In this document: positions 1-33,641 of the stretch, piece after piece
Position numbering within the stretch: the stretch's first letter is position 1
Layout of the letters: every line of letters starts with the position of its first letter
Sequence record: AJ748296.1
Reading direction: 5' to 3' (one strand)
Length of the DNA: 33,641 nt
Notes under the pieces: generated by a model
What the model was told of the DNA's origin: nothing
Seen by the model: the letters and a program-made list of their open reading frames with translations, nothing else
Databases searched by the model: none
Program-made: the position numbers and the translations under genes

Positions 1-118
1 TTGTAGAGCAGTAAGAAGGTAATAGGAGTTTTTTTCATTTTTTGCGTAAATTTCGCAACTAATGAGATAAATTGGAAATTCCAATTTTTTTCGTTTTTTT
101 CGTTTTTTTCGCACCAAA

Positions 119-520
119 GTTAATAAATTGAAAATTCCTAAATTCCTAAATTCCAATTATTCTGTCATTTTGCGTAATTTTCGAAATAAAGTTAATAAAT
201 TGGAAGTTCCTAAATTCCAATTAATTCTACACCTTGTAAAATTATTCCAACAAATTAATAAAATTGGAAATTCCTAAGTTCCTAAATTCCAATAAATTCT
301 ACATCTTGGAAATTTATTACAAAAAGTTAATAAAATTGTAAATTCCAAAATTCCAATTAATTGTACATCTTGGAAAATTATTCCAATTAGTTATGTAAAT
401 TGGAAATTACAAAATTCCAAATATTCTATCATTTGTTGAAATTTATAATATAAAATTGCTTAATTGTAAATTCCTAAATTCCAAATAATTATACATTTCC
501 AGATATATATAAATTAGGAA
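119..520 (+). repeat. About six imperfect ~65-bp tandem repeats built on AAATTCC/AATTGGAAATTCC motifs within the ITR
   Basis: Units start near 119, 191, 256, 326, 391 and 455, each resembling TTAATAAATTGGAAATTCCTAAATTCCAATT..TTCTACA; mirrored in the right ITR. Confidence 0.85.
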
Positions 521-550
521 CTATTAAATTATTAATTAATAATTAGGAGG

Positions 551-708
551 AACCAAAACTTTTCCGTCAAAAAATTATAAATATACTAAACATATTCATA
601 TATTATAATATATTATATAATTTCCAAGTTTCTAATTTGCAAATATATAATTAATGCAAACCAAAACTTTTACGGCGGAAAATTATTAAATTACTAAACA
701 TATTCAGA
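551..708 (+). repeat. ~50-bp imperfect direct repeat in the ITR
   Basis: aaccaaaacttttccgtcaaaaaattataaatatactaaacatattca (~551-598) vs aaccaaaacttttacggcggaaaattattaaattactaaacatattca (~659-706). Confidence 0.75.
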
Positions 709-1252
709 AATTTCACTACAGTTTTTTGCGTTTGCAATGGAGGAAATTGGAAGTTTAGAAAGAAAAGTTTAAATACTACCAGAAGACATTTAATTATAGT
801 AGTGAGGACTATCCTTCTTTTTTTTATTATTTTTTTTATTTTATTAATATTATTACAGTCGTAATATTTTGTTATTTATATATTTCTATATTATGCTAAT
901 TAGCTAATTATCATATTATATATATTAGCTAACTAGCTAGATAGTAATTATTAATTATATAATTATTTTCAGACTCAAAATAGATTGTTTTAGACTTTTT
1001 TACCGCTCCAATTGGAAGTTACAATTTTAGGTTGAGAAATGAAATAATAATTGTAAGCTGTTAAAAATCTGTTTGATTTGTTTCAGCCTAGGAATAAAAA
1101 GTGGCCTCTTTAAAATATTTGGAGTGGAAAAAATTGTTTTTTTCACTTTTGTAAAAAAAAGTGGCCTTTTTTAAAAAATTGGATGTGTAAAAATTGGAAT
1201 CTTCAATCTGATTCTTAAAAATTGAAAGTCGAAAAATGAAAGCGTAAAAGTT

Positions 1253-1270
1253 GAGAGAAAACTTTATATA
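1253..1270 (+). promoter_or_regulatory. Archaeal BRE+TATA early-type promoter of the left HTH gene
   Basis: GAGAGAAAACTTTATATA 35 nt upstream of the ATG at 1306; the same core recurs upstream of other accessory genes. Confidence 0.7.
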
Positions 1271-1305
1271 CTAGTTTATGCATATATAAGATTGGTGAAT
1301 GAGAA

Positions 1306-1473
1306 ATGAAAAAGGAAATACAAGTTCAAGGCGTAAGATATTATGTAGAGTCAGAAGATGACTTAGTTAGCGTGGCTCACGAGTTGGCTAAGATGGGTTA
1401 CACAGTTCAACAGATAGCAAACGCTTTAGGCGTTTCAGAGAGAAAGGTACGCAGATATTTGGAGAGTTGTTAA
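1306..1473 (+). CDS. 55-aa helix-turn-helix protein (SIRV1 ORF55 / SIRV2 ORF83 family); not in the ORF track
   Basis: Manual translation MKKEIQVQGVRYYVESEDDLVSVAHELAKMGYTVQQIANALGVSERKVRRYLESC*; HTH signature TVQQIANALGVSERKVRRYL; GGTGA RBS upstream. Confidence 0.92.
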   Translation: MKKEIQVQGVRYYVESEDDLVSVAHELAKMGYTVQQIANALGVSERKVRRYLESC

Positions 1474-1563
1474 GCTATTTATTTTTGTTTTTTTCTGCTT
1501 AAGTTCTAATTCTTATTTTTCTTAATTTTAATTTTCCTTAAATTAACTAAGACTATCAACTAT

Positions 1564-1602
1564 TTTTTTCAAGTTTGTGATATTAATTCTAAGGGTTGAA
1601 AA
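1564..1602 (+). repeat. Conserved intergenic element TTTTTTCAA-N23-TTGAAAA, copy 1
   Basis: ttttttcaa gtttgtgatattaattctaaggg ttgaaaa; near-identical copies at 27679, 30358 and 32002 in the opposite orientation. Confidence 0.85.
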
Positions 1603-1697
1603 TATGAAGAGATAAAAAGTTAGAGAGATAGAAAGATAAAAGTTTAGAGAAAGATTTAAATAGAGAGTAATACGAAATAAAAATTGAGGCGAAAAAT

Positions 1698-1970
1698 ATG
1701 CAAGTAGAAGAAATGCAAGAAAAAGTAATTAATTTAGCTCAAAAGTATACAAATCAAAAAAGATTTTTTAGATTGATAAGAAAAAGCAATATTGCCGAAA
1801 AAATTATTAAAGAAATAAGTGAGTTTTACGGAATACGTGAAGATAATATCGAATTATTCGATAATGAAATCGAATTTATGTTTAAGAAAGAATCAGTGAA
1901 GTTAATATTGAAAAAACAAGGCAATAAATTAAAAATAGAAAATATTGAAATGACAAAATCGATTAGTTAA
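1698..1970 (+). CDS. Hypothetical 90-aa accessory protein (SIRV1 ORF90-like)
   Basis: Clean ORF with GAGG RBS, preceded by AGAGAAAGATTTAAATA promoter-like sequence (1646-1662). Confidence 0.8.
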   Translation: MQVEEMQEKVINLAQKYTNQKRFFRLIRKSNIAEKIIKEISEFYGIREDNIELFDNEIEFMFKKESVKLILKKQGNKLKIENIEMTKSIS

Positions 1971-2117
1971 ATTTCATAATTTTTTTCTTTTTCTAAATTT
2001 AGTCCAATTTATGCCGAATTTTTTTCATTTTCCAAATATTATTCCAAGAGGTTGAAAATATTGAGAGATGAAAATATAAAATTGTCATAGTTTTATCGAA
2101 AATATAGTGAGAAAAAA

Positions 2118-2426
2118 ATGGAATTTGAAGATTTAGATGTAGTTCTATATGTATTTTTTGAAAATCCAGAAATGAAAAGTTTTGAATTTGAATTTAAACA
2201 ATTATTTGAAACTACTGAGAGCGGTTTAAGATATCTGATAGGAGTTCCAGATTCAAGAAATAAAATCAAAAATAATAATGAAATTATTGAAGAATTTATA
2301 TATTATCAAAATGATGATATTGTTACTAAGTTGATATTTTATTATACTAAAGGCACGAATAGAATTTATATAAGAAAAATTTACGGCTGGAAAGAGAAAA
2401 GATTAGAGTCTGAAGATGAAGAATAA
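2118..2426 (+). CDS. AcrID1-family paralogue, 102 aa
   Basis: MEFEDLD..L..FFENPEMKSFEFEF start and EFIYY..KLIFYY....IYI..I..W end match the AcrID1-like pattern at 31642; acidic. Confidence 0.65.
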   Translation: MEFEDLDVVLYVFFENPEMKSFEFEFKQLFETTESGLRYLIGVPDSRNKIKNNNEIIEEFIYYQNDDIVTKLIFYYTKGTNRIYIRKIYGWKEKRLESEDEE

Positions 2427-2476
2427 TTAATCAAAAATTTATAAAAATGTCATATATTGAAAAATTAGGTGACAAT

Positions 2477-2677
2477 ATGGTAAAAAGATTAAAAATTCTG
2501 ATAGATAATGAGTTCAGTAATCTTATAATTGAATTTAAGAGAAATGTTAAAAAAAGTTTTGAAGGTGAAGCTTTTGTTACTATTGGAATTGATGAAAACG
2601 ATAAGATATCTTATATCTCAATAGAACCGTTAGATAAAGATCTAAAAGAAGGAATAAAGAGAATTAAAGTTCTTTAA
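2477..2677 (+). CDS. Small protein (66 aa from ATG 2477), DUF2283-like pattern
   Basis: GGTGA RBS before 2477; the track start at 2447 overlaps a TGTCATA promoter box. KILID..NLIIEF and VTIGIDENDKISYISIE resemble DUF2283 (recall). Confidence 0.65.
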   Translation: MVKRLKILIDNEFSNLIIEFKRNVKKSFEGEAFVTIGIDENDKISYISIEPLDKDLKEGIKRIKVL

Positions 2678-2726
2678 TATTTGACAATTTTTTAAAATCA
2701 ATATTTAAAAATGTCATGTTTTTATA

Positions 2727-3044
2727 ATGAATTATATGATTTTCAATTCATTAATTGTTCAAAAATATATTTTAAATAATGCAAAAGCAGTTGCTACAAT
2801 TAGGAAAAAAGGTTATTATAAATTATATCAAAAAATTATTTTGAAAGTTGGAGATAAAAGATTTTATGGAAAAGTTATCGCAAAAGCTCCAGTTACTGAA
2901 TATTGTCTTTCAAAATATGTGAAATTTAGCGGATTTGAAAATGTTGAGAATTGGTTAAATGAAGCTAAAAGACTTCATAATGATAAAATAGATTTTGAGA
3001 GATATGAAATTATTGTAATTTGGATAAATGATTCATTCTTCTAA
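2727..3044 (+). CDS. ASCH/PUA-like domain protein, 105 aa
   Basis: KAVATIRKKG, VGDK and KFSGFENVENWLNEAKRLH match the ASCH pattern K.ATiR...GD...eGF.s.eef. Confidence 0.65.
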   Translation: MNYMIFNSLIVQKYILNNAKAVATIRKKGYYKLYQKIILKVGDKRFYGKVIAKAPVTEYCLSKYVKFSGFENVENWLNEAKRLHNDKIDFERYEIIVIWINDSFF

Positions 3045-3953
3045 TTCTATACTATTTTTCTTTTTATTTTGTTGTTTCTCTTTCTTTAACTCATTTGCAA
3101 TTTTATAGTTCTGAATTATTTCAGTTACTAAACTATCAAGTCTCATTTTCCTTAATTTTTCTGCATATATCGTATATTTATTTTTTATATTCCAATTATT
3201 ATATTTTAAAATCCAGGCATTCATAGTTTTTAAAATTTTTACATTTGAGAAATCATATTCAAATGGAAAATTTGTTTTATCTAAGAATTCGAAAAGTTTC
3301 TCTTCTTCTTCTTTTGTTAAAGTTCTTTCTTTTCTATCTCCTACATATCTTCTAGTTCCATCAAACCAAAAAATTTCACGATAGCTTGCTGTTTTTGTAT
3401 AAGTTGTAGTATCCATAGAGTTAGCCGTATCAAAAATTTGAAGAAAATATGGAGCAGACATACCTAGAACATGTAGTCTTTTTACATATTTTCTAATATA
3501 ATAATACCACGGAAATGTATAAATTAAAATTTTTAATTTACTAGATGCAATTATTCCGCCAAATGCAATATAATCAGTATATTGGCTATAAAAATCTATA
3601 GCTTCATCTACTTCTCTAGTTGGATAAAGATGTATAACTGGGATAATTCTTTCTATATATTCCATTTTCGTATATAGATATTCGAAATATTCAAAATTCT
3701 TTCTATCAAGAGGAGAAAAAATAGATGGAATATCAAGAGAAAAAAATGCATAAGCATTATACGTTTTGTATTTTTCTAATACATCTTTTACTGAAATTTT
3801 TAAATTGTATAACGCAATTTGATAGCCACCGCTATCGACCCAAGTTTCATTTTTCCAGGTTATCTTTTTGTTTCGTAATTGATTGATCAAAATTGGAAAA
3901 TTTATTTTAATTAATAAATCTTGTGATGAGACAATTCCAAATACTATTTTCAT
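3033..3953 (-). CDS. TGT/DpdA-like guanine transglycosylase (SIRV1 ORF306)
   Basis: Motifs WVDSGGYQ, SLDIP, IPVIH, AFGG, HVLG, MDTTT of the TGT TIM barrel; no CxCxxC zinc site. Confidence 0.85.
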   Translation of the reverse strand: MKIVFGIVSSQDLLIKINFPILINQLRNKKITWKNETWVDSGGYQIALYNLKISVKDVLEKYKTYNAYAFFSLDIPSIFSPLDRKNFEYFEYLYTKMEYIERIIPVIHLYPTREVDEAIDFYSQYTDYIAFGGIIASSKLKILIYTFPWYYYIRKYVKRLHVLGMSAPYFLQIFDTANSMDTTTYTKTASYREIFWFDGTRRYVGDRKERTLTKEEEEKLFEFLDKTNFPFEYDFSNVKILKTMNAWILKYNNWNIKNKYTIYAEKLRKMRLDSLVTEIIQNYKIANELKKEKQQNKKKNSIELEE

Positions 3954-3961
3954 ATAGCTTT

Positions 3962-5161
3962 CTATTTTGGTATGACATTTATTTTACTTTTTCTTAATAA
4001 GTATACTATAGCTCCTATTATTGGTAATATCATAATTCTTAATATTGTATATTCTATATTTCCGGCAATTACAAATTTATAGAATATTGGATTTTGATAT
4101 CCTAGATAAAAGAATAGGAATATCTGAATTGCTAAAGATGTTAGAACTATAGAAAATAATTTTTTATCATTCATAAGTTTCAAATATGCAAATGCTACAA
4201 TTATGAAGTTCCAAAATATGAATAATAATCCGTCTAGTCCGAAAGATATGTTAAATCCTAGCAAGTTTTCTAGAACATTTGCTATTGTTTCTGTTGAGAA
4301 AATTAGCAATAAAACATTTGGATTTATTTTGCTAAATTTTTCTGGTAATACTTTATCAAAACTCATAGTTTGAATTAATCTACTTTGGATTTTATTTGCA
4401 ATTGGCATGTAACTAAAGAACCAAATTGGCATTAGTGCAAACAATATGTTTAAATTTGAATAGCTATCTAGAATTGATAATATTGCTACGACACCATAAC
4501 TTACAAAATATCCTATCATACTTGATTTTTTAATATTTTTAATTTCTCCAGCTATATAACTAATTGCATTTATGAAAATGAAAGCAGATAAATCAAATAG
4601 TAAAGCAGATAATAAAGTATTAGAAATTGTGAAAGTCTGATATTGATAATTGAAAGATTTAAAAGCTATAAATATTGCAATTATTATTTGGAATATTGCT
4701 AATATGTCTACAATTTTTGCATATATTCTCTTACTTGCTATAATTAGTAAAACAAGAGGAAATAGAGATTCGACAATTAGAAATTGTTCAAATTGATTTT
4801 GAATATTAAAGTTTAAGAGTACAAGATCTCCTAAGATTGGCTGAGATAGTACATATGTTAGCCATAATGAAATTCCAAAAATTGTGTAAAATTTTGAAGA
4901 AAATGCAGTTCTAATATAGGCGTAATCACCGCCATTTAATGGAAATTTTGTTGTTAGTTTATAGTACATTAAAAGAAGTGGAATTTCAAATACTGCTCCA
5001 ATTACAATTGCAAAAAGTAGATTTACATTTTTCATTAGACTTGAAACAAATAACGGATAACTTATTCCGCTTAAAATTCCCATATAGAGAAGATTTATTG
5101 AAAAAATATCTAAAACATTAAATGATTTAATTATTCCAGAACTTTTTCTTTCTAATTCCAT
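3962..5161 (-). CDS. APC-superfamily amino-acid permease-like membrane protein (ORF399)
   Basis: About 11-12 hydrophobic segments; N-terminal RKSSG..KSF..LD.F..NL..MG..SG..YP and P.NGGDY.YI motifs of archaeal APC permeases. Confidence 0.8.
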   Translation of the reverse strand: MELERKSSGIIKSFNVLDIFSINLLYMGILSGISYPLFVSSLMKNVNLLFAIVIGAVFEIPLLLMYYKLTTKFPLNGGDYAYIRTAFSSKFYTIFGISLWLTYVLSQPILGDLVLLNFNIQNQFEQFLIVESLFPLVLLIIASKRIYAKIVDILAIFQIIIAIFIAFKSFNYQYQTFTISNTLLSALLFDLSAFIFINAISYIAGEIKNIKKSSMIGYFVSYGVVAILSILDSYSNLNILFALMPIWFFSYMPIANKIQSRLIQTMSFDKVLPEKFSKINPNVLLLIFSTETIANVLENLLGFNISFGLDGLLFIFWNFIIVAFAYLKLMNDKKLFSIVLTSLAIQIFLFFYLGYQNPIFYKFVIAGNIEYTILRIMILPIIGAIVYLLRKSKINVIPK

Positions 5162-5204
5162 AAGCTAGCTAAATTGCTAAGACATAAATAAAGTCACACA
5201 ACTA

Positions 5205-5222
5205 ATACATAATATAATGTAT
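5205..5222. promoter_or_regulatory. Palindromic box ATACAT-N6-ATGTAT upstream of ORF399
   Basis: atacat aatata atgtat; recurs at 10774 and 20512, with one-mismatch copies at 11498, 14097 and 24821. Confidence 0.6.
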
Positions 5223-5397
5223 ATAGTGTGTTCTTTTTATAAGTAAAACTTGATTAAATTCTTATTTATGACAACAAAATTTTTTTATAAAAATCTCATA
5301 GCAAGTAAATCAAACCATATACATAATATATATTATATAGTATATTGGTTTAAGAATTAGTTGAGAAAAAAAAGAAAATATCTTTAATTAAATTTTT

Positions 5398-5568
5398 TTA
5401 ACCGTTTCTCTTTTGCAAATACTCCTTTATAGCCTCTTCAATTGCCTGAGTTAGCTGGAGATTATTTTTTGCACAATAAACTTTTAGTCTAGTCTTTAAA
5501 TCTTTATCCATATATATACCAAATACTGCTTTTTGTTTCTTTTTTTGACTCTGTTCTTGAGTTTGCAT
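5398..5568 (-). CDS. svtR: SvtR ribbon-helix-helix transcriptional repressor, 56 aa; not in the ORF track
   Basis: Manual translation MQTQEQSQKKKQKAVFGIYMDKDLKTRLKVYCAKNNLQLTQAIEEAIKEYLQKRNG*; RHH pattern, GAGG RBS, and canonical position next to rep. Confidence 0.92.
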   Translation of the reverse strand: MQTQEQSQKKKQKAVFGIYMDKDLKTRLKVYCAKNNLQLTQAIEEAIKEYLQKRNG

Positions 5569-5592
5569 TTTTCCTCATTTTAAGATTTTGAA

Positions 5593-5952
5593 TTATGACA
5601 TTTTTATATCTTTTTTTGTCTTTAGCATATACTTATATACATTTTTTATATCGCTAATAGACTTTGGAACTAATTCAATTCTAATGTCAGAATGTGAAGG
5701 CATATGTTTGTGAACTCTAGAATAATCTAATTTTTTATTCGTGAAAACTAAAATATGATAATGTAGACCATTTGAATTTTTTGTAGTTTCTTTTATAGAA
5801 AATACATGTGAATTTTTATCATGATTATAAATATAACTACGAAATTTTCTAAATATTTTTTCAGTATCTCCATACTTATAATTAGTTGTAATAGTAATGA
5901 AATAAGTGTAAATATAAGAAAAATGAAAATTTAAAACTTTTTTCAAATCCAC
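5593..5952 (-). CDS. rep: HUH-superfamily replication initiator Rep (ORF119)
   Basis: Motif I (FITITT), motif II (LHYHILV) and motif III (YKYMLK); GTG start. Confidence 0.92.
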   Translation of the reverse strand: MDLKKVLNFHFSYIYTYFITITTNYKYGDTEKIFRKFRSYIYNHDKNSHVFSIKETTKNSNGLHYHILVFTNKKLDYSRVHKHMPSHSDIRIELVPKSISDIKNVYKYMLKTKKDIKMS

Positions 5953-6083
5953 GATATTACGTGTGAAAATGACGTTTAAAAACTTATGTTGTTGGAAAAA
6001 CGAAAGGTTTAAAAATGCTTAATCAAAAATTTTTATAAACGAGGTGACTAGAGATTCAGAGTAGAAAATATATATGCTTAAGA

Positions 6084-6320
6084 GTGCCAAGTCAGTTAAA
6101 AGAAAAATTCTATGAAAAAAGAGATGAAATAAAGAGAGAATTAGATCAGATTTTAGAAGGTAAAAGAAAGTTAGAAATTAAAGAAATTAGTGATTTATAT
6201 GATGAACAAGTTTTTTTTACTGTAGATATGCTATATTATGAAAAACTTCAAGAACTAGCAAAAAAATACAAAAAATCGTTATCAAAAATAATAAGATCTG
6301 TATTCTTTAATCTAAGTTAA
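6084..6320 (+). CDS. 78-aa protein with C-terminal RHH-like domain
   Basis: QVFFTVDMLYYEKLQELAKKYKKSLSKIIRSVF is a strand-helix-helix RHH pattern; GTG start. Confidence 0.65.
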   Translation: MPSQLKEKFYEKRDEIKRELDQILEGKRKLEIKEISDLYDEQVFFTVDMLYYEKLQELAKKYKKSLSKIIRSVFFNLS

Positions 6321-6447
6321 ATCCTTTTTTTCTTTTTCTTTTTTATCTCTCATATTATGTATTGGAAATTCTATATTTCTCTTCATATTACGAAATTAAA
6401 AAGATATAAAAATGTCATAATTAAAAGATATTTTTAGGGGAAGAAAC

Positions 6448-6843
6448 ATGGCATCCCTTAAAGAAATAATAGATGAGTTAGGAAAACAAGCTAAAGAACA
6501 AAACAAAATAGCTTCTAGAATTCTAAAGATAAAAGGAATAAAAAGAATAGTAGTACAGTTGAATGCAGTACCACAGGATGGAAAGATAAGGTATTCGCTA
6601 ACAATACACAGTCAAAACAACTTCAGGAAACAAATTGGAATAACGCCACAAGATGCAGAAGATTTAAAGTTAATTGCCGAATTTCTAGAGAAATATAGCG
6701 ATTTCCTAAATGAATATGTAAAGTTTACTCCTAGAAATAATAACGCAATACAAGAAGAAGAAATAGATATGGAACAACAAGAAGAAAAAGAAGAGAAACC
6801 AAGAGAAAAAGGCAAAAAGAAATCAGTTGAAGAGGAGTTTTAA
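6448..6843 (+). CDS. ssDNA-binding protein (SIRV ORF131, gp17 family)
   Basis: Conserved position before the ATPase and nuclease; acidic disordered C-terminal tail ending SVEEEF; GGGGA RBS. Confidence 0.85.
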   Translation: MASLKEIIDELGKQAKEQNKIASRILKIKGIKRIVVQLNAVPQDGKIRYSLTIHSQNNFRKQIGITPQDAEDLKLIAEFLEKYSDFLNEYVKFTPRNNNAIQEEEIDMEQQEEKEEKPREKGKKKSVEEEF

Positions 6844-6868
6844 AACGTCATAGCCTAATTTTTTTTTC

Positions 6869-8191
6869 ATGAGTGGAAACCAGCAAACGAACTCTCAATT
6901 GTTTGAAAAGTTAAAAAGTCATTCTTTTTTTTATAATCCAAGAGATAATGAAAGAATTTTAAGTCTAATTCTTGGAGAAAAACAAGTTGAAGAAAATAAG
7001 AAAATTGAGATTTTAAAAGCTTATAAAAGAGGAATAGATTCACAATATTTTAGTGCTAATTTGCCATATTATAACGAAATAAAATTTATTTCTAAGATAA
7101 CTGGATTTAAGGTAAAAGATGATCTAGTTATTGCAAAATTTCAAAATGGATTTACTGGTGATTTTGATCCTCATGAAATTGCAGATAATCCAGATGATTT
7201 TTACAACCTAATTTCTTCATATATGTTTGTAAAAATTAAAAAAGGATCAGAAAATTGGTTTATTGATGAAATATTTTCTATTGAACCTCCTAATAATTTT
7301 GAAATTGCAAAAGAAATTCTAGAAGAAGCTGATAAAGAACATTTAACTTATGCCGTTTTACTTCAAGCTTTTGGCTATGATTCGCAAAAAATGGATTCAG
7401 ATGATATTTTTCTAACTTTACCGCGATTATTTCCATTATTTAAATCTCCAATTACTAAGAGACAAATTAATACTATTGAAATTTCAAACCGCGGAACTGG
7501 AAAAACTACAACATTTATGATTTTACAAGAAGTTTTCAATTTCAGATATTACACTGAACCGCCGACTTATGCAAATTTAATATATGATGCTAGAAATAAT
7601 ATGTATGGTTCAGTATTTTTATCGAATGGATTAATTTTTGACGAAATACAAACTTGGAAAGATGGATATGCAGTTAAAGAACTAAATTCTATAAATTCCA
7701 CTCTTTCAACTGGAATTGAAAATTGTATATGGACTAGAGGCGCCGGTACAGAAAGTAAATCTGCTACAATTCAAAAATGTATTCCAATAATTTATGCTGG
7801 AAATCCATTTTCACTAACTCTAGATAAATATCAAACTCCAGATATAGAATCATATTTACAACAATATGAAATTTTTACGCCTGCAATTCTAGATAGAATT
7901 CATATTATTCAATTAGCAATTAAGAAAACTTATGATAAAATAATAAATGCTAGAGTTCTATATCCTTCAATTCTAAGAGCATTAGTAGAATTAATTCAAG
8001 AAAAAATTAACAGAACTACAAATTATGCAGATTGTGGGAATTTGGAAAGTAGGAGAAAAGAACAATCTATAGATATTCAAATAGTTCTACAAGCACTTGA
8101 TATAGATCTGCAAATTGGAAAAGTTTCAAATGAAGAAGTATGTAATAAAATTGTGAATTTAATGAGATTTAGTAATTTAGGAGGATGGTAA
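6869..8191 (+). CDS. AAA+ ATPase, BrxL/Lon_2-like (ORF440, gp18 family; ssDNA annealing)
   Basis: Walker [10 protein letters not shown], Walker B LIFDE, sensor YAGN, arginine finger ILDRIH. Confidence 0.88.
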
Positions 8192-8808
8192 TCATGAATT
8201 ATGAAGATCATATAAAAGAAAGCTTTAAAGTTAAATATCCTGCAGATACGATTTTTCCATCTGAAGTTGGTATTTGTTATAGAAAAAGTTATCTTGCTAG
8301 AAATATTGAATTTGAAAGAGGAATAAATGAAATTTATTTAGATTTAGGAGAACAATATCATGAGAGAATTGAACAATATTTTAAAGAAAAATTGAATTGT
8401 CAAACTGAAGTTGAAATTAAAGATGAAATTGAAGGAATAAAAATTAGCGGTAGAATTGATATAGTTTGTAATAATGACTTATTGGAAATTAAAACAATTA
8501 GTTATAATTATTTTCAAGTAAAAGAATATCACTTATATCAAGTTGCATTATATTATCATATTCTTAAAAAGCAAAATTATCAAATTAATAATGTCTATAT
8601 TATATATTTAAATAGGAATACTAGAGAAGTTAAGCAATTTAAAATTGATGAAAAAGTTTTAGAAAATTATTATCAAAAAGTTATTGAATGGATAAAGAAA
8701 TTTAAAGAATATCTAAAAGAAACAGATTATAAAAAAGTCCCAGGAGTTAACAATTATATTTGTAAATCATGTGAATTTAAACAAAAATGCATTATATCAC
8801 TTTTTTAA
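8185..8808 (+). CDS. Cas4-like RecB-family nuclease (ORF207, gp19 family)
   Basis: N-terminal Cys (GICYR), G..YH, GRIDIV, LEIKT, QVALY and C-terminal [10 protein letters not shown] Fe-S cysteines. Confidence 0.92.
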
Positions 8809-8871
8809 TGAAAAAATAGAAGAGTAAAAAGGTATTTAAATGTCATATTCGAAAAACTTAAAATAGAGAAC

Positions 8872-9117
8872 ATGAGTCAAATAGAAGAAATCATAAAAAG
8901 TTTAAATAAAAAAGATATAAAAGATATAATAACCAAGAATATTATTTTTTTAGTTGAACCTCAAATCTTGTTTTATGCAAAAAAGAGAAATAGGATAGTA
9001 GGATATCTAGAAATTGCAGAAAAACATTATCGTTTTGAACTAATATTTAGTAAAGATAATAGCGTAAGTGTAACAATTGGAGAAGTAATAGTGTTTGGAA
9101 ATGGTGAATTGAAATGA
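8872..9117 (+). CDS. Hypothetical 81-aa rudiviral protein
   Basis: Clean ORF after a TGTCATA promoter box at 8841; stop overlaps the next ATG. Confidence 0.75.
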
Positions 9118-9293
9118 TGAGAATTGTCACTTTTAAAATTCCAGATGAAATGTTATTATTACTAGATGCATATGCAATAAAGCACAAGATGAATAGATCA
9201 GAAGTAATAAGATTAGCAATAGAGAAATTAGTAGTAGATGAAATGAAAAATGAACCAGTACCAAGAGCTAAAGTTGAGAAAATAAAGTTCTAA
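9114..9293 (+). CDS. 59-aa RHH/CopG-type DNA-binding protein; not in the ORF track
   Basis: Manual translation [59 protein letters not shown]; TF.IP...L..LD......NRSEVIR.AI is a classic RHH; ATGA coupling to ORF81. Confidence 0.88.
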
Positions 9294-9312
9294 AAATTAG
9301 GGTGAAAAAAAC

Positions 9313-9849
9313 ATGACAGAACAAACAAAATATGTAGAACAATTAAAAAATATTGTAGATGCAATTTTAGAGAATAAAAGAATATTAGTTTATAGAAATG
9401 AAATTAATAAAGATCTAGACAATTATTTCACATTATACTATAATGATAATGATAGTGATTATGACATTTTAACAATTCCATTTATTCTAGAGAATTTAAA
9501 AGAAGAAAAAGATGTTCTAATATATTTTTATGAAACTGAGAAATTTAATATAGATGAATTATCAGAATTAATTGTAGATTACATAGATTACAAGAAAAAG
9601 TCCTGTCTAACAAAACATTTAGTGTATTCTGAATTATTAAGATTAATAGATCTATATAATTATAAAATTTCTGAAGATTATAGTAATTTCAATAAAAATA
9701 CATTTTCAGGCGAAATTAAATATTTAATAATGTTTAATTCAGATAAATATTCTACAATTACAGAGAAAATAGAATATTGTAATTACTGTATGCATGATAA
9801 AAATGTAAGTGTAGGAGTTCAAAAATGTGTAACTTATAAGTTAGAATAA
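9313..9849 (+). CDS. Hypothetical 178-aa acidic protein
   Basis: GGGTGA RBS; Tyr/Asp-rich; C-terminal CNYC motif. Confidence 0.75.
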   Translation: MTEQTKYVEQLKNIVDAILENKRILVYRNEINKDLDNYFTLYYNDNDSDYDILTIPFILENLKEEKDVLIYFYETEKFNIDELSELIVDYIDYKKKSCLTKHLVYSELLRLIDLYNYKISEDYSNFNKNTFSGEIKYLIMFNSDKYSTITEKIEYCNYCMHDKNVSVGVQKCVTYKLE

Positions 9850-9858
9850 TTTATTTTT

Positions 9859-10335
9859 TTAATCTTCTTTTGCTAAAGTTACTCCTTTTTGATTTTGATA
9901 TTTCCCGTTATAAGGCTTTTCAACTGGAGTTAAAGTATGGGCGAAAATTAAATGTAAAAATCTTTCTCCTGATTTTAATTTGACAGGAATTGAAGAACCA
10001 ACTAATTCTATAGTAAGTTGACCTTCAAATCCCGCATCTACAATTGTCGGCGGAATTAATAATCCTTTTCTTGCGAAAGTTGATCTTAAATTACAAAATG
10101 CTATAATATCATTTGATAATTTTATATATTCTTTTGTTGTTAAAAGTACATGTTCATTTGGATAAATTATAAATTCATCTCCTACTTCTTTTTCCATATT
10201 TTCTTTTATCCTAACTATTTCATTTCCAATTTTTAAGTCTACACCGTTTTCTCTAATTGTATCTTCACTTAATGGATCTATAACAAGCTTATTTGAATTT
10301 ATATATCTTTTTATATCTCTATCTGAAAGAATCAT
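9859..10335 (-). CDS. dut: dUTPase (dCTP deaminase/dUTPase family)
   Basis: [36 protein letters not shown] and YNGKYQNQ motifs. Confidence 0.95.
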
Positions 10336-10347
10336 CTTTTCTCAGTT

Positions 10348-10653
10348 TTAACTATCGTTTTCTGACATATTTATATCTCCACAGATTGCCGAAATTTTAA
10401 ACATATTTTTATCATATCTCCAATTTACTTTTATATAATTTGGATATTTGAAAGTACGAACTAAATATTTTAGCATAGACATCCCGGCTTTTTCATATTC
10501 TTTCTTTTTCATATTTATTTTTATTTGCATTAATATTATTTCTTCATCTTCAAAAACATTAAAGAAATAAATATTGTCGGAATATCTACTTTCTAGCCAA
10601 TTTCGGAATTGAATTATATATTTTCTACATTCATTCTTTATATCAATTTCCAT
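10348..10653 (-). CDS. Hypothetical 101-aa protein
   Basis: Clean ORF upstream of dut on the same strand; TGTCATA box at 10670-10676 (minus strand). Confidence 0.75.
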   Translation of the reverse strand: MEIDIKNECRKYIIQFRNWLESRYSDNIYFFNVFEDEEIILMQIKINMKKKEYEKAGMSMLKYLVRTFKYPNYIKVNWRYDKNMFKISAICGDINMSENDS

Positions 10654-10773
10654 ATTTTAGTTAAGCAGATATGACAATTTAATAGTTTTGTGTATTACAT
10701 TATATAGTATAATATATAGTATATAATTTCCGGGATTATTTTCATAGTAATTTTTACAAATCTTAGTAGTCAT

Positions 10774-10791
10774 ATACATTATATTATGTAT
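10774..10791. promoter_or_regulatory. Palindromic box ATACAT-N6-ATGTAT upstream of the coat-protein gene
   Basis: atacat tatatt atgtat, 50 nt before the ATG at 10842. Confidence 0.6.
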
Positions 10792-10841
10792 AAGACGTGA
10801 AAATTTATTAATTTAAAGAATAAAATTGATATTGACCAAAA

Positions 10842-11246
10842 ATGGCAAAAGGTCACACAAAAAGATCATATAGCCAAAGGTACGCAAAATGGCAAGCCAA
10901 ATTTAATGCGTTTAGTAACCCAACAGTAGCATCTACTATATTGTCAAATGTAGCTCCTGTTGCCCAACAGAATTTCCAGACTAATGTCCCAACATTTACC
11001 GCGGTTAACGAAAATGTTAGTGCAGTTCTTTCACAATATGGAATAACTGGGCCTAACAGAGCTATATATCAAGGTTTTGGTTTGAAGATTGCTAGAGCAC
11101 TTAATAGGATTGGGAGCGGGCCAGCTTTAGTAAATATGATAAACGGTTTGAAAAGTTATTATATTTCAGCTTTTAACGCTAATCCTCAAGTATTAGATGC
11201 TGTAGTAAATATAATAACTGGAAGCCCGACTGGATACGTAAGTTAA
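10842..11246 (+). CDS. Major coat protein (ORF134, SIRV2-fold MCP)
   Basis: MAKGHTKRSYSQRYAKWQAKFNAFSNPTVAST... recognisable rudivirus MCP with a basic N-terminus. Confidence 0.96.
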   Translation: MAKGHTKRSYSQRYAKWQAKFNAFSNPTVASTILSNVAPVAQQNFQTNVPTFTAVNENVSAVLSQYGITGPNRAIYQGFGLKIARALNRIGSGPALVNMINGLKSYYISAFNANPQVLDAVVNIITGSPTGYVS

Positions 11247-11280
11247 AATATTTAAGCTATTTTTTTCTTTTTTTCTTTAT
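11247..11280. terminator. T-rich convergent terminator between MCP and the zinc-finger gene
   Basis: Run ttttttcttttttcttt directly after the MCP stop. Confidence 0.5.
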
Positions 11281-11444
11281 TCTTCTTCAGTCTTTATTTC
11301 TATATATTCCCCAGTTCTCAAACTTATCCTCCTACAATTAGATAATTTTAAATTTGTATTATGCTTTCTTAAATGAGTTATCATACTTTTCCTTTTTATA
11401 TAAATTTCTCCACAAATTGGACATTCATATCCTAAGAGTGCCAT
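11277..11444 (-). CDS. C2H2 zinc-finger protein (55 aa from ATG 11444)
   Basis: YECPICGEIYIKRKSMITHLRKH; the track extends to a TTG at 11489 but ATG 11444 is the likelier start. Confidence 0.85.
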   Translation of the reverse strand: MALLGYECPICGEIYIKRKSMITHLRKHNTNLKLSNCRRISLRTGEYIEIKTEEE

Positions 11445-11576
11445 AAGGAGAAATTTGGATTTGACATTTTTAAATGCTATTAAATCCAATCAACCATATA
11501 CATTATATAATATATATGAATTATAGGTTAAGTTGTTAGTCAGCTTTATTTTTGTCATAATTTTTATTTTTATCTC

Positions 11577-12584
11577 ATGAAAACTGCAATTTTAACTATG
11601 AATTATTCTTCTATATCTAATGTTTCTGAAGATATTGCAGAAGTTTTGAGAGAAAATGGAGAAATCGTAACAATAACAAAAAATCCATTTTATATTCCAA
11701 AAGCTGAAAAATTAATAGTTTTCATTCCATTCCATCCGCCATCTCTAAATCCATATCTTTATGCTTTTTATCAATTTAATGGAAAGAAATTATTTTATAC
11801 TACTTGTGATGGAATTCCAAATATTGAAATTGTAAATAAGTATTTATTACAAGATGTTAAATTTATACCAAATTCAAAATTTTCAGCTATGAATTTACAA
11901 GAAGTAGGTCTACAAACAGATTTGCCAGTTTTCCATGGAATTAATTTTAAAATTGTAGAAAATGCCGAAAAATTAGTTCCACAATTAAAACAAAAGTTAG
12001 ATAAAGATTTTCCTAACACGATAAAATTTGGAATTGTGAGTGGATTAACAAAAAGAAAAAATATGGATTTAATGTTACAAGTTTTTAATGAACTAAATAC
12101 AAAATATCCAGATATTGCTAAAAAAATTCACTTTTTCGTAATTTCTCATAAACAATTTACGCAAAATGAAGTTCCCGCAAATGTACATTTTGTAGCAGAG
12201 TTTGGATTTAATAGTAGAGAATATATATTTGGATTTTATGGAGCTATGGATTATATTATTGTTCCAAGTGGAACAGAAGGATTTGGAATGCCAGTCCTTG
12301 AGAGTATGGCTATGGGAACTCCAGTTATCCATCAACTTATGCCCCCGTTTGATGAATTTACAAGCTGGCAGTGGAATTTATTAATTAAATCTTCAAAAGT
12401 TGAAGAATATTATGATAAAGAGCATGGACAAAAGTGGAAAATTCATAAATTTGAAATTGAAGATATGATAAATGCAATTATATTAGCTTCTGAACTTCAA
12501 GATAGAGAAGAAAGAAGTACTAAATTAAAAGAATTAGCAAAAAGATATGATATAAGAAATTTATATACTAGATTTTTAGAATGA
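11577..12584 (+). CDS. GT-B (GT4) glycosyltransferase (ORF335)
   Basis: RKN motif and PSGTEGFGMPVLESMAMGTPVI (E-X7-E). Confidence 0.93.
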   Translation: MKTAILTMNYSSISNVSEDIAEVLRENGEIVTITKNPFYIPKAEKLIVFIPFHPPSLNPYLYAFYQFNGKKLFYTTCDGIPNIEIVNKYLLQDVKFIPNSKFSAMNLQEVGLQTDLPVFHGINFKIVENAEKLVPQLKQKLDKDFPNTIKFGIVSGLTKRKNMDLMLQVFNELNTKYPDIAKKIHFFVISHKQFTQNEVPANVHFVAEFGFNSREYIFGFYGAMDYIIVPSGTEGFGMPVLESMAMGTPVIHQLMPPFDEFTSWQWNLLIKSSKVEEYYDKEHGQKWKIHKFEIEDMINAIILASELQDREERSTKLKELAKRYDIRNLYTRFLE

Positions 12585-12634
12585 TATAAATTTGTCATAT
12601 TCTTTATATTTTTATAGAGGAAAGAGGTGGAAAA

Positions 12635-13105
12635 ATGGTAATCGAAGTATTTTATATGTGTCCAATTGATTATAAAGATATTTTAACTCTTGACCTAGAT
12701 AAAGGAGGCATAGCAATAAGAGAATGTGATCATGTTTTTGGTTATATAATACCGCCTTCATTTCCGGAAAGAGAAGATAAAATTTGTCCTAAGCAATACA
12801 GAATTAGAACATGGACTGCTAATGAATGGAAATATGGAGTTTGTGTACAATCTAATGTATCATCTAAACATGTAGTTAGGAATATAAAGAAATTGAAAAA
12901 AACATTGAAAGAATTGTTGAATTATCGGGAAGACCAAATAATATATTTCATTCTTGATGGTTCTACAAGAAGAGAAATTATAGATAAGATAAAGGATATG
13001 ATAAAAGATATGTTTGTTGGTTATAAAGCAGATAGCGAATTTTGTACTCCTAAAATTATTACTATAGTAGGAGTTCTAAATAAAGTAACAATTTATTTTC
13101 TTTAG
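12635..13105 (+). CDS. Hypothetical 156-aa Cys-containing protein
   Basis: GAGGTGG RBS; TGTCATA box at 12593. Confidence 0.8.
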   Translation: MVIEVFYMCPIDYKDILTLDLDKGGIAIRECDHVFGYIIPPSFPEREDKICPKQYRIRTWTANEWKYGVCVQSNVSSKHVVRNIKKLKKTLKELLNYREDQIIYFILDGSTRREIIDKIKDMIKDMFVGYKADSEFCTPKIITIVGVLNKVTIYFL

Positions 13106-13166
13106 CCTTCTTCATTCTTATTAATATAAATTTGTCATAATACATAATATATAATAATGATAGAGA

Positions 13167-13295
13167 ATGAAAGTAAAAATAATATGTGAAAAATTAACTA
13201 CATTTCATATAAATTCTGAAGATGAAGAATTAGTAAATAGAATAATAAAAATGTGTAATGATTATAATTTAAATTACAAAATTGAACTTGAATAA
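13167..13295 (+). CDS. Candidate 42-aa small protein; not in the ORF track
   Basis: MKVKIICEKLTTFHINSEDEELVNRIIKMCNDYNLNYKIELE*; own TGTCATA box at 13133; fills the gap and ends 5 nt before the convergent ORF64. Confidence 0.55.
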   Translation: MKVKIICEKLTTFHINSEDEELVNRIIKMCNDYNLNYKIELE

Positions 13296-13300
13296 TTTTT

Positions 13301-13495
13301 TTACCATATTCCCCATTCTTTACTATCTATAAGTTTCATTTTTCCATTTTCTATCATATTTGCATAATCTTTTAATATTTTTGGCAATACTTTTTTTAAT
13401 TCTTCTTCTGTTGGCTTATTTGGAACTTGATCAATTAAAATATAAATCTTAATATGTAATTCTTTATTTTTTTCATCATAATAATAAGTTATCAT
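13301..13495 (-). CDS. Conserved rudiviral 64-aa protein
   Basis: Clean ORF with ATGA coupling to the upstream gene. Confidence 0.75.
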   Translation of the reverse strand: MITYYYDEKNKELHIKIYILIDQVPNKPTEEELKKVLPKILKDYANMIENGKMKLIDSKEWGIW

Positions 13496-13716
13496 TTTTG
13501 ATCCAACTTCCTTTTTATTTCTTCAACTTGTCTTGATAATTCATCTTGTTTTATTTTTAATTCTTCAATTTCTGTCTTTAGATTTGATAATTCTGAATTT
13601 ACTATCTCTTTTACTGCATCTTTTAATGCCTGTTTAATTTTTAGATATAATTGAATAATTGCAAATAATGTAGTTGTAGTAGTGGAAATTATAGTGAGGA
13701 CTAATGTAGTCTCACT
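13492..13716 (-). CDS. Membrane-anchored coiled-coil protein (74 aa from MSETT)
   Basis: Hydrophobic N-terminus then heptads ELSNLKTEIEELKIKQDELSRQVEEIKRKL; start at 13716 overlaps the ORF110 stop. Confidence 0.75.
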   Translation of the reverse strand, partial: SETTLVLTIISTTTTTLFAIIQLYLKIKQALKDAVKEIVNSELSNLKTEIEELKIKQDELSRQVEEIKRKLDQK

Positions 13717-14044
13717 CATCTTCATTTTCCTCCTCAGATAATTCAAAATTTGCAGTACTATTAATTTGTTTCGCGTAAGGTTGAGGATATACTACGCGAA
13801 AATCATCTATAAAAATCTGCTTAGTTTGTTGATCTTGAATTATAGAAAATTGAAAATAGAAAGTAAAACCTGGAATATAAAGGTCAACAATTAATGGATA
13901 ATCGATAGTTTTCATAACAATTATTGAATTTGGTAAAAAACGTGATAAACCATAAATTTGACCTCTCTGTTCTAATTCTTTTATTTTATCAATTGCAATT
14001 CTAACAACTCCAAAAATATTTTGAAAAGGATCTTCAATTCTCAT
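13712..14044 (-). CDS. Conserved rudiviral 110-aa protein
   Basis: Clean ORF with an acidic tail; palindrome-like box at 14097-14114 upstream. Confidence 0.8.
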   Translation of the reverse strand: MRIEDPFQNIFGVVRIAIDKIKELEQRGQIYGLSRFLPNSIIVMKTIDYPLIVDLYIPGFTFYFQFSIIQDQQTKQIFIDDFRVVYPQPYAKQINSTANFELSEEENEDE

Positions 14045-14133
14045 ATGATATCTTTTATTTCAAGCCGTTAAAAAATATACAAGTAGCATAACTCATATAT
14101 ATTATATAATGTATATAGTGTCTGAATTTTGTG

Positions 14134-15522
14134 TCATCTAACTGCAATATTTTGAAAGTTCTTATAGTAGAAAATTGGCTTATATTGTTTCGTTTTTGCA
14201 GATTTTTGAGCTAATTTTATCTGGTTTTCAATTTTAGCTTGTCCTTGTAATTGTTCTCCTAATTGTTGTGCATATTGCAAATCTTGATCTGTTAATCCAT
14301 AAAATTTCCATTTAGTTTTCCAATAGTTCAAAAAGTCTTGATATGATAATGTTCTTTTTCCAGAATTATAACTATAATTTTGTTGATATGGATATCTTGC
14401 AATTTCTATAATTGCACTTGCTATCATTTTCGCGTACCAAATATTTGAATATTTCTTATTTACAATTTTCTGAATTTGCAAAAATTGTTGATAGCTAACT
14501 GCATAGTTTTCAATTTCTGAACTATAAGCTATATTAATTCCACCAGGAGATGGATCATATAAATGCATTTTAAATAGATTTCCAAATATTGAAATTACGG
14601 TTTTATCTGCAGATAAAATAGCTATTAAATCATCTTGAGTAACATTTTCTGGATTAAATTCAGGCATTAGTACCGCAAAATCTAAAGGAGTATAATCCAA
14701 AATCATTCCAAAAACATCTGCAAAATATTGTAAAATCATACCATTTTGTAATTGAATTCCATTTTGAGTTTCAGGAGCTAAAACACATCTATCTAGCCAA
14801 CCGACATCTAAAGCAAATCCGTTATTTATTATGCTATTTAAGTCTGGAATAAATGCAATTATGAATTTAGCAAAATCTGGAAGTTGATTAAAGTTAATAT
14901 TTAAAGCATTTAATAAATCTATAATTCCGGTATCTGCAATATTATTATACATATAGTTATCTACATTTGGAATATTTGTAATTCCAGTTCCTAAAGTTGT
15001 AACATTTACACTTACATTTGTAGTAGTTAAACTAGAAAAGTATTGTTCAATTTTCTTACAAGATTGGTTTTGATATTCTGTAGCTAATGCCGGCTGATAT
15101 ACAGATAAATCAAAATAAGTTTCATCAAAAACTGCCGGTTGATATAAAATATTGCATAATTGTACATAATTATCATATAAACTAGTATAATTATTTAATA
15201 AACTTATTCCATTAGAAATTCCAAAATTTGCAGATTGACCTAAATTAAGAAATGTTTGAGAATTAAAATTTGGATTAAATACTGAAATTGCTAAATTGTT
15301 TAATGCAGAAAGTAAAGAAGAAATAATTGAAGCGTATGCAATTCCATAATTTGTATTTATGCCTAGAGGAATTTGAATATTTTCTAATGGAGTTGGTAAA
15401 ACTGATTCAACTCCAGCGTCAAACATTACAGAAAATGCAGGGAAAGATTTTCTATTCAATATTTTATTATATAAGTGATATTTCATACTTGCTATATTTC
15501 TCTGTCCTTTTCTCTTGCCCAT
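14134..15522 (-). CDS. Minor virion structural protein (ORF486/488 family; likely start MGKRK at 15522)
   Basis: Long ORF at the canonical position; the in-frame upstream extension to 15666 overlaps the divergent promoter and ORF154, so it is probably not translated. Confidence 0.85.
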   Translation of the reverse strand: MGKRKGQRNIASMKYHLYNKILNRKSFPAFSVMFDAGVESVLPTPLENIQIPLGINTNYGIAYASIISSLLSALNNLAISVFNPNFNSQTFLNLGQSANFGISNGISLLNNYTSLYDNYVQLCNILYQPAVFDETYFDLSVYQPALATEYQNQSCKKIEQYFSSLTTTNVSVNVTTLGTGITNIPNVDNYMYNNIADTGIIDLLNALNINFNQLPDFAKFIIAFIPDLNSIINNGFALDVGWLDRCVLAPETQNGIQLQNGMILQYFADVFGMILDYTPLDFAVLMPEFNPENVTQDDLIAILSADKTVISIFGNLFKMHLYDPSPGGINIAYSSEIENYAVSYQQFLQIQKIVNKKYSNIWYAKMIASAIIEIARYPYQQNYSYNSGKRTLSYQDFLNYWKTKWKFYGLTDQDLQYAQQLGEQLQGQAKIENQIKLAQKSAKTKQYKPIFYYKNFQNIAVR

Positions 15523-15608
15523 AGCTATCAATTTATATATCTCAAGTAGAAAAATAAACTTACAAATTGCATAATGTATATAAATGTCATACATTATTGA
15601 TTTAATAA

Positions 15609-16073
15609 ATGAATCAAAAATATGAAGTTGAAGAAATAAAAAATAAAGAATTAGTAAAATTAGCAAGAATGTTAATTGATTACTATCATATTCAAGGAAT
15701 GGTAAAGGGAGGTGGAGCTGGTAGAAATTCTAGATATTTTATGTATTTAGAAAAAGAAGATGACAAGAAATATATAGTAGCAGTTGCCTGGCTTCATGAT
15801 AATACTCCATTTCGTTTTATTGCACAACAATATAATATTCCAAACGATAGAAGTTATTTTATTAGAAGAGTAACTAAAACTGCTCCTGGAGATCATTTAG
15901 TGAATTTTCTAAATGATTTAGCTGAGAAACTGAAGAAAGATGGTTTTGAAGTTCTATGGACACTTGGTTTTCCAGACCATAGTAATGCTTTATATAAAAA
16001 AGCCGGGTTCAAATTAGTAGGTCAAACTAGTAGGACAAAACATGAAGTTTATGTAAAATATTTGAATAAGTGA
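15609..16073 (+). CDS. GNAT-fold acetyltransferase-like protein (ORF154), Mom-like pattern
   Basis: YFIRRV, HSNALYKKAGFKLVGQT (GNAT motif B), N-terminal ARMLIDYYH. Confidence 0.75.
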   Translation: MNQKYEVEEIKNKELVKLARMLIDYYHIQGMVKGGGAGRNSRYFMYLEKEDDKKYIVAVAWLHDNTPFRFIAQQYNIPNDRSYFIRRVTKTAPGDHLVNFLNDLAEKLKKDGFEVLWTLGFPDHSNALYKKAGFKLVGQTSRTKHEVYVKYLNK

Positions 16074-16079
16074 CAGAAA

Positions 16080-16445
16080 ATGAACATTAGACAGTCAGGT
16101 AAATATTATGAATATAAAACTTTAGAAATTCTTGAAAAAAATGGCTTTAAAGCATTAAGAATTCCAGTTTCTGGAACTGGAAAACAGGCACTTCCAGATC
16201 TTATAGCGACAAAAAATAATACAATTTATCCAATTGAAGTTAAATCAACTTCAAAAGATGTAGTAACTGTTAGAAATTTCCAAATTGAAAAACTGTTCAA
16301 ATTTTGTGAAATTTTTAATTTTTGTGAATGTCATCCACTTGTGACTGTGTACTATAAAAAATATAAAATTGTCATAGTCTATGAATTATCTCAAGATGTC
16401 AGAACAAAAGAAAAAATCAAATTTAAATACGGAATTAACAGCTAA
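16080..16445 (+). CDS. hjc: Holliday-junction resolvase (Hjc family, ORF121)
   Basis: SGKYYE, RIPVSG, PDLIA and IEVKS motifs of archaeal Hjc. Confidence 0.95.
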   Translation: MNIRQSGKYYEYKTLEILEKNGFKALRIPVSGTGKQALPDLIATKNNTIYPIEVKSTSKDVVTVRNFQIEKLFKFCEIFNFCECHPLVTVYYKKYKIVIVYELSQDVRTKEKIKFKYGINS

Positions 16446-16605
16446 ATTATACCTGGCGTTAGATGATTTGACTATGGCTTTAGCTACAGAAGATAAAGAA
16501 GAAGTTAGAAAAAGTGAAGTATTTCAGAAAGCATTAGAAGTTGTGAAAGTAGTTAAAGAAATGAGAAGATTACAAGTTAAACCGGCAGAAGGTGAGGAAA
16601 AATGA
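16381..16605 (+). CDS. Small helical protein (69-74 aa)
   Basis: Overlaps the hjc 3' end; TGTCATA box at 16370; ATGA coupling to the acrIII-1 start. Confidence 0.7.
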
Positions 16606-16946
16606 ATAAAGTCTATCTTGCAAATGCATTTTCAATAAATATGTTAACTAAATTTCCTACAAAAGTAGTAATTGATAAAATTGATAGATTAGAATTTTGT
16701 GAAAATATTGATAATGAAGATATAATTAATTCAATTGGACATGATTCAACAATTCAATTAATAAATTCACTATGCGGAACTACATTTCAAAAGAATAGAG
16801 TAGAAATTAAATTAGAGAAAGAAGATAAATTGTATGTTGTACAAATTTCACAGAGATTAGAAGAAGGAAAAATATTAACTCTTGAAGAGATATTGAAACT
16901 GTATGAAAGTGGAAAAGTTCAATTTTTTGAGATAATTGTAGACTAA
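16602..16946 (+). CDS. acrIII-1: AcrIII-1 viral ring nuclease (DUF1874, ORF114)
   Basis: [18 protein letters not shown] (catalytic His) and QRLEEGKIL motifs. Confidence 0.95.
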
Positions 16947-17223
16947 TAAGTAAAATAAAATTTTTTTCATCTTTTTGAGTTTGTTAGTTTAGGTTATCCC
17001 ATTTCTGCTAAAATTTTTTAATATATAAATGTTTTTACGCCGTTATTTTGCGTAATTTATCGATAAAAAAAGCTAATTTTACGTGAGTTAAAAGTTTAAA
17101 AAGATTTCTTGGAAATTCACGTTATTAGTTTATATAGTTGTCATTACAATTTTTCAACAGCTAAATGCAAAAAATTAACAGATGTAGAATTGAAAGAACT
17201 TTTAGATTTGTATTTTTTTAGTA

Positions 17224-20200
17224 ATGTTTATAATTTTGAAAAGAAACATTTTAATCAATATGAGTTTTCTACTAAATTTAGGAGAATTAGGAACATTCTT
17301 TGCAGATGAAATTGAAAATTTGGAAAACTTTACTAATTGGATATCTAGTGATTTTATAAATTTTATTAATGCAATAGTTAATGATATTAAAAATATTGCA
17401 AGTTTCCTAGGTCAAGCAATTTCCGATATTCCTACTTTTATGGTAAATATTGCAACTAATTTCTTAACAATTTTACAAAATTTTGTACAAACTGCAATTT
17501 CTACAATTCAAGGATTTGTTTCATGGTTTGAACAACAAGTTGTAGGAGCTTTTGAATTTCTATCTTCTATAGCGTCTGATTTTATAAATTCAGCATATTC
17601 ATTTTTCCAAAATGTGGCAAATGTATTTGCACAAATTATATCAGGTGTAATTTCGGATTTCTTAAACTTTTTTGGAGCTAATATGAAACATATTTCTAAT
17701 GCAATTTCTCAACTTAACCAATTTTTATCGCCATTTATTGCTCCAATTACAATTGGTAAATTTTTACCGGTAATTGTAGATAAATTGGCTGAAATTTTAC
17801 CAGAAATTGAAATAGATTTAGCTCCAGTTGGCTTAGGCGGGAAAATTCCAATTAAATTTGGAGAAATTATAAAAGCTTTTGCAGAAACTTCAGTAGATTT
17901 TTTAAATGAAATAAGAACAGAACTCGCGACAACTTTAAAACAATTTATAAAAGAACCATTTATTTCAGATTTTAAAATTTCTGCAAGAGAAATATTTAAT
18001 GAAATTGGTTTGGGCGATTTGCCATTTGCAGACCCGCCTTTTAACCTAATTGGAAGATGGGTAGCAGTTAGATCATTCGATGAAGTTAAAGATCATCTTA
18101 AAGAAACAATATTACTTACTGGATATCCAGAATGGTTTACTAACGCTTATCTAGAATCTCCAGTTAATGATTTCGCTCCTAGGAATCCTTTATTTAGACC
18201 AGTAGGAATTAGAGATTTAATTTTAGGAGCTCAATATGGAATTTTAAACATTTCAGATTTAGAAAAATATGCGTACAATAATTTATTAACTCCAAAAACT
18301 GCAAAATTAATGTATCAAAATCAAACTGCTAGAATTTTGCAGAGAGCTGTAGAACAAGGAATTAGACAATTCGTGATAACTCCTGAAAAAGCTTACCAAG
18401 AGATTATTGGAAATATTAATCTAACTGGTAAAGAATTGTTCTTAAAAACTTTCACATTAGAATATGAATATGCAGTTCAGAGAATTGTTAGACAATTCTT
18501 AAGATCATTATTATCTAGAGCATTATCAAATTTTGGAAGACCATATTTAGATTTTAAATATTTAGATGAGACAATTGCTAAATTATTTAAAGAACTAGGA
18601 TATCCAGAAGAAGTAAGAACAGTTTTCGATACTATGATTACACAATCTCAGCTAATTTATACTAATCAACTTCTATTAAGACAACTTCAACAAATTGTAA
18701 GACTAGGAATTTTTGATGAGAAAAAGATTAAAGAAGAATTGAAAGCTAATAAATTTAATGAACAAGTAGCATTACAAATTTTAGAAAGTGAACTGCAATT
18801 TGCACAATTGCAAAATACACTAAAAGAATATCAATTCAAATTGAAAAGTTTTCTAATTTCACCAAAAGATGTAGAAAACGATCTAAAGCATATTGGCTTC
18901 GATTCTGTAATTATTTCGGCTTTAATTTACGAAAATCAAATTGAGCCATTAATAAAATTCCAACTATCAAATATAGAAAGTTTGGCGAAAAAAGGCTATT
19001 TATCTTTAGATGAAATTAAAAAACAATTTAAAGCAATTGGAATAATAAAAGAATATGAAGACGCATTTATAAACTTTATAAATCAAGAATTACAAATATC
19101 TGCACTTTTGACAATTTTAAAAAGTCAATTGAGACAATTCCAAATAGATCCAAAAATTGCAGAAGCAGAATTAAAGAAATTGAATATTAATGAATACTTA
19201 TCAAATCAAATAATTCAAGAAGAGTATAATATAAATATAGCAAAATTACAATTAAGCGTAACTGAAAGTATTGCAAAAACATTATATTATGATCAACAAC
19301 AATTATCAGGAGAATTAGGAAAAATAGTAAAAGATAAAACTGCATTAGAACTGTATATTAAAAAATTATATTATGAATACATATATCCAAAAATTATTAA
19401 TTATCATTTACAATTAGCTAGACATGGAATTCTTTCAGATATTTCAAAATTGCCGAGAGAAGTTATAGAATATGAAATTAAGCCGGCACTATTAACTTAC
19501 CAAACTACATTAGAAATTGAATATATAAAAGAATCATTAAAAGATCTGGAAATTAAGCCTGATAATGCAATAAATGAATTAGAGAAATTAGGAATGCAAA
19601 AAGATATAGCTCAATTAATTGTAAATACCTATATTCCTACATTTTACAATATTCATACAATAATTCAAAATATTATTGAAGGACAATTGTATAAAGTCGG
19701 GAAAGTCCCAGTAAACTTAGGTAATGCAGAACCTGAATTAAAGAAATTAGGAATTCCTGATAGTCAAGTGAAAGCACTTTTGGAACAATATTCTACTACT
19801 TTTGGACTTGATATTTGGAGAAAATACTTACCTTCAATTTCCATAATAGAGAACGCAATAAAGTACAATTATCCAGATCAAAAATTAATAGAATATAGCT
19901 TTATCCCATCTGAATTATTGAATTTGTATACAAGTTATTATCAACATTTACTAATTGGTCAAGAAGTTCAATCTTTCAAATCTGAATATATAAATGCATT
20001 AATTTATAATTATCAGAATCTGCAATTAGAAAGTTTATTGAAACAATATGGAATAAATGAATCATTATTAAGCGTTATGAAATTATTTGCACAAGTAAGA
20101 AAAATTGTAACTGGACTTCAAGAACTATATCTCACGCCGACAAAAGCTCTTTCAATTAGCGAATATGTATCAAATCCACAACAATTACTACAAAAAGTAT

Positions 20201-20436
20201 TTACAGAATTCCAGATTCCGCAAGAACTACAAAATACATATTTTGAATATGCGAGAAATAGGAGAGTTAGTAGATATGTTAACGAAATAATTACAACAAT
20301 TAATCTATTATTTGAAAGACATAAAATTGACCTTAACACTGCACAATCCTATCTTCAACAACTAAAGAAATATGGATTAACAGATGAAGAAATTCAACTA
20401 ATATTACTCAATTGGCAATTAAGAAGTGCTTACTAA
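17224..20436 (+). CDS. Large virion terminal-fibre protein (ORF1070; alternative start at 17260)
   Basis: 1070-aa helical ORF at the canonical rudivirus position; amphipathic N-terminus and repeated ELKKLG-type units. Confidence 0.9.
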   Translation: MFIILKRNILINMSFLLNLGELGTFFADEIENLENFTNWISSDFINFINAIVNDIKNIASFLGQAISDIPTFMVNIATNFLTILQNFVQTAISTIQGFVSWFEQQVVGAFEFLSSIASDFINSAYSFFQNVANVFAQIISGVISDFLNFFGANMKHISNAISQLNQFLSPFIAPITIGKFLPVIVDKLAEILPEIEIDLAPVGLGGKIPIKFGEIIKAFAETSVDFLNEIRTELATTLKQFIKEPFISDFKISAREIFNEIGLGDLPFADPPFNLIGRWVAVRSFDEVKDHLKETILLTGYPEWFTNAYLESPVNDFAPRNPLFRPVGIRDLILGAQYGILNISDLEKYAYNNLLTPKTAKLMYQNQTARILQRAVEQGIRQFVITPEKAYQEIIGNINLTGKELFLKTFTLEYEYAVQRIVRQFLRSLLSRALSNFGRPYLDFKYLDETIAKLFKELGYPEEVRTVFDTMITQSQLIYTNQLLLRQLQQIVRLGIFDEKKIKEELKANKFNEQVALQILESELQFAQLQNTLKEYQFKLKSFLISPKDVENDLKHIGFDSVIISALIYENQIEPLIKFQLSNIESLAKKGYLSLDEIKKQFKAIGIIKEYEDAFINFINQELQISALLTILKSQLRQFQIDPKIAEAELKKLNINEYLSNQIIQEEYNINIAKLQLSVTESIAKTLYYDQQQLSGELGKIVKDKTALELYIKKLYYEYIYPKIINYHLQLARHGILSDISKLPREVIEYEIKPALLTYQTTLEIEYIKESLKDLEIKPDNAINELEKLGMQKDIAQLIVNTYIPTFYNIHTIIQNIIEGQLYKVGKVPVNLGNAEPELKKLGIPDSQVKALLEQYSTTFGLDIWRKYLPSISIIENAIKYNYPDQKLIEYSFIPSELLNLYTSYYQHLLIGQEVQSFKSEYINALIYNYQNLQLESLLKQYGINESLLSVMKLFAQVRKIVTGLQELYLTPTKALSISEYVSNPQQLLQKVFTEFQIPQELQNTYFEYARNRRVSRYVNEIITTINLLFERHKIDLNTAQSYLQQLKKYGLTDEEIQLILLNWQLRSAY

Positions 20437-20511
20437 CAATTTCCAAACACTATATACATTATATATTTTATATGAATTATAGTTGACAGACTTACATGAG
20501 AAACAACTCAT

Positions 20512-20529
20512 ATACATTATATTATGTAT
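20512..20529. promoter_or_regulatory. Palindromic box ATACAT-N6-ATGTAT upstream of the ORF564-family gene
   Basis: atacat tatatt atgtat, 43 nt before the ATG at 20573. Confidence 0.6.
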
Positions 20530-20572
20530 TAGATTTGAGTTTTTATTTACGGCATTTTTGATATATTATATC

Positions 20573-22225
20573 ATGCCTTTACCATATAAAGTAAACTTTA
20601 AATTGCCGTTAGAATACCTATCTCTCCAAGATTGGAATAACTTTGTTCAGAATTTAATATTTATAAATCAATATGGATCCGCTAAACTATTACAATATTA
20701 TCAAAATGGTAGTTTTCAAAATCTAAAAGATGTATTTGCAAAATATTTATATGTAGCACAGTTAAAAGTAAATGGATATAACGTATTATATAATTTGGCA
20801 AAACCTTTAGCATATACTTTTGGAAATGTTTTTCAAGAACTTATAAATAAACCTATTATCGAACTGTCTGAAGTTATTGTTCCAATACCATCATTAAATT
20901 ATAATACAAATTTCAAATTACCATCCATAGAAAAACAAATAGAAGTATTAATTCCTAACTTAATTTCTAAAATTACAATTCATGATCAAATAGCTGGCAC
21001 ACAATTTGTATTTTCTGGAAGTTCAAATTTAGAACAATTAACATATCAATATTTAAATCCTCAATATCTTCAAACTTGGAGAAGTATAACATTACAAAAT
21101 TTAGGTAATAGTTCAATTCAAATAAATAATTCAATTTATTTAATGCCGAAACAGTGTCTAAAAATTACAGTTTCAAATCCGCAAGATATACAAATTTCGG
21201 CACAAAATCCTACATTAGTAAGTGAATTAATTGAATTTGGAACAATTAAAATTACTGCTTATACAATTACAATTTCAAATTCTCAACCTGATCCAACCCC
21301 ATCTCCATTTCAACAATTACTAATTCTTAATTTATCAAACATAATTTCTAGTCCTTCTCAGTTACTTAATTTACAATTTTGCTTAGATGCTCAGTGTCAA
21401 ACGTCATTATATGCTTGGATTGAAAGTTATAATTCAAATTTATCAAGTGTATATATTTGGGTTAATTTACCGATTTCAATTCCAGCAAATTCTTCAATTA
21501 CAATTTATATGTTTGTAAGAAATACAATTCAATATCCTTATACTGGAATGGCGTCTAATTTAACTTCAACTTATGGACAATACGATAATGGTGAAAATGT
21601 ATTTCTATATTATAATGTTAATCCAACATCTACATCTGCCTGGACTATTTCGGGAAGTGCCGGTCTAACGACATCTGCACCTTCTGGATCTTATTTCTCT
21701 TCACCAAATGCATATTATGCTAATAGTGCAGTTGGAGATTATATGTATACCCAAATACCTAAGTTAAATACTAATGTAATTATAACATTTGATGTTTATA
21801 CTACTGGATTAGGAGATTTGTTTTTCTTAGTAAATAGTAGCGGAGCTGGACAAATGGCAAGACTAGATGGTAGAGGAAGTTCATATTATTCAGGTTTAGC
21901 AACAACATCCTCATGGACTTCATGGAATGCCCCGCCTTCTGGATTATCTGAAACTACAAATACATGGTATAAATATGATATTATTATATCAGGTTCAACA
22001 GCTACTGCATATATTGGCCCTGTTTCAAATAAATTAGCAACATTTGGAAATCAAGCAAATCAATTAACAATTTCCAATAATGGTAATTACCTCGGTCTTA
22101 TCGGAGATGGTTTAGGAAGTAGTTATATCACATACTGGAATGGTTTCGTTATTCGTGCTTTACCGCCTAATAATGTAATGCCATCTAATACAAATCCACA
22201 ATTAACTACAATTTATGTCGCGTGA
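20573..22225 (+). CDS. Minor virion protein (ORF562/564 family) with DUF2341-like and beta-sandwich C-terminal part
   Basis: Likely start MPLPYKV at 20573 (track start 20483); PTPSPFQQLL..LYAWIE..IWV.LP..IPAN..ITIYM resembles DUF2341; Ser/Thr/Gly-rich C-terminus. Confidence 0.85.
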   Translation: MPLPYKVNFKLPLEYLSLQDWNNFVQNLIFINQYGSAKLLQYYQNGSFQNLKDVFAKYLYVAQLKVNGYNVLYNLAKPLAYTFGNVFQELINKPIIELSEVIVPIPSLNYNTNFKLPSIEKQIEVLIPNLISKITIHDQIAGTQFVFSGSSNLEQLTYQYLNPQYLQTWRSITLQNLGNSSIQINNSIYLMPKQCLKITVSNPQDIQISAQNPTLVSELIEFGTIKITAYTITISNSQPDPTPSPFQQLLILNLSNIISSPSQLLNLQFCLDAQCQTSLYAWIESYNSNLSSVYIWVNLPISIPANSSITIYMFVRNTIQYPYTGMASNLTSTYGQYDNGENVFLYYNVNPTSTSAWTISGSAGLTTSAPSGSYFSSPNAYYANSAVGDYMYTQIPKLNTNVIITFDVYTTGLGDLFFLVNSSGAGQMARLDGRGSSYYSGLATTSSWTSWNAPPSGLSETTNTWYKYDIIISGSTATAYIGPVSNKLATFGNQANQLTISNNGNYLGLIGDGLGSSYITYWNGFVIRALPPNNVMPSNTNPQLTTIYVA

Positions 22226-22231
22226 TCTATA

Positions 22232-23485
22232 ATGTCTTCAACTTGTTATCCAATTACTTCATTTGGAAATTTATTGAATAAAATAGCTAAACAATCTTTA
22301 ATTTCATCTCAAGTCTGGAACGAAATAGTTCAAGATCTTTATACTGCATATTCAGTTTACAAATATATAAATACAACATTACAATATCAACTTTTCTATG
22401 GAAATATATATACTCTTTATGATTTATTTAACAATTTAGATTTATATATTTTAAATGCAAAACCATATCCATTTACGCCATTAATCCAAGCTAGACCTGG
22501 ATTACCATTAACTGTAAATTACATGAATAATTTAATAAATGCAATTACGAAAGTAGCAAATGAAAATAATATAGCATTAGCAAAACCTTTAAATTTTGTT
22601 CAGTCTAATGAAATTGTAACATCTAGAAAAATTAATGATATTATATATGCAATTAATCAATTCTTAACTTTTGATTATAATACTTATTTTCTATTAGATT
22701 GTAATGGCTCACTATTTAATAATTTAATAAATTCCAAATCGGCATTTTTAAATGTATTAATTGATAATCCTTCACAAAATATTTCTACTAATAATATATA
22801 TATCAAAAATTTGATTATAAATTATTTAAATACATTTTTGAATTTTTATGGAAGTTCAGCTATCGATAATCTTTTAGTTGGAAAAACTTATACTAATTTC
22901 GGAATAAATACATATGATAACTCATATATTCAAAAAATTATAATGTATCAACTTTATGGTTTAATAGAAACATATAATAATTCATATATTCAAAAAATTA
23001 TAGTTAATGAACTTAATGGTGCAATAGAAACAAATGATAATTCATATATTGACACAATTATAGTTAATCAACTTAATAATGCAATAAATGCATTTGATAA
23101 TTCGTATATTAAAACAGTTATAATTAATCAATTTAATGGCAGTATGTATATACTTTCATATATTGATACAATTATATTTACTCAACTTTCTATATATCTG
23201 CCCATAAATACTGGTAATCATATAGGAAATCTTATAATTAATACAAATTATGGAACTCCAGAAATATCTGATAGTACAGTTCTACAAAATTTTATAATTG
23301 ATACAAATTATCAAGAAATAGATATAGATGAATACGCAATTATAAAAAATCTTATAATTAATACAAATTATGGAACTGTAAAAATATATGATAATGCAAT
23401 TGTTGAAAATTTGATATGTAAACAAAATTATGGACAAATACAAATAAGCGGAAATGCACAAGTAATAAATAATAATTGTCAATAA
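22232..23485 (+). CDS. 417-aa protein with C-terminal 20-aa beta-solenoid-like repeats
   Basis: Repeats DNSYIQKIIMYQLYGLIETY / NNSYIQKIIVNELNGAIETN / DNSYIDTIIVNQLNNAINAF and NLIINTNYGT x2. Confidence 0.85.
   Translation: MSSTCYPITSFGNLLNKIAKQSLISSQVWNEIVQDLYTAYSVYKYINTTLQYQLFYGNIYTLYDLFNNLDLYILNAKPYPFTPLIQARPGLPLTVNYMNNLINAITKVANENNIALAKPLNFVQSNEIVTSRKINDIIYAINQFLTFDYNTYFLLDCNGSLFNNLINSKSAFLNVLIDNPSQNISTNNIYIKNLIINYLNTFLNFYGSSAIDNLLVGKTYTNFGINTYDNSYIQKIIMYQLYGLIETYNNSYIQKIIVNELNGAIETNDNSYIDTIIVNQLNNAINAFDNSYIKTVIINQFNGSMYILSYIDTIIFTQLSIYLPINTGNHIGNLIINTNYGTPEISDSTVLQNFIIDTNYQEIDIDEYAIIKNLIINTNYGTVKIYDNAIVENLICKQNYGQIQISGNAQVINNNCQ
22916..23380 (+). repeat. In-frame 60-bp tandem repeats inside ORF417
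   Basis: Units at 22916, 22976, 23036 and 23096; exact 31-bp duplicate at 23227-23257 and 23347-23377. Confidence 0.85.
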
Positions 23486-23962
23486 CTATAATTTACAGAA
23501 TACAAATTCTCTATTATCATCAGTTACAAAAGTTAGAATTGTTCCGTATAATTTTCTTAATAAATCGAATCTATTTTCTGTCCAATCATGTATAGCTATG
23601 CAATATTGTTTATATTTCTGTAATTTAGAAAAATCTAGATTTTTCTCACAGCCTTCACAATCCATAACTAGAATATCAGTATCTGGATATTCGTTACTTT
23701 TCCATTCACCTTTTGATTCAACTTTATCACAAATCTTGAATTCTTTACAAACTGTTTCTTTAAAGATTTGATTTAGTTTCTCTTCTTTTTCAAATCCAAT
23801 TATCTTTTTCGCTCCTTTCAATAGAAAATATAAAGCAGAACTACCACAGTCATTTCCAATTATTGTAATTGTTTTATCTTTTACATCTAATTTTGAATAT
23901 GCAAATTCGAATTCCCTCCAATAACAGCACTGCAATTTACAAAAATAATCATCAAAATTCAT
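23486..23962 (-). CDS. SAM-dependent methyltransferase (ORF158, FkbM-like)
   Basis: IIGNDCGSSAL (motif I variant), IIGFEKE, and ILVMDCEGCE. Confidence 0.85.
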   Translation of the reverse strand: MNFDDYFCKLQCCYWREFEFAYSKLDVKDKTITIIGNDCGSSALYFLLKGAKKIIGFEKEEKLNQIFKETVCKEFKICDKVESKGEWKSNEYPDTDILVMDCEGCEKNLDFSKLQKYKQYCIAIHDWTENRFDLLRKLYGTILTFVTDDNREFVFCKL

Positions 23963-24768
23963 TATTGAACTACCTCAAATAGAGCATAAACTGTGCATTT
24001 TCCAGTAGCCCAGGCGTAAACGTTACTAGGATTTCTAACGTGAAATTCTAAACTATCTCCTGGCAAAATCGGGAAACTATTATATAATTTGTTACCGATA
24101 TATACAATATAATTACTTAAATTTTGCAAAATTATTCTAACTGTTTCTATTGTAGAACCATTATAAATTGGAGATGGAATTGTTGATAAACTAATTTGCA
24201 AACCTTCTATAGTTGGAGGAGATAAAAATAAAGTTAATTTATTTAAAGTATTAGCTAATCCGACAGTCGCTAAATAGAAATATGTGAAAGTATAAGCTAA
24301 AAAATCTGCAATTGAATAAAGAGCATTTATTCCAGTTTTTTGTAATTGTGAAATTTGAGAACTTAAAGTAGAAGTTAAATCTGAAATAGTTCTATACAAA
24401 TTTGTATATAAATCATATGAAATTTCTTTTGGTAATTGAGAAATAGAATAATAAAGTTGTTGATTTGAATATAGAATTTGGTTAATTTGTTGATTTGCAG
24501 TTCCAATAAAACCTGCAATATATATTGGATCTTGTTCTGTTAGTACTGGTTGTCCAGATACGTAAACTTCTTTCTGGAAAAATCCAGCTAATGCAGATAT
24601 ATTATTCGGGATATATAGATTTCCATTTTGTAGAATTGAAGTTAAGGAATTTCCACCAGTTTCATAAAGTTGATATAGAAGTAATGTAGCAGTGTTCCAC
24701 ATACTTGACGTTAATCTCTGGAATGGACTAGCTAAAAGTGAAGAAATTGAAGTATAAGTTACACTCAT
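23962..24768 (-). CDS. Conserved rudiviral 268-aa protein
   Basis: Clean ORF, Ser/Thr/Asn-rich like the virion proteins; palindrome-like box at 24821-24838. Confidence 0.8.
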   Translation of the reverse strand: MSVTYTSISSLLASPFQRLTSSMWNTATLLLYQLYETGGNSLTSILQNGNLYIPNNISALAGFFQKEVYVSGQPVLTEQDPIYIAGFIGTANQQINQILYSNQQLYYSISQLPKEISYDLYTNLYRTISDLTSTLSSQISQLQKTGINALYSIADFLAYTFTYFYLATVGLANTLNKLTLFLSPPTIEGLQISLSTIPSPIYNGSTIETVRIILQNLSNYIVYIGNKLYNSFPILPGDSLEFHVRNPSNVYAWATGKCTVYALFEVVQ

Positions 24769-24899
24769 ACAATTTTAATAAGTAACTGACTAAAATAAAG
24801 TGTCACATCTTATAACTCATATATATTATATAATGTATATGGTTTGTTCTCATTTAGATCATTTAAAATTAAAATATGTCATATTGTTTAGAAATTATT

Positions 24900-25505
24900 A
24901 TGAAAATTTTCACTTTTGTTGGATTTACAAAACATTTAGATGAACTAGATTTTGATTACGTAGTAGTCGATAAAACTTTTAATGATATGTCTGATGATCA
25001 AATCAAAAAATATCAAGAAAAAATAATTTGGATCATGACAAATACAGAAATAAGATGGTTGAGAATTGCAAAACAATTATTAACAATTGTAAATTTTGCA
25101 AAAAATATAGAAGATGATATAATTGCAATTATTGATAGTGATTTAATTATACCAAATTTAAGAGAAATTATTCCAAACGAAAGAATTTTTACACCGTGCT
25201 ACTGGCTTTATTACGACTGGGCAAATGAAATTAGACCATTTTGTAGTGGTACAAATTATATTTTCAGAAAATCATTACTACCATATCTGGAATATACAAT
25301 AAATACATATATAGAAAATGAATATTATAAAGAAATACCAGTTGATATTTTTATCCATAATTTCATTCCACATATGAATATATTAAAATTAGGAACTATT
25401 CATTATGTAAAAACTCCAATTGGAGAAATAAAAATGGAATTTAGATATGAAGATATTCAACAAATTTTCAAACATATCCCTGAATTTGTACTTCTGATAG
25501 GTTGA
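24900..25505 (+). CDS. Putative GT-A glycosyltransferase (ORF209 family; likely start MKIFT at 24900)
   Basis: YVVVD and IIAIIDSDLII (DXD motif); the track start at 24876 overlaps the TGTCATA box. Confidence 0.65.
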   Translation: MKIFTFVGFTKHLDELDFDYVVVDKTFNDMSDDQIKKYQEKIIWIMTNTEIRWLRIAKQLLTIVNFAKNIEDDIIAIIDSDLIIPNLREIIPNERIFTPCYWLYYDWANEIRPFCSGTNYIFRKSLLPYLEYTINTYIENEYYKEIPVDIFIHNFIPHMNILKLGTIHYVKTPIGEIKMEFRYEDIQQIFKHIPEFVLLIG

Positions 25506-25512
25506 TCTAGAA

Positions 25513-26583
25513 ATGCAGAAAACTATTTTCTATGTTTATCCACAACATCACGACGTTTCTTTCAAATTTGTAGCTCAAGAACATGTAAAAATGCTTAGAG
25601 AGAAATACATAGTTTACGAAATTCCAACTTTATCATTCTATCAGTTCACTCCTTTCAGATATCCAATTTCCATAATTCATCCGCTATTCTATTCTATGTG
25701 GAAATGGGGAAAAATAGAGTTTTCATTTTTTGAACAATATAGAACTAGAGTTTCCGCACTTCTAGGAGTTGAAGTAGCAGATACTGATAAAATTGCAAAA
25801 CAATATATAGAATATGCAAATAATTTTACGGATGGAATGATTTTAAATTCTGAGTGGTCTGTTAATGCATTTAAAAATTCTGGATTAAAAGTACCGGCTT
25901 ATAAAGTTTTCCATAATTTTAAAGATAGATTATTAGCAAAAAATGAAGAACTAAAATTAGATGATCAAATTCTATATATTGAAAAATTAAAGAAAGAGAA
26001 GAATTTCAAATTAATATTTATCTCATTATGGCATAGTGATTATAGAAAAGGTGCCGATATTTTTCATGTAATAGCTAAGGAACTACAAAAAGAAAGAAAT
26101 GACATATATTTTCTAGTAAAAAGCGGATTACCGAGAACTGATTTTCAAGATCTCAAAATGTTTAACATTTTCGGAAATACTTCATTTGATAATATCGTTA
26201 AAATGTATAGAATTTCAGACTTATATTTACTAACTAGTAGAGGCGGTAGTTTCGAATTAAATGGTCTAGAAGCATTTATAAGCAAAATTCCCGCGTTAGC
26301 GACAAAAGGTGGAGCTTGGGAAGATTATTATCCTCCTAATTTGAAAGATCTCCTAATTGATAGCTGTGAAAATCCACAAATATTTCCAGATAATCCAATT
26401 CATATTGGAAATGGAGTTCAAATGTGTATAGGAAAAGCTATAGATAAAATTCTAGAAGTACTAGATAATTATGATAACTATAAAGCTAAAATTGAGGAAA
26501 ATTACAATTTCTGGATAGAAAACTTTAGCTATAATGCAGTAAAAAAACAATTACTTGAAGTTATGGAAAAATATTCTAATTAA
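25513..26583 (+). CDS. GT-B (GT4) glycosyltransferase (ORF356)
   Basis: RKGAD and SRGGSFELNGLEAFISKIPALAT motifs. Confidence 0.92.
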   Translation: MQKTIFYVYPQHHDVSFKFVAQEHVKMLREKYIVYEIPTLSFYQFTPFRYPISIIHPLFYSMWKWGKIEFSFFEQYRTRVSALLGVEVADTDKIAKQYIEYANNFTDGMILNSEWSVNAFKNSGLKVPAYKVFHNFKDRLLAKNEELKLDDQILYIEKLKKEKNFKLIFISLWHSDYRKGADIFHVIAKELQKERNDIYFLVKSGLPRTDFQDLKMFNIFGNTSFDNIVKMYRISDLYLLTSRGGSFELNGLEAFISKIPALATKGGAWEDYYPPNLKDLLIDSCENPQIFPDNPIHIGNGVQMCIGKAIDKILEVLDNYDNYKAKIEENYNFWIENFSYNAVKKQLLEVMEKYSN

Positions 26584-26856
26584 TTACCGAGACCTCCAAA
26601 AATCAATTTCGATAATACAGACTTTGTTATCTTTCCAAAAATAATTAATTATTGAATGAATATTGTTTCTATATTCATAAAAATCAACTGTTCTATTTTT
26701 TTCAGCATATCTATACGTTAAATCACCATCTTTAATAATTTCTTCAAATTGATTATACGAAACTATTATTTCTTTATTTAACATTAAATTCATTCTTACT
26801 ATCGTCTGATCCTGGAAAAATTTCTCAACAATTGATTTTAATTCTTCAAACTCCAT
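26584..26856 (-). CDS. AcrID1-family paralogue (90 aa from MEFEEL)
   Basis: MEFEELKSIVEKFF....EII..Q FEE....DFYEY...INYF.KD.KV.IIEIDFWR; GGTGG RBS. Confidence 0.7.
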   Translation of the reverse strand: MEFEELKSIVEKFFQDQTIVRMNLMLNKEIIVSYNQFEEIIKDGDLTYRYAEKNRTVDFYEYRNNIHSIINYFWKDNKVCIIEIDFWRSR

Positions 26857-26868
26857 TTTTACCACCTC

Positions 26869-27156
26869 TTATCTTTTCTCACGAAATAGATCAATTTCTA
26901 GAATATGTATAAAACCTTTTTCTTTAAAATAATAAATAATAAGTTTAACAAGTGTATTTGATAATTCATAATATACAAACTCATCTGATAATACCCAAGG
27001 ATCTTTATCTACAAAAGATAGATTTGGTCTTCCTACTAATTCGTTATACTCATTTTCTGAAACTATTAAAGGTCTCTTAAAGGCTAAAGTTAACTCATTA
27101 AGATTTTTTTCTTTAAAAAACATGTCTATAATTCGTTTAACTTTTTTCAAATTCAT
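26869..27156 (-). CDS. AcrID1-family paralogue (95 aa from MNLKK)
   Basis: KRIIDMFFKEKNLNELTL.F.RPL.VSE.EY.EL....DEFVYYE..KLIIYYFKE....ILEIDLFR. Confidence 0.7.
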   Translation of the reverse strand: MNLKKVKRIIDMFFKEKNLNELTLAFKRPLIVSENEYNELVGRPNLSFVDKDPWVLSDEFVYYELSNTLVKLIIYYFKEKGFIHILEIDLFREKR

Positions 27157-27305
27157 TTCCTGTTTCACCTATCTCTAAAAATCAAAAATTCTATGACATT
27201 TTTATATCTTTATTTTTTGGAATAAGTAGGATTAATATTTGGAATTTGAGAAAAATTATCGATAGAATTAGGTAATGTTAAAAAATAAAAAAAATAAAAA
27301 AAAGA

Positions 27306-27608
27306 TTAACTTTCTAAAAGTAATCTAACATAATCTACAATATCTTCTTTTATGCACAAAAATTTCTTGTCTCTTTTAACTCTTTTTATCTTTATGAAAA
27401 AGATATTTTTATCAACTAATCGTTTTATTCTAAGATATCCGAAATATTGGTATCGATTTGCATCCTTTTGAAAAAGAAATAGTTTACCTTCACTAGTGTA
27501 CATAGGAATGCATAAATCATTATCGCTATCTTTCTGTGCAAGAGAAAAAAATCTAATCAGAAGTTCTTTTTGCTTAGGATACAATTTAATTTGGACTTCT
27601 TGACTCAT
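27306..27608 (-). CDS. 100-aa protein (SIRV ORF112 family), possible winged helix
   Basis: Start MSQEV after a GGTGA RBS; early-type promoter at 27641-27660; LYPKQKELL and [13 protein letters not shown] suggest a wHTH (weak). Confidence 0.7.
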
Positions 27609-27640
27609 TTCTTTCACCTTAATATCATATATGTATAAAC

Positions 27641-27660
27641 TCATATATAAAGCTTTCTCT
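27641..27660 (-). promoter_or_regulatory. Early-type BRE+TATA promoter AGAGAAAGCTTTATATATGA
   Basis: Same motif at 29552-29572, 31425-31444, 31964-31984 and 32331-32352. Confidence 0.7.
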
Positions 27661-27678
27661 ATCTTTTTATCTCTTTAA

Positions 27679-27718
27679 TTTTTCAACCTTCTGAATTAAT
27701 ATCATAAACTTGAGAAAA
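27679..27718 (-). repeat. Conserved intergenic element, copy 2
   Basis: tttttcaa ccttctgaattaatatcataaac ttgagaaaa; 23-bp spacer. Confidence 0.8.
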
Positions 27719-27812
27719 ATTATTGATAAAATTAGATAATTTATGGAAAATTTAAAATTAGAAGAATTAGAATTAGTATTGAAAAAATAAAAAAAATTAT
27801 TAATAAAAAAAA

Positions 27813-28538
27813 TTAATCTTTTGGATTCTTTTTCGGTACGGGATGTGAAAACAATAACCATTTACCGCCAAATTCTGTAAATCCAACATTATCATGTTCT
27901 GGCGAAATAATTTTTACAACTGGTGGTTCTGGTAAATATACTAAAGCTCCTTCTCCCGGCATTATATGTAATTGTTTATATTTTAATACATTAATATCAA
28001 ATTCAATAATATGATTATAAATACCAATTATTCTAGTTTTTTCAAAAAGTTCTTCATTAATTTTTTCTATCTTTAACGGCGGTACTTCATATACACTTAA
28101 ATGTCCTTGTTTACCATCAGGATAAAATGCCGGCGAAAATTCTAATTTTTCTCCTTTATAATAAATATCAAATAATTGAATTGAATAATTATCATACTTT
28201 ATTATTATTGATGAACTCTTTAATGAAACTTTAGATAAATCTAAATTTATTAACATTGATTTAATATCATTAATTTTTCTGAATATTTTCTGTTTGAAAG
28301 TAATATTGAATATCGGCGGATTAGGTGTATAGTATATTCCGTTAGTTTCCTTAGCTTTATCAACTTTTATTTTATTTTCTAGAATTGATACTTCAAAACA
28401 GCCTTGAAATGTTAATCTACTTCTTGAAATGTACTTTTCACAATTTATAAATTTATCTGTTACAGAAATTTTATTTCCATCAGGAAGTAAAAAAACATTT
28501 GGAAGATAATCTAATTTTTTTCTTTCTTTTATCTCCAT
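27813..28538 (-). CDS. AcrIIIB1-family anti-CRISPR paralogue (ORF241)
   Basis: Shares RKKL..LP.VFL, SRS.LT..GC, GIYY.P.P, QGHL, PG.G.L.Y.PE and WLLFSH motifs with ORF252; position just downstream of pvap as for SIRV2 gp48. Confidence 0.75.
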   Translation of the reverse strand: MEIKERKKLDYLPNVFLLPDGNKISVTDKFINCEKYISRSRLTFQGCFEVSILENKIKVDKAKETNGIYYTPNPPIFNITFKQKIFRKINDIKSMLINLDLSKVSLKSSSIIIKYDNYSIQLFDIYYKGEKLEFSPAFYPDGKQGHLSVYEVPPLKIEKINEELFEKTRIIGIYNHIIEFDINVLKYKQLHIMPGEGALVYLPEPPVVKIISPEHDNVGFTEFGGKWLLFSHPVPKKNPKD

Positions 28539-28772
28539 TTATTTCACCAATTTATCATTCTGTATATGACATTTATAAATTTTTATTTAAGTTTTTACGT
28601 TTATATCTCATTATTTTTGTATTTTTTTATACTTATAATTTCTGTAGAAATACAATTAATATAACAAAAATGAGAAAAATTATTGATAAAATTAACTATT
28701 TAGAAGAAAATTTAAAATTAGAAGAATTAGAATTAATATCTAAAAAATGAAAAAAATAGTTGATAAAAAAAA

Positions 28773-29531
28773 TCAATCTTGACCTGATCTCCTGGGTCTT
28801 GTATGGCTGAACAATAACCAAGTGTCTCTATTAACGTTAACTTCAACTTCTTTATGGTCAGAACTTTCAAGTTTAACGTGAACATCTTCTGGAACATAAA
28901 GTAATGTCCCACTACCTGGAGTAACGTAAAGGTTCTTAAACATCAATATAGACTTATCAAAGGTAACTTTATGGTTAAAGATCATAAATTCGCTAACTTC
29001 CGTAAACAATTCTTTATTAATCTCTCTTTTTTGACCATCATTATCATAGTAAAGTAAATAAACATCTTTCGGCTCTGGAACACTATAAATCCTAAGATGA
29101 CCCTGTTCTGCAAGTAACGGAAATTCATAAATCAATCCTTTGAAATAAATATCAAATACTTCAATTGAATAATTGCTATATTTTACCAATAACCATGGTT
29201 GCCTTGGCGAAATTTTCGATACGTCTAAGCTCATTAAAAATTGTTTCAAGTCATCAAGATTCCTAATCGCTTTCTGTCGAAAAGTAATATTGATTATTGA
29301 AGGATGCGGAACATAATAAATTCCTTTGACCTCTTTCAGAGTATCAATTTTTAACATTGATCCGACTGTATAGCCTGTCACACAACCTTCTTGGGTTAGT
29401 CCAGATCGGGATACGTAATGAACACAGTTTATATAATTCTTGTCTAATGTAAACTTATTTAAATAGATGTCCAAAAAAACTTTGGGTAAATTGTTTAACT
29501 TTTTCCTTACACTTACCTCCACTTTATTCAC
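28773..29531 (-). CDS. acrIIIB1: AcrIIIB1-family anti-CRISPR (ORF252)
   Basis: About 250 aa, directly downstream of pvap as SIRV2 gp48; C-terminal WLLFSHTRPRRSGQD; early-type promoter at 29552-29572; GTG start. Confidence 0.75.
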   Translation of the reverse strand: MNKVEVSVRKKLNNLPKVFLDIYLNKFTLDKNYINCVHYVSRSGLTQEGCVTGYTVGSMLKIDTLKEVKGIYYVPHPSIINITFRQKAIRNLDDLKQFLMSLDVSKISPRQPWLLVKYSNYSIEVFDIYFKGLIYEFPLLAEQGHLRIYSVPEPKDVYLLYYDNDGQKREINKELFTEVSEFMIFNHKVTFDKSILMFKNLYVTPGSGTLLYVPEDVHVKLESSDHKEVEVNVNRDTWLLFSHTRPRRSGQD

Positions 29532-29669
29532 CGATATATAATATGCTAATTCTCATATATAAAGTTTTCTCTATGTTTTTACATTTCTATTTTTCATCTT
29601 CAAAACTTGAAAAAAATAAAGAATCAGAATATAAAAAAGATTAAAAAAATAATACCTTAAAAATTAGAA

Positions 29670-29966
29670 TTACTTAGCTTGAGAACTTGGATTTTGATCT
29701 TTTGCTTTTTCTCTAGCTAATGAATTTACATCTCTTAATGTATCCATATTGAGAAGTGCATTTATTCCAGTTACTGTAGTATCTTTAATACTTTCAATAG
29801 CAGTAACTGTAGATTTTGTCATTTGATCAACAGCTTTAGCAAAATTCTCATTAGATTGCTTTTCATTATAAAGATGTACTATTTCTCCAACTACAAAACT
29901 ACCAATTAGTATACCAGTAACTGCAAAAAATCCATATAGTGCACCTTCTAATAATGTTATTGCCAT
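29670..29966 (-). CDS. pvap: PVAP (P98) virus-associated pyramid egress protein
   Basis: 98 aa; N-terminal TM ALYGFFAVTGILIGSFVVG followed by EIVHLYNEKQ...AIESIKDTTVTGINALLN. Confidence 0.95.
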   Translation of the reverse strand: MAITLLEGALYGFFAVTGILIGSFVVGEIVHLYNEKQSNENFAKAVDQMTKSTVTAIESIKDTTVTGINALLNMDTLRDVNSLAREKAKDQNPSSQAK

Positions 29967-30045
29967 TTTTGGTCAAATAATATTATCAAGAACTAAATAA
30001 TATAGTTTTCTGTAAATTTAAAGAAATAAAGAATTTTTTAATTCT

Positions 30046-30300
30046 TTAAGATTTTTTAGTACGCAATATTTGAATTTCATATAATAAAGCTTTTTCATTA
30101 TCTGTTAACTCTTTAGTATTAATTTTTATTTCAATATTATCATTTGAAGAATAAATAAATTGACTAAATGCTAATTCAATTAATTGTTGATATTCTTCTT
30201 CATTAATTTCAAAAGACATCTTAAATTTTAAACTTAATTCTTGTATATTAGAATCTTCAAAAAACAAATCTATAATTTTTTTAACTTCTTTAAAACTTAT
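30046..30300 (-). pseudogene. Shortened AcrID1-family paralogue with ATA where the ATG is expected (pseudogene or non-canonical start)
   Basis: GGGGA-aagaaaa-ATA-AGT-TTT-AAA-GAA; the frame has no ATG before residue ~27 of the family-aligned region; the track TTG start at 30336 lies in the TGTCATA box. Confidence 0.55.
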
Positions 30301-30357
30301 TTTTCTTTCCCCAATATTTTCATAAAAATATGACAATTTTAAATTTTTATCACTCTA

Positions 30358-30398
30358 TTTTTTCAACCTCCAGAATTAATATCACAAACTTGAAAAAA
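30358..30398 (-). repeat. Conserved intergenic element, copy 3
   Basis: ttttttcaa cctccagaattaatatcacaaac ttgaaaaaa; perfect 9-bp inverted ends. Confidence 0.88.
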
Positions 30399-30484
30399 AT
30401 TATTAATAGAATTAACTAATATTTAAAAAATAAAAAATAGAACAAAATAAGAATTAAATAAAAGAAAAAGAAAAAAAGAAAGAA

Positions 30485-30793
30485 TTACTTTTGAATTGGT
30501 TTATTTATGAATGGATTTAATTTTTGATTAAAGACTTCATCTGCATGTGAAAGTGCTAAAATATTAGCATTATTATCATAAATTATGTATAATTGATAGA
30601 AATAATGACAAACTTCTTCGGCATCTCTGTAAAGTTCTTGTAAAGAATTCCAGACTATACCATATGCCGTAATTAGACCATATTTTGGAAGTTTATTATA
30701 GCAGTGTGATACTAAAATTTCATCATTATATGTGACTAAAATTTCTAGACTTTCTTTATTTACATTTATTCCAGGTATCATTATCTTTCTCAT
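30485..30793 (-). CDS. Hypothetical 102-aa accessory protein
   Basis: GTGATAG RBS-like sequence; TGTCATA box at 30820-30826 (minus strand). Confidence 0.75.
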   Translation of the reverse strand: MRKIMIPGINVNKESLEILVTYNDEILVSHCYNKLPKYGLITAYGIVWNSLQELYRDAEEVCHYFYQLYIIYDNNANILALSHADEVFNQKLNPFINKPIQK

Positions 30794-30987
30794 TCTCTAT
30801 CACTAAATTTCTCTAAATATATGACATTTTTATATTTTCATTTAACAAAATCGATAAGAAGTAGAATTAATATCTGAAAAATGATAAAAATTAAGCATAG
30901 TTATAGGTATATACAAAAAATAAAAAAGATAAAAGAGAAAATAAAATTAGAGAAGAAAAAAATGAGAAATTAACTTAAGAAAAAAAA

Positions 30988-31392
30988 TTAATATAACTCT
31001 AACTTAACCCAGCCCTTACTCACACTAAAAACATATAATTTTGCATGAGATATCAATTCTCCCTCATAATCGTTACCACTTTTATGTAATATCACAACTA
31101 CTCTACTTTTTGGTATAATTACATAATCAACTTGGTCAGTACTGGGATAGTTATAAATTTTATCGATTACTATCTTTTCCACTTTTCCATATAGTATTTG
31201 CATTTTTCCATAGTCACTGAAACTGCTACCTGGTCTACTCCATTCGCTAATTCGCAGTAGAAATTTAGCCTCTGGACTACCTTCTTGTAACGTCTTTTGA
31301 ATCAATTGCTTTAACTCGCTTTCATTTAACTCTTCTTCACTTAAATTAATTTCTTGATCTGAATTTTGACTTGAATTTTCTTCTTGACTCAT
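30988..31392 (-). CDS. Hypothetical 134-aa accessory protein with acidic low-complexity N-terminus
   Basis: GGTGGA RBS; early-type promoter at 31425-31444. Confidence 0.8.
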   Translation of the reverse strand: MSQEENSSQNSDQEINLSEEELNESELKQLIQKTLQEGSPEAKFLLRISEWSRPGSSFSDYGKMQILYGKVEKIVIDKIYNYPSTDQVDYVIIPKSRVVVILHKSGNDYEGELISHAKLYVFSVSKGWVKLELY

Positions 31393-31641
31393 ACTTTATC
31401 CACCATATTTACATATGTAAAAAGCAATATATAAAGCTTTCTTCATTTTTTTACATCTCCATTTACATAATAAATTGCATTTTTGATATACATAATATGA
31501 TAAATAAGCTTTATCTCTTAATATTTTTAATCTCCTGGAATATTATAACAATAGTGATAAAAATTAAAGATAGAATTGGATAATTAGAAAAAAAATAAAA
31601 AAAGGAAATTGAAATGAAATTAGAAAATTAAAAAAAGAAAT

Positions 31642-31932
31642 TTACTTTTTCTCTTCTCTCCAGAAATGTAATTCTAACACGAATATTTTATCATCATATC
31701 TATAATAATCAATCTCTAACTCTAAATATTGGTTCTCGAATTCCCACCATTCGTAAAAGTCACTATAAATTTTATTATTAATAACTTGCTGTAATAGTAT
31801 AGCATTTTGTATTAATTCTTTAAACTCTTGCTCATCTAGTTCAACTTCTGGTGAGAAAATTAGATCTACTTCCCATAATTCGGAATTTTCGAATATGGGA
31901 CTTAACATATCTTTTAACGTTTTATACTTCAT
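31642..31932 (-). CDS. acrID1: AcrID1 anti-CRISPR (type I-D Cas10d inhibitor) close homologue, 96 aa from MKYKT
   Basis: MKYKTLKDMLSPIFENSELWEVDLIFSPEVE...FYEWWEFENQYLELEIDYY..DDKIFVLELHFWR matches AcrID1 as recalled (IFENSE, EWWEFENQYLE, KIFVLEMHFWR); early-type promoter at 31964-31984. Confidence 0.9.
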   Translation of the reverse strand: MKYKTLKDMLSPIFENSELWEVDLIFSPEVELDEQEFKELIQNAILLQQVINNKIYSDFYEWWEFENQYLELEIDYYRYDDKIFVLELHFWREEKK

Positions 31933-32001
31933 TTTTCTATCACTTCTTTTATATCTGATCTTTCTCATATATAAATCTTTCTTCATCTTTTCATGTCTCT
32001 A

Positions 32002-32042
32002 TTTTTTCAATCTCCAGAATTAATATCACAAACTTGAAAAAA
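32002..32042 (-). repeat. Conserved intergenic element, copy 4
   Basis: ttttttcaa tctccagaattaatatcacaaac ttgaaaaaa. Confidence 0.88.
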
Positions 32043-32132
32043 ATTAAGCATAGCCTTAGCTAATTTAAGGAAAATTAAAACTAGGAAAAAGAAGAATTAG
32101 AACTTACAAATAAAAAAATAAGGCTAACTTTT

Positions 32133-32300
32133 CTAACAGCTCTCTAAGTACTGTTTGACTTTTCTCACGCTAACGCCTAAGAAACCAGCAATCTGTTGAA
32201 CTGAGTAGTTCTTTCGAGCTAACTCATGGACAACACTAACAACATCATCCTCGCTTTCTATGAAATATCTTACGTTACCGACTTGAACCATCTTTTTCAT
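32133..32300 (-). CDS. 55-aa HTH protein, paralogue of 1306..1473
   Basis: MKKMVQVGNVRYFIESEDDVVSVVHELARKNYSVQQIAGFLGVSVRKVKQYLESC; 38/55 identical to the left copy by manual alignment; the track start at 32336 lies in the promoter. Confidence 0.9.
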   Translation of the reverse strand: MKKMVQVGNVRYFIESEDDVVSVVHELARKNYSVQQIAGFLGVSVRKVKQYLESC

Positions 32301-32458
32301 CTTTCTTTCACTAATATCATATATGTAAAAACTCATATATAAAGTTTTCTCTCAACTTTTACGCTTTCATTTTTCGACTTTCAATTTTTGAATAAATAAG
32401 AGGCCTCCAATTTTTATCATTACTGCATATACAAATTGAAGGTTCCAATTTTTCTATC

Positions 32459-33641
32459 TCCAATTTTTTAAAAAAGGCCACTTTTTTTTACAAAAGTGAA
32501 AAAAACAATTTTTTCCACTCCAAATATTTTAAAGAGGCCACTTTTTATTCCTAGGCTGAAACAAATCAAACAGATTTTTAACAGCTTACAATTATTATTT
32601 CATTTCTCAACCTAAAATTGTAACTTCCAATTGGAGCGGTAAAAAAGTCTAAAACAATCTATTTTGAGTCTGAAAATAATTATATAATTAATAATTACTA
32701 TCTAGCTAGTTAGCTAATATATATAATATGATAATTAGCTAATTAGCATAATATAGAAATATATAAATAACAAAATATTACGACTGTAATAATATTAATA
32801 AAATAAAAAAAATAATAAAAAAAAGAAGGATAGTCCTCACTACTATAATTAAATGTCTTCTGGTAGTATTTAAACTTTTCTTTCTAAACTTCCAATTTCC
32901 TCCATTGCAAACGCAAAAAACTGTAGTGAAATTTCTGAATATGTTTAGTAATTTAATAATTTTCCGCCGTAAAAGTTTTGGTTTGCATTAATTATATATT
33001 TGCAAATTAGAAACTTGGAAATTATATAATATATTATAATATATGAATATGTTTAGTATATTTATAATTTTTTGACGGAAAAGTTTTGGTTCCTCCTAAT
33101 TATTAATTAATAATTTAATAGTTCCTAATTTATATATATCTGGAAATGTATAATTATTTGGAATTTAGGAATTTACAATTAAGCAATTTTATATTATAAA
33201 TTTCAACAAATGATAGAATATTTGGAATTTTGTAATTTCCAATTTACATAACTAATTGGAATAATTTTCCAAGATGTACAATTAATTGGAATTTTGGAAT
33301 TTACAATTTTATTAACTTTTTGTAATAAATTTCCAAGATGTAGAATTTATTGGAATTTAGGAACTTAGGAATTTCCAATTTTATTAATTTGTTGGAATAA
33401 TTTTACAAGGTGTAGAATTAATTGGAATTTAGGAACTTCCAATTTATTAACTTTATTTCGAAAATTACGCAAAATGACAGAATAATTGGAATTTAGGAAT
33501 TTAGGAATTTTCAATTTATTAACTTTGGTGCGAAAAAAACGAAAAAAACGAAAAAAATTGGAATTTCCAATTTATCTCATTAGTTGCGAAATTTACGCAA
33601 AAAATGAAAAAAACTCCTATTACCTTCTTACTGCTCTACAA
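32459..33641. repeat. Right inverted terminal repeat (ITR)
   Basis: Reverse complement of 1..1183; ends ...ctgctctacaa vs start ttgtagagcag... Confidence 0.97.

Follow-up and report, generated by a model that had tools for sequence, protein, structure and literature searches.

The short repeat found between the genes of the terminal arms of this rudivirus genome is not a separate 41-bp element but the middle of a ~190-bp intergenic module made up of a predicted terminator and early promoter. We consider it probable that this terminator-promoter module also supplies homology for general recombination, in a manner resembling the PeSL elements of T4-type phages. The regulatory half of the finding and the regulon itself are already published (PMC11065993); what is new here is that a known SIRV2 deletion is an in-register crossover in the left arm of the repeat and that mosaic junctions between isolates cluster in the element. 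"The window" denotes the whole stretch of DNA analysed (33,641 nucleotides, AJ748296.1).

A 37-mer consensus searched with up to 3 mismatches recovered three of the four main copies in the window (0 expected, 100 shuffles), and the fourth (27677-27719) was identified with a position weight matrix at 53.8 bits. The four 41-bp copies reported in the first-pass annotation had been given correct coordinates and strands throughout, and its six relics (those starting at 2019, 27213, 28637, 29590, 30848 and 31521 in the list below) are all real. Each copy has the orientation of its downstream gene. The copies and the ITR were as follows:

1563..1605, plus strand: element copy 1, before ORF90 (phrog_13653; AcrID1 family according to Supplementary Data 1 of PMC11065993), 56.9 bits
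2019..2061, plus strand: diverged copy before ORF102a (DUF1374/AcrID1 family), with the type-B promoter GATGAAAATATAAAATTGTCATA after it, 48.2 bits
27213..27255, minus strand: relic before ORF95 (DUF1374), right arm altered to TTCCAAAAAA, matrix hit
27677..27719, minus strand: element copy 2, before ORF100 (homologue of SIRV2 gp47), matrix hit
28637..28679, minus strand: relic before ORF241d (phrog_6092, AcrIIIB1-like), left arm and centre only, matrix hit
28714..28756, minus strand: additional partial copy with left arm and centre, in a common unit with the 28637-28679 relic and 77 bp upstream of it, matrix hit
29590..29617, minus strand: copy with an internal deletion (TTTTTTTCAAGTTT joined to TGAAGATGAAAAATAG), before ORF252
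30357..30399, minus strand: element copy 3, before ORF96 (DUF1374 paralogue in which the homologous start codon is ATA), with a type-B promoter
30848..30890, minus strand: relic before ORF102b, left arm and centre only, matrix hit
31521..31563, minus strand: relic before ORF134b (phrog_10536), ~60 bp from its own type-A promoter (31393-31463)
32001..32043, minus strand: element copy 4, before a 96-aa AcrID1 homologue (31642-31932)
1..1210, no strand: exact ITR (partner 32432-33641), from the repeat search

Beyond the exact ITR, degenerate homology extends across the first unit at either end (1217-1626 and 31980-32389). ORF100 is annotated as ORF112, whose start falls within the TATA box. All matrix hits of at least 10 bits and all nhmmer hits at E<1e-3 lay outside the core, which upholds the earlier statement that the core lacks the element; neither kind of hit was obtained in the core (~3.1-26.5 kb) of the window genome, SIRV1, SIRV2 or SIRV3. 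An 8.7-bit matrix hit within ORF241d (28143-28185), in the right arm and not the core, is probably due to chance.

In the four main copies the arms TTTTT(T/C)TCAA and TTGAAAA are exactly 23 bp apart. The constant spacer and inverted ends, which had been put forward as properties of the repeat, describe these four best copies but are not a general rule, as all nine arm pairs were present in just 5 of 47 unique element versions. The inverted ends do not appear to be under selection: no compensatory change or covariation between the arms was detected among the unique copies, the hairpin, at -6.6 to -9.2 kcal/mol (37 C; z -0.5 to -1.9), is weak given a hyperthermophilic host, and the right arm is missing from many copies and from most of the more distant relatives. 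A search of the whole window against Rfam returned no matches at the gathering threshold.

The larger unit emerged from a repeat search, which yielded families of 135-190 nt in the window genome, longer than 41 bp, and from an iterated nhmmer profile of ~190 bp in which the element occupies positions 78-120 and is often the stretch that matches best. Read in the direction of transcription, the module begins with T-rich terminator tracts; the element comes next, then a BRE region rich in purines (duplicated in some modules), a strong TATA box and a 5'UTR, the latter being a short leader with a Shine-Dalgarno sequence. The units in the window are:

27606..27794, minus strand: best full-length unit, with T-tracts, element, BRE region, TTTATATA (146-153) and a 5'UTR with GGTGA
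1223-1308 and 32298-32383: promoter-half-only units (aca8)
1488-1628 and 1979-2080: further units in the left genome arm
27167-27305, 28539-28754, 29524-29672, 30339-30459, 30808-30948 and 31930-32118: further units in the right genome arm
31393-31463 plus 31510-31608: split unit

There are thus 13 modules in the window genome, each in the arms and upstream of a gene, with none in the core, and ~90 occurrences in the arms of SIRV1, SIRV2 and SIRV3 and in variant fragments. A wider scan, as suggested earlier, revealed diverged forms in usarudiviruses, ARV2 and AFV9. In both terminal arms the module forms the boundary between single-gene transcription units, and almost all accessory or anti-defence genes at the two genome ends have it upstream, in agreement with the proposal that the repeat marks such cassettes. 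One SIRV2 unit (4863-4962) breaks off within the element, at the point where an inverted gene follows.

Mean pairwise identity was 0.65-0.80 for every segment of the unit, so that the element is conserved no better than the rest. This would be expected if the element had no function of its own and all similarity came from the shared ancestry of duplicated units of gene plus intergenic region (mostly acrID1 paralogues), with gene conversion keeping them alike. Many downstream genes are indeed DUF1374 paralogues, heavy duplication of acrID1 is noted in the 2024 paper, ORF241d and ORF252 resemble a tandem duplication that took its unit along, and copies 3 and 4 of the window genome (variant XX) differ at 1 of 43 positions, compared with ~9 for the orthologous SIRV1 copy, a conversion-like pattern. 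However, the genes behind the unit belong to unrelated families (DUF1374/AcrID1, phrog_21188, phrog_6092 and phrog_10536, with Aca8 behind the promoter half), and ~65-80% identity is kept across genera though the intervening coding sequences no longer align, which argues that the unit is not neutral AT-rich intergenic DNA. Descent alone is therefore an improbable explanation.

The left arm reads TTTTT(T/C)T in nearly all 50 unique copies, and its T/C variation falls exactly at the Y position of TTTTTYT, the Sulfolobus transcription termination signal (Reiter, Palm and Zillig 1988, as cited in PMC9608457). Two TTTTTYT tracts occur at +1..21 past the stop codons of the terminal genes; since the left arm (+49..94) comes only third in this series of T-tracts, it could be redundant for termination. 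The non-T positions TCA and ATAYTAWTTC are also conserved in the element, and termination alone leaves them unexplained, which counts against a terminator-only account. Two promoter types follow the element. Type-A copies have AGAGAAAGNTTTATATA (purine-rich BRE plus TTTAWATA core) 25-50 bp past it, and type-B copies (2019, 27213, 30357 and 30848) have a different TATA box and then TGTCATA; the TATA box lies anywhere from 41 to 120 bp past the element start. From these signals in the sequence we infer terminator, insulator and upstream-promoter roles for the module.

The left arm and centre could alternatively be an upstream activating site for a conserved Sulfolobales host factor, boosting immediate-early transcription before any viral protein is made. 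They are conserved in rudivirus genera of Icelandic, Yellowstone and Italian origin as well as one lipothrixvirus, they always lie upstream of GAAAGNTTTAWATA-type promoters while the intervening sequence diverges, early genes depend on host machinery alone for their transcription, and there is a precedent in the host protein Sta1, which binds SIRV1 promoters at the core and ~30 bp upstream. Against this, the spacing to the TATA box is not fixed, the Sta1 consensus ATNT-N8-WNAT was not found in the element on inspection, and no Sulfolobales chromosome was among the 80 genomes listed of 110 that matched the pattern. The roughly equal conservation of the whole unit also means that no island of constraint marks the element. 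We give such a site a small chance, and an operator or activator role of the element is unproven.

The "consensus regulatory sequence" of early anti-defence genes of archaeal viruses was described by Bhoobalan-Chitty et al. (2024, Nat Commun, PMC11065993). Their analysis took in 100 bp before the start codon, and GAAATAGAAAGKTTTATATA, the consensus employed for the host-genome scan, covers BRE/TATA only; the promoter half of the module matches it. The same source explicitly includes SIRV1 variant XX, with CAG38821 and CAG38866 as Aca8 and CAG38822 and CAG38865 as AcrID1, and lists ORF90 and the 96-aa ORF114b as AcrID1 and ORF55 and ORF67 as Aca8. The expression data for immediate transcription after infection come from SIRV2. 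Both arms of the window encode Aca8 at their outer end:

1306..1473, plus strand: aca8, 55-aa winged-HTH protein; second copy at 32133-32300, minus strand

The element might accordingly be the operator of Aca8, with a dimer on the inverted arms shutting the early anti-defence regulon at ~1 h post infection. In addition to the position of aca8, the 2024 paper proposes that Aca8 represses the common regulatory sequence, our literature search found no mapped Aca8 site, and the element has inverted arms and is restricted to the regulon. Nevertheless, the promoters of aca8 itself match only profile positions 105-191 (the BRE/TATA half) and are devoid of the left arm and centre. Element and regulator do not co-occur either: ARV2 and AFV9, both listed as being without Aca8, have a conserved left arm and centre, and many icerudivirus and most usarudivirus copies have lost the right arm despite an encoded Aca8. 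The half-sites in the arms are mostly runs of T and A without covariation. With its start at a variable 41-120 bp before the TATA box, the element neither overlaps nor adjoins the core promoter, whereas archaeal repressors usually overlap or follow BRE/TATA. An Aca8 operator role of the element thus looks unlikely.

Breakpoints had been expected at the element, and the published SIRV2M deletion and most of the mosaic junctions do fall at its copies. Both ends of the spontaneous 1491-5474 deletion in SIRV2M lie in register within ATTTTTTTCAAGT, the 13 bp of left arm that are identical between the copies at 1479 and 5463 (3984 bp apart), so that the deletion corresponds to a crossover between these two; this reading predicts a left junction of TTTTTTTCAAGT followed by CTGTGATAAT. 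A second, right-hand SIRV2M deletion has one end (33939) within a copy and the other (32426) 2 bp outside another; it is reported as 1513/1514 bp, not the in-register 1548 bp. No element was present at either end of a third spontaneous deletion (5678-8557). The SIRV2 terminal genes are dispensable.

The mosaic junctions between isolates are concentrated either inside the element or at the 3' end of it: 18 of 25 pairwise change-points, which are not independent and represent ~8 distinct positions at ~5 loci, fell within -5..+55 of an element start, and the clustering held after window shifts of -90 or +90 bp. The annotated SIRV1 ITR ends inside the copy homologous to 2019-2061, the right-arm homology switch between XX and SIRV1 lies in copy 3 (30357-30399), and the ORF241d cassette is bounded by units. 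BLAST alignment ends (at least 92% identity) showed no enrichment, with 2 of 31 in the element against 8% coverage, a count biased outward by alignment of the units themselves. In 84 of 201 pairs of non-allelic units, the longest exact match had its centre in the element, although this makes up only 23% of the unit.

The earlier suggestion of a recombination site is borne out insofar as the copies work as recombination joints, but not as a dedicated, integron-like site, the pattern being that of ordinary homologous exchange. An attC-like site-specific recombination site or the ends of a miniature mobile element would fit the inverted 9-bp ends and the position at cassette boundaries. Yet no integrase, recombinase or transposase domain was detected among 36 scanned proteins (a set without ORF1070 and some small ORFs), the hairpin is weak and lacks compensatory changes, the junctions are scattered over ~70 bp and not confined to one phosphodiester bond, the documented crossover lies within a 13-bp identity run as homologous exchange predicts, and target-site duplications were absent beside the four main copies on inspection. 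We regard this explanation as extremely improbable. The window does encode a Holliday-junction resolvase (Hjc), a Cas4-like PD-(D/E)XK nuclease, an ATPase and an SSB-like protein.

For the terminator-promoter module, the following mechanism can be envisaged. The T-tracts would end or insulate the upstream transcript, the remaining module would drive immediate-early transcription of the downstream anti-defence gene, and the centre ATAYTAWTTC with the right arm may bind some factor. The modules lie in direct orientation along each arm and the longest identical runs common to them are in the element, so that they serve general recombination as portable stretches of homology. Cassettes are deleted or duplicated when copies cross over unequally, crossovers between co-infecting relatives swap the gene between two modules, and a dedicated recombinase is not required. 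It is quite improbable, in our view, that the left arm and centre (TTTTTYTCA-N2-TT-N4-ATAYTAWTTC) form a protein-recognised joint, conserved across Ligamenvirales, that couples termination or insulation of one cassette to activation of the next and is a preferred start of recombination (e.g. through a nick or stalled complex). If so, these viruses would have built-in shuffling of anti-defence genes between co-infecting genomes, comparable to integrons and PeSL, with its own cis site.

Rudivirus arms carry known archaeal anti-CRISPR genes (AcrID1, AcrIIIB1 and AcrIA3) and many uncharacterised anti-defence candidates, and their gene content varies even among variants of a single host. Should a recombination-prone module flank every cassette, this would offer a simple route to fast gain, loss and exchange of anti-defence genes and would explain their spontaneous loss in laboratory stocks such as SIRV2M. 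The published promoter-based search for anti-defence genes would then gain a signature further upstream, one that picks out genes with type-B promoters as well and retrieves cassette arrays in unclassified metagenome contigs.

Compared with known systems, the module shares with the sequence of PMC11065993 the virus group, the genes, a site upstream of single (non-operon) genes at both termini and the BRE plus TTTAWATA core. The text of that paper is silent on the upstream 41-bp part, terminator tracts, inverted arms and recombination, although its logos may include part of the element, and the type-B promoters that carry the element do not fit its consensus string. The left arm matches the TTTTTYT signal and is a predicted terminator here, but the conserved TCA and the following 30 bp are not part of that signal. 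Bacterial Aca systems likewise have a small HTH regulator beside anti-defence genes with a promoter-linked repeat; however, their operators are inverted repeats overlapping the promoter, including that of aca, whereas the element lies far upstream and is absent from the aca8 promoter. Integron attC sites are also repeats with imperfect inverted ends between promoterless-looking small cassettes, whereas here each cassette has its own promoter, no integrase was detected among the 36 proteins scanned, and there is no conserved fold or fixed crossover point. The parallel we propose is the PeSL of T4-type phages (Arbiol 2010, PMC2839356; Comeau 2014, PMC4122927), a composite early promoter and terminator present in many copies in hyperplastic regions of small non-essential genes, where copies recombine with one another and the genes lying between them are deleted, inserted or replaced. 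The module differs from PeSL in its archaeal host, in an oligo-T signal instead of a stem-loop, in BRE/TATA instead of sigma-70 elements and in the lack of sequence kinship. TTTTTYT tracts and BRE/TATA signals stand together in one unit and may amount to a joined terminator and early promoter. As in PeSL, the copies are confined to the variable arms, and recombination between them accounts for insertions, deletions and replacements among close relatives; the PeSL principle would thereby be extended from T4-type phages to archaeal viruses.

The 41-bp repeat described in the first-pass annotation is confirmed. When read directly, its four copies had the sequence originally given; three of them were recovered by a 37-mer consensus with up to three mismatches (none expected from shuffled sequences) and all four by a position weight matrix, at 54-62 bits. 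The copies, treated here as a 43-mer with a TTTTTYT-type left arm, the centre ATAYTAWTTC and a TTGAAAA-type right arm, and the additional forms found with them were as follows:

1563-1605, plus strand, copy 1
27677-27719, minus strand, copy 2
30357-30399, minus strand, copy 3
32001-32043, minus strand, copy 4
28714-28756, additional partial copy, recovered by the matrix
29590-29617, internally deleted copy

The last of these corresponds to one of the six degenerate relics previously noticed, and the other five were recovered by the matrix. Every copy is oriented as its downstream gene, i.e. towards the centre of the genome, whose exact inverted terminal repeats (ITRs) occupy 1-1210 and 32432-33641. 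The reported absence from the core also held, no matrix match of at least 10 bits being present at about 3.1-26.5 kb in SIRV1 variant XX (XX), SIRV1, SIRV2 or SIRV3.

A repeat search of the window placed the copies within repeat families of 135-190 nt (D1, D4, D7, I5, I6 and I9). An nhmmer profile seeded with 27600-27810 and iterated twice yielded a unit of about 190 positions, with 13 matches in the window, all in the arms, and about 90 in the arms of XX, SIRV1, SIRV2 and SIRV3 and in five SIRV1 variant fragments (AJ703801-05). Within this unit the element takes up positions 78-120, preceded by T-rich tracts and a conserved AATTAGCTAA..TAT...TAA stretch and followed by a purine-rich segment AGAGATAAAAAG.TAGAGAAAG (in some units doubled as a 24-nt block), a TATA box TTTAWATA at positions 146-153 and a leader ending GGTGA-N-ATG. 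Promoters were of type A (AGAGAAAGNTTTATATA, about 25-50 bp past the element) or type B (GATAAAAAT(T)TAAAATTGTCATA, about 10 bp past it). Because every segment of the 82 unique units has a mean pairwise identity of 0.65-0.80 (left arm 0.80, the highest; centre 0.65; right arm 0.68), the element is no island of conservation, and the four copies first recognized are simply those keeping this stretch best.

By a systematic count, the TATA box begins 41-120 bp from the element start, most frequently at 67, 81, 91 or 105, which ruled out the constant spacing suggested by a hand count of 68 nt in three genera. The 24-nt block GAGATAAAAAG.TAGAGAAAG, which lies between element and TATA box, occurs in tandem at 1606-1654 of the window and in many SIRV2 and SIRV3 units, where the nhmmer matches are split at profile positions 143/120. 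Its doubling moves the TATA box by 24 nt (67 versus 91; 81 versus 105), and the doubled block could be a repeated factor site.

Pfam and PHROG scans assigned ORF102a, ORF94, ORF95, ORF96 and the 96-aa ORF114b to DUF1374 (the AcrID1 family), found no match for ORF102b, and classified other genes behind units as follows:

ORF90, phrog_13653
ORF100, phrog_21188, homologue of SIRV2 gp47
ORF134b, phrog_10536
ORF241d and ORF252, both phrog_6092, AcrIIIB1-like

ORF55 and ORF67 are winged-HTH proteins (Aca8), and the unit profile search found no unit at ORF98, the late pyramid protein gene. As the downstream genes belong to distinct families, the unit precedes unrelated genes. Two of these genes have unusual starts. 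The annotated TTG start of ORF96 (30046-30336, minus strand) lies at the TATA/GTC box, 5' of any likely transcription start; the codon ATA stands where its paralogues have ATG, and of its 84 residues only 3-56 are matched by DUF1374, so that ORF96 is possibly a decaying AcrID1 paralogue. The annotated ATG of ORF112 (27306-27644, minus strand) at 27644 falls within the TATA box TTTATATATG; the true start is likely the ATG at 27608, past GGTGAAAGAA, giving 100 aa and matching the 'ORF100' annotation of AJ703804 and AJ703805.

Genes of this kind have been treated by Bhoobalan-Chitty et al. (2024; PMC11065993). According to that paper, acrID1, acrIIIB1 and aca8 are among genes transcribed right after infection, with Aca8 proposed as their repressor; MEME motifs of 30-100 bp were sought genome by genome, with SIRV1 variant XX in the set, in the 100 bp 5' of start codons. 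In its supplementary table, ORF55 and ORF67 are entered as Aca8, and ORF90 and ORF114b as AcrID1. The motif string given in text form, GAAATAGAAAGKTTTATATA, is the type-A BRE/TATA, and the supplementary text holds no other motif sequence. The regulon-marking aspect of the repeat is therefore already published, as is the promoter half of the module; the 41-bp upstream part may or may not figure in the published logos, and the text of the paper makes no mention of SIRV inverted repeats, terminators or recombination.

In the literature searched, no mapped Aca8 binding site was found, Aca8 binding being a prediction there. The element is unlikely to be the Aca8 operator. The match of the aca8 promoters is confined to unit profile positions 105-191. 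Both the left arm and the centre are present in ARV2 (KP282675) and AFV9 (EU545650), two viruses classed by the 2024 paper as lacking Aca8, and the distance to the TATA box varies over 41-120 bp. Taken together, this speaks against the element being an Aca8 operator or a stereospecific activator site, and makes Aca8 an improbable partner for the left arm and centre. By position, a better candidate operator than the 41-bp element is the box GAGTTTATACATATAT directly 3' of the TATA box (window 1255-1300, 27612-27650 and 32305-32340), which the two aca8 promoters share with several promoters of type A (that of ORF100 and, in part, those of ORF134b and ORF252) and which is not found at ORF90, at ORF114b or in ARV2.

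It is possible that the element is instead the site of a factor of the host, a hyperthermophilic archaeon, and there is a precedent in host Sta1, whose binding to SIRV1 promoters takes place both at the core and some 30 bp farther upstream. A Sta1 site was rejected, since by eye the element does not match the consensus ATNT-N8-WNAT. Against a host-factor site in general, no host chromosomal copy and no Sulfolobales record with the element pattern was present among the 80 listed of 110 matches in a genome-collection scan; for chromosomal copies and CRISPR spacers alike, the matches listed were chance ones in AT-rich bacteria and ones in SIRV3-contaminated assemblies. The latter hold small contigs 99.4-100% identical to SIRV3, in Streptomyces gamaensis CGMCC 4.7304 (L075, L122), Aquimarina litoralis JCM 15974 (L056, L103), Colwellia asteriadis JCM 15608 (L065) and Paenochrobactrum glaciei JCM 15115 (L115), and are almost certainly SIRV3 DNA contaminating sequencing runs.

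Another motif of about 24 bp, CATATAYATTATATWATGTATA, is truly palindromic and was found at seven intergenic sites of the core (15 strand-matches versus 0.06 expected), e.g. 5' of the coat protein gene ORF134a and of ORF399:

5202-5225
10771-10794
11495-11518
14094-14117
20451-20474
20509-20532
24818-24841
31487-31508, additional weak copy, not one of the seven

The core thus owns a repeated promoter-linked element unlike that of the arms, which could be the site of a middle/late regulator or of host Sta1.

The ends of the repeat had also been described as inverted repeats. This is true of the sequence of the copies then seen, but not of the ends as a kept feature. A covariation check of 47 unique copies gave no evidence of selection for arm complementarity: all nine arm pairs are kept in only five copies, the left-arm C (TTTTTCTCA), present in 19, faces A in 17 and G in only one, and the right-arm G is gone in 16 with no compensating change. 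The arms are largely a T-run opposite an A-run. A hairpin or cruciform was rejected, the fold energy (-6.6 to -9.2 kcal/mol at 37 C; z-scores -0.5 to -1.9) being weak and not significant and covariation being absent, and no Rfam family was matched. In most usarudivirus, ARV2 and AFV9 copies, TTTTTYTCA-N2-TT-N4-ATAYTAWTTC is kept but GGTTGAAAA is not; the full form with the right arm occurs in a few metagenome contigs. The inverted arrangement of the ends is probably incidental. Read in reverse complement, the left arm with its 5' flank gives a conserved frame of nine codons, (M/L)KKIIDRIS* (27720-27800, 28680-28760 and equivalents), extended in one copy to 26 aa (MRKIIDKINYLEENLKLEELELISKK; 28671-28751, plus strand). 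It was judged non-coding, as its 'start' is ATG, TTG, GTG or CTG, most copies have a stop at codon 10, and codon-like variation is lacking.

The left arm would be a terminator signal, given that TTTTTYT is the Sulfolobus termination signal known from SSV1 transcripts (Reiter et al. 1988, as cited in PMC9608457). TTTTT(T/C)T is present in nearly all of 50 unique copies, with variation at the Y position. Each terminal gene has a TTTTTYT tract 1-21 nt past its stop codon, in most cases with another besides, and the left arm is a third T-tract at +49 to +94, which could serve as a fail-safe terminator or insulator ahead of the next promoter.

The first-pass annotation had further suggested that the repeat is a recombination site, and published deletions bear on this. 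Spontaneous deletions in SIRV2M span 1491-5474 and 32426-33939, and a later one 5678-8557 (Mayo-Munoz et al. 2018, Table 1; PMC6315595); the matrix placed SIRV2 copies at 1479-1521 and 5463-5505 (plus strand) and at 32382-32424 and 33930-33972 (minus strand). The left deletion equals the copy spacing, 3984 bp, and its joint lies within a 13-bp stretch identical in both copies, ATTTTTTTCAAGT. It is a textbook unequal crossover of direct repeats inside the element, and by this in-register model the junction should read TTTTTTTCAAGT joined to CTGTGATAAT. On the right, the 33939 end falls in one copy, within its right arm, and the 32426 end is 2 bp outside the other; the reported length is 1513/1514 bp versus 1548 bp in register, where the copies share a 17-bp identical run. 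At the reported length the deletion is out of register and leaves 1.8 tandem elements; either its ends were joined non-homologously or the published coordinates contain a slip. The deletion 5678-8557 has no relation to the element. No statement tying the SIRV2M deletion ends to the repeat was found in the literature searched.

Natural mosaics were analyzed by aligning all pairs of element-bearing units and flanks from different arms and fitting one change-point, with at least 94% identity required on one side and at most 80% on the other (two-rate fit). A total of 25 pairs qualified; they are non-independent and come down to about eight separate positions, spread over about five loci. Eighteen change-points fell at -5 to +55 relative to the element start, a zone covering about 20% of the scanned range. 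Of the others, only one (-10) lay 5' of that start, among the T-rich sequence, and six were at +58 to +124, on the side of the TATA box and start codon; the cluster stayed when the alignment windows were shifted by 90 bp each way (5 of 6 and 11 of 16). This fitting superseded a test using BLAST HSP ends (at least 92% identity and 120 bp) as breakpoints, which gave no enrichment in the element and was judged uninformative because HSPs extend through the homologous unit. Between XX 32043 and AJ703801, identity is 100% through the element and 56% beyond; the SIRV1 ITR boundary (annotated 2026/30283) is inside a copy, and the XX/SIRV1 right-arm switch is inside copy 3. An orphan SIRV2 unit at 4863-4962 breaks off inside the element, next to the oppositely oriented gp09, and resembles a scar left by an inversion or insertion. 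The ORF241d cassette is present in XX and SIRV1, not in SIRV2, and the two units flanking it both align to one SIRV2 unit. For 84 of 201 pairs of non-allelic units within one genome, the longest exact match has its centre in the element, which makes up 23% of the unit; longest shared identity is thus an available, simple cause of the clustering.

The viral proteins include a Hjc resolvase, a PD-(D/E)XK Cas4-like nuclease, an ATPase and an SSB-like protein; none of those scanned yielded an integrase domain. Tandem 60-nt repeats inside the ORF417 coding region (22921-23460; families D8 and D11) are unrelated to the element.

Unit arrays are also borne by the hot-spring metagenome contigs L153-L156, of which L154 (Ga0080003_1002483, 8357 bp) has eight units. 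Apart from promoter-sized stretches in L155 and L156, their inter-unit genes had no BLAST match to XX, SIRV2, SIRV3, SIRV8 or ARV2, and are candidates for unexplored anti-defence cassettes.

The element is probably best seen as the joint in a repeated terminator-promoter module that belongs to the early anti-defence regulon. Both the published in-register deletion and the clustering of junctions support the module as a homologous-recombination substrate, by which cassettes are deleted, duplicated and swapped. Cassette shuffling through the copies was thus supported, while the proposed integron-like site was rejected, with no integrase domain in the proteins scanned and no kept fold. The module would be a functional counterpart of the promoter-early stem-loop (PeSL) cassettes of T4-type phages (PMC2839356; PMC4122927).

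Follow-up and report, generated by a model that had tools for sequence, protein, structure and literature searches.

The stretch of DNA analysed here, referred to as the window, comprises 33,641 nucleotides of sequence record AJ748296.1 and derives from variant XX of SIRV1, a rudivirus with a genome of 25% G+C. ORF306 (CAG38826.1; 3033..3953, minus strand) encodes a predicted DpdA-like guanine/7-deazaguanine transglycosylase of 306 amino acids, in which a TGT-fold TIM barrel is followed by a helical C-terminal region. At 25% G+C an open frame of 306 codons would arise by chance with a probability of ~1.5e-12 per single start. Eight nucleotides upstream and on the same strand lies ORF399 (3962..5161, minus strand), a permease of the APC superfamily with ~10 hydrophobic segments, and the same genome arm carries an anti-CRISPR gene of the AcrID1 family (2118-2426).

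The first-pass annotation had ascribed a series of catalytic-type motifs to ORF306 (DSGGYQ, LD, PVIH, HVLG and DTTT), all of which are present and invariant across its relatives. All lie on the minus strand; residue roles in bacterial DpdA are taken from PMC10164549. DSGGYQ (residues 40-45; 3819..3836) contains D40, the predicted general acid/base and counterpart of Asp95 in both arcTGT and bacterial DpdA, and SLD (residues 72-74; 3732..3740) ends with D74, the predicted base-recognising aspartate equivalent to Asp130. PVIH (residues 105-108; 3630..3641) supplies H108, which corresponds to His181 of bacterial DpdA and to a histidine of phage DpdA1, the same position being a glutamine in the TGTs. 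The FGG motif (residues 131-133; 3555..3563) with its invariant G132 is the Gly-rich loop that touches the 7-substituent in TGT and DpdA, while HVLG (residues 161-164; 3462..3473) fits the H-x-[LF]-G signature of DpdA and arcTGT, as opposed to YLMG in bacterial TGT. DTTT (residues 181-184; 3402..3413) provides D181, the predicted nucleophile, matching Asp249 of arcTGT and Asp256 of bacterial DpdA. Across 25 relatives with identities down to 26%, D40, S41, G42, G43, Q45, L73, D74, P105, H108, H161, L163, G164 and D181 are invariant; in a wider set of 68 members the three aspartates D40, D74 and D181 remain so and at least 90% retain H108. ORF306 contains no cysteine and only two histidines, both invariant. 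Close to its C-terminus, on the long terminal helix, is a Lys-rich tail (KKEKQQNKKKNS; residues 290-301; 3051..3086) that occurs in the Sulfolobus rudivirus proteins (SIRV1, 2 and 3 and their Yellowstone relatives), is absent from cellular homologues and may contact nucleic acid.

Used as a lone query, ORF306 has no match in Pfam, NCBIfam or the PDB, and its homology is visible only via family profiles, PHROGs (PHROG 887, E=3.5e-72) or structure. The Pfam TGT domain PF01702 fails to match ORF306 even at E<=1 but is matched at E<=1e-3 by 51 of the 68 wider-family members, and membership is therefore established through intermediates only. The AlphaFold2 model of ORF306 (pLDDT 91.5, pTM 0.89) was compared with the PDB using Foldseek; the best 50 matches are all TGTs (E ~1e-8, probability 1.00, TM ~0.57), and in BFVD the model matches phage DpdA-type proteins, among them a DpdA2 from Vibrio phage nt-1 and a DpdA3 from Cellulophaga phage phiST. 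The family profile puts D40, D74 and D181 opposite Asp95, Asp130 and the nucleophilic aspartate of arcTGT from P. horikoshii; the counterpart of H108 in Salmonella DpdA is His181 (VAHGW in 7UI4). Judging from this alignment with known catalytic residues and from the Foldseek match of the model, the motifs are evidently not fortuitous.

Two absences noted at first pass also hold: the complete lack of cysteines makes a CxCxxC..H zinc site impossible, and neither a PUA extension nor any other Pfam domain is found. In the AlphaFold model the last third of the protein is helical, and tRNA-binding C-terminal domains were detected neither by Pfam nor in the model. Absence of the zinc site is no novelty of ORF306, as the motif is also missing from four viral DpdAs, phage 9g DpdA1 among them; the closest ~35 representatives are likewise without it, and more distant ones have it. 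Because bacterial DpdA keeps its zinc site, the argument sets ORF306 apart from TGTs and bacterial DpdA together and not from TGTs alone. At the position of H108 the phage DpdAs read PCFH, PVWH or PTFH, and arcTGT and E. coli Tgt have a glutamine. The viral DpdA pattern of His for Gln, H-x-[LF]-G, D-[ST]3 and no CxCxxC is common to phage 9g DpdA1, mycobacteriophage Knocker and the Synechococcus phage DpdAs, whereas the E. coli Tgt motifs (Q, YLMG, DCV and CDCYTC) are unlike those of ORF306.

Profile scores depend on the breadth of the family considered. In one run of a narrow family profile, three phage DpdAs scored 39.3, 32.2 and 24.0 bits, the arcTGT core 25.7, the bacterial DpdA core 20.0 and E. 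coli Tgt 6.9; against the PDB the narrow profile matched no bacterial TGT chain, and its E-value for the arcTGT catalytic domain was 3.5e-4. With a broad profile the same domain is matched at E=6e-41 (residues 48-351), and arcTGT reaches 144.6 bits as against 57-79 for DpdAs (phage DpdAs 79.3 and 60.6). As arcTGT is by far the best solved match of the broad profile, the lineage looks derived from archaeal TGT-like proteins; this preference among solved structures is an observation against a DpdA assignment. Going by sequence score, the family appears about equally close to arcTGT and to phage DpdA, with at most a slight lean towards DpdA1, and polymer specificity, DNA or RNA, is not readable from its sequences. 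In the phylogenetic tree the phage DpdAs fall outside on a long branch, and the rudiviral clade is nested in a cellular clade (bootstrap 100/100).

Several more specific identities were considered and set aside. DpdA4 (DUF6610), the type found in haloarchaeal tailed viruses, is represented by HVTV1_69, which scores -2.1 and -1.5 bits against the two family profiles. TgtA is contradicted by the want of any NCBIfam match for ORF306, the missing cysteines, the His for Gln exchange and the lack of C1, C2 and PUA domains; even the cellular homologue attains 19 bits against TIGR00432 (TgtA), for which the cut-off is 350. The RefSeq product name 'queuine tRNA-ribosyltransferase' is at odds with the motifs and with the 6.9 bits of E. 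coli Tgt. Membership of the bacterial Dpd system is not supported either: ORF306 has no zinc site, and neither DpdB nor dpdC-K genes are annotated in the genome; its cellular relatives are accompanied by a HerA-like ATPase and a NurA nuclease instead.

For DpdA1 of Enterobacteria phage 9g (gp03) and CAjan DpdA, insertion of preQ0 into DNA is proven (Hutinet et al. 2019, PMC6884629). Against the ORF306 family profile phage DpdA1 gives the top scores, at 32-39 bits. Phage DpdA1 and ORF306 share a TGT-fold barrel of ~280-320 amino acids, the D-S-G, His, H-x-[LF]-G and D-[ST]3 signatures and the absence of both a zinc motif and RNA-binding domains; they differ in that identity is only ~15% and DSGAF replaces DSGGYQ. 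The phage 9g gene moreover adjoins folE, queD, queE and gat-queC, whereas ORF306 has no such genes. Bacterial DpdA, an enzyme of ~400 residues that acts on dsDNA, contains a structural zinc site of the form CxCx2Cx22H as well as the large insertion Ins8 and requires the DpdB ATPase (PMC10164549). ORF306 has equivalents of Asp95, Asp130, His181 and Asp256 of the Salmonella Montevideo enzyme (PDB 7UI4), but is shorter at 306 residues, devoid of cysteine and without a DpdB-like neighbour. The DpdB requirement, together with the absence of any ParB-like or HerA-like gene from the window, sits uneasily with a DpdA-type activity. Finally, P. horikoshii ArcTGT (PDB 1IQ8), which among solved structures gives the best sequence-profile match, shares the DSG-FQ, LDIP, HLFGAG and D-S-A-S motifs; unlike ORF306, it extends to 582 amino acids with C1, C2 and PUA domains, a zinc site and a glutamine at the position of His108.

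The closest relative of ORF306 with any experimental data is STSV2_15, a protein termed 'DpdA' from a Sulfolobus bicaudavirus (Cui et al. 2023, PMC10516641). STSV1 ORF18 and STSV2_15 are 41.5% identical to ORF306 over 87% of the protein, are of the same length class with the same motifs and no CxCxxC, and their host likewise belongs to the Sulfolobales. [quoted passage not shown] 2023, PMC10516641); the sole modification measured in a virus with an ORF306 relative is dCDG, not preQ0 or archaeosine. This level is very low, a point against a DpdA-type function, and the host's own enzyme pair, carried by S. tengchongensis, could be the source of the STSV2 dCDG. STSV2 differs from SIRV1 in that it also has an ArcS-core gene (STSV2_16) and in that STSV2_15 has no adjacent permease. 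An ArcS-core (C1/DUF5591) gene is not found in the window, an absence that again speaks against the DpdA assignment. STSV2_15 is 66.7% identical to a Saccharolobus chromosomal protein and branches with it, and on this topology the rudiviral clade appears to represent a separate and older capture.

ORF306 goes back to a chromosomal gene of the Sulfolobales, and the host strain LAL14/1 carries this gene too. Homologues annotated as 'tRNA guanosine transglycosylase family protein' occur in S. islandicus (AGJ61500.1 in LAL14/1, for example), S. solfataricus, S. shibatae, Acidianus and S. tengchongensis; they show 38-40% identity to ORF306 over the full length and have all catalytic residues in common with it. 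In Saccharolobus, Acidianus, S. tengchongensis and LAL14/1 the cellular gene heads an operon in the order DpdA-like > DUF5591 > HerA-like > ~1010 aa > 229 aa > NurA; the DUF5591 domain is the catalytic core of ArcS, which acts on tRNA. Three further arrangements were observed: 408 aa > HerA-like > 1495 aa > DpdA-like > DUF5591; DUF5591 > DpdA-like, convergent with 1428 aa < HerA-like; and DUF5591 > DpdA-like > HerA-like > large protein. The viral gene has kept none of these neighbours but has gained the Lys-rich tail and an adjoining permease. The cellular DpdA-like/DUF5591 pair occupies a fixed, syntenic chromosomal site and not a variable island, which is compatible with a housekeeping role in RNA and to that extent speaks against a DpdA function. 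S. solfataricus possesses the cluster, yet SSRV1, which infects it, has no DpdA-like gene, a further observation against the DpdA assignment. The cluster is no canonical HerA/NurA DNA-repair pair, as the HerA-like protein reaches 98 bits where the cut-off is 800; Mre11 (searched as a metallophosphatase match) is absent from the operon and no Rad50 was found above cut-off. PADLOC returned generic HerA models only and no known defence system, and the 1012-aa cluster protein has no match in the PDB or NCBIfam. A radical SAM gene ~7.5 kb upstream, considered as a RaSEA-like archaeosine enzyme, proved to be of the TIGR04084 SPASM peptide maturase type.

The pairing with a permease recurs: the permease adjoins the transglycosylase gene in four rudivirus lineages, and ORF399 may be a functional partner of ORF306. 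The ORF399 profile matched the amino-acid transporters GkApcT (E=4e-6) and AdiC and no nucleobase carriers; the AlphaFold model of ORF399 is unusable (pLDDT 42). Neither these matches nor the presence of the permease in SSRV1 and ARV2, both of which lack the transglycosylase, support a role of ORF399 as an importer of nucleobases or preQ0.

Taken as a whole, ORF306 belongs to the TGT superfamily, is predicted to be catalytically competent and is on balance most likely a DNA-guanine transglycosylase of the DpdA kind. The earlier suggestion that it looks more like a DNA-modifying DpdA than a tRNA enzyme is thus supported by the His for Gln exchange and by the lack of a zinc subdomain and of tRNA-binding domains, and is further backed by the kinship with STSV2_15, given the dCDG in STSV2 DNA, and by the HerA-like and NurA genes near the cellular relatives. 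The classification as such is not new, CAG38826 having been given as a singleton DpdA in the Supplementary Data of Hutinet et al. (2019, PMC6884629), and our finding is in this respect confirmatory of a published prediction. New here are the host-gene origin, the operon context in LAL14/1 and the repeated rudiviral pairing with an APC-type permease. A search of the literature for transglycosylase, DpdA or deazaguanine in connection with rudiviruses or SIRV returned nothing on the enzyme beyond Hutinet et al. (2019) and Cui et al. (2023); it also returned no report of 7-deazaguanine in rudivirus DNA, a point against the DpdA assignment.

A plausible mechanism would run as follows. In double-stranded viral DNA, D181 would attack a flipped-out deoxyguanosine at C1', and D40 would protonate the departing guanine and later deprotonate N9 of the incoming 7-deazaguanine base, be it preQ0 or 7-carboxy-7-deazaguanine. 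Since the virus has no synthesis genes, the base would be drawn from the archaeosine precursor pathway of the host. tblastn of the window found no homologues of FolE, QueD, QueE, QueC, QueF or ArcS (best E=0.085), and the RefSeq annotation of the near-identical SIRV1 genome lists no such gene either, in agreement with the first-pass report that folE, queD, queE and queC are missing. A host-derived precursor, also proposed there, fits the preQ0 pathway reported for S. islandicus, a species with FolE, QueD, QueE, Gat-QueC and arcTGT (Hutinet et al. 2019, PMC6884629). The host possesses a complete archaeosine pathway of its own for tRNA, arcTGT included, an observation in favour of the DpdA assignment. 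The outcome would be a few 7-deazaguanine marks per genome that protect the DNA against a nuclease system of the host.

Among the rival explanations, ORF306 could be an RNA enzyme, a minimal archaeal tRNA- or rRNA-guanine transglycosylase that puts preQ0 in place of G15 or at another position in RNA of the host or the virus and thereby tunes translation at high temperature or during infection. The profile evidence is divided on this point: the arcTGT catalytic domain is the best match of the broad profile (E=6e-41, 144 bits) and PF01702 recognises 51 of the 68 wider-family members, but no NCBIfam TgtA match is obtained (19 bits for the cellular homologue, cut-off 350) and E. coli Tgt scores merely 6.9 bits against the family profile. 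At the level of the protein itself, ORF306 is without the PUA/C1/C2 tRNA-binding domains and the zinc subdomain and has His where all tRNA TGTs have Gln. The gene context cuts both ways as well, in that the DpdA-like/DUF5591 pair is conserved in synteny from one genus of the Sulfolobales to another, as a housekeeping gene would be, and DUF5591 is the core of a tRNA enzyme, whereas HerA-like and NurA genes repeatedly adjoin the cellular homologues and the host already has arcTGT and Gat-QueC. The dCDG of STSV2, at 0.04% of G, could be a side reaction, but it is a 7-deazaguanine found in the DNA of the virus with the nearest studied homologue. All in all we regard an RNA substrate as unlikely. 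Far less probable still is that ORF306 corresponds to the N-terminal, TGT-like part of an ArcS divided into separate proteins, serving as a scaffold without transglycosylase activity of its own. The Nt and C1 domains are indeed separately encoded in some archaea (Cui et al. 2023, PMC10516641), and the cellular homologue always lies before or after a stand-alone C1/DUF5591 gene; SIRV1, however, has no C1 gene, the three catalytic aspartates, DSGG-Q and two histidines are invariant across very divergent members, and the NCBIfam ArcS models match the DUF5591 protein only (positions 201-405), not the TGT-like protein.

A different kind of alternative would have ORF306 act in counter-defence other than by self-marking, through draining the host pool of preQ0 or CDG, altering host DNA marks, or jamming the host system of DpdA-like, ArcS-core and HerA-NurA proteins; the adjacent permease might in this case change substrate supply. 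Such a role would suit a gene that is nested in a cellular clade (bootstrap 100/100), was captured without its ArcS-core partner and resides in a genome arm with anti-CRISPR genes, including that of the AcrID1 family at 2118-2426. The permease is adjacent in four rudivirus lineages but also occurs in rudiviruses without a transglycosylase, and purifying selection on the catalytic and base-binding residues suits ordinary base exchange equally well. We know of no precedent for a transglycosylase employed in counter-defence, which counts against this explanation, and we consider it decidedly improbable.

Returning to the DpdA-type reading, a broader and admittedly speculative scenario, which we think rather doubtful, is that Sulfolobales chromosomes, that of LAL14/1 included, encode an undescribed system for marking and policing DNA with 7-deazaguanines, an archaeal counterpart of the bacterial Dpd system built from different parts. 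Its components may be the zinc-less DpdA-like transglycosylase, the ArcS-core amidotransferase, the HerA-like translocase, a protein of 1000-1500 amino acids and, in Sulfolobaceae, NurA. Rudiviruses and bicaudaviruses may each have taken the transglycosylase independently and mark their own DNA as self, and rudiviruses may further have coupled it to the APC permease. If true, the scenario would account for the unexplained dCDG of STSV2 and would predict 7-deazaguanines in Sulfolobus chromosomal DNA. Should rudivirus DNA contain such bases, SIRV1 and SIRV2, both model archaeal viruses, would hold a hypermodified base that had gone unnoticed for 25 years; the interplay of these viruses with restriction and CRISPR systems would have to be reread, and DNA deazaguanine chemistry would reach the hyperthermophilic Crenarchaeota and their filamentous viruses. 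The host gene cluster would then offer a concrete and genetically tractable candidate for the threat against which the mark would guard. Its 229-aa protein is a coiled-coil with a weak likeness to a Rad50 coiled-coil segment.

The DpdA-like protein ORF306 (CAG38826.1) is encoded on the minus strand (3033..3953) of the linear 33,641 bp genome of a virus of S. islandicus LAL14/1, in a 306-codon open frame with a chance probability of ~1.5e-12 in a genome of 25% G+C. GenBank labels the product 'hypothetical', and RefSeq names the SIRV1 copy (99.7% identical) 'queuine tRNA-ribosyltransferase'. The motifs singled out in the first-pass annotation all lie where it had placed them: DSGGYQ (aa 40-45), SLD (72-74), PVIH (105-108), HVLG (161-164) and DTTT (181-184). 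Cysteine is absent from the protein and histidine occurs just twice, which makes a CxCxxC..H zinc site impossible, as had been proposed; the supposed lack of a PUA extension is likewise borne out by a Pfam search, which found neither PUA nor any further domain in ORF306.

The single sequence has no significant match in Pfam, NCBIfam or PDB; PHROG 887 ('queuine tRNA-ribosyltransferase') matches it with E=3.5e-72, and 105 relatives were found among 5.8 billion proteins. In a narrow alignment of 25 sequences, with identity down to 26%, residues D40, S41, G42, G43, Q45, L73, D74, P76, P105, H108, G132, H161, L163, G164 and D181 are invariant. The narrow profile matches two solved structures, the P. 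horikoshii archaeosine TGT (E=3.5e-4) and the Salmonella DNA-guanine transglycosylase DpdA (E=8.6e-3). D40, D74 and D181 align with Asp95, Asp130 and the nucleophile Asp of both, the first acting as general acid/base, the second in base recognition and the third as nucleophile (Gedara et al., PMC10164549). AlphaFold2 gives a confident model (pLDDT 91.5, pTM 0.89), whose best 50 PDB matches are TGTs without exception (50/50). ORF306 is very probably an active guanine/7-deazaguanine transglycosylase.

Whether such an enzyme acts on DNA or tRNA can be approached through individual residues. In bacterial DpdA the counterpart of H108 is His181 ('VAHGW'), and the DpdAs of phage 9g (DpdA1), mycobacteriophage Knocker and a Synechococcus phage likewise show a His in the alignment; Gln takes its place in archaeosine TGT (arcTGT) and in E. 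coli Tgt. CxCxxC is missing in ORF306 and in 4/4 viral DpdAs compared, HVTV-1 DpdA4 included, and the zinc site is retained in bacterial DpdA and all TGTs (PMC10164549); its loss therefore fits a viral DpdA and is not special to ORF306. Profile scores from one run, given in bits for the narrow and a broad profile, were 39.3 and 79.3 for Synechococcus phage DpdA, 32.2 and 60.6 for phage 9g DpdA1, 25.7 and 144.6 for the arcTGT core, 24.0 and 33.0 for Knocker DpdA, 20.0 and 57.2 for the bacterial DpdA core, 6.9 and 42.6 for E. coli Tgt, and -2.1 and -1.5 for HVTV-1 DpdA4. DpdA1 is mildly favoured by the narrow profile; the order is reversed under the broad one (68 sequences, of which 51 match Pfam TGT), which takes in short archaeal zinc-bearing relatives and puts arcTGT on top. 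Since the two profiles give opposite orders, sequence alone does not decide between DNA and tRNA.

Among relatives for which there are any experimental data, the nearest is STSV2_15 of Sulfolobus bicaudavirus STSV2, 41.5% identical to ORF306 over 87% of the protein and termed DpdA by Cui et al. [quoted passage not shown] Q/G+ pathway proteins are absent from the STSV2 host according to the same study. The host species has its own pair of DpdA-like and ArcS-core genes plus a HerA-like/NurA block, so the dCDG could stem from host enzymes, viral ones or both.

The reading that we favour, by a modest degree of confidence, is that ORF306 is a DNA-guanine transglycosylase using host-made 7-deazaguanine. 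Consistent with a precursor from outside the virus, and as the first-pass annotation had held for folE, queD, queE and queC, FolE, QueD, QueE, QueC and QueF of phages and haloviruses had no match within the window when used as tblastn queries (best E=0.085 over all queries), and neither had two ArcS-core proteins; the RefSeq annotation of SIRV1 lists none of these genes. An RNA enzyme, as the broad-profile ranking would have it, is unlikely; no RNA-binding domain was found in ORF306. Some other counter-defence use appears less probable still, and a role as scaffold of a split ArcS is highly improbable. The preference for a DpdA over a tRNA enzyme was supported by the available tests, with the profile scores pulling both ways, though it was already in print as a prediction: Hutinet et al. 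(2019, PMC6884629) listed CAG38826 itself as a DpdA, identified 12 Ligamenvirales with DpdA, placed the rudiviral proteins in a group of viruses encoding DpdA only, and noted that the full set of G+ pathway genes is present in Sulfolobus, which could therefore supply the precursor; this also supports the host-derived origin suggested at first pass. Our literature search on this prediction turned up no experiments with a rudivirus.

The strongest new argument for DNA as the substrate of this family is a recurring set of DNA translocase and nuclease neighbours on host chromosomes. A same-strand block begins with a DpdA-like gene (294 aa), followed by DUF5591, the ArcS core (188 aa), a HerA-like ATPase (537 aa), a 1012-aa protein, a 229-aa coiled-coil protein and a NurA-domain nuclease (363 aa); neighbouring genes overlap, or are separated, by a few to some tens of bases. 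The block is shared by S. shibatae, S. islandicus (the virus host LAL14/1 among them, CP003928.1 7917-26801), S. tengchongensis (the STSV2 host species, CP146016.1 1133917-1152801), Acidianus and several MAGs. The HerA-like protein scores far under the canonical-HerA cut-off, and neither Mre11 nor Rad50 lies in the operon. The DpdA-like/ArcS-core pair, the HerA-like ATPase and the giant protein also recur together, differently arranged, in lineages that have diverged; the association with the latter two is missing in Ca. Aramenus and one lone locus. PADLOC recognised no known defence system at the host cluster, and we found no paper describing the block. This neighbourhood suggests that the virus may imitate a host self-mark. 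Simple restriction-modification sits poorly with a cluster whose syntenic position is fixed, and SSRV1 infects a cluster-bearing host yet carries no transglycosylase gene; that an archaeal Dpd-like system was raided twice by viruses is a tentative idea with the odds against it. A diverged family member (P0104; JGI 3300045878 contig, locus 8090-13608) has neither DUF5591 nor HerA beside it, is transcribed divergently from a gene for a 633-aa radical SAM protein and adjoins a ribonucleotide reductase.

When 1.84 billion representatives were searched exhaustively with a profile, 1264 relatives were found at E<=1e-3; the zinc motif is missing in the closest ~35 and present in most of the more distant ones. 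In a maximum-likelihood tree the rudiviral proteins form one clade (support 100/99), sister to proteins of an uncultured rudivirus-like contig, and both nest within a chromosomal Sulfolobales clade (100/100). STSV2_15 branches separately with Saccharolobus and Aramenus proteins, to which it is 66.7% identical, and STSV2 ArcS2 shares 62% identity with their DUF5591 protein. Because the two viral groups branch apart, the phylogeny indicates two independent captures of a host transglycosylase gene, by rudiviruses and by the STSV2 family. Assemblies under the names Streptomyces gamaensis, Planomonospora alba (32-kb contig), Paenochrobactrum glaciei and Nocardioides koreensis include contigs with 84-85% identity to ORF306 and 82-92% to ORF399; these contigs are almost certainly contaminating rudivirus DNA, which accounts for the RefSeq label 'MULTISPECIES ... 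[Bacteria]'.

A Lys-rich C-terminal tail (aa 290-301; window 3051-3086) is present in Sulfolobus rudivirus proteins (SIRV1/2/3 and Yellowstone relatives) and missing in cellular homologues and STSV2_15. ORF105 (2727..3044, plus) converges on ORF306, their 3' ends sharing 12 nt (3033-3044), which leaves no space for a terminator between them. ORF102a (2118-2426, plus) encodes a DUF1374 protein (E=2.9e-37), the SIRV1 copy of which RefSeq names as AcrID1-family anti-CRISPR; ORF306 thus sits in a genome arm with counter-defence genes.

The permease gene ORF399 (3962..5161) is likewise on the minus strand and ends 8 nt ahead of the start codon of ORF306. In four rudivirus lineages that have diverged, an APC-type permease gene lies directly beside the DpdA-like one, in three arrangements: SIRV4 (USA) has the same order with a 4-nt overlap, the genes of SRV are convergent, and uncultured contig L039 has the opposite order, its permease just 29-31% identical to the other two compared. 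Both genes are present but apart in SBRV1, and SSRV1 and ARV2 have the permease without the transglycosylase gene. ORF399 homologues were found in rudiviruses only, and a functional link to the transglycosylase is possible. By profile, its nearest solved relatives are GkApcT (E=4e-6) and AdiC, both APC transporters of amino acids, and nothing specific favours a deazapurine importer. SBRV1 also encodes, ~2 kb from its DpdA-like gene, a protein of the 'phosphoadenosine phosphosulfate reductase' family (locus 1107-1919), which might act in a modification pathway, since its fold and QueC fall within one ATP-pyrophosphatase superfamily.

Follow-up and report, generated by a model that had tools for sequence, protein, structure and literature searches.

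A predicted zinc-less DpdA-type transglycosylase gene is paired with an APC permease gene in rudiviruses, with an independently inherited ASCH-fold gene beside it in SIRV1

Do three contiguous genes of the rudivirus SIRV1, encoding a permease, a transglycosylase, and a small ASCH-fold protein, work as one module? The original prediction for this locus was that the transporter supplies a 7-deazaguanine or related precursor, that the transglycosylase writes it into viral DNA or RNA, and that the ASCH protein reads or recycles the modified base. Here, we examined the families of the three proteins, their distribution across viral and cellular genomes, and the sequence elements that flank them.

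Gene layout and promoter-like elements

The window, meaning the whole stretch of 33,641 nucleotides analyzed, is SIRV1 variant XX (100% identical to AJ748296.1; host, S. islandicus LAL14/1). The coordinates predicted for the three contiguous genes, for an 8-nt gap between two of them, for an overlap between the ASCH and transglycosylase genes, and for a TGTCATA box at 3971 were confirmed. The features are as follows:

2701 to 2718, plus strand: promoter-like element of ORF105, TATA-like ATATTTAAAAA followed by TGTCATG, 24 nt upstream of ATG 2736
2727 to 3044, plus strand: ORF105 (SIRV1 gp05), small ASCH-fold protein, limits as in the ORF call
3033 to 3953, minus strand: ORF306 (SIRV1 gp06), DpdA-type transglycosylase of the TGT superfamily, minimal and zinc-less
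3055 to 3065, plus strand: two T5 runs resembling archaeal terminators, 11 to 21 nt past the ORF105 stop
3962 to 5161, minus strand: ORF399 (SIRV1 gp07), compact APC-family permease with ~12 hydrophobic segments
3971 to 3991, minus strand: internal promoter-like element of ORF306, AAAAG, TAAAATAAA, and TGTCATA
5181 to 5192, minus strand: promoter-like element of ORF399, TTTATTTA and TGTC, 23 nt upstream of ATG 5161

The ORF399 stop codon (TAG, 3962 to 3964) is separated by an 8-nt spacer, AAAGCTAT, from the ORF306 ATG at 3953. ORF105 and ORF306 are convergent, and their 3′ ends overlap by 12 nt (3033 to 3044). The true start of ORF105 is probably ATG 2736 (102 aa), because all homologues begin at MIFNS, residue 4 of the called frame.

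Sigma-70 scanning is unsuitable for archaeal promoters, and we instead counted TATA+TGTC elements against ORF starts. TGTCATA is present 19 times in the window, where ~6 occurrences are expected (0 of 100 shuffles reached 19), and each of the three genes has a promoter-like element of its own. That of ORF105 has the TATA+GTC arrangement seen at other gene starts within the window. That of ORF306, with TGTCATA at 3971 to 3977 on the minus strand, lies inside the 3′ end of ORF399, 24 nt upstream of ATG 3953; it is kept in SIRV1, SIRV2, and SIRV3, for which the earlier caveat that the transglycosylase gene has its own promoter was correct, and is missing from the Usarudiviruses. The T5 runs after ORF105 coincide with the 3′ part of ORF306, on the opposite strand, that encodes its Lys-rich end. 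The strand encoding the pair contains no T5 run from 4877 to 3746. Co-transcription was judged from such sequence features only.

Families of the three predicted proteins

Single-sequence searches of Pfam, NCBIfam, PADLOC, and the PDB were uninformative for ORF105 and ORF306, both of which required family profiles and structure predictions. All three family labels originally assigned (APC, TGT/DpdA, and ASCH) are supported by comparison of profiles and folds, and each holds at the fold or profile level.

ORF306 matches phrog_887 (3.5e-72) but gave no match to Pfam TGT (PF01702) or NCBIfam TgtA. Its family profile matched ArcTGT (1iq8; E = 6.5e-4) and DpdA (7ui4; E = 0.059). The AF2 model (pLDDT 91.6) has a TGT-type (beta/alpha)8 TIM barrel followed by a helical tail, and Foldseek matched it to ArcTGT (E = 4e-9) and bacterial TGT (4e-9 to 1e-6 for ArcTGT and bacterial TGT together; probability 1.0), as well as to phage DpdA-type proteins (E = 1e-8 to 1e-10), such that the resemblance to the phage proteins is about equal to that to TGTs. 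The invariant residues of ORF306 are D40-S-G-G-x-Q45, L73-D74, H108, G132, H161-x-L-G164, and D181. In particular, D40, D74, D181, and H108 are unchanged across the 33 family members aligned and line up with DSG, LD, and D249 of ArcTGT and with VAH of DpdA, indicating that the Asp/Asp/Asp/His catalytic set is intact. These residues correspond to D95/D130/D256/H181 of Salmonella DpdA, where the Asp residues serve as general acid/base, in base recognition, and as nucleophile and the His recognizes the base (PMC10164549).

The CxCx2Cx22H zinc site, described as conserved among DpdA proteins and TGTs (PMC10164549), is missing from ORF306, because the protein has zero cysteines; the family alignment likewise has no conserved Cys. 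Neither Pfam nor the AF2 model revealed a PUA or other tRNA-binding C-terminal domain, and the last 100 of the 306 residues form a predicted helical, Lys-rich tail. Profile, alignment, and model together show a predicted enzyme of the TGT superfamily in stripped-down form. It shares the TGT-type barrel and the invariant Asp/His residues with phage and viral DpdA proteins (DpdA1 to DpdA4; Hutinet 2019, Cui 2023) and with bacterial DpdA (7ui4). Like the phage and viral proteins, it is also PUA-less and encoded by a virus without preQ0 synthesis genes (the “DpdA-only” group). However, it differs from DpdA in having neither the Cys/zinc site, nor the large Ins8 insertion, nor a Pfam TGT match, and it is much shorter than the Salmonella protein (306 against about 410 aa). 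ArcTGT (1iq8/1j2b) is the best solved-structure match by both profile and fold, with DSGG, LD, and the catalytic Asp aligned, although the TM score is only ~0.55 and the identity ~15%, and ORF306 has neither the zinc subdomain nor the tRNA-holding C-terminal domains, including PUA. The supplement of Hutinet 2019 (PMC6884629) lists SIRV1 NP_666594, which is ORF306, as a DpdA and a DpdA-only virus gene, and the original proposal of a transglycosylase that writes into DNA agrees with this listing.

ORF306 belongs to the same protein family as the TgtA-like members of the TgtA-like and ArcS-core (DUF5591) gene pairs of STSV1, STSV2, and Sulfolobaceae chromosomes (41.5% identity to the STSV1/STSV2 homologues, that of STSV2 found by tblastn; ~40% to the cellular ones). 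In a phylogenetic tree, the rudiviral DpdA proteins are monophyletic (support 99/99) and form a clade separate from the STSV and cellular proteins. The STSV and cellular genes always adjoin an ArcS-core gene and never an APC permease gene, whereas rudiviruses carry the permease, and a search of the whole window for an ArcS-core gene found none. Genes for DpdB (ParB-like ATPase), DpdC, and the DpdD-K restriction proteins were likewise not found beside ORF306.

ORF399 matches phrog_8289 (1e-197). As a single sequence, it reached Pfam AA_permease_2 (PF13520) at E = 1e-4 (21.8 bits, below the cutoff of 27), and a few of its close relatives carry precomputed PF13520 assignments. Its family profile matched GkApcT (6f34; E = 1.7e-6) over positions 24 to 371, nearly the whole length of the profile, followed by AdiC, CAT4, and xCT, and the hydropathy peaks fit 11 to 12 helices. 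Relative to GkApcT/AdiC-type transporters (TC 2.A.3), ORF399 is very compact (399 aa). The TM6 stretch F-x-N-x-x-S-Y-x-A-G-E-x-K-N aligns with F-D-A-V-S-T-A-A-E-E-V-R-N of GkApcT and retains the AGE-x-KN motif, whereas in TM1 the canonical substrate-binding G-(S/T)-G (G-T-G in GkApcT) gives way to S-Y35-P, in which Y35 is invariant. The TM1 sequence (S/A)-Y-P-L is common to ORF399 and its cellular relatives in Sulfolobales, whose uncharacterized permeases are its nearest relatives; only 11 representatives were found at E ≤ 1e-30 among 1.84 billion proteins. By profile and hydropathy, ORF399 is thus a divergent member of the APC permeases, with about 12 predicted helices, and derives from a Sulfolobales-specific clade.

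For ORF105, the AF2 model (pLDDT 93.5) gave ASCH proteins as all of its top eight Foldseek matches in the PDB (PH0355, PF0455, AF2351, YqfB, and EF3133), with probabilities of 0.94 to 1.0 and TM scores of 0.53 to 0.67 but E values of only ~1e-2. The SIRV2 orthologue is named “ASCH domain-containing” in UniRef. ORF105 has the same small beta-barrel with helices as PH0355, PF0455, and the E. coli ac4C amidohydrolase YqfB; in contrast, no sequence match was obtained to Pfam ASCH (PF04266) or to any PDB chain, even with a profile. By our own reading, the stretch G-A-K-x-V-A-T-I-R resembles the ASCH signature GxKxxExR, with T for E, one extra residue, and a Lys that varies within the family.

A conserved permease-DpdA pair

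Every one of the 24 SIRV-type contigs has the permease and DpdA genes side by side, and none has lost one gene of the pair alone. In SIRVs, the pair is arranged in tandem at the RHH/Rep locus. In the American SIRVs (Usarudiviruses), the permease stop and DpdA start overlap (TAATG) or are separated by 2 to 3 nt, a gene arrangement that shows a predicted true bicistron. The two genes are also adjacent in SRV, but in a second layout, convergent and at the capsid-gene locus, and they lie 4.6 kb apart in SBRV1. Overall, Ice-, Usa-, Azo-, and Japarudivirus are the four genera with both genes, and three of these have them side by side, in two layouts. Because the layouts of SRV and the SIRVs differ and the SBRV1 genes stand apart, adjacency was made or re-made at least twice. 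SSRV1 and ARV2 (Hoswirudivirus) have the permease without any DpdA; conversely, in STSV1/2 and at 15 cellular loci, DpdA is accompanied by an ArcS-core gene, and no APC gene lies within 10 kb of it. Congruence between the APC and DpdA trees is incomplete, the SRV and Hoswirudivirus permeases being placed differently. Taken together, these data show that permease and DpdA are a genuinely conserved pair, inherited as a two-gene cassette. The predicted linkage of transporter and transglycosylase is therefore upheld as a conserved adjacent pair, SRV included, but each gene also occurs without the other.

A 207-aa gene lies directly after the permease gene of SSRV1 and ARV2. We considered it as a hidden DpdA or ArcS-core gene, which would have given the permease a second connection to the pathway, and found no relation: a Pfam search, an hhalign comparison with the DpdA family, and a BLASTP comparison with DUF5591 proteins were all negative.

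In SIRV2, gp12 is the ASCH gene, gp13 is DpdA, and gp14 is the permease. Spontaneous loss of the segment gp10-gp14 did not impair growth in CRISPR-null hosts (PMC6315595), and this dispensability is compatible with accessory or anti-defense roles. None of the three genes could be matched by accession or gene name to the predicted anti-defense genes in the supplements of Bhoobalan-Chitty 2024, and we found no paper linking the rudiviral permease with a transglycosylase.

Candidate functions of the three genes

S. islandicus LAL14/1 itself has a homologous operon of TgtA-like, ArcS-core (DUF5591), HerA-paralogue, and NurA genes, with the TgtA-like gene situated within 7917 to 26801 of CP003928.1. 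These genes are present across the sampled Sulfolobaceae genomes, and the operon additionally encodes a 1012-aa protein. The HerA part matches PADLOC defense HerA models (1e-29), and the TgtA-like paralogue scores 19 bits against NCBIfam TgtA (cutoff 350). The flanks of the operon are conserved, suggesting a housekeeping locus rather than a mobile defense island. Our literature search found nothing tying this Sulfolobales operon to 7-deazaguanine and no report of 7-deazaguanine in SIRV DNA. In STSV2, which bears a homologue of ORF306, 0.04% of G is dCDG (PMC10516641).

The explanation that we favor, with about even chances of being correct as a whole, is that ORF306 writes a DNA mark, with ORF399 as its cassette partner and ORF105 as a bystander. 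The phage-DpdA-like ORF306 would swap a small fraction of the guanines in viral DNA, after replication, for 7-deazaguanine (preQ0 or a derivative), and the base would come from the FolE/QueD/QueE/Gat-QueC pathway of the host; S. islandicus G+ pathway genes are tabulated (PMC6884629 supplement), and the host makes preQ0/G+ itself. The mark may protect viral DNA against nucleases of the host, and the system most plausibly countered is one around the TgtA-like/ArcS-core/HerA/NurA operon. That the host carries this homologous operon suggests that viral DpdA reproduces a DNA mark of the host, in which case the viral gene would be akin to an orphan modification enzyme imitating the host's self-mark. 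ORF399 would take up an amino-acid-like or organic-cation solute; writing would not strictly depend on it, but the recurrent adjacency points to a benefit of some kind that the two genes share. This explanation draws on the fold and residues of ORF306, its DpdA listing, the dCDG of STSV2, the host operon, the conservation and single origin of the pair, the independence of the ASCH gene, and the dispensability of the segment. Against it, the papers searched yielded no report of 7-deazaguanine in SIRV DNA, STSV2, the only measured relative, is modified at a very low level, the conserved flanks of the host operon point to a housekeeping locus, and the explanation gives no reason for permease-DpdA adjacency in SRV at a different place and orientation.

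A doubtful alternative is that the pair imports and writes, with the APC permease bringing in a 7-deazaguanine base or precursor (preQ0, CDG, or G+ base) that DpdA then inserts, ASCH being uninvolved. The adjacency in every SIRV-type genome without single-gene loss, its formation or re-formation at least twice, and the translational coupling predicted in Usarudiviruses all favor such a link, as does the non-canonical TM1 of the permease clade, with its invariant Tyr in place of G-T-G. There is also a precedent: the preQ0 transporter gene yhhQ (COG1738) is embedded in some bacterial dpd clusters (PMC5699537) and in some phages (PMC6884629), adjoining a DNA 7-deazaguanine transglycosylase and suggesting that salvaged base is written into DNA. 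Furthermore, the source of 7-deazaguanine in STSV2 is an open question by its authors' own admission (PMC10516641). The likeness to yhhQ is nevertheless one of concept. ORF399 gave no YhhQ-like match in Pfam, NCBIfam, or PHROGs; with its APC/LeuT fold, it is unrelated to YhhQ and to ECF QueT/QrtT, and a deazapurine substrate is hypothetical. Purine-like bases are not known substrates of the APC family proper. The permease occurs without DpdA in SSRV1 and ARV2, DpdA occurs with ArcS-core and no nearby APC gene in STSV1/2 and at all cellular loci, and STSV2 has no such permease although its host is said to lack the pathway. The incomplete congruence of the trees also counts against this alternative, as do pocket motifs identical in the cellular relatives, the nearest of which has no queuosine or archaeosine genes around it in the one neighborhood inspected. 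Import of 7-deazaguanine as the coupling between permease and DpdA is thus no more than a possibility, since the genes also occur separately, the host makes preQ0/G+, and cellular permeases share the pocket motifs.

An extended version, in which ORF399 would be the first APC-type 7-deazapurine importer and would form with the zinc-less DpdA a salvage-and-write cassette copying the self-mark of the Sulfolobaceae operon, we consider improbable. It would include a previously undescribed 7-deazaguanine DNA modification-restriction operon, made up of the TgtA-like, ArcS-core, HerA-paralogue, 1012-aa, and NurA genes.

Quite improbable, in our assessment, is that ORF306 acts off DNA, either on tRNA (ArcTGT-like but PUA-less) or by conjugating a 7-deazapurine to protein (as Cap10 of type IV CBASS). 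Its best solved-structure match is a tRNA enzyme, the host paralogue matches NCBIfam TgtA weakly, some archaea have a split ArcS with a separate TGT-like N-domain (PMC10516641), and protein-modifying enzymes of the TGT family are described in a preprint (bioRxiv 10.1101/2025.04.06.647259). However, ORF306 has no tRNA-binding C-terminal domain and fits phage DpdA-type proteins about as well as TGTs, the modified base is found in the DNA of homologue-bearing STSV2, and the cellular homologues share an operon with HerA- and NurA-type DNA enzymes. We infer that the target is DNA, as opposed to tRNA or protein.

The ASCH gene is not part of the module and is gained and lost independently of DpdA and the permease. 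Of the 24 SIRV-type contigs with the pair, only 2 have the ASCH gene; in SIRV3, the closest relative, an unrelated gene takes that position; and ASCH homologues are found in SSV6 and four other viral contigs without DpdA or permease. These data show that ORF105 is an ASCH-fold accessory protein held in common with fuselloviruses. Thus, the co-occurrence check proposed earlier shows permease and DpdA traveling as a pair and the ASCH gene moving separately; the independent gain and loss that was to count against all three genes was found for ASCH but not for the pair within SIRV-type contigs. The ASCH fold is PUA-like, and some folds of that class bind modified bases. This, together with the contiguity of the genes in SIRV1 and SIRV2 and the structural match of ORF105 to YqfB, which acts on a modified nucleoside, could be read in favor of the original three-gene system of import, writing, and reading or recycling, yet that system is most improbable and, on co-occurrence, close to refuted, given also the opposite orientation of the gene, its own promoter-like element and T-run terminator, and its classing as accessory where gp13/gp14 are SIRV core genes (PMC6315595). 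ORF105 may stand where it does simply because accessory genes accumulate at this genome end.

7-Deazaguanine DNA marks are an established phage counter-defense in bacteria, and for archaeal viruses there are only two measured cases. The DpdA-like enzyme of crenarchaeal rudiviruses is the smallest known; it does without the supposedly universal zinc site and is co-inherited with a permease of an uncharacterized clade. In their laboratory host, the gene for a homologous enzyme shares an operon with ArcS-core, HerA-like, and NurA-like genes. Should this operon prove to be a nuclease system that depends on modification, it would constitute a new type of archaeal defense, with the viral gene as its counter-measure.

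Gene layout and promoter-like elements

Over the 3.2 kb tested, the window was identical (100%) to AJ748296.1, the record of Sulfolobus islandicus rudivirus 1 (SIRV1) variant XX (33,641 bp; its host is S. islandicus LAL14/1), and SIRV1 NC_004087 was essentially identical to the window over the same 3.2 kb. ORF calling placed the three genes where they had been predicted:

2727-3044, plus strand: ORF105, ASCH-fold gene
3033-3953, minus strand: ORF306, DpdA-like (DNA-guanine transglycosylase) gene
3962-5161, minus strand: ORF399, APC permease gene

An 8-nt spacer (AAAGCTAT) lies between the ORF399 stop codon TAG and the ORF306 ATG, and ORF105 and ORF306 are convergent with a 12-nt overlap. A-runs at window 3036-3075 encode the C-terminal tail of ORF306, which is rich in Lys (KKEKQQNKKKN), and form T5 runs on the opposite strand just past the ORF105 stop; the same bases hold ORF306 coding sequence and a terminator-like signal for convergent ORF105.

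We found 19 copies of TGTCATA in the window, about 6 being expected (three times over-represented). An ORF starts 11 to 42 nt downstream of 15 of these copies, and immediately before most of the 19 lies a TATA-like, A/T-rich stretch (typically AAAAGATATAAAAA). This pattern fits the "virus-specific consensus element" mentioned for SIRV promoters (PMC1635249). The sites (e.g., 2083, 5594-5600, 6413, 11553, 15585, 24877, and 28565-28571) provide a genome-wide map of putative SIRV-type promoters. The promoter-like elements of the three genes are as follows:

ORF306: AAAAG-TAAAATAAA-TGTCATA, 24 nt to the ATG
ORF399: TTTATTTA-TGTC, 23 nt to the ATG
ORF105: ATATTTAAAAA-TGTC, 24 nt to the ATG at 2736

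The start of ORF105 is annotated at 2727, probably 9 nt before the true one, because all homologues (25/25) begin at residue 4 (MIFNS), the second ATG, at 2736; with this start, the distance to the TGTC element becomes the usual 24 nt. The TGTCATA box of ORF306 was present at 3971-3977 on the minus strand, and this internal element is kept in SIRV1, SIRV2, and SIRV3 only. Therefore, the caveat that ORF306 has a promoter of its own was right for the Icerudiviruses (SIRV1/2/3), where separate initiation at ORF306 is likely, besides possible read-through.

Identity of the three proteins

Single-sequence domain searches were nearly blind for these proteins: Pfam returned no TGT and no ASCH match for any of the three and, for ORF399, AA_permease_2 alone, below threshold, while NCBIfam gave weak permease matches and nothing else. 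PHROGs assigned the proteins to viral families that bear the names queuine tRNA-ribosyltransferase and amino-acid permease. An alignment of 33 ORF306 relatives revealed invariant D40-S-G-G-x-Q45, L73-D74, H108, G132, H161-x-L-G164, and D181 and no conserved cysteine; ORF306 itself has no Cys. The family profile matched ArcTGT (1iq8; E = 6.5e-4), aligning the DSG, LD, and catalytic-Asp segments, and Salmonella DpdA (7ui4; E = 0.059). The AF2 model of ORF306 (pLDDT 91.6) matched ArcTGT and bacterial TGTs in the PDB (E = 4e-9 and up) and phage DpdA-type proteins in BFVD (E = 1e-8 to 1e-10). DpdA and TGTs conserve three invariant Asp, one His, and a CxCx2Cx22H zinc site (Gedara et al., PMC10164549); in contrast, ORF306 keeps the three Asp and the His but not the zinc site, and it lacks any PUA domain. 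Therefore, ORF306 is a minimal, zinc-less TGT-superfamily member of the DpdA kind. The original prediction had the transporter importing a 7-deazaguanine or precursor, the transglycosylase writing it, and the ASCH protein reading or recycling it. The putative writing role is already in print: SIRV1 NP_666594 is listed among the DpdA-only viruses (Hutinet et al. 2019, PMC6884629, supplementary data).

The eight best PDB matches of the ORF105 model (pLDDT 93.5) were all ASCH proteins (PH0355, PF0455, AF2351, YqfB, and EF3133; probability 0.94-1.0, TM 0.53-0.67, weak E-values), and in UniRef the orthologue from SIRV2 bears the name "ASCH domain-containing."

A profile of 13 viral ORF399 relatives matched GkApcT (6f34) over nearly its full length (E = 1.7e-6), followed by AdiC, CAT4, and xCT. 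Hydropathy was consistent with about 12 helices, in 399 residues only. The TM6 signature is retained, and in TM1 (S/A)-Y-P stands where GkApcT has G-T-G, as it also does in the cellular relatives. An exhaustive profile search of 1.84 billion representatives found just 11 proteins at E<=1e-30; the non-rudiviral ones are from Sulfolobus, Sulfuracidifex, and Stygiolobus, are 466 to 540 aa long, and are named "amino acid permease / APC family permease." Together with a set of uncharacterized Sulfolobales APC permeases, the rudiviral proteins make up a small clade that shares an unusual TM1 motif, (S/A)-Y-P-L for G-T-G, and a second motif, G-D-Y-x-Y. For the one cellular relative whose neighborhood was read, neither queuosine nor archaeosine genes lay nearby.

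Co-occurrence and the permease-DpdA pair

We searched 50,697 phage and archaeal virus records with the three genes (tblastn). The DpdA-like gene was found in SIRV1-11 and related isolates, SBRV1, SRV, STSV1/2, and an STSV4 fragment; the permease in the same SIRVs, SBRV1, and SRV, plus SSRV1 and ARV2; and ORF105 was limited to SIRV1, SIRV2, the fusellovirus SSV6, and, weakly, ATSV. In adjacency counts (IMG/VR scans and a script across all fetched loci), permease and DpdA were adjacent and co-directional in 24/24 SIRV-type contigs. The ASCH gene is gained and lost independently of this pair, because only SIRV1 and SIRV2 among these 24 carry it and because SSV6 and four other viral contigs have it without permease or DpdA; such independence had been named beforehand as an outcome that would count against the original prediction. 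In the scheme of import, writing, and reading, the reading step is not supported. ORF105 is most likely an unrelated ASCH accessory gene; published work also classes the ASCH gene as accessory and SIRV2 gp13 (DpdA) and gp14 (permease) as SIRV core genes (PMC6315595).

SIRV3-like contigs (DpdA 84-85% and permease 82-92% identical to those of SIRV1) also occur inside assemblies labeled Streptomyces gamaensis, Planomonospora alba (a contig of 31.9 kb, close to a full-length virus genome), Paenochrobactrum glaciei, and Nocardioides koreensis. These are almost certainly contamination, which explains the NCBI name "MULTISPECIES ... [Bacteria]" of the SIRV3-type protein.

Several observations favor a link between permease and DpdA. 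In Usarudiviruses (American SIRVs), the pair is predicted to be bicistronic, because the stop of the permease gene and the start of DpdA either share bases (TAATG) or are separated by 2-3 nt, leaving a promoter no room. The SIRV1 coding strand has no T5 run from 4877 to 3746, and read-through into ORF306 is therefore possible. Adjacency takes two layouts, tandem at the RHH/Rep locus in SIRVs and convergent at the capsid locus in SRV; in SBRV1, the permease adjoins the RHH/Rep genes, and DpdA adjoins the capsid gene 4.6 kb away. Rudiviral DpdA is monophyletic (99/99), with SBRV1 and SRV sister to the SIRVs. Whatever the ancestral state, adjacency was made or re-made at least once by moving one gene beside the other. 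A transporter beside DpdA also has a precedent in yhhQ of some dpd clusters (PMC5699537) and some phages (PMC6884629). However, the permease also occurs in SSRV1 and ARV2, where DpdA is absent. Moreover, no APC gene lies within 10 kb of the DpdA-like gene in STSV1/2 or 15 cellular loci; its neighbor in STSV1/2 and 13/15 cellular loci is a DUF5591 (ArcS-core) gene, the two exceptions being short contigs or a contig end. Nor is the permease tree congruent with the DpdA tree: Hoswirudivirus (SSRV1 and ARV2) sequences cluster with a Sulfolobus protein of cellular origin, and the position of SRV does not resolve. In both of these viruses, a conserved 207-aa protein (SSRV1 gp28 and ARV2 gp33) is encoded on the same strand, 9 nt past the permease (5264-5887 in each locus), and is unrelated by sequence to DpdA or ArcS.

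That ORF399 brings in the base or precursor that DpdA would write is a plausible hypothesis. However, S. islandicus has FolE, QueD, QueE, Gat-QueC, and ArcTGT (Hutinet 2019, supplementary table 2), so import is not needed. In addition, STSV2 DNA contains dCDG (0.04% of G), and its host reportedly lacks the pathway (Cui et al. 2023, PMC10516641), yet the virus has no ORF399-type permease.

A homologous host operon

Acidianus, Saccharolobus, Stygiolobus, Ca. Aramenus, and S. tengchongensis encode homologues with about 40% identity to ORF306; the 90% cluster includes S. solfataricus P2 as well as S. islandicus LAL14/1, REY15A/HVE10/4, and strains from America and Kamchatka. A conserved six-gene operon headed by this homologue is present in the host of SIRV1 itself and in several further genera of Sulfolobaceae; it was read here for LAL14/1 from CP003928.1 7917-26801 (operon 9001-16888 of that locus):

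Gene 1: TgtA-like protein, 294 aa
ArcS-alpha core DUF5591 protein, 188 aa (NCBIfam ArcS, 9e-20)
HerA paralogue, 537 aa (PADLOC HerA, 1e-29, for the Acidianus orthologue)
1012-aa protein, no family or PDB match
Coiled-coil protein, 229 aa
NurA-domain protein, 363 aa

The operon flanks are conserved between Saccharolobus and Acidianus, indicating that the locus is old. No paper linking this operon to 7-deazaguanine in DNA was found in the literature searched; the operon may represent a 7-deazaguanine DNA modification/nuclease system not described before. Its content suggests a candidate host DNA mark and nuclease module, and the viral DpdA would mimic the marking enzyme. The STSV2 host was reported to encode no Q/G+ pathway proteins (Cui et al. 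2023); yet a S. tengchongensis genome encodes a DpdA-like homologue (WWQ61513.1, 38% identical to ORF306), and the host part in STSV2 dCDG may need re-examination.

SIRV2 gp10-gp14, which include the orthologues of ORF105, ORF306, and ORF399, are lost spontaneously on passage in CRISPR-null hosts, and the mutants grow like the wild type (PMC6315595). The genes are therefore dispensable in the laboratory, as expected of accessory or counter-defense functions. Most likely, ORF306 would act as a DpdA-type writer drawing on host-made preQ0-type bases, and ORF399 would be a permease co-inherited, and often co-transcribed, with it. Three points are new: a conserved cassette of permease and DpdA, an enzyme in minimal, zinc-less form, and a homologous operon in the host.

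Follow-up and report, generated by a model that had tools for sequence, protein, structure and literature searches.

Six promoters of the rod-shaped archaeal virus SIRV1, that of the capsid gene included, carry a common AT-rich palindrome immediately upstream of the TATA box, raising the question of what recognizes this element and with what effect on transcription. The window analysed here (record AJ748296.1, 33,641 nucleotides) comprises the whole genome of SIRV1 variant XX, in which a first-pass annotation had pointed out three perfect and three one-mismatch copies of ATACAT-N6-ATGTAT and had proposed a dimeric late-gene regulator as their ligand. The copies are not a product of base composition. 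The perfect copies at 5205, 10774 and 20512 compare with an expectation of 0.04, and 3 copies were reached in 0 of 100 shuffles; the copies with one mismatch are at 11498, 14097 and 24821. All six belong to the central intergenic DNA, 4.3 kb in total, and a stricter null was provided by Markov models of order 1-4 trained on this central intergenic DNA only (4.26 kb), which predicted at most 0.011 perfect and at most 0.165 one-mismatch copies, with none of 1000 simulations reaching 3 or 6. Three other one-mismatch matches, at 491 and 33134 in the terminal repeats and at 29726 inside ORF98, were discarded as chance occurrences, having non-AT centres and position-weight-matrix scores below the reporting cut-off of 12.

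The 18-mer proved to be the core of a longer palindrome of 24-34 bp, CATATACAT-WATATW-ATGTATATG, whose outer TTG arms are weaker. Segments 14088-14116 and 24812-24840 are exactly identical over 29 bp, and 11496-11524 is their reverse complement with 1 base different, just as had been observed at first pass. The remark that the accessory arms are free of copies holds for strong copies, but one weak match (score 15.0) is found there, at 31485. Three presumed half-sites had also been listed, and each required a different reading. That at 20454 is not a half-site but a weak full copy (20451-20474, matrix score 17.5), which lies 58 nt upstream of the main ORF564-family site and 110 nt before the probable start codon, and is conserved in SIRV2 (23678) and SIRV3 (20686). 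The one at 5319 is a decayed second copy (5316-5339, 166 nt upstream of ORF399) with a full site as its SIRV3 counterpart (score 30.2), and that at 13140, which falls between the ends of two convergent genes, is not supported, its score staying under the reporting threshold. In SIRV1 considered by itself, ATACATTATAT is always promoter-distal; the idea of a directional element was dropped, since the orthologous centres in SIRV2, SIRV3, SIRV4 and SIRV8 flip freely.

Each copy occupies a defined place with respect to a start codon (coordinates of the symmetric element carry no strand). At the minus-strand ORF399-ORF306 operon, the palindrome covers 5202-5225 (perfect 18-mer 5205-5222), with its centre 52 nt from the ATG at 5161 and conserved counterparts at SIRV2 8622 and SIRV3 6469. 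It is followed 12 nt downstream by a TATA-like box with GTC (5181-5192, minus strand), 31 nt upstream of the ATG; the GTC promoter element appears to go back to Kessler 2004. The copy of the capsid gene ORF134 covers 10771-10794 (perfect 18-mer 10774-10791), centred 60 nt from the ATG. Between the divergent ZF55 and ORF335, a one-mismatch copy at 11495-11518 has its centre 62 nt from the ZF55 start (ATG 11444, minus strand) and 70 nt from that of ORF335 (ATG 11577, plus strand); ZF55 is a C2H2 zinc-finger gene of 55 aa (11277-11444, minus strand) that is unannotated in the record and has its own TATA and GTC box at 11463-11475. The one-mismatch copy at 14094-14117 is centred 62 nt from the ATG (14044) of the minus-strand ORF110-ORF84-ORF64 unit, and the ORF564-family copy, at 20509-20532 (perfect 18-mer 20512-20529), stands 52 nt upstream of ATG 20573, with a TATA-like box at 20542-20550. 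The last one-mismatch copy, 24818-24841, separates ORF268 (minus strand, 62 nt) from ORF209 (plus strand, 70 nt if the in-frame ATG at 24900 is the start). Overall, centre-to-ATG distances cluster at 52, 60-62 and 68-72 nt, and every copy is followed by a separate TATA-like box after a spacer of 12, 21-22 or 29 nt, with about 31 nt from this box to the ATG. These spacers differ by about one helical turn.

The genes served by these promoters are more diverse than the virion-type set that had been described. That description is apt for the capsid gene and the ORF564-family minor structural gene, and further units consist of ORF110, of ORF268 with a methyltransferase, of the ORF399 transporter/DpdA operon, and of the divergent pairs ZF55/ORF335 and ORF268/ORF209, so that a transporter/DpdA operon, glycosyltransferases and a methyltransferase also belong to the set. 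The first-pass notion of a late, virion-type regulon is thus supported in part only.

The palindrome is found at the same promoters in SIRV2-11, SSRV1, MRV1 and ARV3, and in weaker form in SRV. The position-weight-matrix scan detected it at the orthologous promoters of SIRV2, SIRV3, SIRV4, SIRV8, SSRV1 and MRV1, weakly in SRV, with ARV3 added by blastn, and the fixed start-codon distances were retained. IMG/VR contigs with at least two sites all belonged to rudiviruses, and the element was not found in the other Sulfolobales virus families searched, so that among archaeal viruses it was seen in rudiviruses only. In a logo built from 46 half-sites of 6 viruses, the core ATGTATATG is nearly invariant and the A/T centre variable: the hexamers and their CAT/ATG flanks are invariant across virus genera, and A and T exchange freely at centre positions 7 and 12. 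An exact-pattern scan of prokaryote genomes gave, among the matches listed, AT-rich bacteria and a few unrelated archaea, attributable to chance, and no Sulfolobales, and is uninformative on the host; a literature search with the letters of the motif returned primer sequences only.

Because the hexamers and flanks are invariant, the centre flips between A and T, the distances to the start codon are fixed, and the element lies upstream of the core promoter, the palindrome is best read as the binding site of a dimeric or higher-order regulator, in agreement with the proposal made at first pass. Its retention at orthologous promoters makes it almost certain that some regulator docks there. We consider it probable that a dimer or dimer of dimers docks upstream of BRE/TATA and co-regulates rudiviral core-gene promoters, most likely by activation. 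In such a mechanism, a sequence-specific protein would dock on the double-stranded palindrome, would act on the set of core-gene promoters together, and would aid the loading of TBP and TFB on core promoters that are otherwise weak. The binder would recognize the palindrome itself and not general AT-richness, and activation would presumably apply at all copies. Where the spacer is 12 nt long, the palindrome's weak outer arm extends into the BRE, and repression may therefore take the place of activation. In vivo, the protein is presumably Sta1 itself, a different member of the Lrs14 family, or an RHH protein encoded by the virus.

Among the candidates put forward for this role, the host factor has experimental backing. 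Sta1 (SSO0048), a dimeric binder of the Lrs14 family, was retained in pull-downs by promoter fragments 134 and 399, which had been picked as probably regulated, and is reported to protect a region ∼30 nt upstream of the ORF134 core promoter (Kessler 2006, PMC1635249). SIRV1 promoters are poorly transcribed by basal factors alone, and Sta1 stimulates the ORF134 promoter when TBP or TFB is limiting (Kessler 2006, PMC1635249); stimulation was reported at promoters 56 and 134, but not at 399, which has a perfect copy of the palindrome. The core promoter of ORF134 (10802-10831, plus strand) corresponds to the Reg2 oligonucleotide of that study, i.e., Sta1-protected region 2 with the TATA box and BRE (Kessler 2006, PMC1635249), and from the centre of the core consensus match to that of the palindrome, further upstream, is a distance of ∼30 nt. 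Given this distance, and a match to the Sta1 consensus ATNT-N8-(A/T)NAT at 10772-10787, inside the palindrome, the upstream region protected by Sta1 probably lies on or adjoining the palindrome. The ORF399 copy also fits this consensus (5209, minus strand), but the pattern turns up 384 times in the genome (11.4 per kb), which leaves any one occurrence with hardly any evidential value. The current view of Sta1-type proteins is that they bind AT-rich DNA without sequence specificity, and since Sta1 is regarded as loosely specific, it need not be the specific binder of the palindrome. At the host sso0777 promoter, Sta1 requires all three of the determinants TTATT, CANGNA and TTATT (Abella 2007). 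No TTATT occurs in the 18-mers, and the half-site WATGTA agrees with CANGNA at 3 of its 4 fixed letters; TTATT is present in the downstream TATA-like boxes. The Sta1 sites and the palindrome share the virus and promoters 134 and 399 and, probably, upstream protection, a dimeric binder and activation. They differ in that the published site is a degenerate 16-bp imperfect repeat common to the core promoter and promoter 56, in that Kessler 2006 (PMC1635249) describes neither the 24-34 bp palindrome nor its six copies or conservation, and in that the sso0777 determinants are absent from the palindrome.

Other explanations have to be weighed against a regulator site, and two of these dispense with a regulator altogether. 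The palindrome might be a symmetric TATA/BRE-like promoter for an alternative upstream start or for divergent or antisense transcripts, as its TATA-box-like centre (TTATATAA and similar) and the location of two copies between divergent genes would allow. However, the palindrome is not the TATA box, because a separate TATA-like box follows 12-29 nt downstream of each copy, ∼31 nt before the ATG, and the ORF134 core promoter, as defined by experiment, is also downstream; in addition, the 24-34 bp symmetry is kept at ORF399, ORF110 and ORF564, all of which lack a divergent gene. We therefore consider this explanation highly unlikely, and the case that would have undermined the first-pass proposal, a motif amounting to a mere TATA sequence, is argued against by the same observations. 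The palindromic sequence would also suit a non-transcriptional hairpin or cruciform serving in replication priming, recombination or packaging, and rudivirus replication proceeds via single-stranded intermediates. Such a role is barely credible, since the hairpins predicted from the sequence have little stability (-2.3 to -4.7 kcal/mol even at 37°C, with 2 of 4 no better than shuffles) and would melt at the growth temperature of the host, ∼75-80°C; the positions of the copies follow start codons and TATA boxes, not the genome ends or an even spacing. The hairpin was discarded on the basis of these energies.

A possible, though rather improbable, alternative retains a regulator and makes it viral: the palindrome would be the operator of a virus-encoded protein instead of host Sta1, switching the set on or off during infection. 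Candidates are the essential RHH protein ORF59 (homologue of SIRV2 gp21/aCcr1), which would act as a dimer of dimers; ORF78, which is unannotated and weakly RHH-like; or some further small protein of the virus. Consistent with a viral origin, the element tracks the virus family over four host genera (Saccharolobus, Metallosphaera, Acidianus and Stygiolobus), was not found in the other Sulfolobales virus families searched, and has half-sites that vary by virus genus (ATGAAT in the SSRV1/ARV2 group and ATGTAT in the SIRVs). In operators of the Arc/MetJ type, two RHH dimers occupy one face of the DNA, and the 12 bp between half-site centres would suit this arrangement. Moreover, gp21 is a small RHH protein present in all rudiviruses that could neither be deleted nor replaced by its host homologue, and the viral promoters it binds include some left unbound by the host protein (PMC9976892).

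Against the viral candidates, the DNA preferences known for them do not agree with the palindrome. The aCcr1 box (AGTATTA, or ccr-2 TGTATTAT, bound by gp21 and host SiL_0190; PMC9976892) resembles the palindrome in the word GTAT followed by A/T, but it is a 7-mer and not a long palindrome, and in its AGTATTA or TGTATTA form it coincides with only two of the six SIRV1 copies, TGTATTA overlapping those of ORF399 (5203, minus strand) and ORF564 (20525, plus strand) and the other four reading TGTATAT or TGTATAA. At the gp15 promoter, which has tandem GTATAT words, gp21 binding was non-specific only (PMC9976892), and the idea of gp21 half-sites was abandoned because the gp21-bound promoters of gp17 and gp20 have half-site counts at background. 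RHH59, an initial candidate, is disfavoured by this preference of gp21. SvtR fares no better, its published consensus being unlike the palindrome: the operator ATnnTTCAAnAnnnnnAAAATG gave no match with up to 2 mismatches on any copy, and genome-wide the SvtR pattern shows no enrichment (11 observed vs. 6.3 expected). The zinc-finger protein, also suggested at first pass, has a studied homologue that is monomeric and prefers GC-rich DNA, and no homologue was detected by tblastn in the site carriers SSRV1, MRV1 and SRV, such proteins being too short and too diverged for this search to weigh heavily. With the same reservation about short and diverged proteins, the presence and absence of SvtR, RHH78 and zinc-finger homologues in 11 rudiviruses (tblastn) do not match those of the element. 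Pull-downs from infected cells yielded Sta1 only (Kessler 2006, PMC1635249), although a protein of 6-7 kDa could have escaped. It appears doubtful that a master regulator encoded by rudiviruses, most plausibly ORF59/gp21, which also acts on host cell-cycle genes, has the palindrome as its operator and, from this upstream site with its spacers of 12, 21-22 and 29 nt, activates a family-wide regulon for morphogenesis and DNA modification.

A docking site upstream of BRE/TATA, the reading we prefer, has parallels in other systems. The Aca8-controlled consensus of early genes (PMC11065993) is likewise a virus-wide cis-regulatory cassette that defines a co-regulated class, and occurs in the same viruses. 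It surrounds the strong BRE/TATA of terminal anti-defence genes, whereas the palindrome, which is not mentioned in PMC11065993, stands ahead of core promoters that look weak and belong to central genes. Ptr2 of Methanocaldococcus jannaschii is reported to use a dimer-type site upstream of BRE/TATA and to aid TBP recruitment; it is an Lrp-family protein with other sites and from another phylum, and the likeness is one of mode of action only, with no homology of site or factor.

To our knowledge, the factors known to control transcription in archaeal viruses are few, namely some repressors and a single host activator. Here, one defined DNA element links the capsid, minor structural, glycosyltransferase and methyltransferase units and a probable DNA-modification operon, and does so across several rudivirus genera and their hosts. 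The Sta1 footprint of 2006 can be reread in this light, the degenerate AT-rich repeat reported at the time probably sitting on a precisely conserved palindrome. The element provides a concrete bait in the search for the regulator and a clean system for studying how an upstream site communicates with TBP and TFB in archaea, including the dependence on spacing. Should the regulator turn out to be a viral master regulator, archaeal viruses would have their first defined example of a virus-wide activator regulon.

The window matches GenBank AJ748296.1 exactly; this record contains the complete genome of variant XX of Sulfolobus islandicus rudivirus 1 (SIRV1), a linear molecule of 33,641 bp, and its gene names are used here. 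Over the whole window, perfect copies of the palindrome ATACAT-N6-ATGTAT are found at 5205, 10774 and 20512, before ORF399, the capsid gene ORF134 and ORF564 (3 observed, 0.04 expected), and one-mismatch copies at 11498 (ZF55/ORF335), 14097 (ORF110) and 24821 (ORF268/ORF209), as the first-pass annotation had claimed. Since A+T makes up 75% of the genome, and even more of its intergenic DNA, the null was repeated on central intergenic DNA alone, using Markov models of order 1-4 trained on 4.26 kb of this sequence. Under this stricter null, at most 0.011 perfect and 0.165 one-mismatch copies were expected, and none of 1000 simulations reached the observed counts of three perfect copies and six with at most one mismatch. 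The other three one-mismatch matches, in the terminal repeats (491 and 33134) and within ORF98 (29726), have G/C in their centres and matrix scores below the reporting cut-off, and are therefore best taken as chance. Segments 14088-14116 and 24812-24840 are exactly identical over 29 bp, and a third, described as nearly their reverse complement, differs by one base. These results bear out the original observation, which proves stronger than first stated.

To define the element, 46 half-sites were pooled from 23 sites in SIRV1, 2, 3, 4, 8 and SSRV1. Read from the centre outward, their consensus is A-T-W-A-T-G-T-A-T-A-T-G, followed by two variable bases and a weaker T-T-G, so that the full element is a 24-bp palindrome with weaker arms extending to about 34 bp. 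A directional form of the element was seen in SIRV1 alone and failed in other viruses. Among orthologous sites the hexamers are invariant, positions 7 and 12 in the centre are either A or T, and the outer flanks vary; sites recognized by proteins typically show this pattern. SIRV2 has 16 perfect 9-mer half-sites (ATWATGTAT), of which at least 12 lie in promoters where the palindrome is present in SIRV2 itself or in related SIRVs, including those of gp28 and gp42, which keep one palindrome half only.

A position-weight matrix was then built from the SIRV sites, and each genome was scanned against its own order-3 Markov null with a reporting cut-off of 12. The element stands before the corresponding genes of SIRV2 (gp14, gp26, gp32 and gp39) and likewise of SIRV3; in SIRV4 and SIRV8 the capsid gene has two copies, and others lie at the ORF110, ORF486/ORF154, ORF564 and ORF268 homologues. 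The capsid-gene copy was also recovered in SSRV1 and MRV1, and lower-scoring copies precede the ORF110, ORF564 and ORF268 homologues of SRV. ARV1 and SBRV1 gave no matrix match above the cut-off. By eye, SBRV1 has looser variants of the palindrome; before its ORF335 homologue (about 10130-10165), ATACAT and ATGTAT stand 12 rather than 6 nt apart. In the Italian hoswirudiviruses SSRV1 (2303, 10943 and 22780) and ARV2 (4242), a variant with ATTCAT/ATGAAT-type half-sites occupies other promoters; it precedes the ORF440-type ATPase gene, lies between the homologues of ORF486 and of the pyramid protein, and in SSRV1 also precedes the virus's own TFB-like gene. All IMG/VR contigs with at least two sites were rudiviruses, as were all matched contigs with SIRV1 gene homologues, many of them from hot-spring metagenomes. 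Rudiviruses, ARV3 included, were the only archaeal viruses with a match in the GenBank phage collection, and the remaining matches were AT-rich bacteriophages with one chance match apiece.

Every SIRV1 copy precedes a gene start, and a distinct TATA-like box stands between the two; this box is often followed by GTC, the element described in Kessler 2004 according to a paper citing that work. ORF399, ORF564 and ORF134 have 12 nt between the 18-mer and the box; ORF110, ORF268 and the zinc-finger gene ZF55 have 21-22 nt, and ORF335 has 29 nt. The box is 31 nt from the ATG in most promoters. Across eleven rudivirus genomes, distances from palindrome centre to ATG cluster at 52, 60-62 and 68-72 nt, steps of about one helical turn that are suggestive rather than proven. 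Two copies lie between divergent genes, ZF55/ORF335 and ORF268/ORF209, and a start at the in-frame ATG 24900 would give the latter pair the 62/70 arrangement of the former.

The annotated ORF209 start (24876) sits within a TATA+GTC-like box (24861-24903); translation from 24900 would give a protein of 201 aa, as long as its homologues in SIRV4 and SIRV8. The TTG start of ORF580 (20483) is upstream of both palindrome copies and the TATA-like box, and the first ATG beyond them (20573) gives 550 aa and the 52-nt geometry of ORF399; the SIRV2 and SIRV3 homologues are arranged alike. Absent from the annotation are ZF55, a 55-aa C2H2 zinc-finger protein (11277-11444, minus strand), and ORF78, a 78-aa ORF (6084-6320, plus strand) with a weak ribbon-helix-helix (RHH) match under the Pfam cut-off. 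A second promoter class, TATA plus GTC (roughly ATAAAAATGTCATAAT), occurs at about 5580-5600, 6415-6440, 8840-8865 and 11463-11475. It is near-identical before ORF56 and ORF131, looser before ORF81 (TATTTAAATGTCATAT) and ZF55 (TTTAAAAATGTCAAAT), and differs from the TTTATT-type boxes found after most palindromes.

The invariant hexamers, the recurrence at the same genes across rudiviruses and the position upstream of a separate TATA-like box lend good support to the proposed interpretation as a regulator's binding site. There is little probability that the palindrome is itself a symmetric promoter, or that its role is non-transcriptional; single-strand folding is weak (-2.3 to -4.7 kcal/mol at 37 C), making hairpin function at the host growth temperature unlikely. 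The element is probably an upstream regulatory protein site, mainly positive in action, with the host protein Sta1 or a relative as its best-documented occupant. A dimeric or tetrameric protein would bind the palindrome, whose centre is some 21-39 nt before the TATA-like box, and would aid TBP/TFB loading at core promoters, which in SIRV1 are poorly transcribed by basal factors (Kessler et al., 2006, PMC1635249). Repression may also be considered for promoters with the 12-nt spacer, in which the palindrome's weak outer arm extends to the BRE. Sta1, a 14-kDa protein, was the sole one pulled down on SIRV1 promoters 56, 134 and 399, from both infected and uninfected extracts, and not on a control promoter; it binds as a dimer and stimulates transcription at limiting TBP or TFB, and its DNase I footprint on promoter 134 covers two regions of ~20 bp, one within the core promoter and another some 30 nt upstream (PMC1635249). 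We mapped the Reg2 oligonucleotide of that study to 10802-10831. The palindrome therefore lies upstream of the ORF134 core promoter, and the more distal of the two footprints would fall on or adjoin 10771-10794. The Sta1 consensus ATNT-N8-(A/T)NAT matches 10772-10787; with 11.4 matches per kb of SIRV1, it is too common to define the site. Reports of stimulation concern promoters 56 and 134 and not 399, the palindrome lacks the determinants mapped in a host Sta1 target, and a 2024 review places Sta1 and related proteins among the nucleoid-type proteins that prefer AT-rich DNA without sequence specificity, describing the consensus as merely AT-rich. In the ORF56 (SvtR) promoter (5620-5650), two tandem (T/A)GTATAT words lie within the fragment's only match to the published consensus; they share the GTATAT core of the half-site, but as a direct repeat.

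A virus-encoded binder is less probable. The first-pass annotation had listed SvtR, the zinc finger and two RHH proteins beside a host factor; this list is supported in part, and the pull-down and footprint favour the last. SvtR's published consensus differs from the palindrome and matches none of its copies, and the studied zinc-finger homologue is monomeric and prefers GC-rich DNA. SSRV1, MRV1 and SRV all have the palindrome, although tblastn, which short proteins may escape, detected neither SvtR nor zinc-finger homologues in them; with the same proviso, no ORF78 homologue was detected in SSRV1. ORF59 is a live but not favoured candidate. Its SIRV2 homologue, gp21, is an essential RHH protein present in all rudiviruses. 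It recognizes AGTATTA in promoters of host cell-cycle genes; it also binds the viral gp17 and gp20-21 promoters, which its host counterpart does not, and its binding to the GTATAT-rich gp15 promoter is only non-specific (PMC9976892). An AGTATTA/TGTATTA word overlaps only two of the six palindrome copies, and half-site counts in gp21's two viral target promoters are at background.

The genes had been described as mostly virion-type, which holds for the capsid gene, the ORF564-family structural gene and, in North American SIRVs, an ORF486-family virion gene. The ORF399-ORF306 operon, two glycosyltransferase units and a methyltransferase belong to the regulated units as well, and the matrix scan found no copy at the large tail-fibre gene ORF1070, so that the label of a late virion regulon is only partly supported. 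We found no description of the element's extent, six copies or family-wide conservation in the literature searched, and one copy appears to have been footprinted in 2006 without its nature being recognized. From the matrix scans and the IMG/VR and GenBank phage matches, the element tracks the rudivirus family over hosts of at least four genera. It is a new, well-defined representative of a known sort of element.

Follow-up and report, generated by a model that had tools for sequence, protein, structure and literature searches.

ORF154 of Sulfolobus islandicus rudivirus 1 (SIRV1) is probably a stand-alone, minimal acyltransferase with a GNAT fold which, judged by its predicted structure, belongs to the same structural branch as the Mom protein of phage Mu and the DruA domains, and which is encoded by a core rudivirus gene of middle/late expression, co-transcribed with the gene of the Holliday junction resolvase Hjc. 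ORF154 is not a Mom orthologue: the HTH-like insertion and the N-terminal hairpin of Mom are missing, as are a conserved equivalent of its residue S124 and, apparently, those of D149 and R151; the designation "Mom-family enzyme" fails on three defining points. The resemblance to Mom-type GNAT enzymes proposed in the initial annotation is borne out by the fold, by the nearest structural neighbours and by an arginine in strand β4, but not by the HMM and profile comparisons, the HTH-like insertion or the S124, D149 and R151 positions.

The gene, its transcription unit and its distribution

The window analysed is the whole of sequence record AJ748296.1, the SIRV1 variant XX genome (33,641 bp), with a G+C content of about 25% along its whole length. 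The open reading frame has a stop-free translation and is identical to the annotated CDS CAG38845.1; a tblastn search of 50,697 phage records located it in AJ748296.1 at the same coordinates, as a 100% match. As had been claimed, ORF154 heads a unit together with the hjc gene and a gene of the AcrIII-1 family, a small gene lying between the latter two:

15577 to 15584, plus strand: TATA-like box TATATAAA, read from the sequence, about 25-32 nt 5' of the ORF154 ATG
15609 to 16073, plus strand: ORF154 CDS, 154 amino acids plus stop, ATG start, annotated as "ORF154"
16080 to 16445, plus strand: ORF121, Holliday junction resolvase Hjc (PF01870, E 1.3e-17), second gene of the unit
16381 to 16605, plus strand: ORF74, a small conserved gene whose ends overlap both ORF121 and ORF114a
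16602 to 16946, plus strand: ORF114a, DUF1874/STIV_B116-like protein of the AcrIII-1 (ring nuclease) family (PF08960, E 5.5e-29), last gene of the unit

Only 6 nt separate the stop codon of ORF154 from the start of the Hjc gene, and the start of the minus-strand ORF486 is 14 bp from the ORF154 ATG. Since it stands at the usual archaeal TATA-to-start spacing, the TATATAAA box is a candidate archaeal promoter from which all four genes would be transcribed as one leaderless, or nearly leaderless, mRNA; for SIRV1/SIRV2, a promoter preceding this operon has been described (bioRxiv 10.1101/2023.01.10.523387). A scan for sigma-70 promoters, which is not applicable to an archaeal virus, gave about as many promoter-like sites as shuffled sequence did; a terminator scan, likewise not applicable, gave a single terminator-like site on the opposite strand. 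ORF154 is situated between genes for virion proteins. In phage Mu the com gene precedes and overlaps mom, whereas no com-like regulator gene is annotated adjoining ORF154.

The orthologue of ORF154 in SIRV2 is gp34, and the four-gene operon of SIRV2 is expressed at the middle/late stage (bioRxiv 10.1101/2023.01.10.523387). The adjacency of the Hjc and GNAT genes is found in SIRV1, SIRV2, SRV and SBRV1, and also, with the order swapped, in MRV1. The DUF1874 gene is absent from the Hjc/GNAT unit of SRV and MRV1, hence the "anti-defence" link of the unit is an accessory one; moreover, the SIRV2 orthologue of ORF114a, gp37, shows no anti-CRISPR action in infection and inhibits a host lysine methyltransferase (bioRxiv 10.1101/2023.01.10.523387). 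The anti-defence context is therefore weaker than the initial annotation had put it.

ORF154 is present in full length in all 38 matching records among the 50,697 phage records, all of them Rudiviridae (SIRV1-11, SRV, ARV2/3, MRV1, SSRV1 and SBRV1), with identities of 54-100%. Outside the Rudiviridae no match was obtained in the same records, nor was one obtained in a plasmid collection. In PHROGs, ORF154 matches its own family of unknown function alone (phrog_8069), the members of which (MRV1 gp17, SIRV2 gp34 and the SSRV1, ARV3 and SBRV1 proteins) are true orthologues sharing 54-94% identity over the full length. While the SIRV records carry the label "hypothetical protein", newer rudivirus records label the orthologues "putative acetyltransferase"; these are core genes adjoining Hjc just as ORF154 is, with no difference in kind. 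Baquero et al. (bioRxiv 10.1101/2020.01.16.907410) list a "GCN5-family acetyltransferase" among the core genes shared by rudiviruses, thus the GNAT assignment of the rudiviral gene is already published, although the SIRV records lack it. The searchable literature holds nothing relevant on ORF154/gp34 of SIRV1/2, nothing that links DUF4338 and Mom, and no link of rudiviral GNATs to Mom.

The family is small and narrow. A word search found 57 close homologues, mainly from hot-spring metagenomes, and when 1.84 billion representatives were searched exhaustively with an HMM, only 31 clusters matched. The most distant relatives are encoded on contigs that resemble archaeal viruses and, in one case, on a contig of cellular appearance; the neighbours of distant homologues on metagenomic contigs have nothing detectable in common with SIRV1 proteins, and no conserved partner came to light beyond the rudiviruses.

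Sequence comparisons and the predicted fold

ORF154 has no match in Pfam, NCBIfam or PADLOC, the Mom (PF25680) and DruA (PF14236) families included. When 47 close and 23 divergent members of the family were scanned singly, none matched PF25680 even at E<=10, none matched PF14236 and none matched a PADLOC model; solely generic GNAT models (Acetyltransf_1, FR47 and Acetyltransf_7/10) appeared, all below threshold, with weak Acetyltransf_1 matches in 9 of the 47 close members (best E 0.005). For scale, the gathering score of PF25680 is 27.1 bits, and Mu Mom (taken from NC_000929) scores 253 bits on it. Six-frame scans of AJ748296.1 with the Mom, DruA and Acetyltransf_1 HMMs left ORF154 untouched; the Mom HMM matched elsewhere in the genome by chance, in a stretch with 4 internal stops.

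The profile-profile check of the Mom likeness came out negative. In hhalign, the ORF154 family against a 39-member Mom alignment gave probabilities of 2.8%, 0.2% and 1.3%, in alignments driven by a fortuitous WLHD..P string, the register of which disagrees with the fold. Compared directly by BLASTP, ORF154 and Mu Mom share short chance segments only, one of them this same string. When a profile of 47 homologues was searched against the PDB, the GNAT matches were all sub-threshold; among them, AAC(6') and a putative acetyltransferase align with the stretch N126..Y129..G133-F134; the myoglobin matches of the single-sequence query (E ~0.1) are due to chance. The ORF154 family is a sequence-level orphan that stands by itself and is covered by no Pfam model. 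As far as sequence goes, ORF154 does not belong to the Mom family, since both the HMM and the profile-profile comparisons are negative.

An AlphaFold2 model of ORF154 built on a 47-sequence alignment (pLDDT 90.7, pTM 0.87) has a GNAT fold, in which the β-α-β core with its β4/β5 V-cleft is present. The elements follow in the order β1, a long α1, a Gly-rich loop, β2, β3, a helix at residues 66-74, β4, α3, β5, α4, β6 and β7; the last two strands (135-139 and 146-151) form a short hairpin with a 6-residue loop between them, and the protein ends at residue 154.

Searched with Foldseek, the model retrieves many GNATs at similar scores, and the outcome for Mom differs by database: a Salmonella-phage Mom ranks third in BFVD, which apparently lacks the rudiviral family, but 8bv8 (the S124A variant of Mu Mom) ranks only 22nd in the PDB by Foldseek alone. 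Across the PDB structure searches Mom is the best match, 0.8-1.0 Z above RimI, a margin that the tool calls a tie. In the ESM Atlas, beyond the family's own Taleaviricota cluster, all the nearest clusters carry DruA or Mom, with TM by query of 0.78-0.83 and rmsd of 2.3-2.7 Å over 144-151 residues (five DruA-bearing clusters are in this TM range), whereas canonical GNAT clusters trail at 0.72-0.75; a query with the model that the Atlas itself provides gives the same result. In a comparison of language-model features, the Mom family makes up 24 of the 30 named matches, with a score of 0.95. The slim PDB margin of Mom becomes meaningful because the Atlas neighbours and the language-model matches agree with it. 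The predicted structure thus shows that ORF154 has a GNAT fold, the nearest structural neighbours of which are Mu Mom and DruA-type domains.

After its own family, the nearest predicted-structure neighbours of ORF154 are the DruA (DUF4338, PF14236) domains, which the ESM Atlas cluster names and Pfam co-hits connect with Mom. DruA domains occur in the defence proteins of Druantia type I and in proteins associated with IS4/ISAs1 transposases. They come from bacteria, mostly as one portion of a larger protein (192-755 amino acids), while ORF154 is stand-alone and belongs to an archaeal virus. We know of no biochemistry for DruA, therefore likeness to it transfers no function to ORF154.

The canonical acetyl-CoA GNATs with which ORF154 was compared are RimI (5isv/2cnm), Gcn5 (1qsn), Ard1 (4r3k/4pv6) and Naa50. 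Unlike these, ORF154 is devoid of motif A and of α2, it has an extra helix between β3 and β4 and a pair of arginines in β4, and its TM values to them in the Atlas are the lower ones given above; none of the canonical GNAT family HMMs scores above threshold on it. Its C-terminal motif (N126, Y129, G133-F134) is like that of ordinary acetyl-CoA GNATs. The points that speak against placement in the Mom/DruA branch are the null outcome of the sequence methods, the tie in the PDB and the low Foldseek rank of Mom there, residue equivalences (below) that are read from secondary structure and score weakly in the central block, the ordinary C-terminal motif and the weak Pfam matches to ordinary GNATs.

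Elements and residues compared with Mu Mom

Mu Mom (PF25680; PDB code: 8bv8) transfers glycine from Gly-tRNA(Gly) to the N6 of adenine in double-stranded DNA, where it is rearranged to 6-NcmdA; the two ways in which Mom binds nucleic acid were defined by superposing it on FemX and TacT (PMC13219725). ORF154 has 154 residues against the 241 of Mom, with no detectable sequence homology between the two. The comparison that follows uses DSSP strings and family alignments, so that the register is derived from secondary structure rather than from superposed coordinates. The elements concerned are:

15684 to 15689, plus strand: codons of Y26-H27, directly after α1; Y26 invariant, H27 conserved in at least 90% of the close family
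15708 to 15719, plus strand: codons of G34-A37, the Gly-rich loop between α1 and β2; G34 invariant
15804 to 15830, plus strand: codons of helix 66-74, inserted between β3 and β4; P67 invariant
15864 to 15869, plus strand: codons of R86-R87 in β4; R87 invariant in the close family
15978 to 16010, plus strand: codons of H124-F134, GNAT "motif B"-like; N126 invariant, Y129 conserved in at least 90%

The strings that the initial annotation had quoted as Mom-like are all found in ORF154 and in the order it gave (residues 19-27, 83-88, P93, 96-101, 108-110, 115-120 and 123-140). Its further claim, that they follow the order of the Mom motifs, holds in part. In a sliding profile-profile score against Mom, the α1/His block scores best at an offset of +31 (z 3.6) and the α4-β6 block at +30 (z 4.0); as these are exactly the colinear offsets that the fold would predict, the motif order is above chance for two of the three blocks. 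The central β2-β4 block, on the other hand, aligns without gaps at an offset of +24 (pairing W61/W85, P67/P91 and R87/R111), an offset that ranks only third to fourth in the sliding score.

ORF154 shares with Mom the GNAT core and a core topology made up of a single α1 and a helix between β3 and β4. The corresponding helix in Mom (Mu 91-97, P91 invariant), which like that of ORF154 opens with the invariant proline, lies outside the canonical GNAT topology (PMC13219725). H27 corresponds to Mom H58, where Mom has the pair H58/Y59. R87 maps to R111, on a 9-residue β4, and R86 and R87 are the only residues that reach at least 90% conservation when all the divergent members are included; Mom cannot do without R111 (PMC13219725), a residue conserved in Mom but not across GNATs (PMC7261163). 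Y129, in α4, maps to Y159, which is also a general GNAT feature (PMC7261163), and the surrounding motif B (N..A..LY.K.GF, residues 126-134) is present with its α4 tyrosine. Being encoded by a virus, basic, and of middle/late timing are further points of likeness to Mom, which modifies DNA post-replicatively in the lytic phase.

The differences are no less clear. Mom alone has an N-terminal β-hairpin, a C-terminal extension and an HTH-like insertion between β6 and β7 (Mu 175-209), a putative DNA-binding element by modelling, the deletion of which abolishes the activity of Mom (PMC13219725); both the insertion and the N-terminal hairpin are absent from the ORF154 model. No conserved serine is found in ORF154 at the position of S124, which is essential in Mom and stands at the start of α3; residues 96-99 there vary across the family (H/Y/W, L, V/I, N/S/D/E/K). 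In the gapless Y129/Y159 register, Mom D149 and R151 fall on L119 and F121, which are not conserved, R151, after β5, being essential in Mom (PMC13219725). The conserved D123-H124-S125-N126 loop may fill the space that D149 and R151 take up in Mom. The position of Mom W48, at the interface of the obligate homodimer, is occupied by K17/L18, neither of them aromatic. Peculiar to ORF154, apart from its archaeal virus host, is the Gly-rich loop after α1, a family-specific element that takes the place of the canonical α2 and is modelled with the lowest confidence.

The pyrophosphate-binding loop of GNATs, motif A (Q/R-x-x-G-x-G/A), is missing from ORF154. Its β4-α3 loop (residues 91-96, T-A-P-G-D-H) is short and variable, with indels in the divergent members, and the most divergent members have lost N126 and Y129.

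Candidate activities of ORF154

We propose that ORF154 is catalytically active, with a conserved pocket that would be built from H27, R86/R87, H124-S125-N126 and Y129. The acyl donor would be held in the β4/β5 cleft and its acyl group passed to an amine of a macromolecular acceptor, and the R86/R87 pair may hold a phosphate-bearing substrate, by analogy with what has been proposed for R111 of Mom. As to the acceptor, a protein lysine or N-terminus is a credible candidate, though short of a likely one, and the same can be said of a substrate linked to nucleic acid when all such substrates are taken together; within these, a base of DNA taken by itself is rather unlikely. A small molecule is improbable, and what is left falls to other substrates or to a protein without catalysis. 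The middle/late expression beside Hjc is compatible with a post-replicative modification of DNA such as that by Mom, and the presence in the operon of a gene whose product keeps lysines unmethylated is equally compatible with a lysine acetyltransferase.

That ORF154 is an ordinary acetyl-CoA-dependent protein N-acetyltransferase is a reasonable supposition that nevertheless falls short of being probable. It would acetylate host chromatin proteins (Cren7, Sso7d and Alba) or viral proteins, at lysines or at the N-terminus, possibly in partnership with gp37/ORF114a, on lysines left free by the methyltransferase block, and the Mom likeness would then reflect merely a common compact GNAT core. The alignment of the motif-B-like stretch with AAC(6') and a putative acetyltransferase, the sub-threshold matches to Acetyltransf_1, FR47 and Acetyltransf_7/10, the printed annotation as a GCN5-family acetyltransferase and the inhibitor of lysine methylation encoded in the same operon are all consistent with such an enzyme. 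However, the loss of motif A and the short β4-α3 loop, varying in both length and sequence, argue against it, as does the fact that every GNAT model stays below threshold. The nearest Atlas neighbours are without exception DruA or Mom clusters and not canonical GNATs, and the near-invariant β4 arginine pair is a Mom trait which is absent in GNATs generally (PMC7261163). The pairing with DUF1874, too, is not conserved, given the SRV and MRV1 units that lack the gene.

It is unlikely, though worth weighing, that ORF154 carries out a DNA hypermodification of the Mom type, as the initial annotation had preferred. ORF154 would (amino)acylate adenine or another base of the replicated viral double-stranded DNA late in infection; the accompanying suppositions, that a charged tRNA might be the donor, that the modification would precede Hjc-dependent maturation and packaging and that it would shield the genome from host nucleases, are as doubtful. 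Mom as the best structural match, Mom and DruA as the nearest Atlas neighbours, and the positions of R87, H27 and Y129 at those of R111, H58 and Y159 all point in this direction. The known contexts of the DruA/Mom branch are DNA-centred (anti-restriction, Druantia and fusions to DDE transposases), the place beside Hjc is kept from one rudivirus genus to another, and the middle/late timing recalls that of Mom. The median pI of the family, 9.4, is basic, a value that would agree with such a role but is not diagnostic, a basic pI being common among proteins of these viruses. Against a Mom-type reaction stand the absence of the essential HTH-like insertion, the lack of a conserved counterpart of the essential S124 and, apparently, of the essential R151 and of D149, and the negative Mom HMM and profile comparisons; the searchable literature, furthermore, yielded no mention of modified bases in the DNA of rudiviruses, which is an absence of evidence only.

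There is a slim chance that ORF154 works on aminoacyl-tRNA, either with a charged tRNA as donor and an acceptor other than DNA, in the manner of FemX or the L/F-transferase, or by acetylating aminoacyl-tRNA as TacT and AtaT do, which would modulate translation late in infection. The nearest solved structure, Mom, itself takes its glycine from Gly-tRNA(Gly), and its superpositions with FemX and TacT give two modes of nucleic-acid binding (PMC13219725). The arginine pair and the basic surface would suit the binding of a CCA end, and the missing DNA-binding insertion would pose no problem for such an enzyme. FemX, TacT and the L/F-transferase, however, do not stand out in the structure searches, ORF154 has no antitoxin-like partner gene, and the argument is purely inferential.

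Finally, it is very improbable that ORF154 is a GNAT-fold protein without catalytic activity, serving genome maturation or virion assembly as a structural component or a regulator: the degenerate motif A, the loss of N126 and Y129 in the most divergent members and the flanking virion-protein genes would fit it, but the polar pocket (H27, R86, R87, H124, S125, N126 and Y129) is strongly conserved in the rudiviral family, and the searchable literature does not record ORF154 as a virion component.

The ORF154 gene encodes one of the few enzymes of the rudivirus core genome, filed until now as a generic GCN5-family acetyltransferase. What is new here is that its predicted fold shows ORF154 to stand with Mom and DruA, in a branch of the GNATs tied to DNA conflicts, of which the use of a charged tRNA by Mom for the modification of DNA was demonstrated in 2026 (PMC13219725). 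The boldest proposal, that the rudiviruses have a minimal Mom-type enzyme which, beside Hjc and late in infection, (amino)acylates the bases of replicated DNA with charged tRNA as a possible donor, is one we consider doubtful. The placement beside Mom makes for a specific prediction, directly testable in SIRV2 and S. islandicus, a genetically tractable system. If the activity on ORF154's part proves to be protein acetylation, its pairing with gp37 would point to a rewriting of lysine marks programmed by the virus. If it proves to be DNA or tRNA chemistry, ORF154 would be a minimal scaffold on which to study the Mom/DruA branch, and with a modification of DNA bases an archaeal virus would for the first time be seen to carry out Mom-type DNA hypermodification, showing that the Mom/DruA branch of the GNATs reaches across both prokaryotic domains.

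A glycine-rich loop in ORF154

ORF154, a GNAT-fold acyltransferase of the Mom/DruA structural branch, has a conserved glycine-rich loop in the position that is occupied by alpha2 in canonical GNATs.

15708-15719 (+): glycine-rich loop G-G-G-A of ORF154, residues 34-37; conserved, with G34 invariant

The loop is the lowest-confidence stretch of the AF2 model of ORF154, and Mom, the DNA-modifying enzyme of phage Mu, differs from ORF154 in having no counterpart of it. The loop could serve to bind a substrate or a phosphate. Elsewhere in the window, the Mom HMM gave a weak match at 23906-24097, with a score of 12.6 bits and a record-wide E value of 0.0015. The matched frame contains four stops and lies on the opposite strand within the ORF268 region; the match was judged to be due to chance.

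Divergent start region and compact downstream genes

Only 14 bp (15594-15609) separate the ATG of ORF154, on the plus strand, from the annotated start of ORF486, on the minus strand; therefore, the promoters of the two genes must each sit within the coding region of the other. In the mechanical ORF list, ORF486 is longer, with its start at a TTG at 15666, and overlaps the start of ORF154. The TATA-like box upstream of ORF154 (15577-15584), a candidate archaeal promoter, is flanked by the half-sites ATGTAT (15574-15579) and ATACAT (15589-15594).

Downstream, one member of the four-gene unit headed by ORF154 overlaps both of its neighbours.

16381-16605 (+): ORF74, overlapping the 3' end of hjc and the start of the DUF1874 gene

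The overlap with hjc is 65 nt long and in a different frame, while that with the DUF1874 gene comprises 4 nt. No Pfam family was matched by ORF74.

ORF154 homologues outside the window

ORF154 is encoded at 90-94% identity on three contigs of bacterial genome assemblies.

L017, 5001-5462: ORF154 match on a Planomonospora alba JCM 9373 contig of 31,951 bp
L018: ORF154 match in Streptomyces gamaensis
L019: ORF154 match in Aquimarina litoralis JCM 15974

One of the contigs is almost as long as a rudivirus genome, and these assemblies look contaminated with SIRV-like DNA, which would explain the name of the ORF154 cluster at NCBI, "MULTISPECIES: hypothetical protein [Bacteria]".

Two further homologues are distant. 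The first (L009, 10001-10435) is encoded on a cellular-looking 59-kb contig, about 3 kb away from cas1-cas2-cas4, with cas6 and a toxin-antitoxin-like pair close by. The second is found on L010, a metagenomic contig of 39.5 kb that also encodes Hjc, a PD-(D/E)XK (Cas4-like) nuclease, a MoxR ATPase with a VWA protein, RHH regulators and a large intein-bearing protein. Its gene order is mirrored about ~15.5 kb (10639-14372 versus 16701-20434), a pattern resembling an assembly that doubled back on itself at the hairpin terminus of a linear genome. L010 probably represents an undescribed archaeal virus.

Follow-up and report, generated by a model that had tools for sequence, protein, structure and literature searches.

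The window analyzed here, 33,641 nucleotides in length, is the genome of the rudivirus SIRV1 variant XX (AJ748296, 100% identity), whose record host is S. islandicus LAL14/1. It carries five small genes, annotated in AJ748296 as ORF102a, ORF94, ORF95, ORF96 and ORF114b, at the positions where the original prediction had placed a five-member expansion of the AcrID1 anti-CRISPR family, with one close AcrID1 and four remote paralogues. That expansion is borne out by profile searches. The five genes score 127.7 (ORF95, E 2.5e-37), 127.5 (ORF102a, 2.9e-37), 115.4 (ORF94, 1.7e-33), 48.8 (ORF114b) and 38.1 bits (ORF96, 2.2e-9) against PF07118 (DUF1374), all above the Pfam gathering score of 21 bits, the ORF96 match being a partial, N-terminal one (profile positions 2-55 of 92). 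All five also match phrog_4902 over its full length (E 6e-22 to 5e-33; 6.5e-22 for ORF96). These Pfam and PHROG matches are far above chance, and an iterated HMM search of all six-frame open reading frames of at least 35 amino acids returned exactly these five family members in the window.

Pairwise identity among the copies is 21-31%, and their alignments display the common N-terminal (M..k.l..i...FF) and C-terminal (..kI.ilEI.fwR) patterns that had been described for them. The family includes the solved structures of SIFV0014 (2H36) and AFV1 ORF99 (3DJW, 3DF6). An AF2 model of ORF96, the most divergent copy and the only one modelled within the family, reached a pLDDT of 81, retrieved 6EXP (TM 0.79), 2H36 and 3DF6 as top PDB matches in Foldseek, and superposes on 2H36, 3DJW and 3DF6, in agreement with the expectation of a common AcrID1 fold. 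ORF114b matches 6EXP and 2H36 by sequence, and we infer from their full-length profile matches that ORF102a, ORF94 and ORF95 adopt the same small alpha/beta fold as 6EXP, 2H36 and 3DJW. Since most DUF1374 members have no assigned function, membership in the family says nothing about target.

The expansion itself is already known. According to Bhoobalan-Chitty et al. 2024 (PMC11065993), 26 of 35 AcrID1 homologues sit in four rudiviruses, variant XX among them, and the same authors proposed duplication and functional diversification of the family; several orthologues in SIRV1, SIRV2 and SIRV3 are labelled as 'AcrID1 family' anti-CRISPR proteins in RefSeq. Neither the AcrID1/DUF1374 expansion in SIRV1, SIRV1-XX, SIRV2 and SIRV3 nor the notion of its functional diversification is therefore new. 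What is added here is the resolution of the copies into five old orthogroups, their promoter classes, a cassette specific to variant XX, and the ATA start and near-neutral dN/dS of ORF96.

Orthogroups and the remote copies ORF102a, ORF95 and ORF94

The five copies fall into five orthogroups common to related viruses (tree support 99-100%; 99/98 for the ORF114b orthogroup), of which that of ORF114b has no member in SIRV1. They are old paralogues that were duplicated before SIRV1, SIRV2 and SIRV3 split. Orthologues of the four remote copies in these viruses are 68-100% identical to them, or 68-89% when SIRV2 and SIRV3 alone are compared, and the dN/dS of ORF102a, ORF94, ORF95 and the AcrID1 group (0.08-0.43) indicates purifying selection.

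ORF102a (2118..2426, plus strand) is grouped with SIRV1 gp03, SIRV2 gp10 and SIRV3 gp07, to which it is 100%, 85% and 86% identical (dN/dS 0.19-0.28). ORF95 (26869..27156, minus strand; SIRV1 gp38, SIRV2 gp46, SIRV3 gp37) is the first gene of a two-gene operon and is 86% identical to both its SIRV2 and SIRV3 orthologues (dN/dS 0.08-0.18). The second gene, ORF94 (26584..26856, minus strand; SIRV1 gp37, SIRV2 gp45, SIRV3 gp36), is 76% identical to SIRV2 gp45 and 68% to SIRV3 gp36 (dN/dS 0.32-0.43); it starts 12 nt past the ORF95 stop, with a GAGGTG ribosome-binding site of its own and without a promoter. The predicted positions of the copies held, and some of their starts were amended: those of ORF94 and ORF95 are most likely the ATG codons at 26856 and 27156, and ORF96 has ATA. 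The SIRV2 orthologues gp10, gp45, gp46 and gp50 (the last being that of ORF96) are direct counterparts at 76-88% identity. Gene order and the GTC-type promoters are shared, as is the two-gene operon, whose SIRV2 form, gp46-gp45, has been described as co-transcribed. An ORF95-ORF94 heterodimer, an arrangement raised for the paralogues at the outset, scored 0.00 in a complex prediction run without controls, which speaks neither for nor against it.

ORF114b, its cassette and two promoter classes

ORF114b (31642..31932, minus strand) is the AcrID1 orthologue. Its residues 19-113 match PDB 6EXP, the AcrID1 of SIRV3, at E 3e-32, which together with the Pfam and PHROG matches upholds the distinction of one close AcrID1 from four remote paralogues. 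Identity to SIRV2 gp03 is 69% and to SIRV3 gp02 (6EXP/6THH) 58%, about a third of the residues differing from each of these tested AcrID1 proteins, and ORF114b aligns with them end to end at equal length. It also shares with them the invariant YEWWEF(E/N)NQYL block, the same early promoter and a position near a genome end; it differs in lying in the right arm, within a cassette missing from SIRV1. The original prediction had limited the EWWEFENQY segment to this copy, and YEWWEFENQY is indeed confined to ORF114b and its AcrID1 orthologues. ORF102a, ORF94, ORF95 and ORF96, tested both for AcrID1 orthology and for the block, have neither and belong to other orthogroups. The start predicted at 31932 proved right: the true start is M19 of the annotated frame, giving a protein of 96 aa, and the 18 extra annotated codons are translated promoter. 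PMC11065993, where ORF114b is listed as AcrID1, amends the start likewise.

The cassette, of about 1.5 kb (30438..31974), comprises ORF102b, ORF134b and the acrID1 orthologue. Comparison by blastn with SIRV1, SIRV2 and SIRV3 showed that it is missing from SIRV1, which has a second copy of ORF90 in its place; neither ORF102b nor ORF134b has a counterpart in the SIRV1, SIRV2 and SIRV3 genomes, and ORF134b is ADG.05 in PMC11065993.

The 18 codons wrongly annotated at the head of ORF114b belong to its early anti-defence regulatory sequence (31933..32010, minus strand) with the core GAAGAAAGATTTATATATGAG, which agrees with the consensus GAAATAGAAAGKTTTATATA of PMC11065993. A comparison of upstream sequences found the same core before ORF55 and ORF67 (Aca8), ORF90, ORF252, ORF134b and ORF112. 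Whereas ORF114b and ORF90 are preceded by this early core, ORF102a, ORF95-ORF94 and ORF96 lack it and have a TATA+GTC box, in which a TATA box is followed directly by (A/T)TGTCATA; this promoter starts at 2082 for ORF102a, lies at 27199 for ORF95, and is also found before many core genes. The GTC element is a SIRV-specific promoter feature (PMC5569661, citing Kessler 2004). PMC11065993 includes ORF114b and ORF90 in its anti-defence gene list for variant XX and none of the four remote copies, and reports the early promoter as missing in 5 of 12 SIRV2 homologues. We infer the timing class of the GTC-type genes from sequence, and because ORF241d, an AcrIIIB1 homologue on the same anti-defence list, also has a GTC-type box, the two promoter classes may not split cleanly into early and later.

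The count of five may be an undercount, because PMC11065993 (Supplementary Data 1) places ORF90 in its 'AcrID1' cluster. ORF90 (1698..1970, plus strand, early promoter) is a candidate sixth and very remote member, whose sole sequence link is SIRV3 gp43, a protein matching both ORF90 (E 5e-7) and the family members SIRV2 gp02 and gp05. ORF90 has no Pfam match to the family; hhalign comparison of ORF90 or its group with the family gave probabilities of 0.2-2%, a word search found no relatives except identical copies, and the alignment of its group has no usable conserved stretch. Neither Foldseek nor VIA-align matched its single-sequence AF2 model (pLDDT 70) to AcrID1, the best VIA-align Z of 5.6 being to unrelated folds. 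ORF76, ORF105, ORF112, ORF98, ORF102b and ORF134b, considered as hidden members near the genome ends, were rejected for want of a family Pfam match or hhalign signal.

Two probable functional classes and the case of ORF96

Only ORF114b looks like a true CRISPR blocker. The AcrID1 of SIRV3 (gp02) is a homodimer that binds Cas10d and blocks subtype I-D interference (PMC7689449), and ORF114b would be expected by homology to bind Cas10d in the same way. A role as an I-D inhibitor fits the record host LAL14/1, which has an I-D system, and the acrID1 cassette that separates variant XX from SIRV1 is a simple candidate for what lets XX grow on a host with I-D.

Could all five copies be redundant or additive inhibitors of Cas10d, expanded for dosage or robustness? 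The common family and fold, as well as the RefSeq anti-CRISPR labels on the orthologues, point that way, but the remote copies share only 21-31% identity, do not have the block found in every AcrID1 orthologue and belong to a different promoter class. Published genetics also speaks against it. The SIRV2M strain retains gp10, gp45, gp46 and gp50, and yet is treated as acrID1-null, with acrID1 serving as its selection marker in an I-D host; the four orthologues are thus no redundant Cas10d blockers there. That all copies act redundantly on Cas10d, the outcome named at the outset as contrary to divergent targets, we regard as very improbable. The remote copies may still assist or add to the inhibition of I-D, as the SIRV2 genetics addresses sufficiency and necessity in one host.

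Alternatively, the remote copies might act as anti-CRISPRs on other CRISPR-Cas types or on the Cas variants found in different Sulfolobus/Saccharolobus hosts. Anti-CRISPR activity is proven within the family, functional diversification has been proposed (PMC11065993), three of the four remote copies are under purifying selection, and the genes are surrounded by anti-defence genes close to the genome ends, with ORF94 and ORF95 adjoining homologues of AcrIA3 and AcrIIIB1. However, SIRV2 gp46-gp45 had no subtype I-A-dependent effect, and the authors of that work credit full I-A inhibition in LAL14/1 to gp47 and gp48 alone; the copies also have no early promoter, which is considered a prerequisite for anti-CRISPR activity (PMC11065993). 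In addition, a mutant without any family member showed wild-type infectivity and growth in a host without CRISPR arrays. Taken together, the I-A null result, the role credited to gp47 and gp48 and the growth in the array-free host disfavor other CRISPR types of this host as targets. The homology call behind the original proposal of divergent targets stands, that part of it is weakened, and we consider anti-CRISPR activity of the remote copies in general unlikely. These published negatives (no AcrID role, dispensability against I-A and in the array-free host) were obtained with SIRV2 proteins rather than those of variant XX, where the targets could differ from those of orthologues 68-89% identical.

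A separate question is whether all copies work. ORF96 (30046..30300, minus strand; SIRV1 gp43, SIRV2 gp50, SIRV3 gp42) is the paralogue that has diverged furthest: it lacks about 12 residues after helix 2, and its C-terminal hairpin is altered. It has no canonical start at the family Met position, where four viruses alike have ATA (at 30300 here); the TTG annotated as its start (30336) falls inside the TTGTCATA box of its TATA+GTC promoter (30301..30360, minus strand); in SIRV2 the same TTG is followed by TAG in frame. Its dN/dS is about 1 (0.3-5), with a dS of 0.01-0.13 and substitutions too few for a significant test, and the viruses agree at 97-100% of nucleotides between 30194 and 30313, more than in the neighboring vap gene. 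ORF96 may be weakly translated or expressed, or a decaying relic. That some copies are non-functional, ORF96 especially being a relic kept by linkage or DNA-level constraint, so that the working family is smaller than five, is a serious possibility if short of an even chance: the start, the low dS, the internal deletion with the partial Pfam match and the near-invariant DNA all agree with it, but the frame is open and full-length in four viruses, its model is confident, AUA initiation is possible, and the dN/dS value carries little statistical force. Somewhat more doubtful is the proposal that the four GTC-promoter copies form a separate, non-anti-CRISPR class of the AcrID1 fold, acting on non-CRISPR defences or host processes and co-expressed with replication genes; for the ORF96 lineage, the conserved AUA codon and near-invariant DNA could stem from initiation at a non-AUG codon or from a role of the nucleic acid itself.

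We consider it probable that the five copies are old paralogues in two functional and regulatory classes, with ORF114b the true AcrID1 and the four GTC-promoter copies set apart from it. Transcription of ORF114b would begin immediately upon infection, from the early anti-defence promoter associated with Aca8, and the dimer of its product would bind Cas10d, the large subunit of the host I-D system, and keep it in an inactive complex. ORF102a, ORF95-ORF94 and ORF96, presumably of the same small alpha/beta fold, would be expressed from the general rudiviral TATA+GTC promoter; judging from their SIRV2 orthologues, they would not block I-D and would be dispensable both against I-A in LAL14/1 and for replication. 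Their targets most likely lie elsewhere, in non-CRISPR defence, other host proteins or the Cas variants of other hosts, and ORF96 is, in this reading, probably weakly expressed or in decay. Related viruses retain all four of these orthogroups, three of which are under purifying selection, and every CRISPR-related test so far has been negative for them; identifying what they bind could bring new defence or host factors of archaea to light.

A diverged AcrID1 family in variant XX

The rudivirus SIRV1 variant XX (hereafter XX) is a well-studied archaeal virus, whose record names S. islandicus LAL14/1 as host and is covered here over its entire genome of 33,641 bp, with a G+C content of about 25% throughout. 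Five annotated genes, ORF102a (2118-2426, +), ORF94 (26584-26865, -), ORF95 (26869-27168, -), ORF96 (30046-30336, -) and ORF114b (31642-31986, -), all score above the Pfam gathering threshold for PF07118 (DUF1374) and match phrog_4902 across the whole of that profile. The Pfam matches are full-length in ORF102a, ORF94 and ORF95 (E 1e-33 to 1e-37), reach E 1e-12 in ORF114b, and in ORF96 (E 2e-9) cover the N-terminal 55 of 92 profile positions. ORF114b also matches the solved SIRV3 AcrID1 (6EXP/6THH; E 3e-32); its matches to SIFV0014 (2H36) and AFV1 ORF99 are weaker. A hidden Markov model (HMM) built from the five copies and run iteratively against every six-frame ORF of XX and its sister viruses SIRV1, SIRV2 and SIRV3 recovers 5, 4, 9 and 9 family members, respectively, and neither Pfam nor profile-profile comparison adds a further small ORF near the XX ends.

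Pairwise identity among the five copies is 21-31%. The original prediction, made from sequence alone, had described common N- and C-terminal patterns, which are seen in the alignments, and an EWWEFENQY segment restricted to one copy; the YEWWEFENQY block is indeed found only in ORF114b and its orthologues. Its reading of the set as a diverged gene family is right, with Pfam, phrog_4902 and a modelled fold in agreement. The possibility that the paralogues lack the AcrID1 fold was checked on ORF96, the most divergent copy, modelled without templates from a 23-row family alignment. The model (pLDDT 81) has the order helix-strand-helix-strand-strand, finds 6EXP (TM 0.79), 2H36 and 3DF6/3DJW as its best PDB matches, and retrieves unrelated folds only at E > 0.06; as judged from this model, the AcrID1 fold is common to the paralogues.

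Orthologues of the XX copies occupy the same genome positions in the sister viruses. In SIRV1, SIRV2 and SIRV3, respectively, ORF102a corresponds to gp03 (100% identity), gp10 (85%) and gp07 (86%); ORF94 to gp37 (100%), gp45 (76%) and gp36 (68%); ORF95 to gp38 (100%), gp46 (86%) and gp37 (86%); and ORF96 to gp43 (92%), gp50 (88%) and gp42 (89%). ORF114b has no counterpart in SIRV1 and corresponds to SIRV2 gp03 (69%) and SIRV3 gp02 (58%), both experimentally proven AcrID1 proteins. A maximum-likelihood tree recovers these five cross-virus orthogroups at 99-100% support and does not resolve the order of the deeper branches; the duplications are therefore older than the separation of the viruses. 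Pairwise dN/dS values of 0.08-0.43 in ORF95, ORF94, ORF102a and the AcrID1 group indicate purifying selection.

The expansion is therefore real and was correctly read, but it is already known in XX itself. In PMC11065993 (Bhoobalan-Chitty et al. 2024), four rudiviruses (SIRV1, SIRV1 variant XX, SIRV2 and SIRV3) hold 26 of the 35 AcrID1 homologues identified, sitting close to one another, and duplication with functional diversification is proposed. "AcrID1 family anti-CRISPR protein" is the RefSeq label on several orthologues and recurs in protein collection names. Both the expansion and the functional inference drawn from it were therefore on record.

Start codons and two promoter classes

The annotated ORF114b opens with 18 codons of translated promoter (…GAAGAAAGATTTATATATGAG…), which bears out the predicted start at ATG 31932; PMC11065993 amended the start to the same ATG. 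In both ORF94 and ORF95 a GGTG-type ribosome-binding site stands before an ATG (26856 and 27156, respectively), and these ATG codons correspond to the RefSeq starts of the SIRV1 orthologues. A similar observation concerns ORF112 (27306-27644, -), a homologue of AcrIA3 / ADG.09, whose annotated ATG falls inside an early TATA box (…GCTTTATATATGAG…); its true start is likely 27608, as amended in PMC11065993.

Upstream sequences of the family genes fall into two classes. An early anti-defence core (GAGAAAGMTTTAWATA…) precedes ORF114b and the more doubtful relative ORF90 (1698-1970, +), and is also found upstream of the Aca8 genes ORF55 and ORF67, of the AcrIIIB1 homologue ORF252, of ORF134b and of the AcrIA3 homologue ORF112, in agreement with the consensus and gene list of PMC11065993. 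Upstream of ORF102a, ORF95 and ORF96, a TATA box is followed directly by (A/T)TGTCATA, while ORF94 lies 12 nt after ORF95 without a promoter of its own. A TATA + (A/T)TGTCAT(A/G) box stands upstream of about 20 genes (for example at 2082, 2447, 2711, 6412, 8840, 12592, 13132, 15584 and 16369 on the plus strand, and at 30827, 30336, 28572, 27199, 10677, 5601 and 3978 on the minus strand), and the pattern is kept in SIRV1, SIRV2 and SIRV3. Many of these genes are core genes, as with the boxes at 6412, 8840, 12592, 15584 and 16369 (plus strand) and at 10677 and 5601 (minus strand). A passage in PMC5569661, citing Kessler et al. 2004, describes the GTC element within the TATA + (A/T)TGTCATA box as a SIRV-specific promoter feature.

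The SIRV2 and SIRV3 orthologues divide into the same two classes, and the split matches the report that 5 of 12 SIRV2 AcrID1 homologues lack the early promoter (PMC11065993). Among the anti-defence genes predicted for XX in that paper are ORF114b and ORF90, and none of the four remote copies. The correspondence of the two classes to early and late may be imperfect, because a GTC-type box also precedes ORF241d, an AcrIIIB1 homologue that the paper counts among the anti-defence genes. Upstream of ORF112 (27656-27797), ORF96 (30340-30481) and ORF90 (1478-1626) lie segments of some 145 bp with 77-79% mutual identity, a shared regulatory sequence (TTTTTTCAAGTTTGTGATATTAATTCTGGAGGTTGAAAAA…) that stands upstream of both promoter classes.

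The outlying member ORF96 and the candidate member ORF90

The TTG annotated as the start of ORF96 (30336) falls within the TTGTCATA promoter box, and in SIRV2 a TAG follows the corresponding TTG in frame. At the family Met position, occupied by Met in every paralogue, the ORF96 orthogroup has ATA in XX, SIRV1, SIRV2 and SIRV3. Its dN/dS is near 1 (0.3-5, at a dS of only 0.01-0.13), nucleotides 30194-30313 show 97-100% identity across the four viruses, against only 80-98% for the vap gene next to them, and the alignment reveals an internal deletion. The conserved ATA, the dN/dS, the near-invariant DNA and the deletion together point to a gene that is weakly expressed, decaying, or constrained at the DNA level.

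ORF90 (CAG38822) was placed in the AcrID1 cluster by PMC11065993. In our searches its link to the family is transitive only, via SIRV3 gp43, which matches ORF90 (E 5e-7) and SIRV2 gp52 (E 1.5e-9) over its full length in a 1,139-sequence set, matches the family members SIRV2 gp02 and gp05 as well, and scores 4e-11 against the family HMM with its N-terminal 60 residues. Profile-profile comparison of ORF90 with the family gave no link, and no AcrID1 match was found for its single-sequence model of moderate confidence.

The acrID1 cassette and possible roles of the remote copies

By blastn, XX is nearly collinear with SIRV1 at 91-99.5% identity, except in the right arm, where roughly 30438-31974 is missing from SIRV1. 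This cassette holds the orphan ORF102b (no Pfam, PHROG or SIRV1-3 homologue), ORF134b (phrog_10536; ADG.05 in PMC11065993) and the acrID1 orthologue. SIRV1 has in its place a terminal repeat that reaches further and takes in a second copy of ORF90 (gp44); the XX repeat (1-1629 / 31975-33641) is 1,629 bp long and 91% identical. The single I-D locus of LAL14/1 includes spacers that target SIRV2 (PMC7689449), and because the host strain has this immunity, the cassette is a plausible reason for the growth of XX on LAL14/1.

The functional speculation on the remote copies is also that of the literature, and its simplest forms are already excluded by published genetics on close orthologues. AcrID1 is a dimer, two of which tie two Cas10d into an inactive 2:4 ring (PMC7689449). 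The mutant SIRV2M lacks gp02-09 and gp51-53, retains gp10, gp45, gp46 and gp50, and is termed acrID1-null, with acrID1 serving as its selection marker in an I-D host. Since SIRV2M retains the orthologues of all four remote copies yet is acrID1-null, they give no I-D protection there, which argues against redundancy on Cas10d. A SIRV2 mutant that has lost gp10-14 and gp48 as well is sensitive to I-A although gp45, gp46 and gp50 are present; plasmid-borne gp46-gp45, described as co-transcribed acrID1 homologues, had no I-A-dependent effect, and complete I-A inhibition was ascribed by the authors to gp47 and gp48 together. Deletion of gp48 alone, in 2019 work by Bhoobalan-Chitty et al., reportedly renders SIRV2 sensitive to III-B. 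SIRV2M-VI, without any family member, has wild-type infectivity in a host without CRISPR arrays. The prediction that the paralogues act on other targets thus stands in part: they do not appear to be redundant on Cas10d, but, on this genetic evidence, I-A and III-B of LAL14/1 are disfavoured as targets. Non-CRISPR defences, Cas variants of other hosts, or auxiliary roles may account for them.

Two observations concern other records. The 'AcrID_SIRV1' of Supplementary Fig. 8 in PMC7689449 is, letter for letter, ORF114a (16602-16946, +), a DUF1874 (AcrIII-1 family) protein and not an AcrID1 relative; because of this identity, the remark in PMC7689449 that Cas10d contacts are hardly conserved among closely homologous AcrID proteins may rest on comparing unrelated proteins. 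DUF1374 proteins near-identical to rudiviral ones (protein handles P0022, P0026, P0007 and P0016) are filed under bacteria, namely Colwellia asteriadis, Planomonospora alba (a 31,951-bp contig) and 'MULTISPECIES [Bacteria]', and probably represent rudivirus DNA contaminating bacterial assemblies.

Follow-up and report, generated by a model that had tools for sequence, protein, structure and literature searches.

Two diverged AcrIIIB1-family genes in tandem in the anti-defence cluster of the rudivirus SIRV1 variant XX

SIRV2 gp48 (AcrIIIB1/AcrIA4) is the closest described relative of the gene pair considered here. Its known binding partners are Cmr-alpha and Cmr-gamma, and it protects the virus when middle/late genes are targeted (PMC10681719); it also inhibits subtype I-A (bioRxiv 10.1101/2024.04.02.587611) and is expressed immediately after infection (PMC11065993). 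Its gene lies between the P98 pyramid gene and acrIA3/gp47, the latter encoding a wHTH repressor that acts on the host I-A cas promoter (AcrIA3; bioRxiv 10.1101/2024.04.02.587611). The AcrIIIB1 family has been described as 'mostly a single copy per genome' (PMC11065993). Two other systems offer partial parallels. In SIRV3 the same genomic slot beside the AcrIA3 homologue holds gp40 (AcrIIIB2), which likewise inhibits type III-B (PMC10681719; bioRxiv 10.1101/2024.04.02.587611), although it is an unrelated protein. The AcrID1 family has expanded in Icerudivirus, with several diverged paralogues in the termini of SIRV1, SIRV2 and SIRV3, and the early motif precedes some of these paralogues only (prevalence 0.51) (PMC11065993); AcrID1, however, has a different fold and a different target, I-D Cas10d.

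The window analysed here, 33,641 nt in length, comprises the entire genome of SIRV1 variant XX (AJ748296). Two genes, annotated in that record at the same positions as ORF241d and ORF252, are part of the anti-defence cluster in the right arm of SIRV1, flanked by ORF98, which encodes the pyramid protein, and by ORF112, the orthologue of acrIA3 (Table 1). The gene order ORF98 (P98), ORF252, ORF241, ORF112 (gp47 orthologue) and ORF95/94 (AcrID1 family) forms a block syntenic with SIRV2 gp49 to gp45. Both genes belong to the terminal anti-defence cluster, as the acrIA3/gp47 orthologue and the AcrID1 homologues adjoin them. The locus thus occupies the position of gp48, but holds two copies where SIRV2 has one. 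A preliminary description had recognised two tandem members of the AcrIIIB1 family that align along their length, and this was borne out by homology to gp48 and to phrog_6092. The two proteins share 42% identity and 60% positives end to end (253 columns, BLASTP E 7e-66); ORF252 matches gp48 at 65% identity across 99% of the protein (E 6e-110), ORF241 is 41.5% identical to gp48 over 100% (E 5e-47), and both match phrog_6092 end to end (E 1e-87 or lower). Scans of Pfam and NCBIfam with both proteins found no family model for AcrIIIB1, a search of PDB sequences gave chance matches only (E above 0.5), and fold searches with both AF2 models did not reveal a credible relative (best Foldseek match at E 0.019 and TM ~0.1; best VIA-align Z 4.2). 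The old label 'ribonuclease T1-related' carried by SIFV0016 is unsupported by the PDB sequence or fold searches. An IMG/VR scan for relatives returned SIRV1 and SIRV2 only, and tblastn of SIRV3 with ORF241 and ORF252 as queries gave no match. Both genes have been entered as AcrIIIB1 anti-defence genes in Supplementary Data 1 of PMC11065993. Their existence and family assignment are already published and the detail added here is incremental; the finding itself is therefore an ordinary one.

Table 1 Features of the tandem AcrIIIB1-family locus in AJ748296
Feature	Position	Strand	Basis
ORF112, SIRV2 gp47 orthologue, next cassette downstream	27306..27644	-	58% identity to gp47
Conserved 3' intergenic element after ORF241, second direct-repeat copy	27694..27820	-	D2; nhmmer E 8e-24
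ORF241 (CAG38859, SIRV1 gp40 equivalent), AcrIIIB1-family paralogue, 'ORF241 lineage'	27813..28538	-	
ORF241 Shine-Dalgarno GGTGA, 5 nt, ATG start	28533..28548	-	sequence reading
ORF241 promoter, hybrid: core TTTATAAA + TGTCATA; distal early-motif residues CGTAAAAAC...	28561..28600	-	PWM
Conserved 3' intergenic element after ORF252; T8 terminator-like run at stop codon	28654..28780	-	repeat D2 copy 2
ORF252 (CAG38860, SIRV1 gp41 equivalent), AcrIIIB1-family paralogue, gp48 lineage	28773..29531	-	
ORF252 Shine-Dalgarno GGTGA, 5 nt, GTG start; 23 nt 3' of TATA box	29516..29532	-	sequence reading
ORF252 promoter, early anti-defence motif: purine-rich BRE + TTTATATA + TGAG	29545..29584	-	PWM

The relationship between the two genes was examined by phylogeny with SIRV2 gp48 and other relatives, using genetic code table 11 throughout and ending the protein P0003 at its TGA stop, which the collection's gene caller had read as W. 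In a carefully built tree, ORF252 groups with gp48 and ORF249 (99/98), and ORF241 groups with the environmental contig L004 (100/100), whose Logan protein P0002 is 80% identical to ORF241. L004 is only 966 nt long, and its ORF241-like gene has the same promoter, flanks and deletion. In a 46-row tree the two genes fall in two sister groups (SH-aLRT 93, 98 and 86); the value of 86 belongs to the pairing of the ORF241 group with the gp48 group, and deeper nodes are weakly supported. The deep divergence claimed in the preliminary description is thereby upheld, and the counter-case that it had named, a recent duplication in situ, falls to the AU test: within the limits of the model, a clade of ORF241 and ORF252 that excludes gp48 is rejected (p 3.9e-5). 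Such a duplication in SIRV1, if arms-race selection had then driven the copies apart very quickly, would fit the tandem position, the 85%-identical 3' flanks and the common TATA-Shine-Dalgarno-start layout of the two genes; but an 80%-identical relative of ORF241 exists elsewhere, synonymous sites between the two genes are near saturation (pS 0.68) despite the 85%-identical 3' repeat, and the flank is part of an eight-element family common to SIRV2 and not a private duplicate. Taken with the AU test, these observations make a recent origin of the pair extremely improbable. The tree is compatible with gain of a copy in SIRV1 and with loss in SIRV2 alike.

Promoters were scored with leave-one-out PWMs for an early-motif class (seven promoters) and a TATA+GTCATA class. 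The ORF252 promoter scores 36.6 bits in the early class and -8.1 bits in the GTCATA class, in agreement with the early promoter previously attributed to it. Over 61 nt (repeat D4) it shares 75% identity with the promoter of ORF112, which also carries the early motif (27633-27672, 47.2 bits); the annotated ATG of ORF112 falls within the TATA box of this promoter, and the true start of that gene is probably the ATG at 27605. The ORF241 promoter scores 21.3 bits in the GTCATA class and 11.8 bits in the early class. The latter value lies just above the maximum of 9.7 bits in 2000 shuffles, whereas all other non-early genes score -8.9 bits or lower; the ORF241 promoter fits the GTCATA class better, and is therefore best described as a hybrid and not a clean second class. 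Collinearity with the early promoter region of SIRV2 gp47 points the same way, so that the assignment of the two genes to different promoter classes is right as to the GTCATA core of ORF241 and too sharp as to the remainder of its promoter. The ORF241 promoter is in addition 88% identical over 24 nt to the ORF95 promoter (D11) and 83% identical over 29 nt to the region upstream of ORF252 (D9). A GTC element 3' of the TATA box is reportedly typical of SIRV promoters, as seen in transcript mapping of SIRV1, and 19 promoters of this kind are present in the genome. In the Usarudivirus acrIIIB1 promoter an early-type BRE/TATA occurs together with GTCATA, so a GTCATA core alone is no proof of non-early timing. 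The early motif has a prevalence of 0.75 in the AcrIIIB1 family, and a Nat Commun 2024 screen counted both ORF241 and ORF252 among the motif-bearing AcrIIIB1 genes (PMC11065993). The layout of TATA box, 23 nt, GGTGA, 5 nt and start codon is common to ORF252, ORF241, SIRV2 gp48, ORF249 and the L004 gene, and gp48 shares with ORF252 the same early promoter as well. The true start of ORF252 is most likely the GTG at 29522, giving a product of 249 aa, and the supplement of PMC11065993 likewise amends the protein to 249 aa.

Both genes appear to be functional. All 17 columns that are invariant in a 36-sequence family alignment are kept in both, the AF2 models are confident (pLDDT 91.0 for ORF241 and 91.7 for ORF252) and the strand order is identical. 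Each reading frame is intact and has its own TATA box, GGTGA Shine-Dalgarno and T8 run. The ORF252 model contains an extra beta-hairpin (residues 155-168) that is absent from ORF241; compared with gp48, ORF241 differs by the absence of this 12-residue hairpin, by an insertion of 4 residues and by another promoter core. The loss of a hairpin present in most of the family, together with the degraded match to the early motif (11.8 against 36.6 bits), could be taken to mean that ORF241 has no role of its own, being a redundant copy in decay behind a weakened promoter. Pseudogenisation is, however, opposed by the intact frame, Shine-Dalgarno and TATA box, by the retained invariant residues and the confidently folded model, by the identity of the ORF241 copy between SIRV1 and variant XX, and by a dN/dS of 0.35 between ORF241 and its L004 relative. 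As this relative has the same deletion and the same promoter, the ORF241 form is stably inherited, and we regard decay as improbable.

In codon usage, ORF252 is indeed richer in G/C-ending codons than ORF241. The GC3 of ORF241 (0.129) is typical of the genome (mean 0.171), and that of ORF252 (0.290) ranks 44th of 46 genes (Fisher p 1.3e-5); at the 103 aligned residues that are identical in both proteins, 29 codons end in G or C in ORF252 and 15 in ORF241 (p 0.026). The preliminary description had taken this difference as a sign that one copy was imported from another virus. The compositional outlier is, however, ORF252, the gp48-lineage copy at the position of gp48, and not ORF241; GC3 is similarly raised in gp48 itself (0.30). 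Moreover, GC3 is raised in all seven early-motif genes (0.286 against 0.153, p 6e-4), a difference that holds when ORF252 is left out. GC3 therefore tracks promoter class and is no marker of import for ORF252.

While this argument fails, acquisition of a copy by recombination remains plausible on other grounds, namely the 3' elements, the variants with a single copy and the saturation of synonymous sites. The intergenic elements that follow the two genes form a direct repeat (D2) of 127 nt with 85% identity and a spacing of 960 nt, and belong to a family of eight copies in the right arm and the terminal repeats, recurring 3' of genes in the terminal regions. The element after ORF252 is the best nhmmer match of this family (E 9e-25) and is conserved in SIRV2, AJ703805 and L004. 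Intergenic regions are 78-81% identical to those of SIRV2. Between ORF252 and gp48, synonymous sites are saturated (pS 0.775), compared with 0.32-0.38 in the flanking genes, which argues that alleles at the gp48 site are exchanged and not vertically inherited. SIRV2 and the SIRV1 variants AJ703804/5 have a single copy at this site; in the latter it is ORF249, which is of the same family, sits in the same intergenic scaffold and is 65% identical to ORF252 and 74% identical to gp48. A fourth allele, ORF260, is found in the SIRV1 variants AJ703802/3; it is an AcrIIIB1-family member of the same virus population, but forms a separate long branch, is located in a different arm and overlaps with ORF105, which lies upstream. 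Together, the rejection of the ORF241 and ORF252 clade, the groupings with gp48 and L004, the saturation between ORF252 and gp48 and the shared 127-nt element indicate cassette exchange at conserved intergenic sequence. The pair might instead descend from an ancient tandem duplication in an ancestor of rudiviruses and lipothrixviruses, which SIRV1 kept, whereas recombination between the repeats removed one copy from SIRV2 and the other variants, with no import at all. The sister relationship of the ORF241 and gp48 groups (SH-aLRT 86) and the direct repeats around the 960-nt unit, which ease deletion, are consistent with this history, as are the two neighbouring family members on the environmental contig L005 and the L004 gene, which is preceded by the intergenic type normally found 3' of an acrIIIB1 gene. 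Simple deletion across the 127-nt repeat would, however, leave the intergenic type that follows ORF241, whereas SIRV2 and AJ703805 have the type that follows ORF252; most viruses that bear the family have one copy (PMC11065993); and the saturation of ORF252 and gp48 beside flanking pS of ~0.35 argues for exchange and against vertical inheritance. We therefore consider an ancient duplication without import unlikely, though a good deal less so than a recent one.

The reading that we prefer, and hold to be probable, is that ORF241 and ORF252, both intact and each transcribed on its own, are AcrIIIB1-family anti-CRISPR genes from old sister subfamilies, brought into tandem by recombination and widening or prolonging anti-CRISPR coverage. 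We propose that the two subfamilies split long before the divergence of SIRV1 and SIRV2, ORF252 being the allele of the gp48 lineage and ORF241 representing a second lineage that also circulates in an uncultured virus with the same promoter and flanks. The tandem array most likely arose when co-infecting viruses underwent homologous or unequal recombination, for which the intergenic scaffold bracketing each anti-defence cassette (3' element and promoter region) may have served as the substrate. By analogy with SIRV2, ORF252, with its canonical strong early motif, would be expected to be switched on immediately and off again at ~1 h. The ORF241 promoter appears to derive from the same scaffold, but its BRE is weakened and its core is the TATA+GTCATA type of most viral genes; expression of ORF241 is therefore likely to be weaker at early times and/or to last longer.

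From their identity to gp48 (65% for ORF252 and 42% for ORF241) we infer that both proteins have anti-CRISPR activity. Their probable targets are class 1 effector complexes of the host, Cmr in the first place and possibly also I-A Cascade, given that gp48 doubles as AcrIA4. The most likely benefit of retaining both copies is broader or longer coverage, and a split between ORF241 and ORF252 in specificity (Cmr-alpha against Cmr-gamma/beta, or Csm) or in timing is plausible. In its fullest form, such a split would make the two a sub-functionalised pair, directed at Cmr (III-B) and I-A Cascade respectively or at different Cmr modules, and acting as a relay in which an immediate-early burst of ORF252 is shut off by Aca8 and ORF241 provides a sustained middle/late supply from a general promoter, at the stage where AcrIIIB1 protection is known to count; to this complete scheme we assign a small probability only. 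Two versions with 42% identity under non-identical promoters nevertheless make the virus a natural test case for a division of tasks or of timing among dual-target Acrs. The locus also presents rudiviral anti-defence genes as exchangeable cassettes within a conserved intergenic scaffold, a behaviour that bears on how archaeal viruses assemble their anti-CRISPR repertoires.

In the work of Bhoobalan-Chitty et al. (Nat Commun 2024; PMC11065993), Supplementary Data 1 lists ORF241 (CAG38859) and ORF252 (CAG38860) of SIRV1 variant XX, and their prototype SIRV1 equivalents gp40 and gp41, as 'ADG/Acr, AcrIIIB1'. The acrIIIB1 homologues of SIRV1 are also coloured in Figure 1A of PMC10681719; given these sources and a 2024 preprint (10.1101/2024.04.02.587611), the homology and family assignment of the two genes are already known. 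Our results confirm that the tandem arrangement is real. The two proteins, described beforehand as deeply diverged but alignable along their length, share 42% identity end to end (E 7e-66), both match phrog_6092 over its full length, and both belong to the AcrIIIB1 family. The characterised AcrIIIB1 of SIRV2, gp48 (ORF249), shows 65% identity to ORF252 and 41.5% to ORF241; Pfam and NCBIfam scans returned no model covering the family. The region is 98.5% identical to that of prototype SIRV1, and GC content is about 25% throughout the window.

Coordinates of the features discussed (in the window unless another sequence is named)
Feature	Position	Strand	Source
ORF241 (annotated ORF241d)	27813-28538	-	record annotation
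ORF252	28773-29531	-	record annotation
3' intergenic element	27230-27297		nhmmer
3' intergenic element	27694-27820		nhmmer
3' intergenic element	28654-28780		nhmmer
3' intergenic element	30374-30442		nhmmer
3' intergenic element	30835-30905		nhmmer
3' intergenic element	31538-31609		nhmmer
3' intergenic element	32018-32131		nhmmer
3' intergenic element	1477-1588		nhmmer
ORF112 start region	27600-27672		
ORF96	30046-30336		
SIRV2 gp48 (ORF249)	SIRV2 30775-31524		
SIRV2 gp50	L001:4072-4293		
Two-copy locus, Logan contig	L005:105-1847		
ORF260 locus, variants AJ703802/3	L008:2106-3186		
ORF260 locus, variants AJ703802/3	L009:3093-4173		

Neither reading frame is interrupted, and each gene has a promoter and a Shine-Dalgarno motif of its own as well as a T8 run at the stop codon; the two are independent transcription units. 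Both proteins keep every one of the 17 invariant columns in an alignment of 36 sequences, and dN/dS between ORF241 and its relative on Logan contig L004 is 0.35. Confident AF2 models (pLDDT 91.0 for ORF241 and 91.7 for ORF252) are mostly beta with one helix; ORF252 carries a hairpin at residues 155-168, which ORF241 lacks; ORF241 also has a 4-residue insertion. Structure and sequence searches found no solved structure resembling this fold.

A compilation of the sequence upstream of each of the 46 genes showed two recurrent promoter types. In the early type, a purine-rich BRE stands ahead of TTTATATA and, in most cases, TGAG; it precedes seven genes (both Aca8 copies, ORF90, ORF112, ORF134b, ORF114b and ORF252). 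The general type, a TATA box directly followed by (T)GTCATA, precedes at least 19, among them core genes like those of the dUTPase and Holliday-junction resolvase units. Scored with leave-one-out PWMs against 2000 shuffles, the two promoters differ measurably: that of ORF252 reached 36.6 bits for the early class and -8.1 bits for the GTCATA class, and that of ORF241 11.8 and 21.3 bits, respectively. The preliminary description of the two promoters is thus correct, but the ORF241 promoter is a hybrid, since its early-class score exceeds the shuffle maximum (9.7) and every other non-early gene scores -8.9 bits or below. This is explained by the alignment of the ORF252-ORF241 intergenic region, which is collinear with the entire SIRV2 gp48-gp47 intergenic region, including the position of the gp47 early promoter, where SIRV1 shows a weakened BRE and TGTC in place of TGAG. 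The eight variant-XX entries in the Supplementary Data 1 sheet, which holds motif-bearing genes only, are consistent with ORF241 together with the seven genes of the early class. The order TATA, 23 nt, GGTGA, 5 nt, start codon is common to ORF241 and ORF252, and because of this layout the true ORF252 start is most likely 29522, giving 249 aa; the same amendment appears in that sheet. In the neighbouring ORF112, orthologue of SIRV2 gp47 (AcrIA3), the annotated ATG (27644) falls within the gene's own TATA box; the ATG at 27605, behind a GGTGA motif, is the likely start (99 aa), in agreement with the preprint's gp47 start 13 residues downstream of the annotated one.

Relatives were sought in Logan contigs by word search. 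The 966-nt L004 (run SRR28178318) encodes a protein, P0002, 80% identical to ORF241, and shares with the ORF241 region its TGTCATA promoter, 5' intergenic sequence and 3' element, with 90% nucleotide identity overall; L005 (SRR28178316) holds a 51% relative. Careful ML inference on 24 members of the family placed ORF241 with L004 (100/100); ORF252 fell with gp48 of SIRV2 and with ORF249, the allele carried by SIRV1 variants AJ703804/5 (99/98). A quick tree of 46 rows recovered ORF241, L004, L005a and P0007 (SH-aLRT 93) and ORF252, gp48, ORF249 and P0014 (SH-aLRT 98) as sister groups (joining node 86). The AU test rejected a sister relation of ORF241 and ORF252 themselves (p 3.9e-5). The two genes therefore belong to non-sister lineages, and a recent in-situ duplication, which would have refuted the preliminary description, is rejected. 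The family is reported as 'mostly a single copy per genome', with a motif prevalence of 0.75 (PMC11065993). L005 carries two family genes with an AcrID1-like DUF1374 gene between them, so more than one member per genome is not unique to SIRV1; its second copy is probably co-transcribed with the DUF1374 gene, because the two overlap (1353 vs 1363). The run of L004 also contains L020, where P0014, a relative of the gp48 group, adjoins a divergently oriented 56B/SvtR-type RHH gene, a pairing seen likewise in gp12 and gp13 of SIFV2.

The preliminary description had read the more G/C-ending codons of ORF252 as a sign that one copy was imported. The difference itself holds: GC3 is 0.290 in ORF252 (rank 44 of 46 genes; Fisher p 1.3e-5) and 0.129 in ORF241, which is genome-typical (mean 0.171), and at 103 identical aligned residues such codons number 29 and 15, respectively. 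If anything, the compositional outlier is ORF252, not ORF241. As evidence of import, GC3 fails, for it is raised in all seven early-motif genes (mean 0.286 vs 0.153 in the GTCATA class; Mann-Whitney p 6e-4, also without ORF252). By lineage, it is 0.22-0.30 in the gp48 clade, 0.31 in SIFV2 gp13, 0.12-0.13 in the ORF241 clade, about 0.14-0.15 in ORF260 and about 0.14 in Usarudivirus copies; composition therefore follows promoter class and lineage. The raised values could stem from exchange with lipothrixviruses of higher GC content, or from selection on codons for high, immediate expression.

A conserved scaffold for recombination surrounds both genes. Direct repeats of 127 nt (85% identical, spacing 960 nt) lie 3' of the two stop codons, whereas the proportion of synonymous differences (pS) between the coding regions is 0.68. 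The repeat is a member of a family of eight elements that follow genes of the terminal regions, and it recurs in SIRV2, AJ703805 and L004; in each element, a T-run precedes a conserved core around TAATTTTATCAATAATTTTTCTCA and GATATTAATTC. The best copy holds a 26-codon ORF (MRKIIDKI...) on its opposite strand, where other copies stop after 9 codons. The element may combine a terminator with a regulator site, or be the relic of a small gene. Divergence from SIRV2 is uneven across the locus: pS is 0.32-0.38 for ORF356/gp44, ORF94/gp45, ORF95/gp46 and ORF98/gp49, 0.63 for ORF112/gp47 and 0.775 (saturated) for ORF252/gp48, and intergenic regions are 78-81% identical. Thus even ORF252, the gp48-lineage copy at the gp48 site, is an old allele within a younger scaffold. 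The opposite case to ORF112/gp47 is ORF96/gp50, with a synonymous difference of 0.013 over 73 aligned codons (neighbours about 0.35), which suggests that the SIRV1-XX and SIRV2 lineages exchanged this segment very recently. Four family alleles are present in the SIRV1 population (ORF241, ORF252, ORF249 and ORF260). ORF260, a long-branch allele of AJ703802/3, lies in a different arm without a promoter of its own, overlapping by 20 nt the upstream ORF105, which has a TATA+GTCATA promoter. The locus is most economically explained by exchange of cassettes, together with unequal crossing-over, between co-infecting viruses at conserved intergenic sequences. SIRV1 may have gained a copy or the other viruses may have lost one; loss by a simple deletion across the two 127-nt repeats would not yield the SIRV2 intergenic type.

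AcrIIIB1 is reported to bind Cmr-alpha and Cmr-gamma and to protect only where middle/late genes are targeted (PMC10681719). According to the preprint, gp48 (AcrIA4) also inhibits subtype I-A, the adjoining gp47 is a wHTH protein that represses the host's I-A cas promoter, and AcrIIIB2 occupies the gp48 slot in SIRV3. By analogy with SIRV2, ORF252 would be expressed immediate-early and later repressed, and both proteins would bind class 1 effector complexes. A GTCATA core alone is no proof of late timing, because the family promoter of Usarudiviruses combines an early-type BRE with GTCATA. The preliminary interpretation as a whole is partly supported; speculatively, ORF241 may provide a supply that comes later or lasts longer, or act on a different target, either a further Cmr module or I-A.
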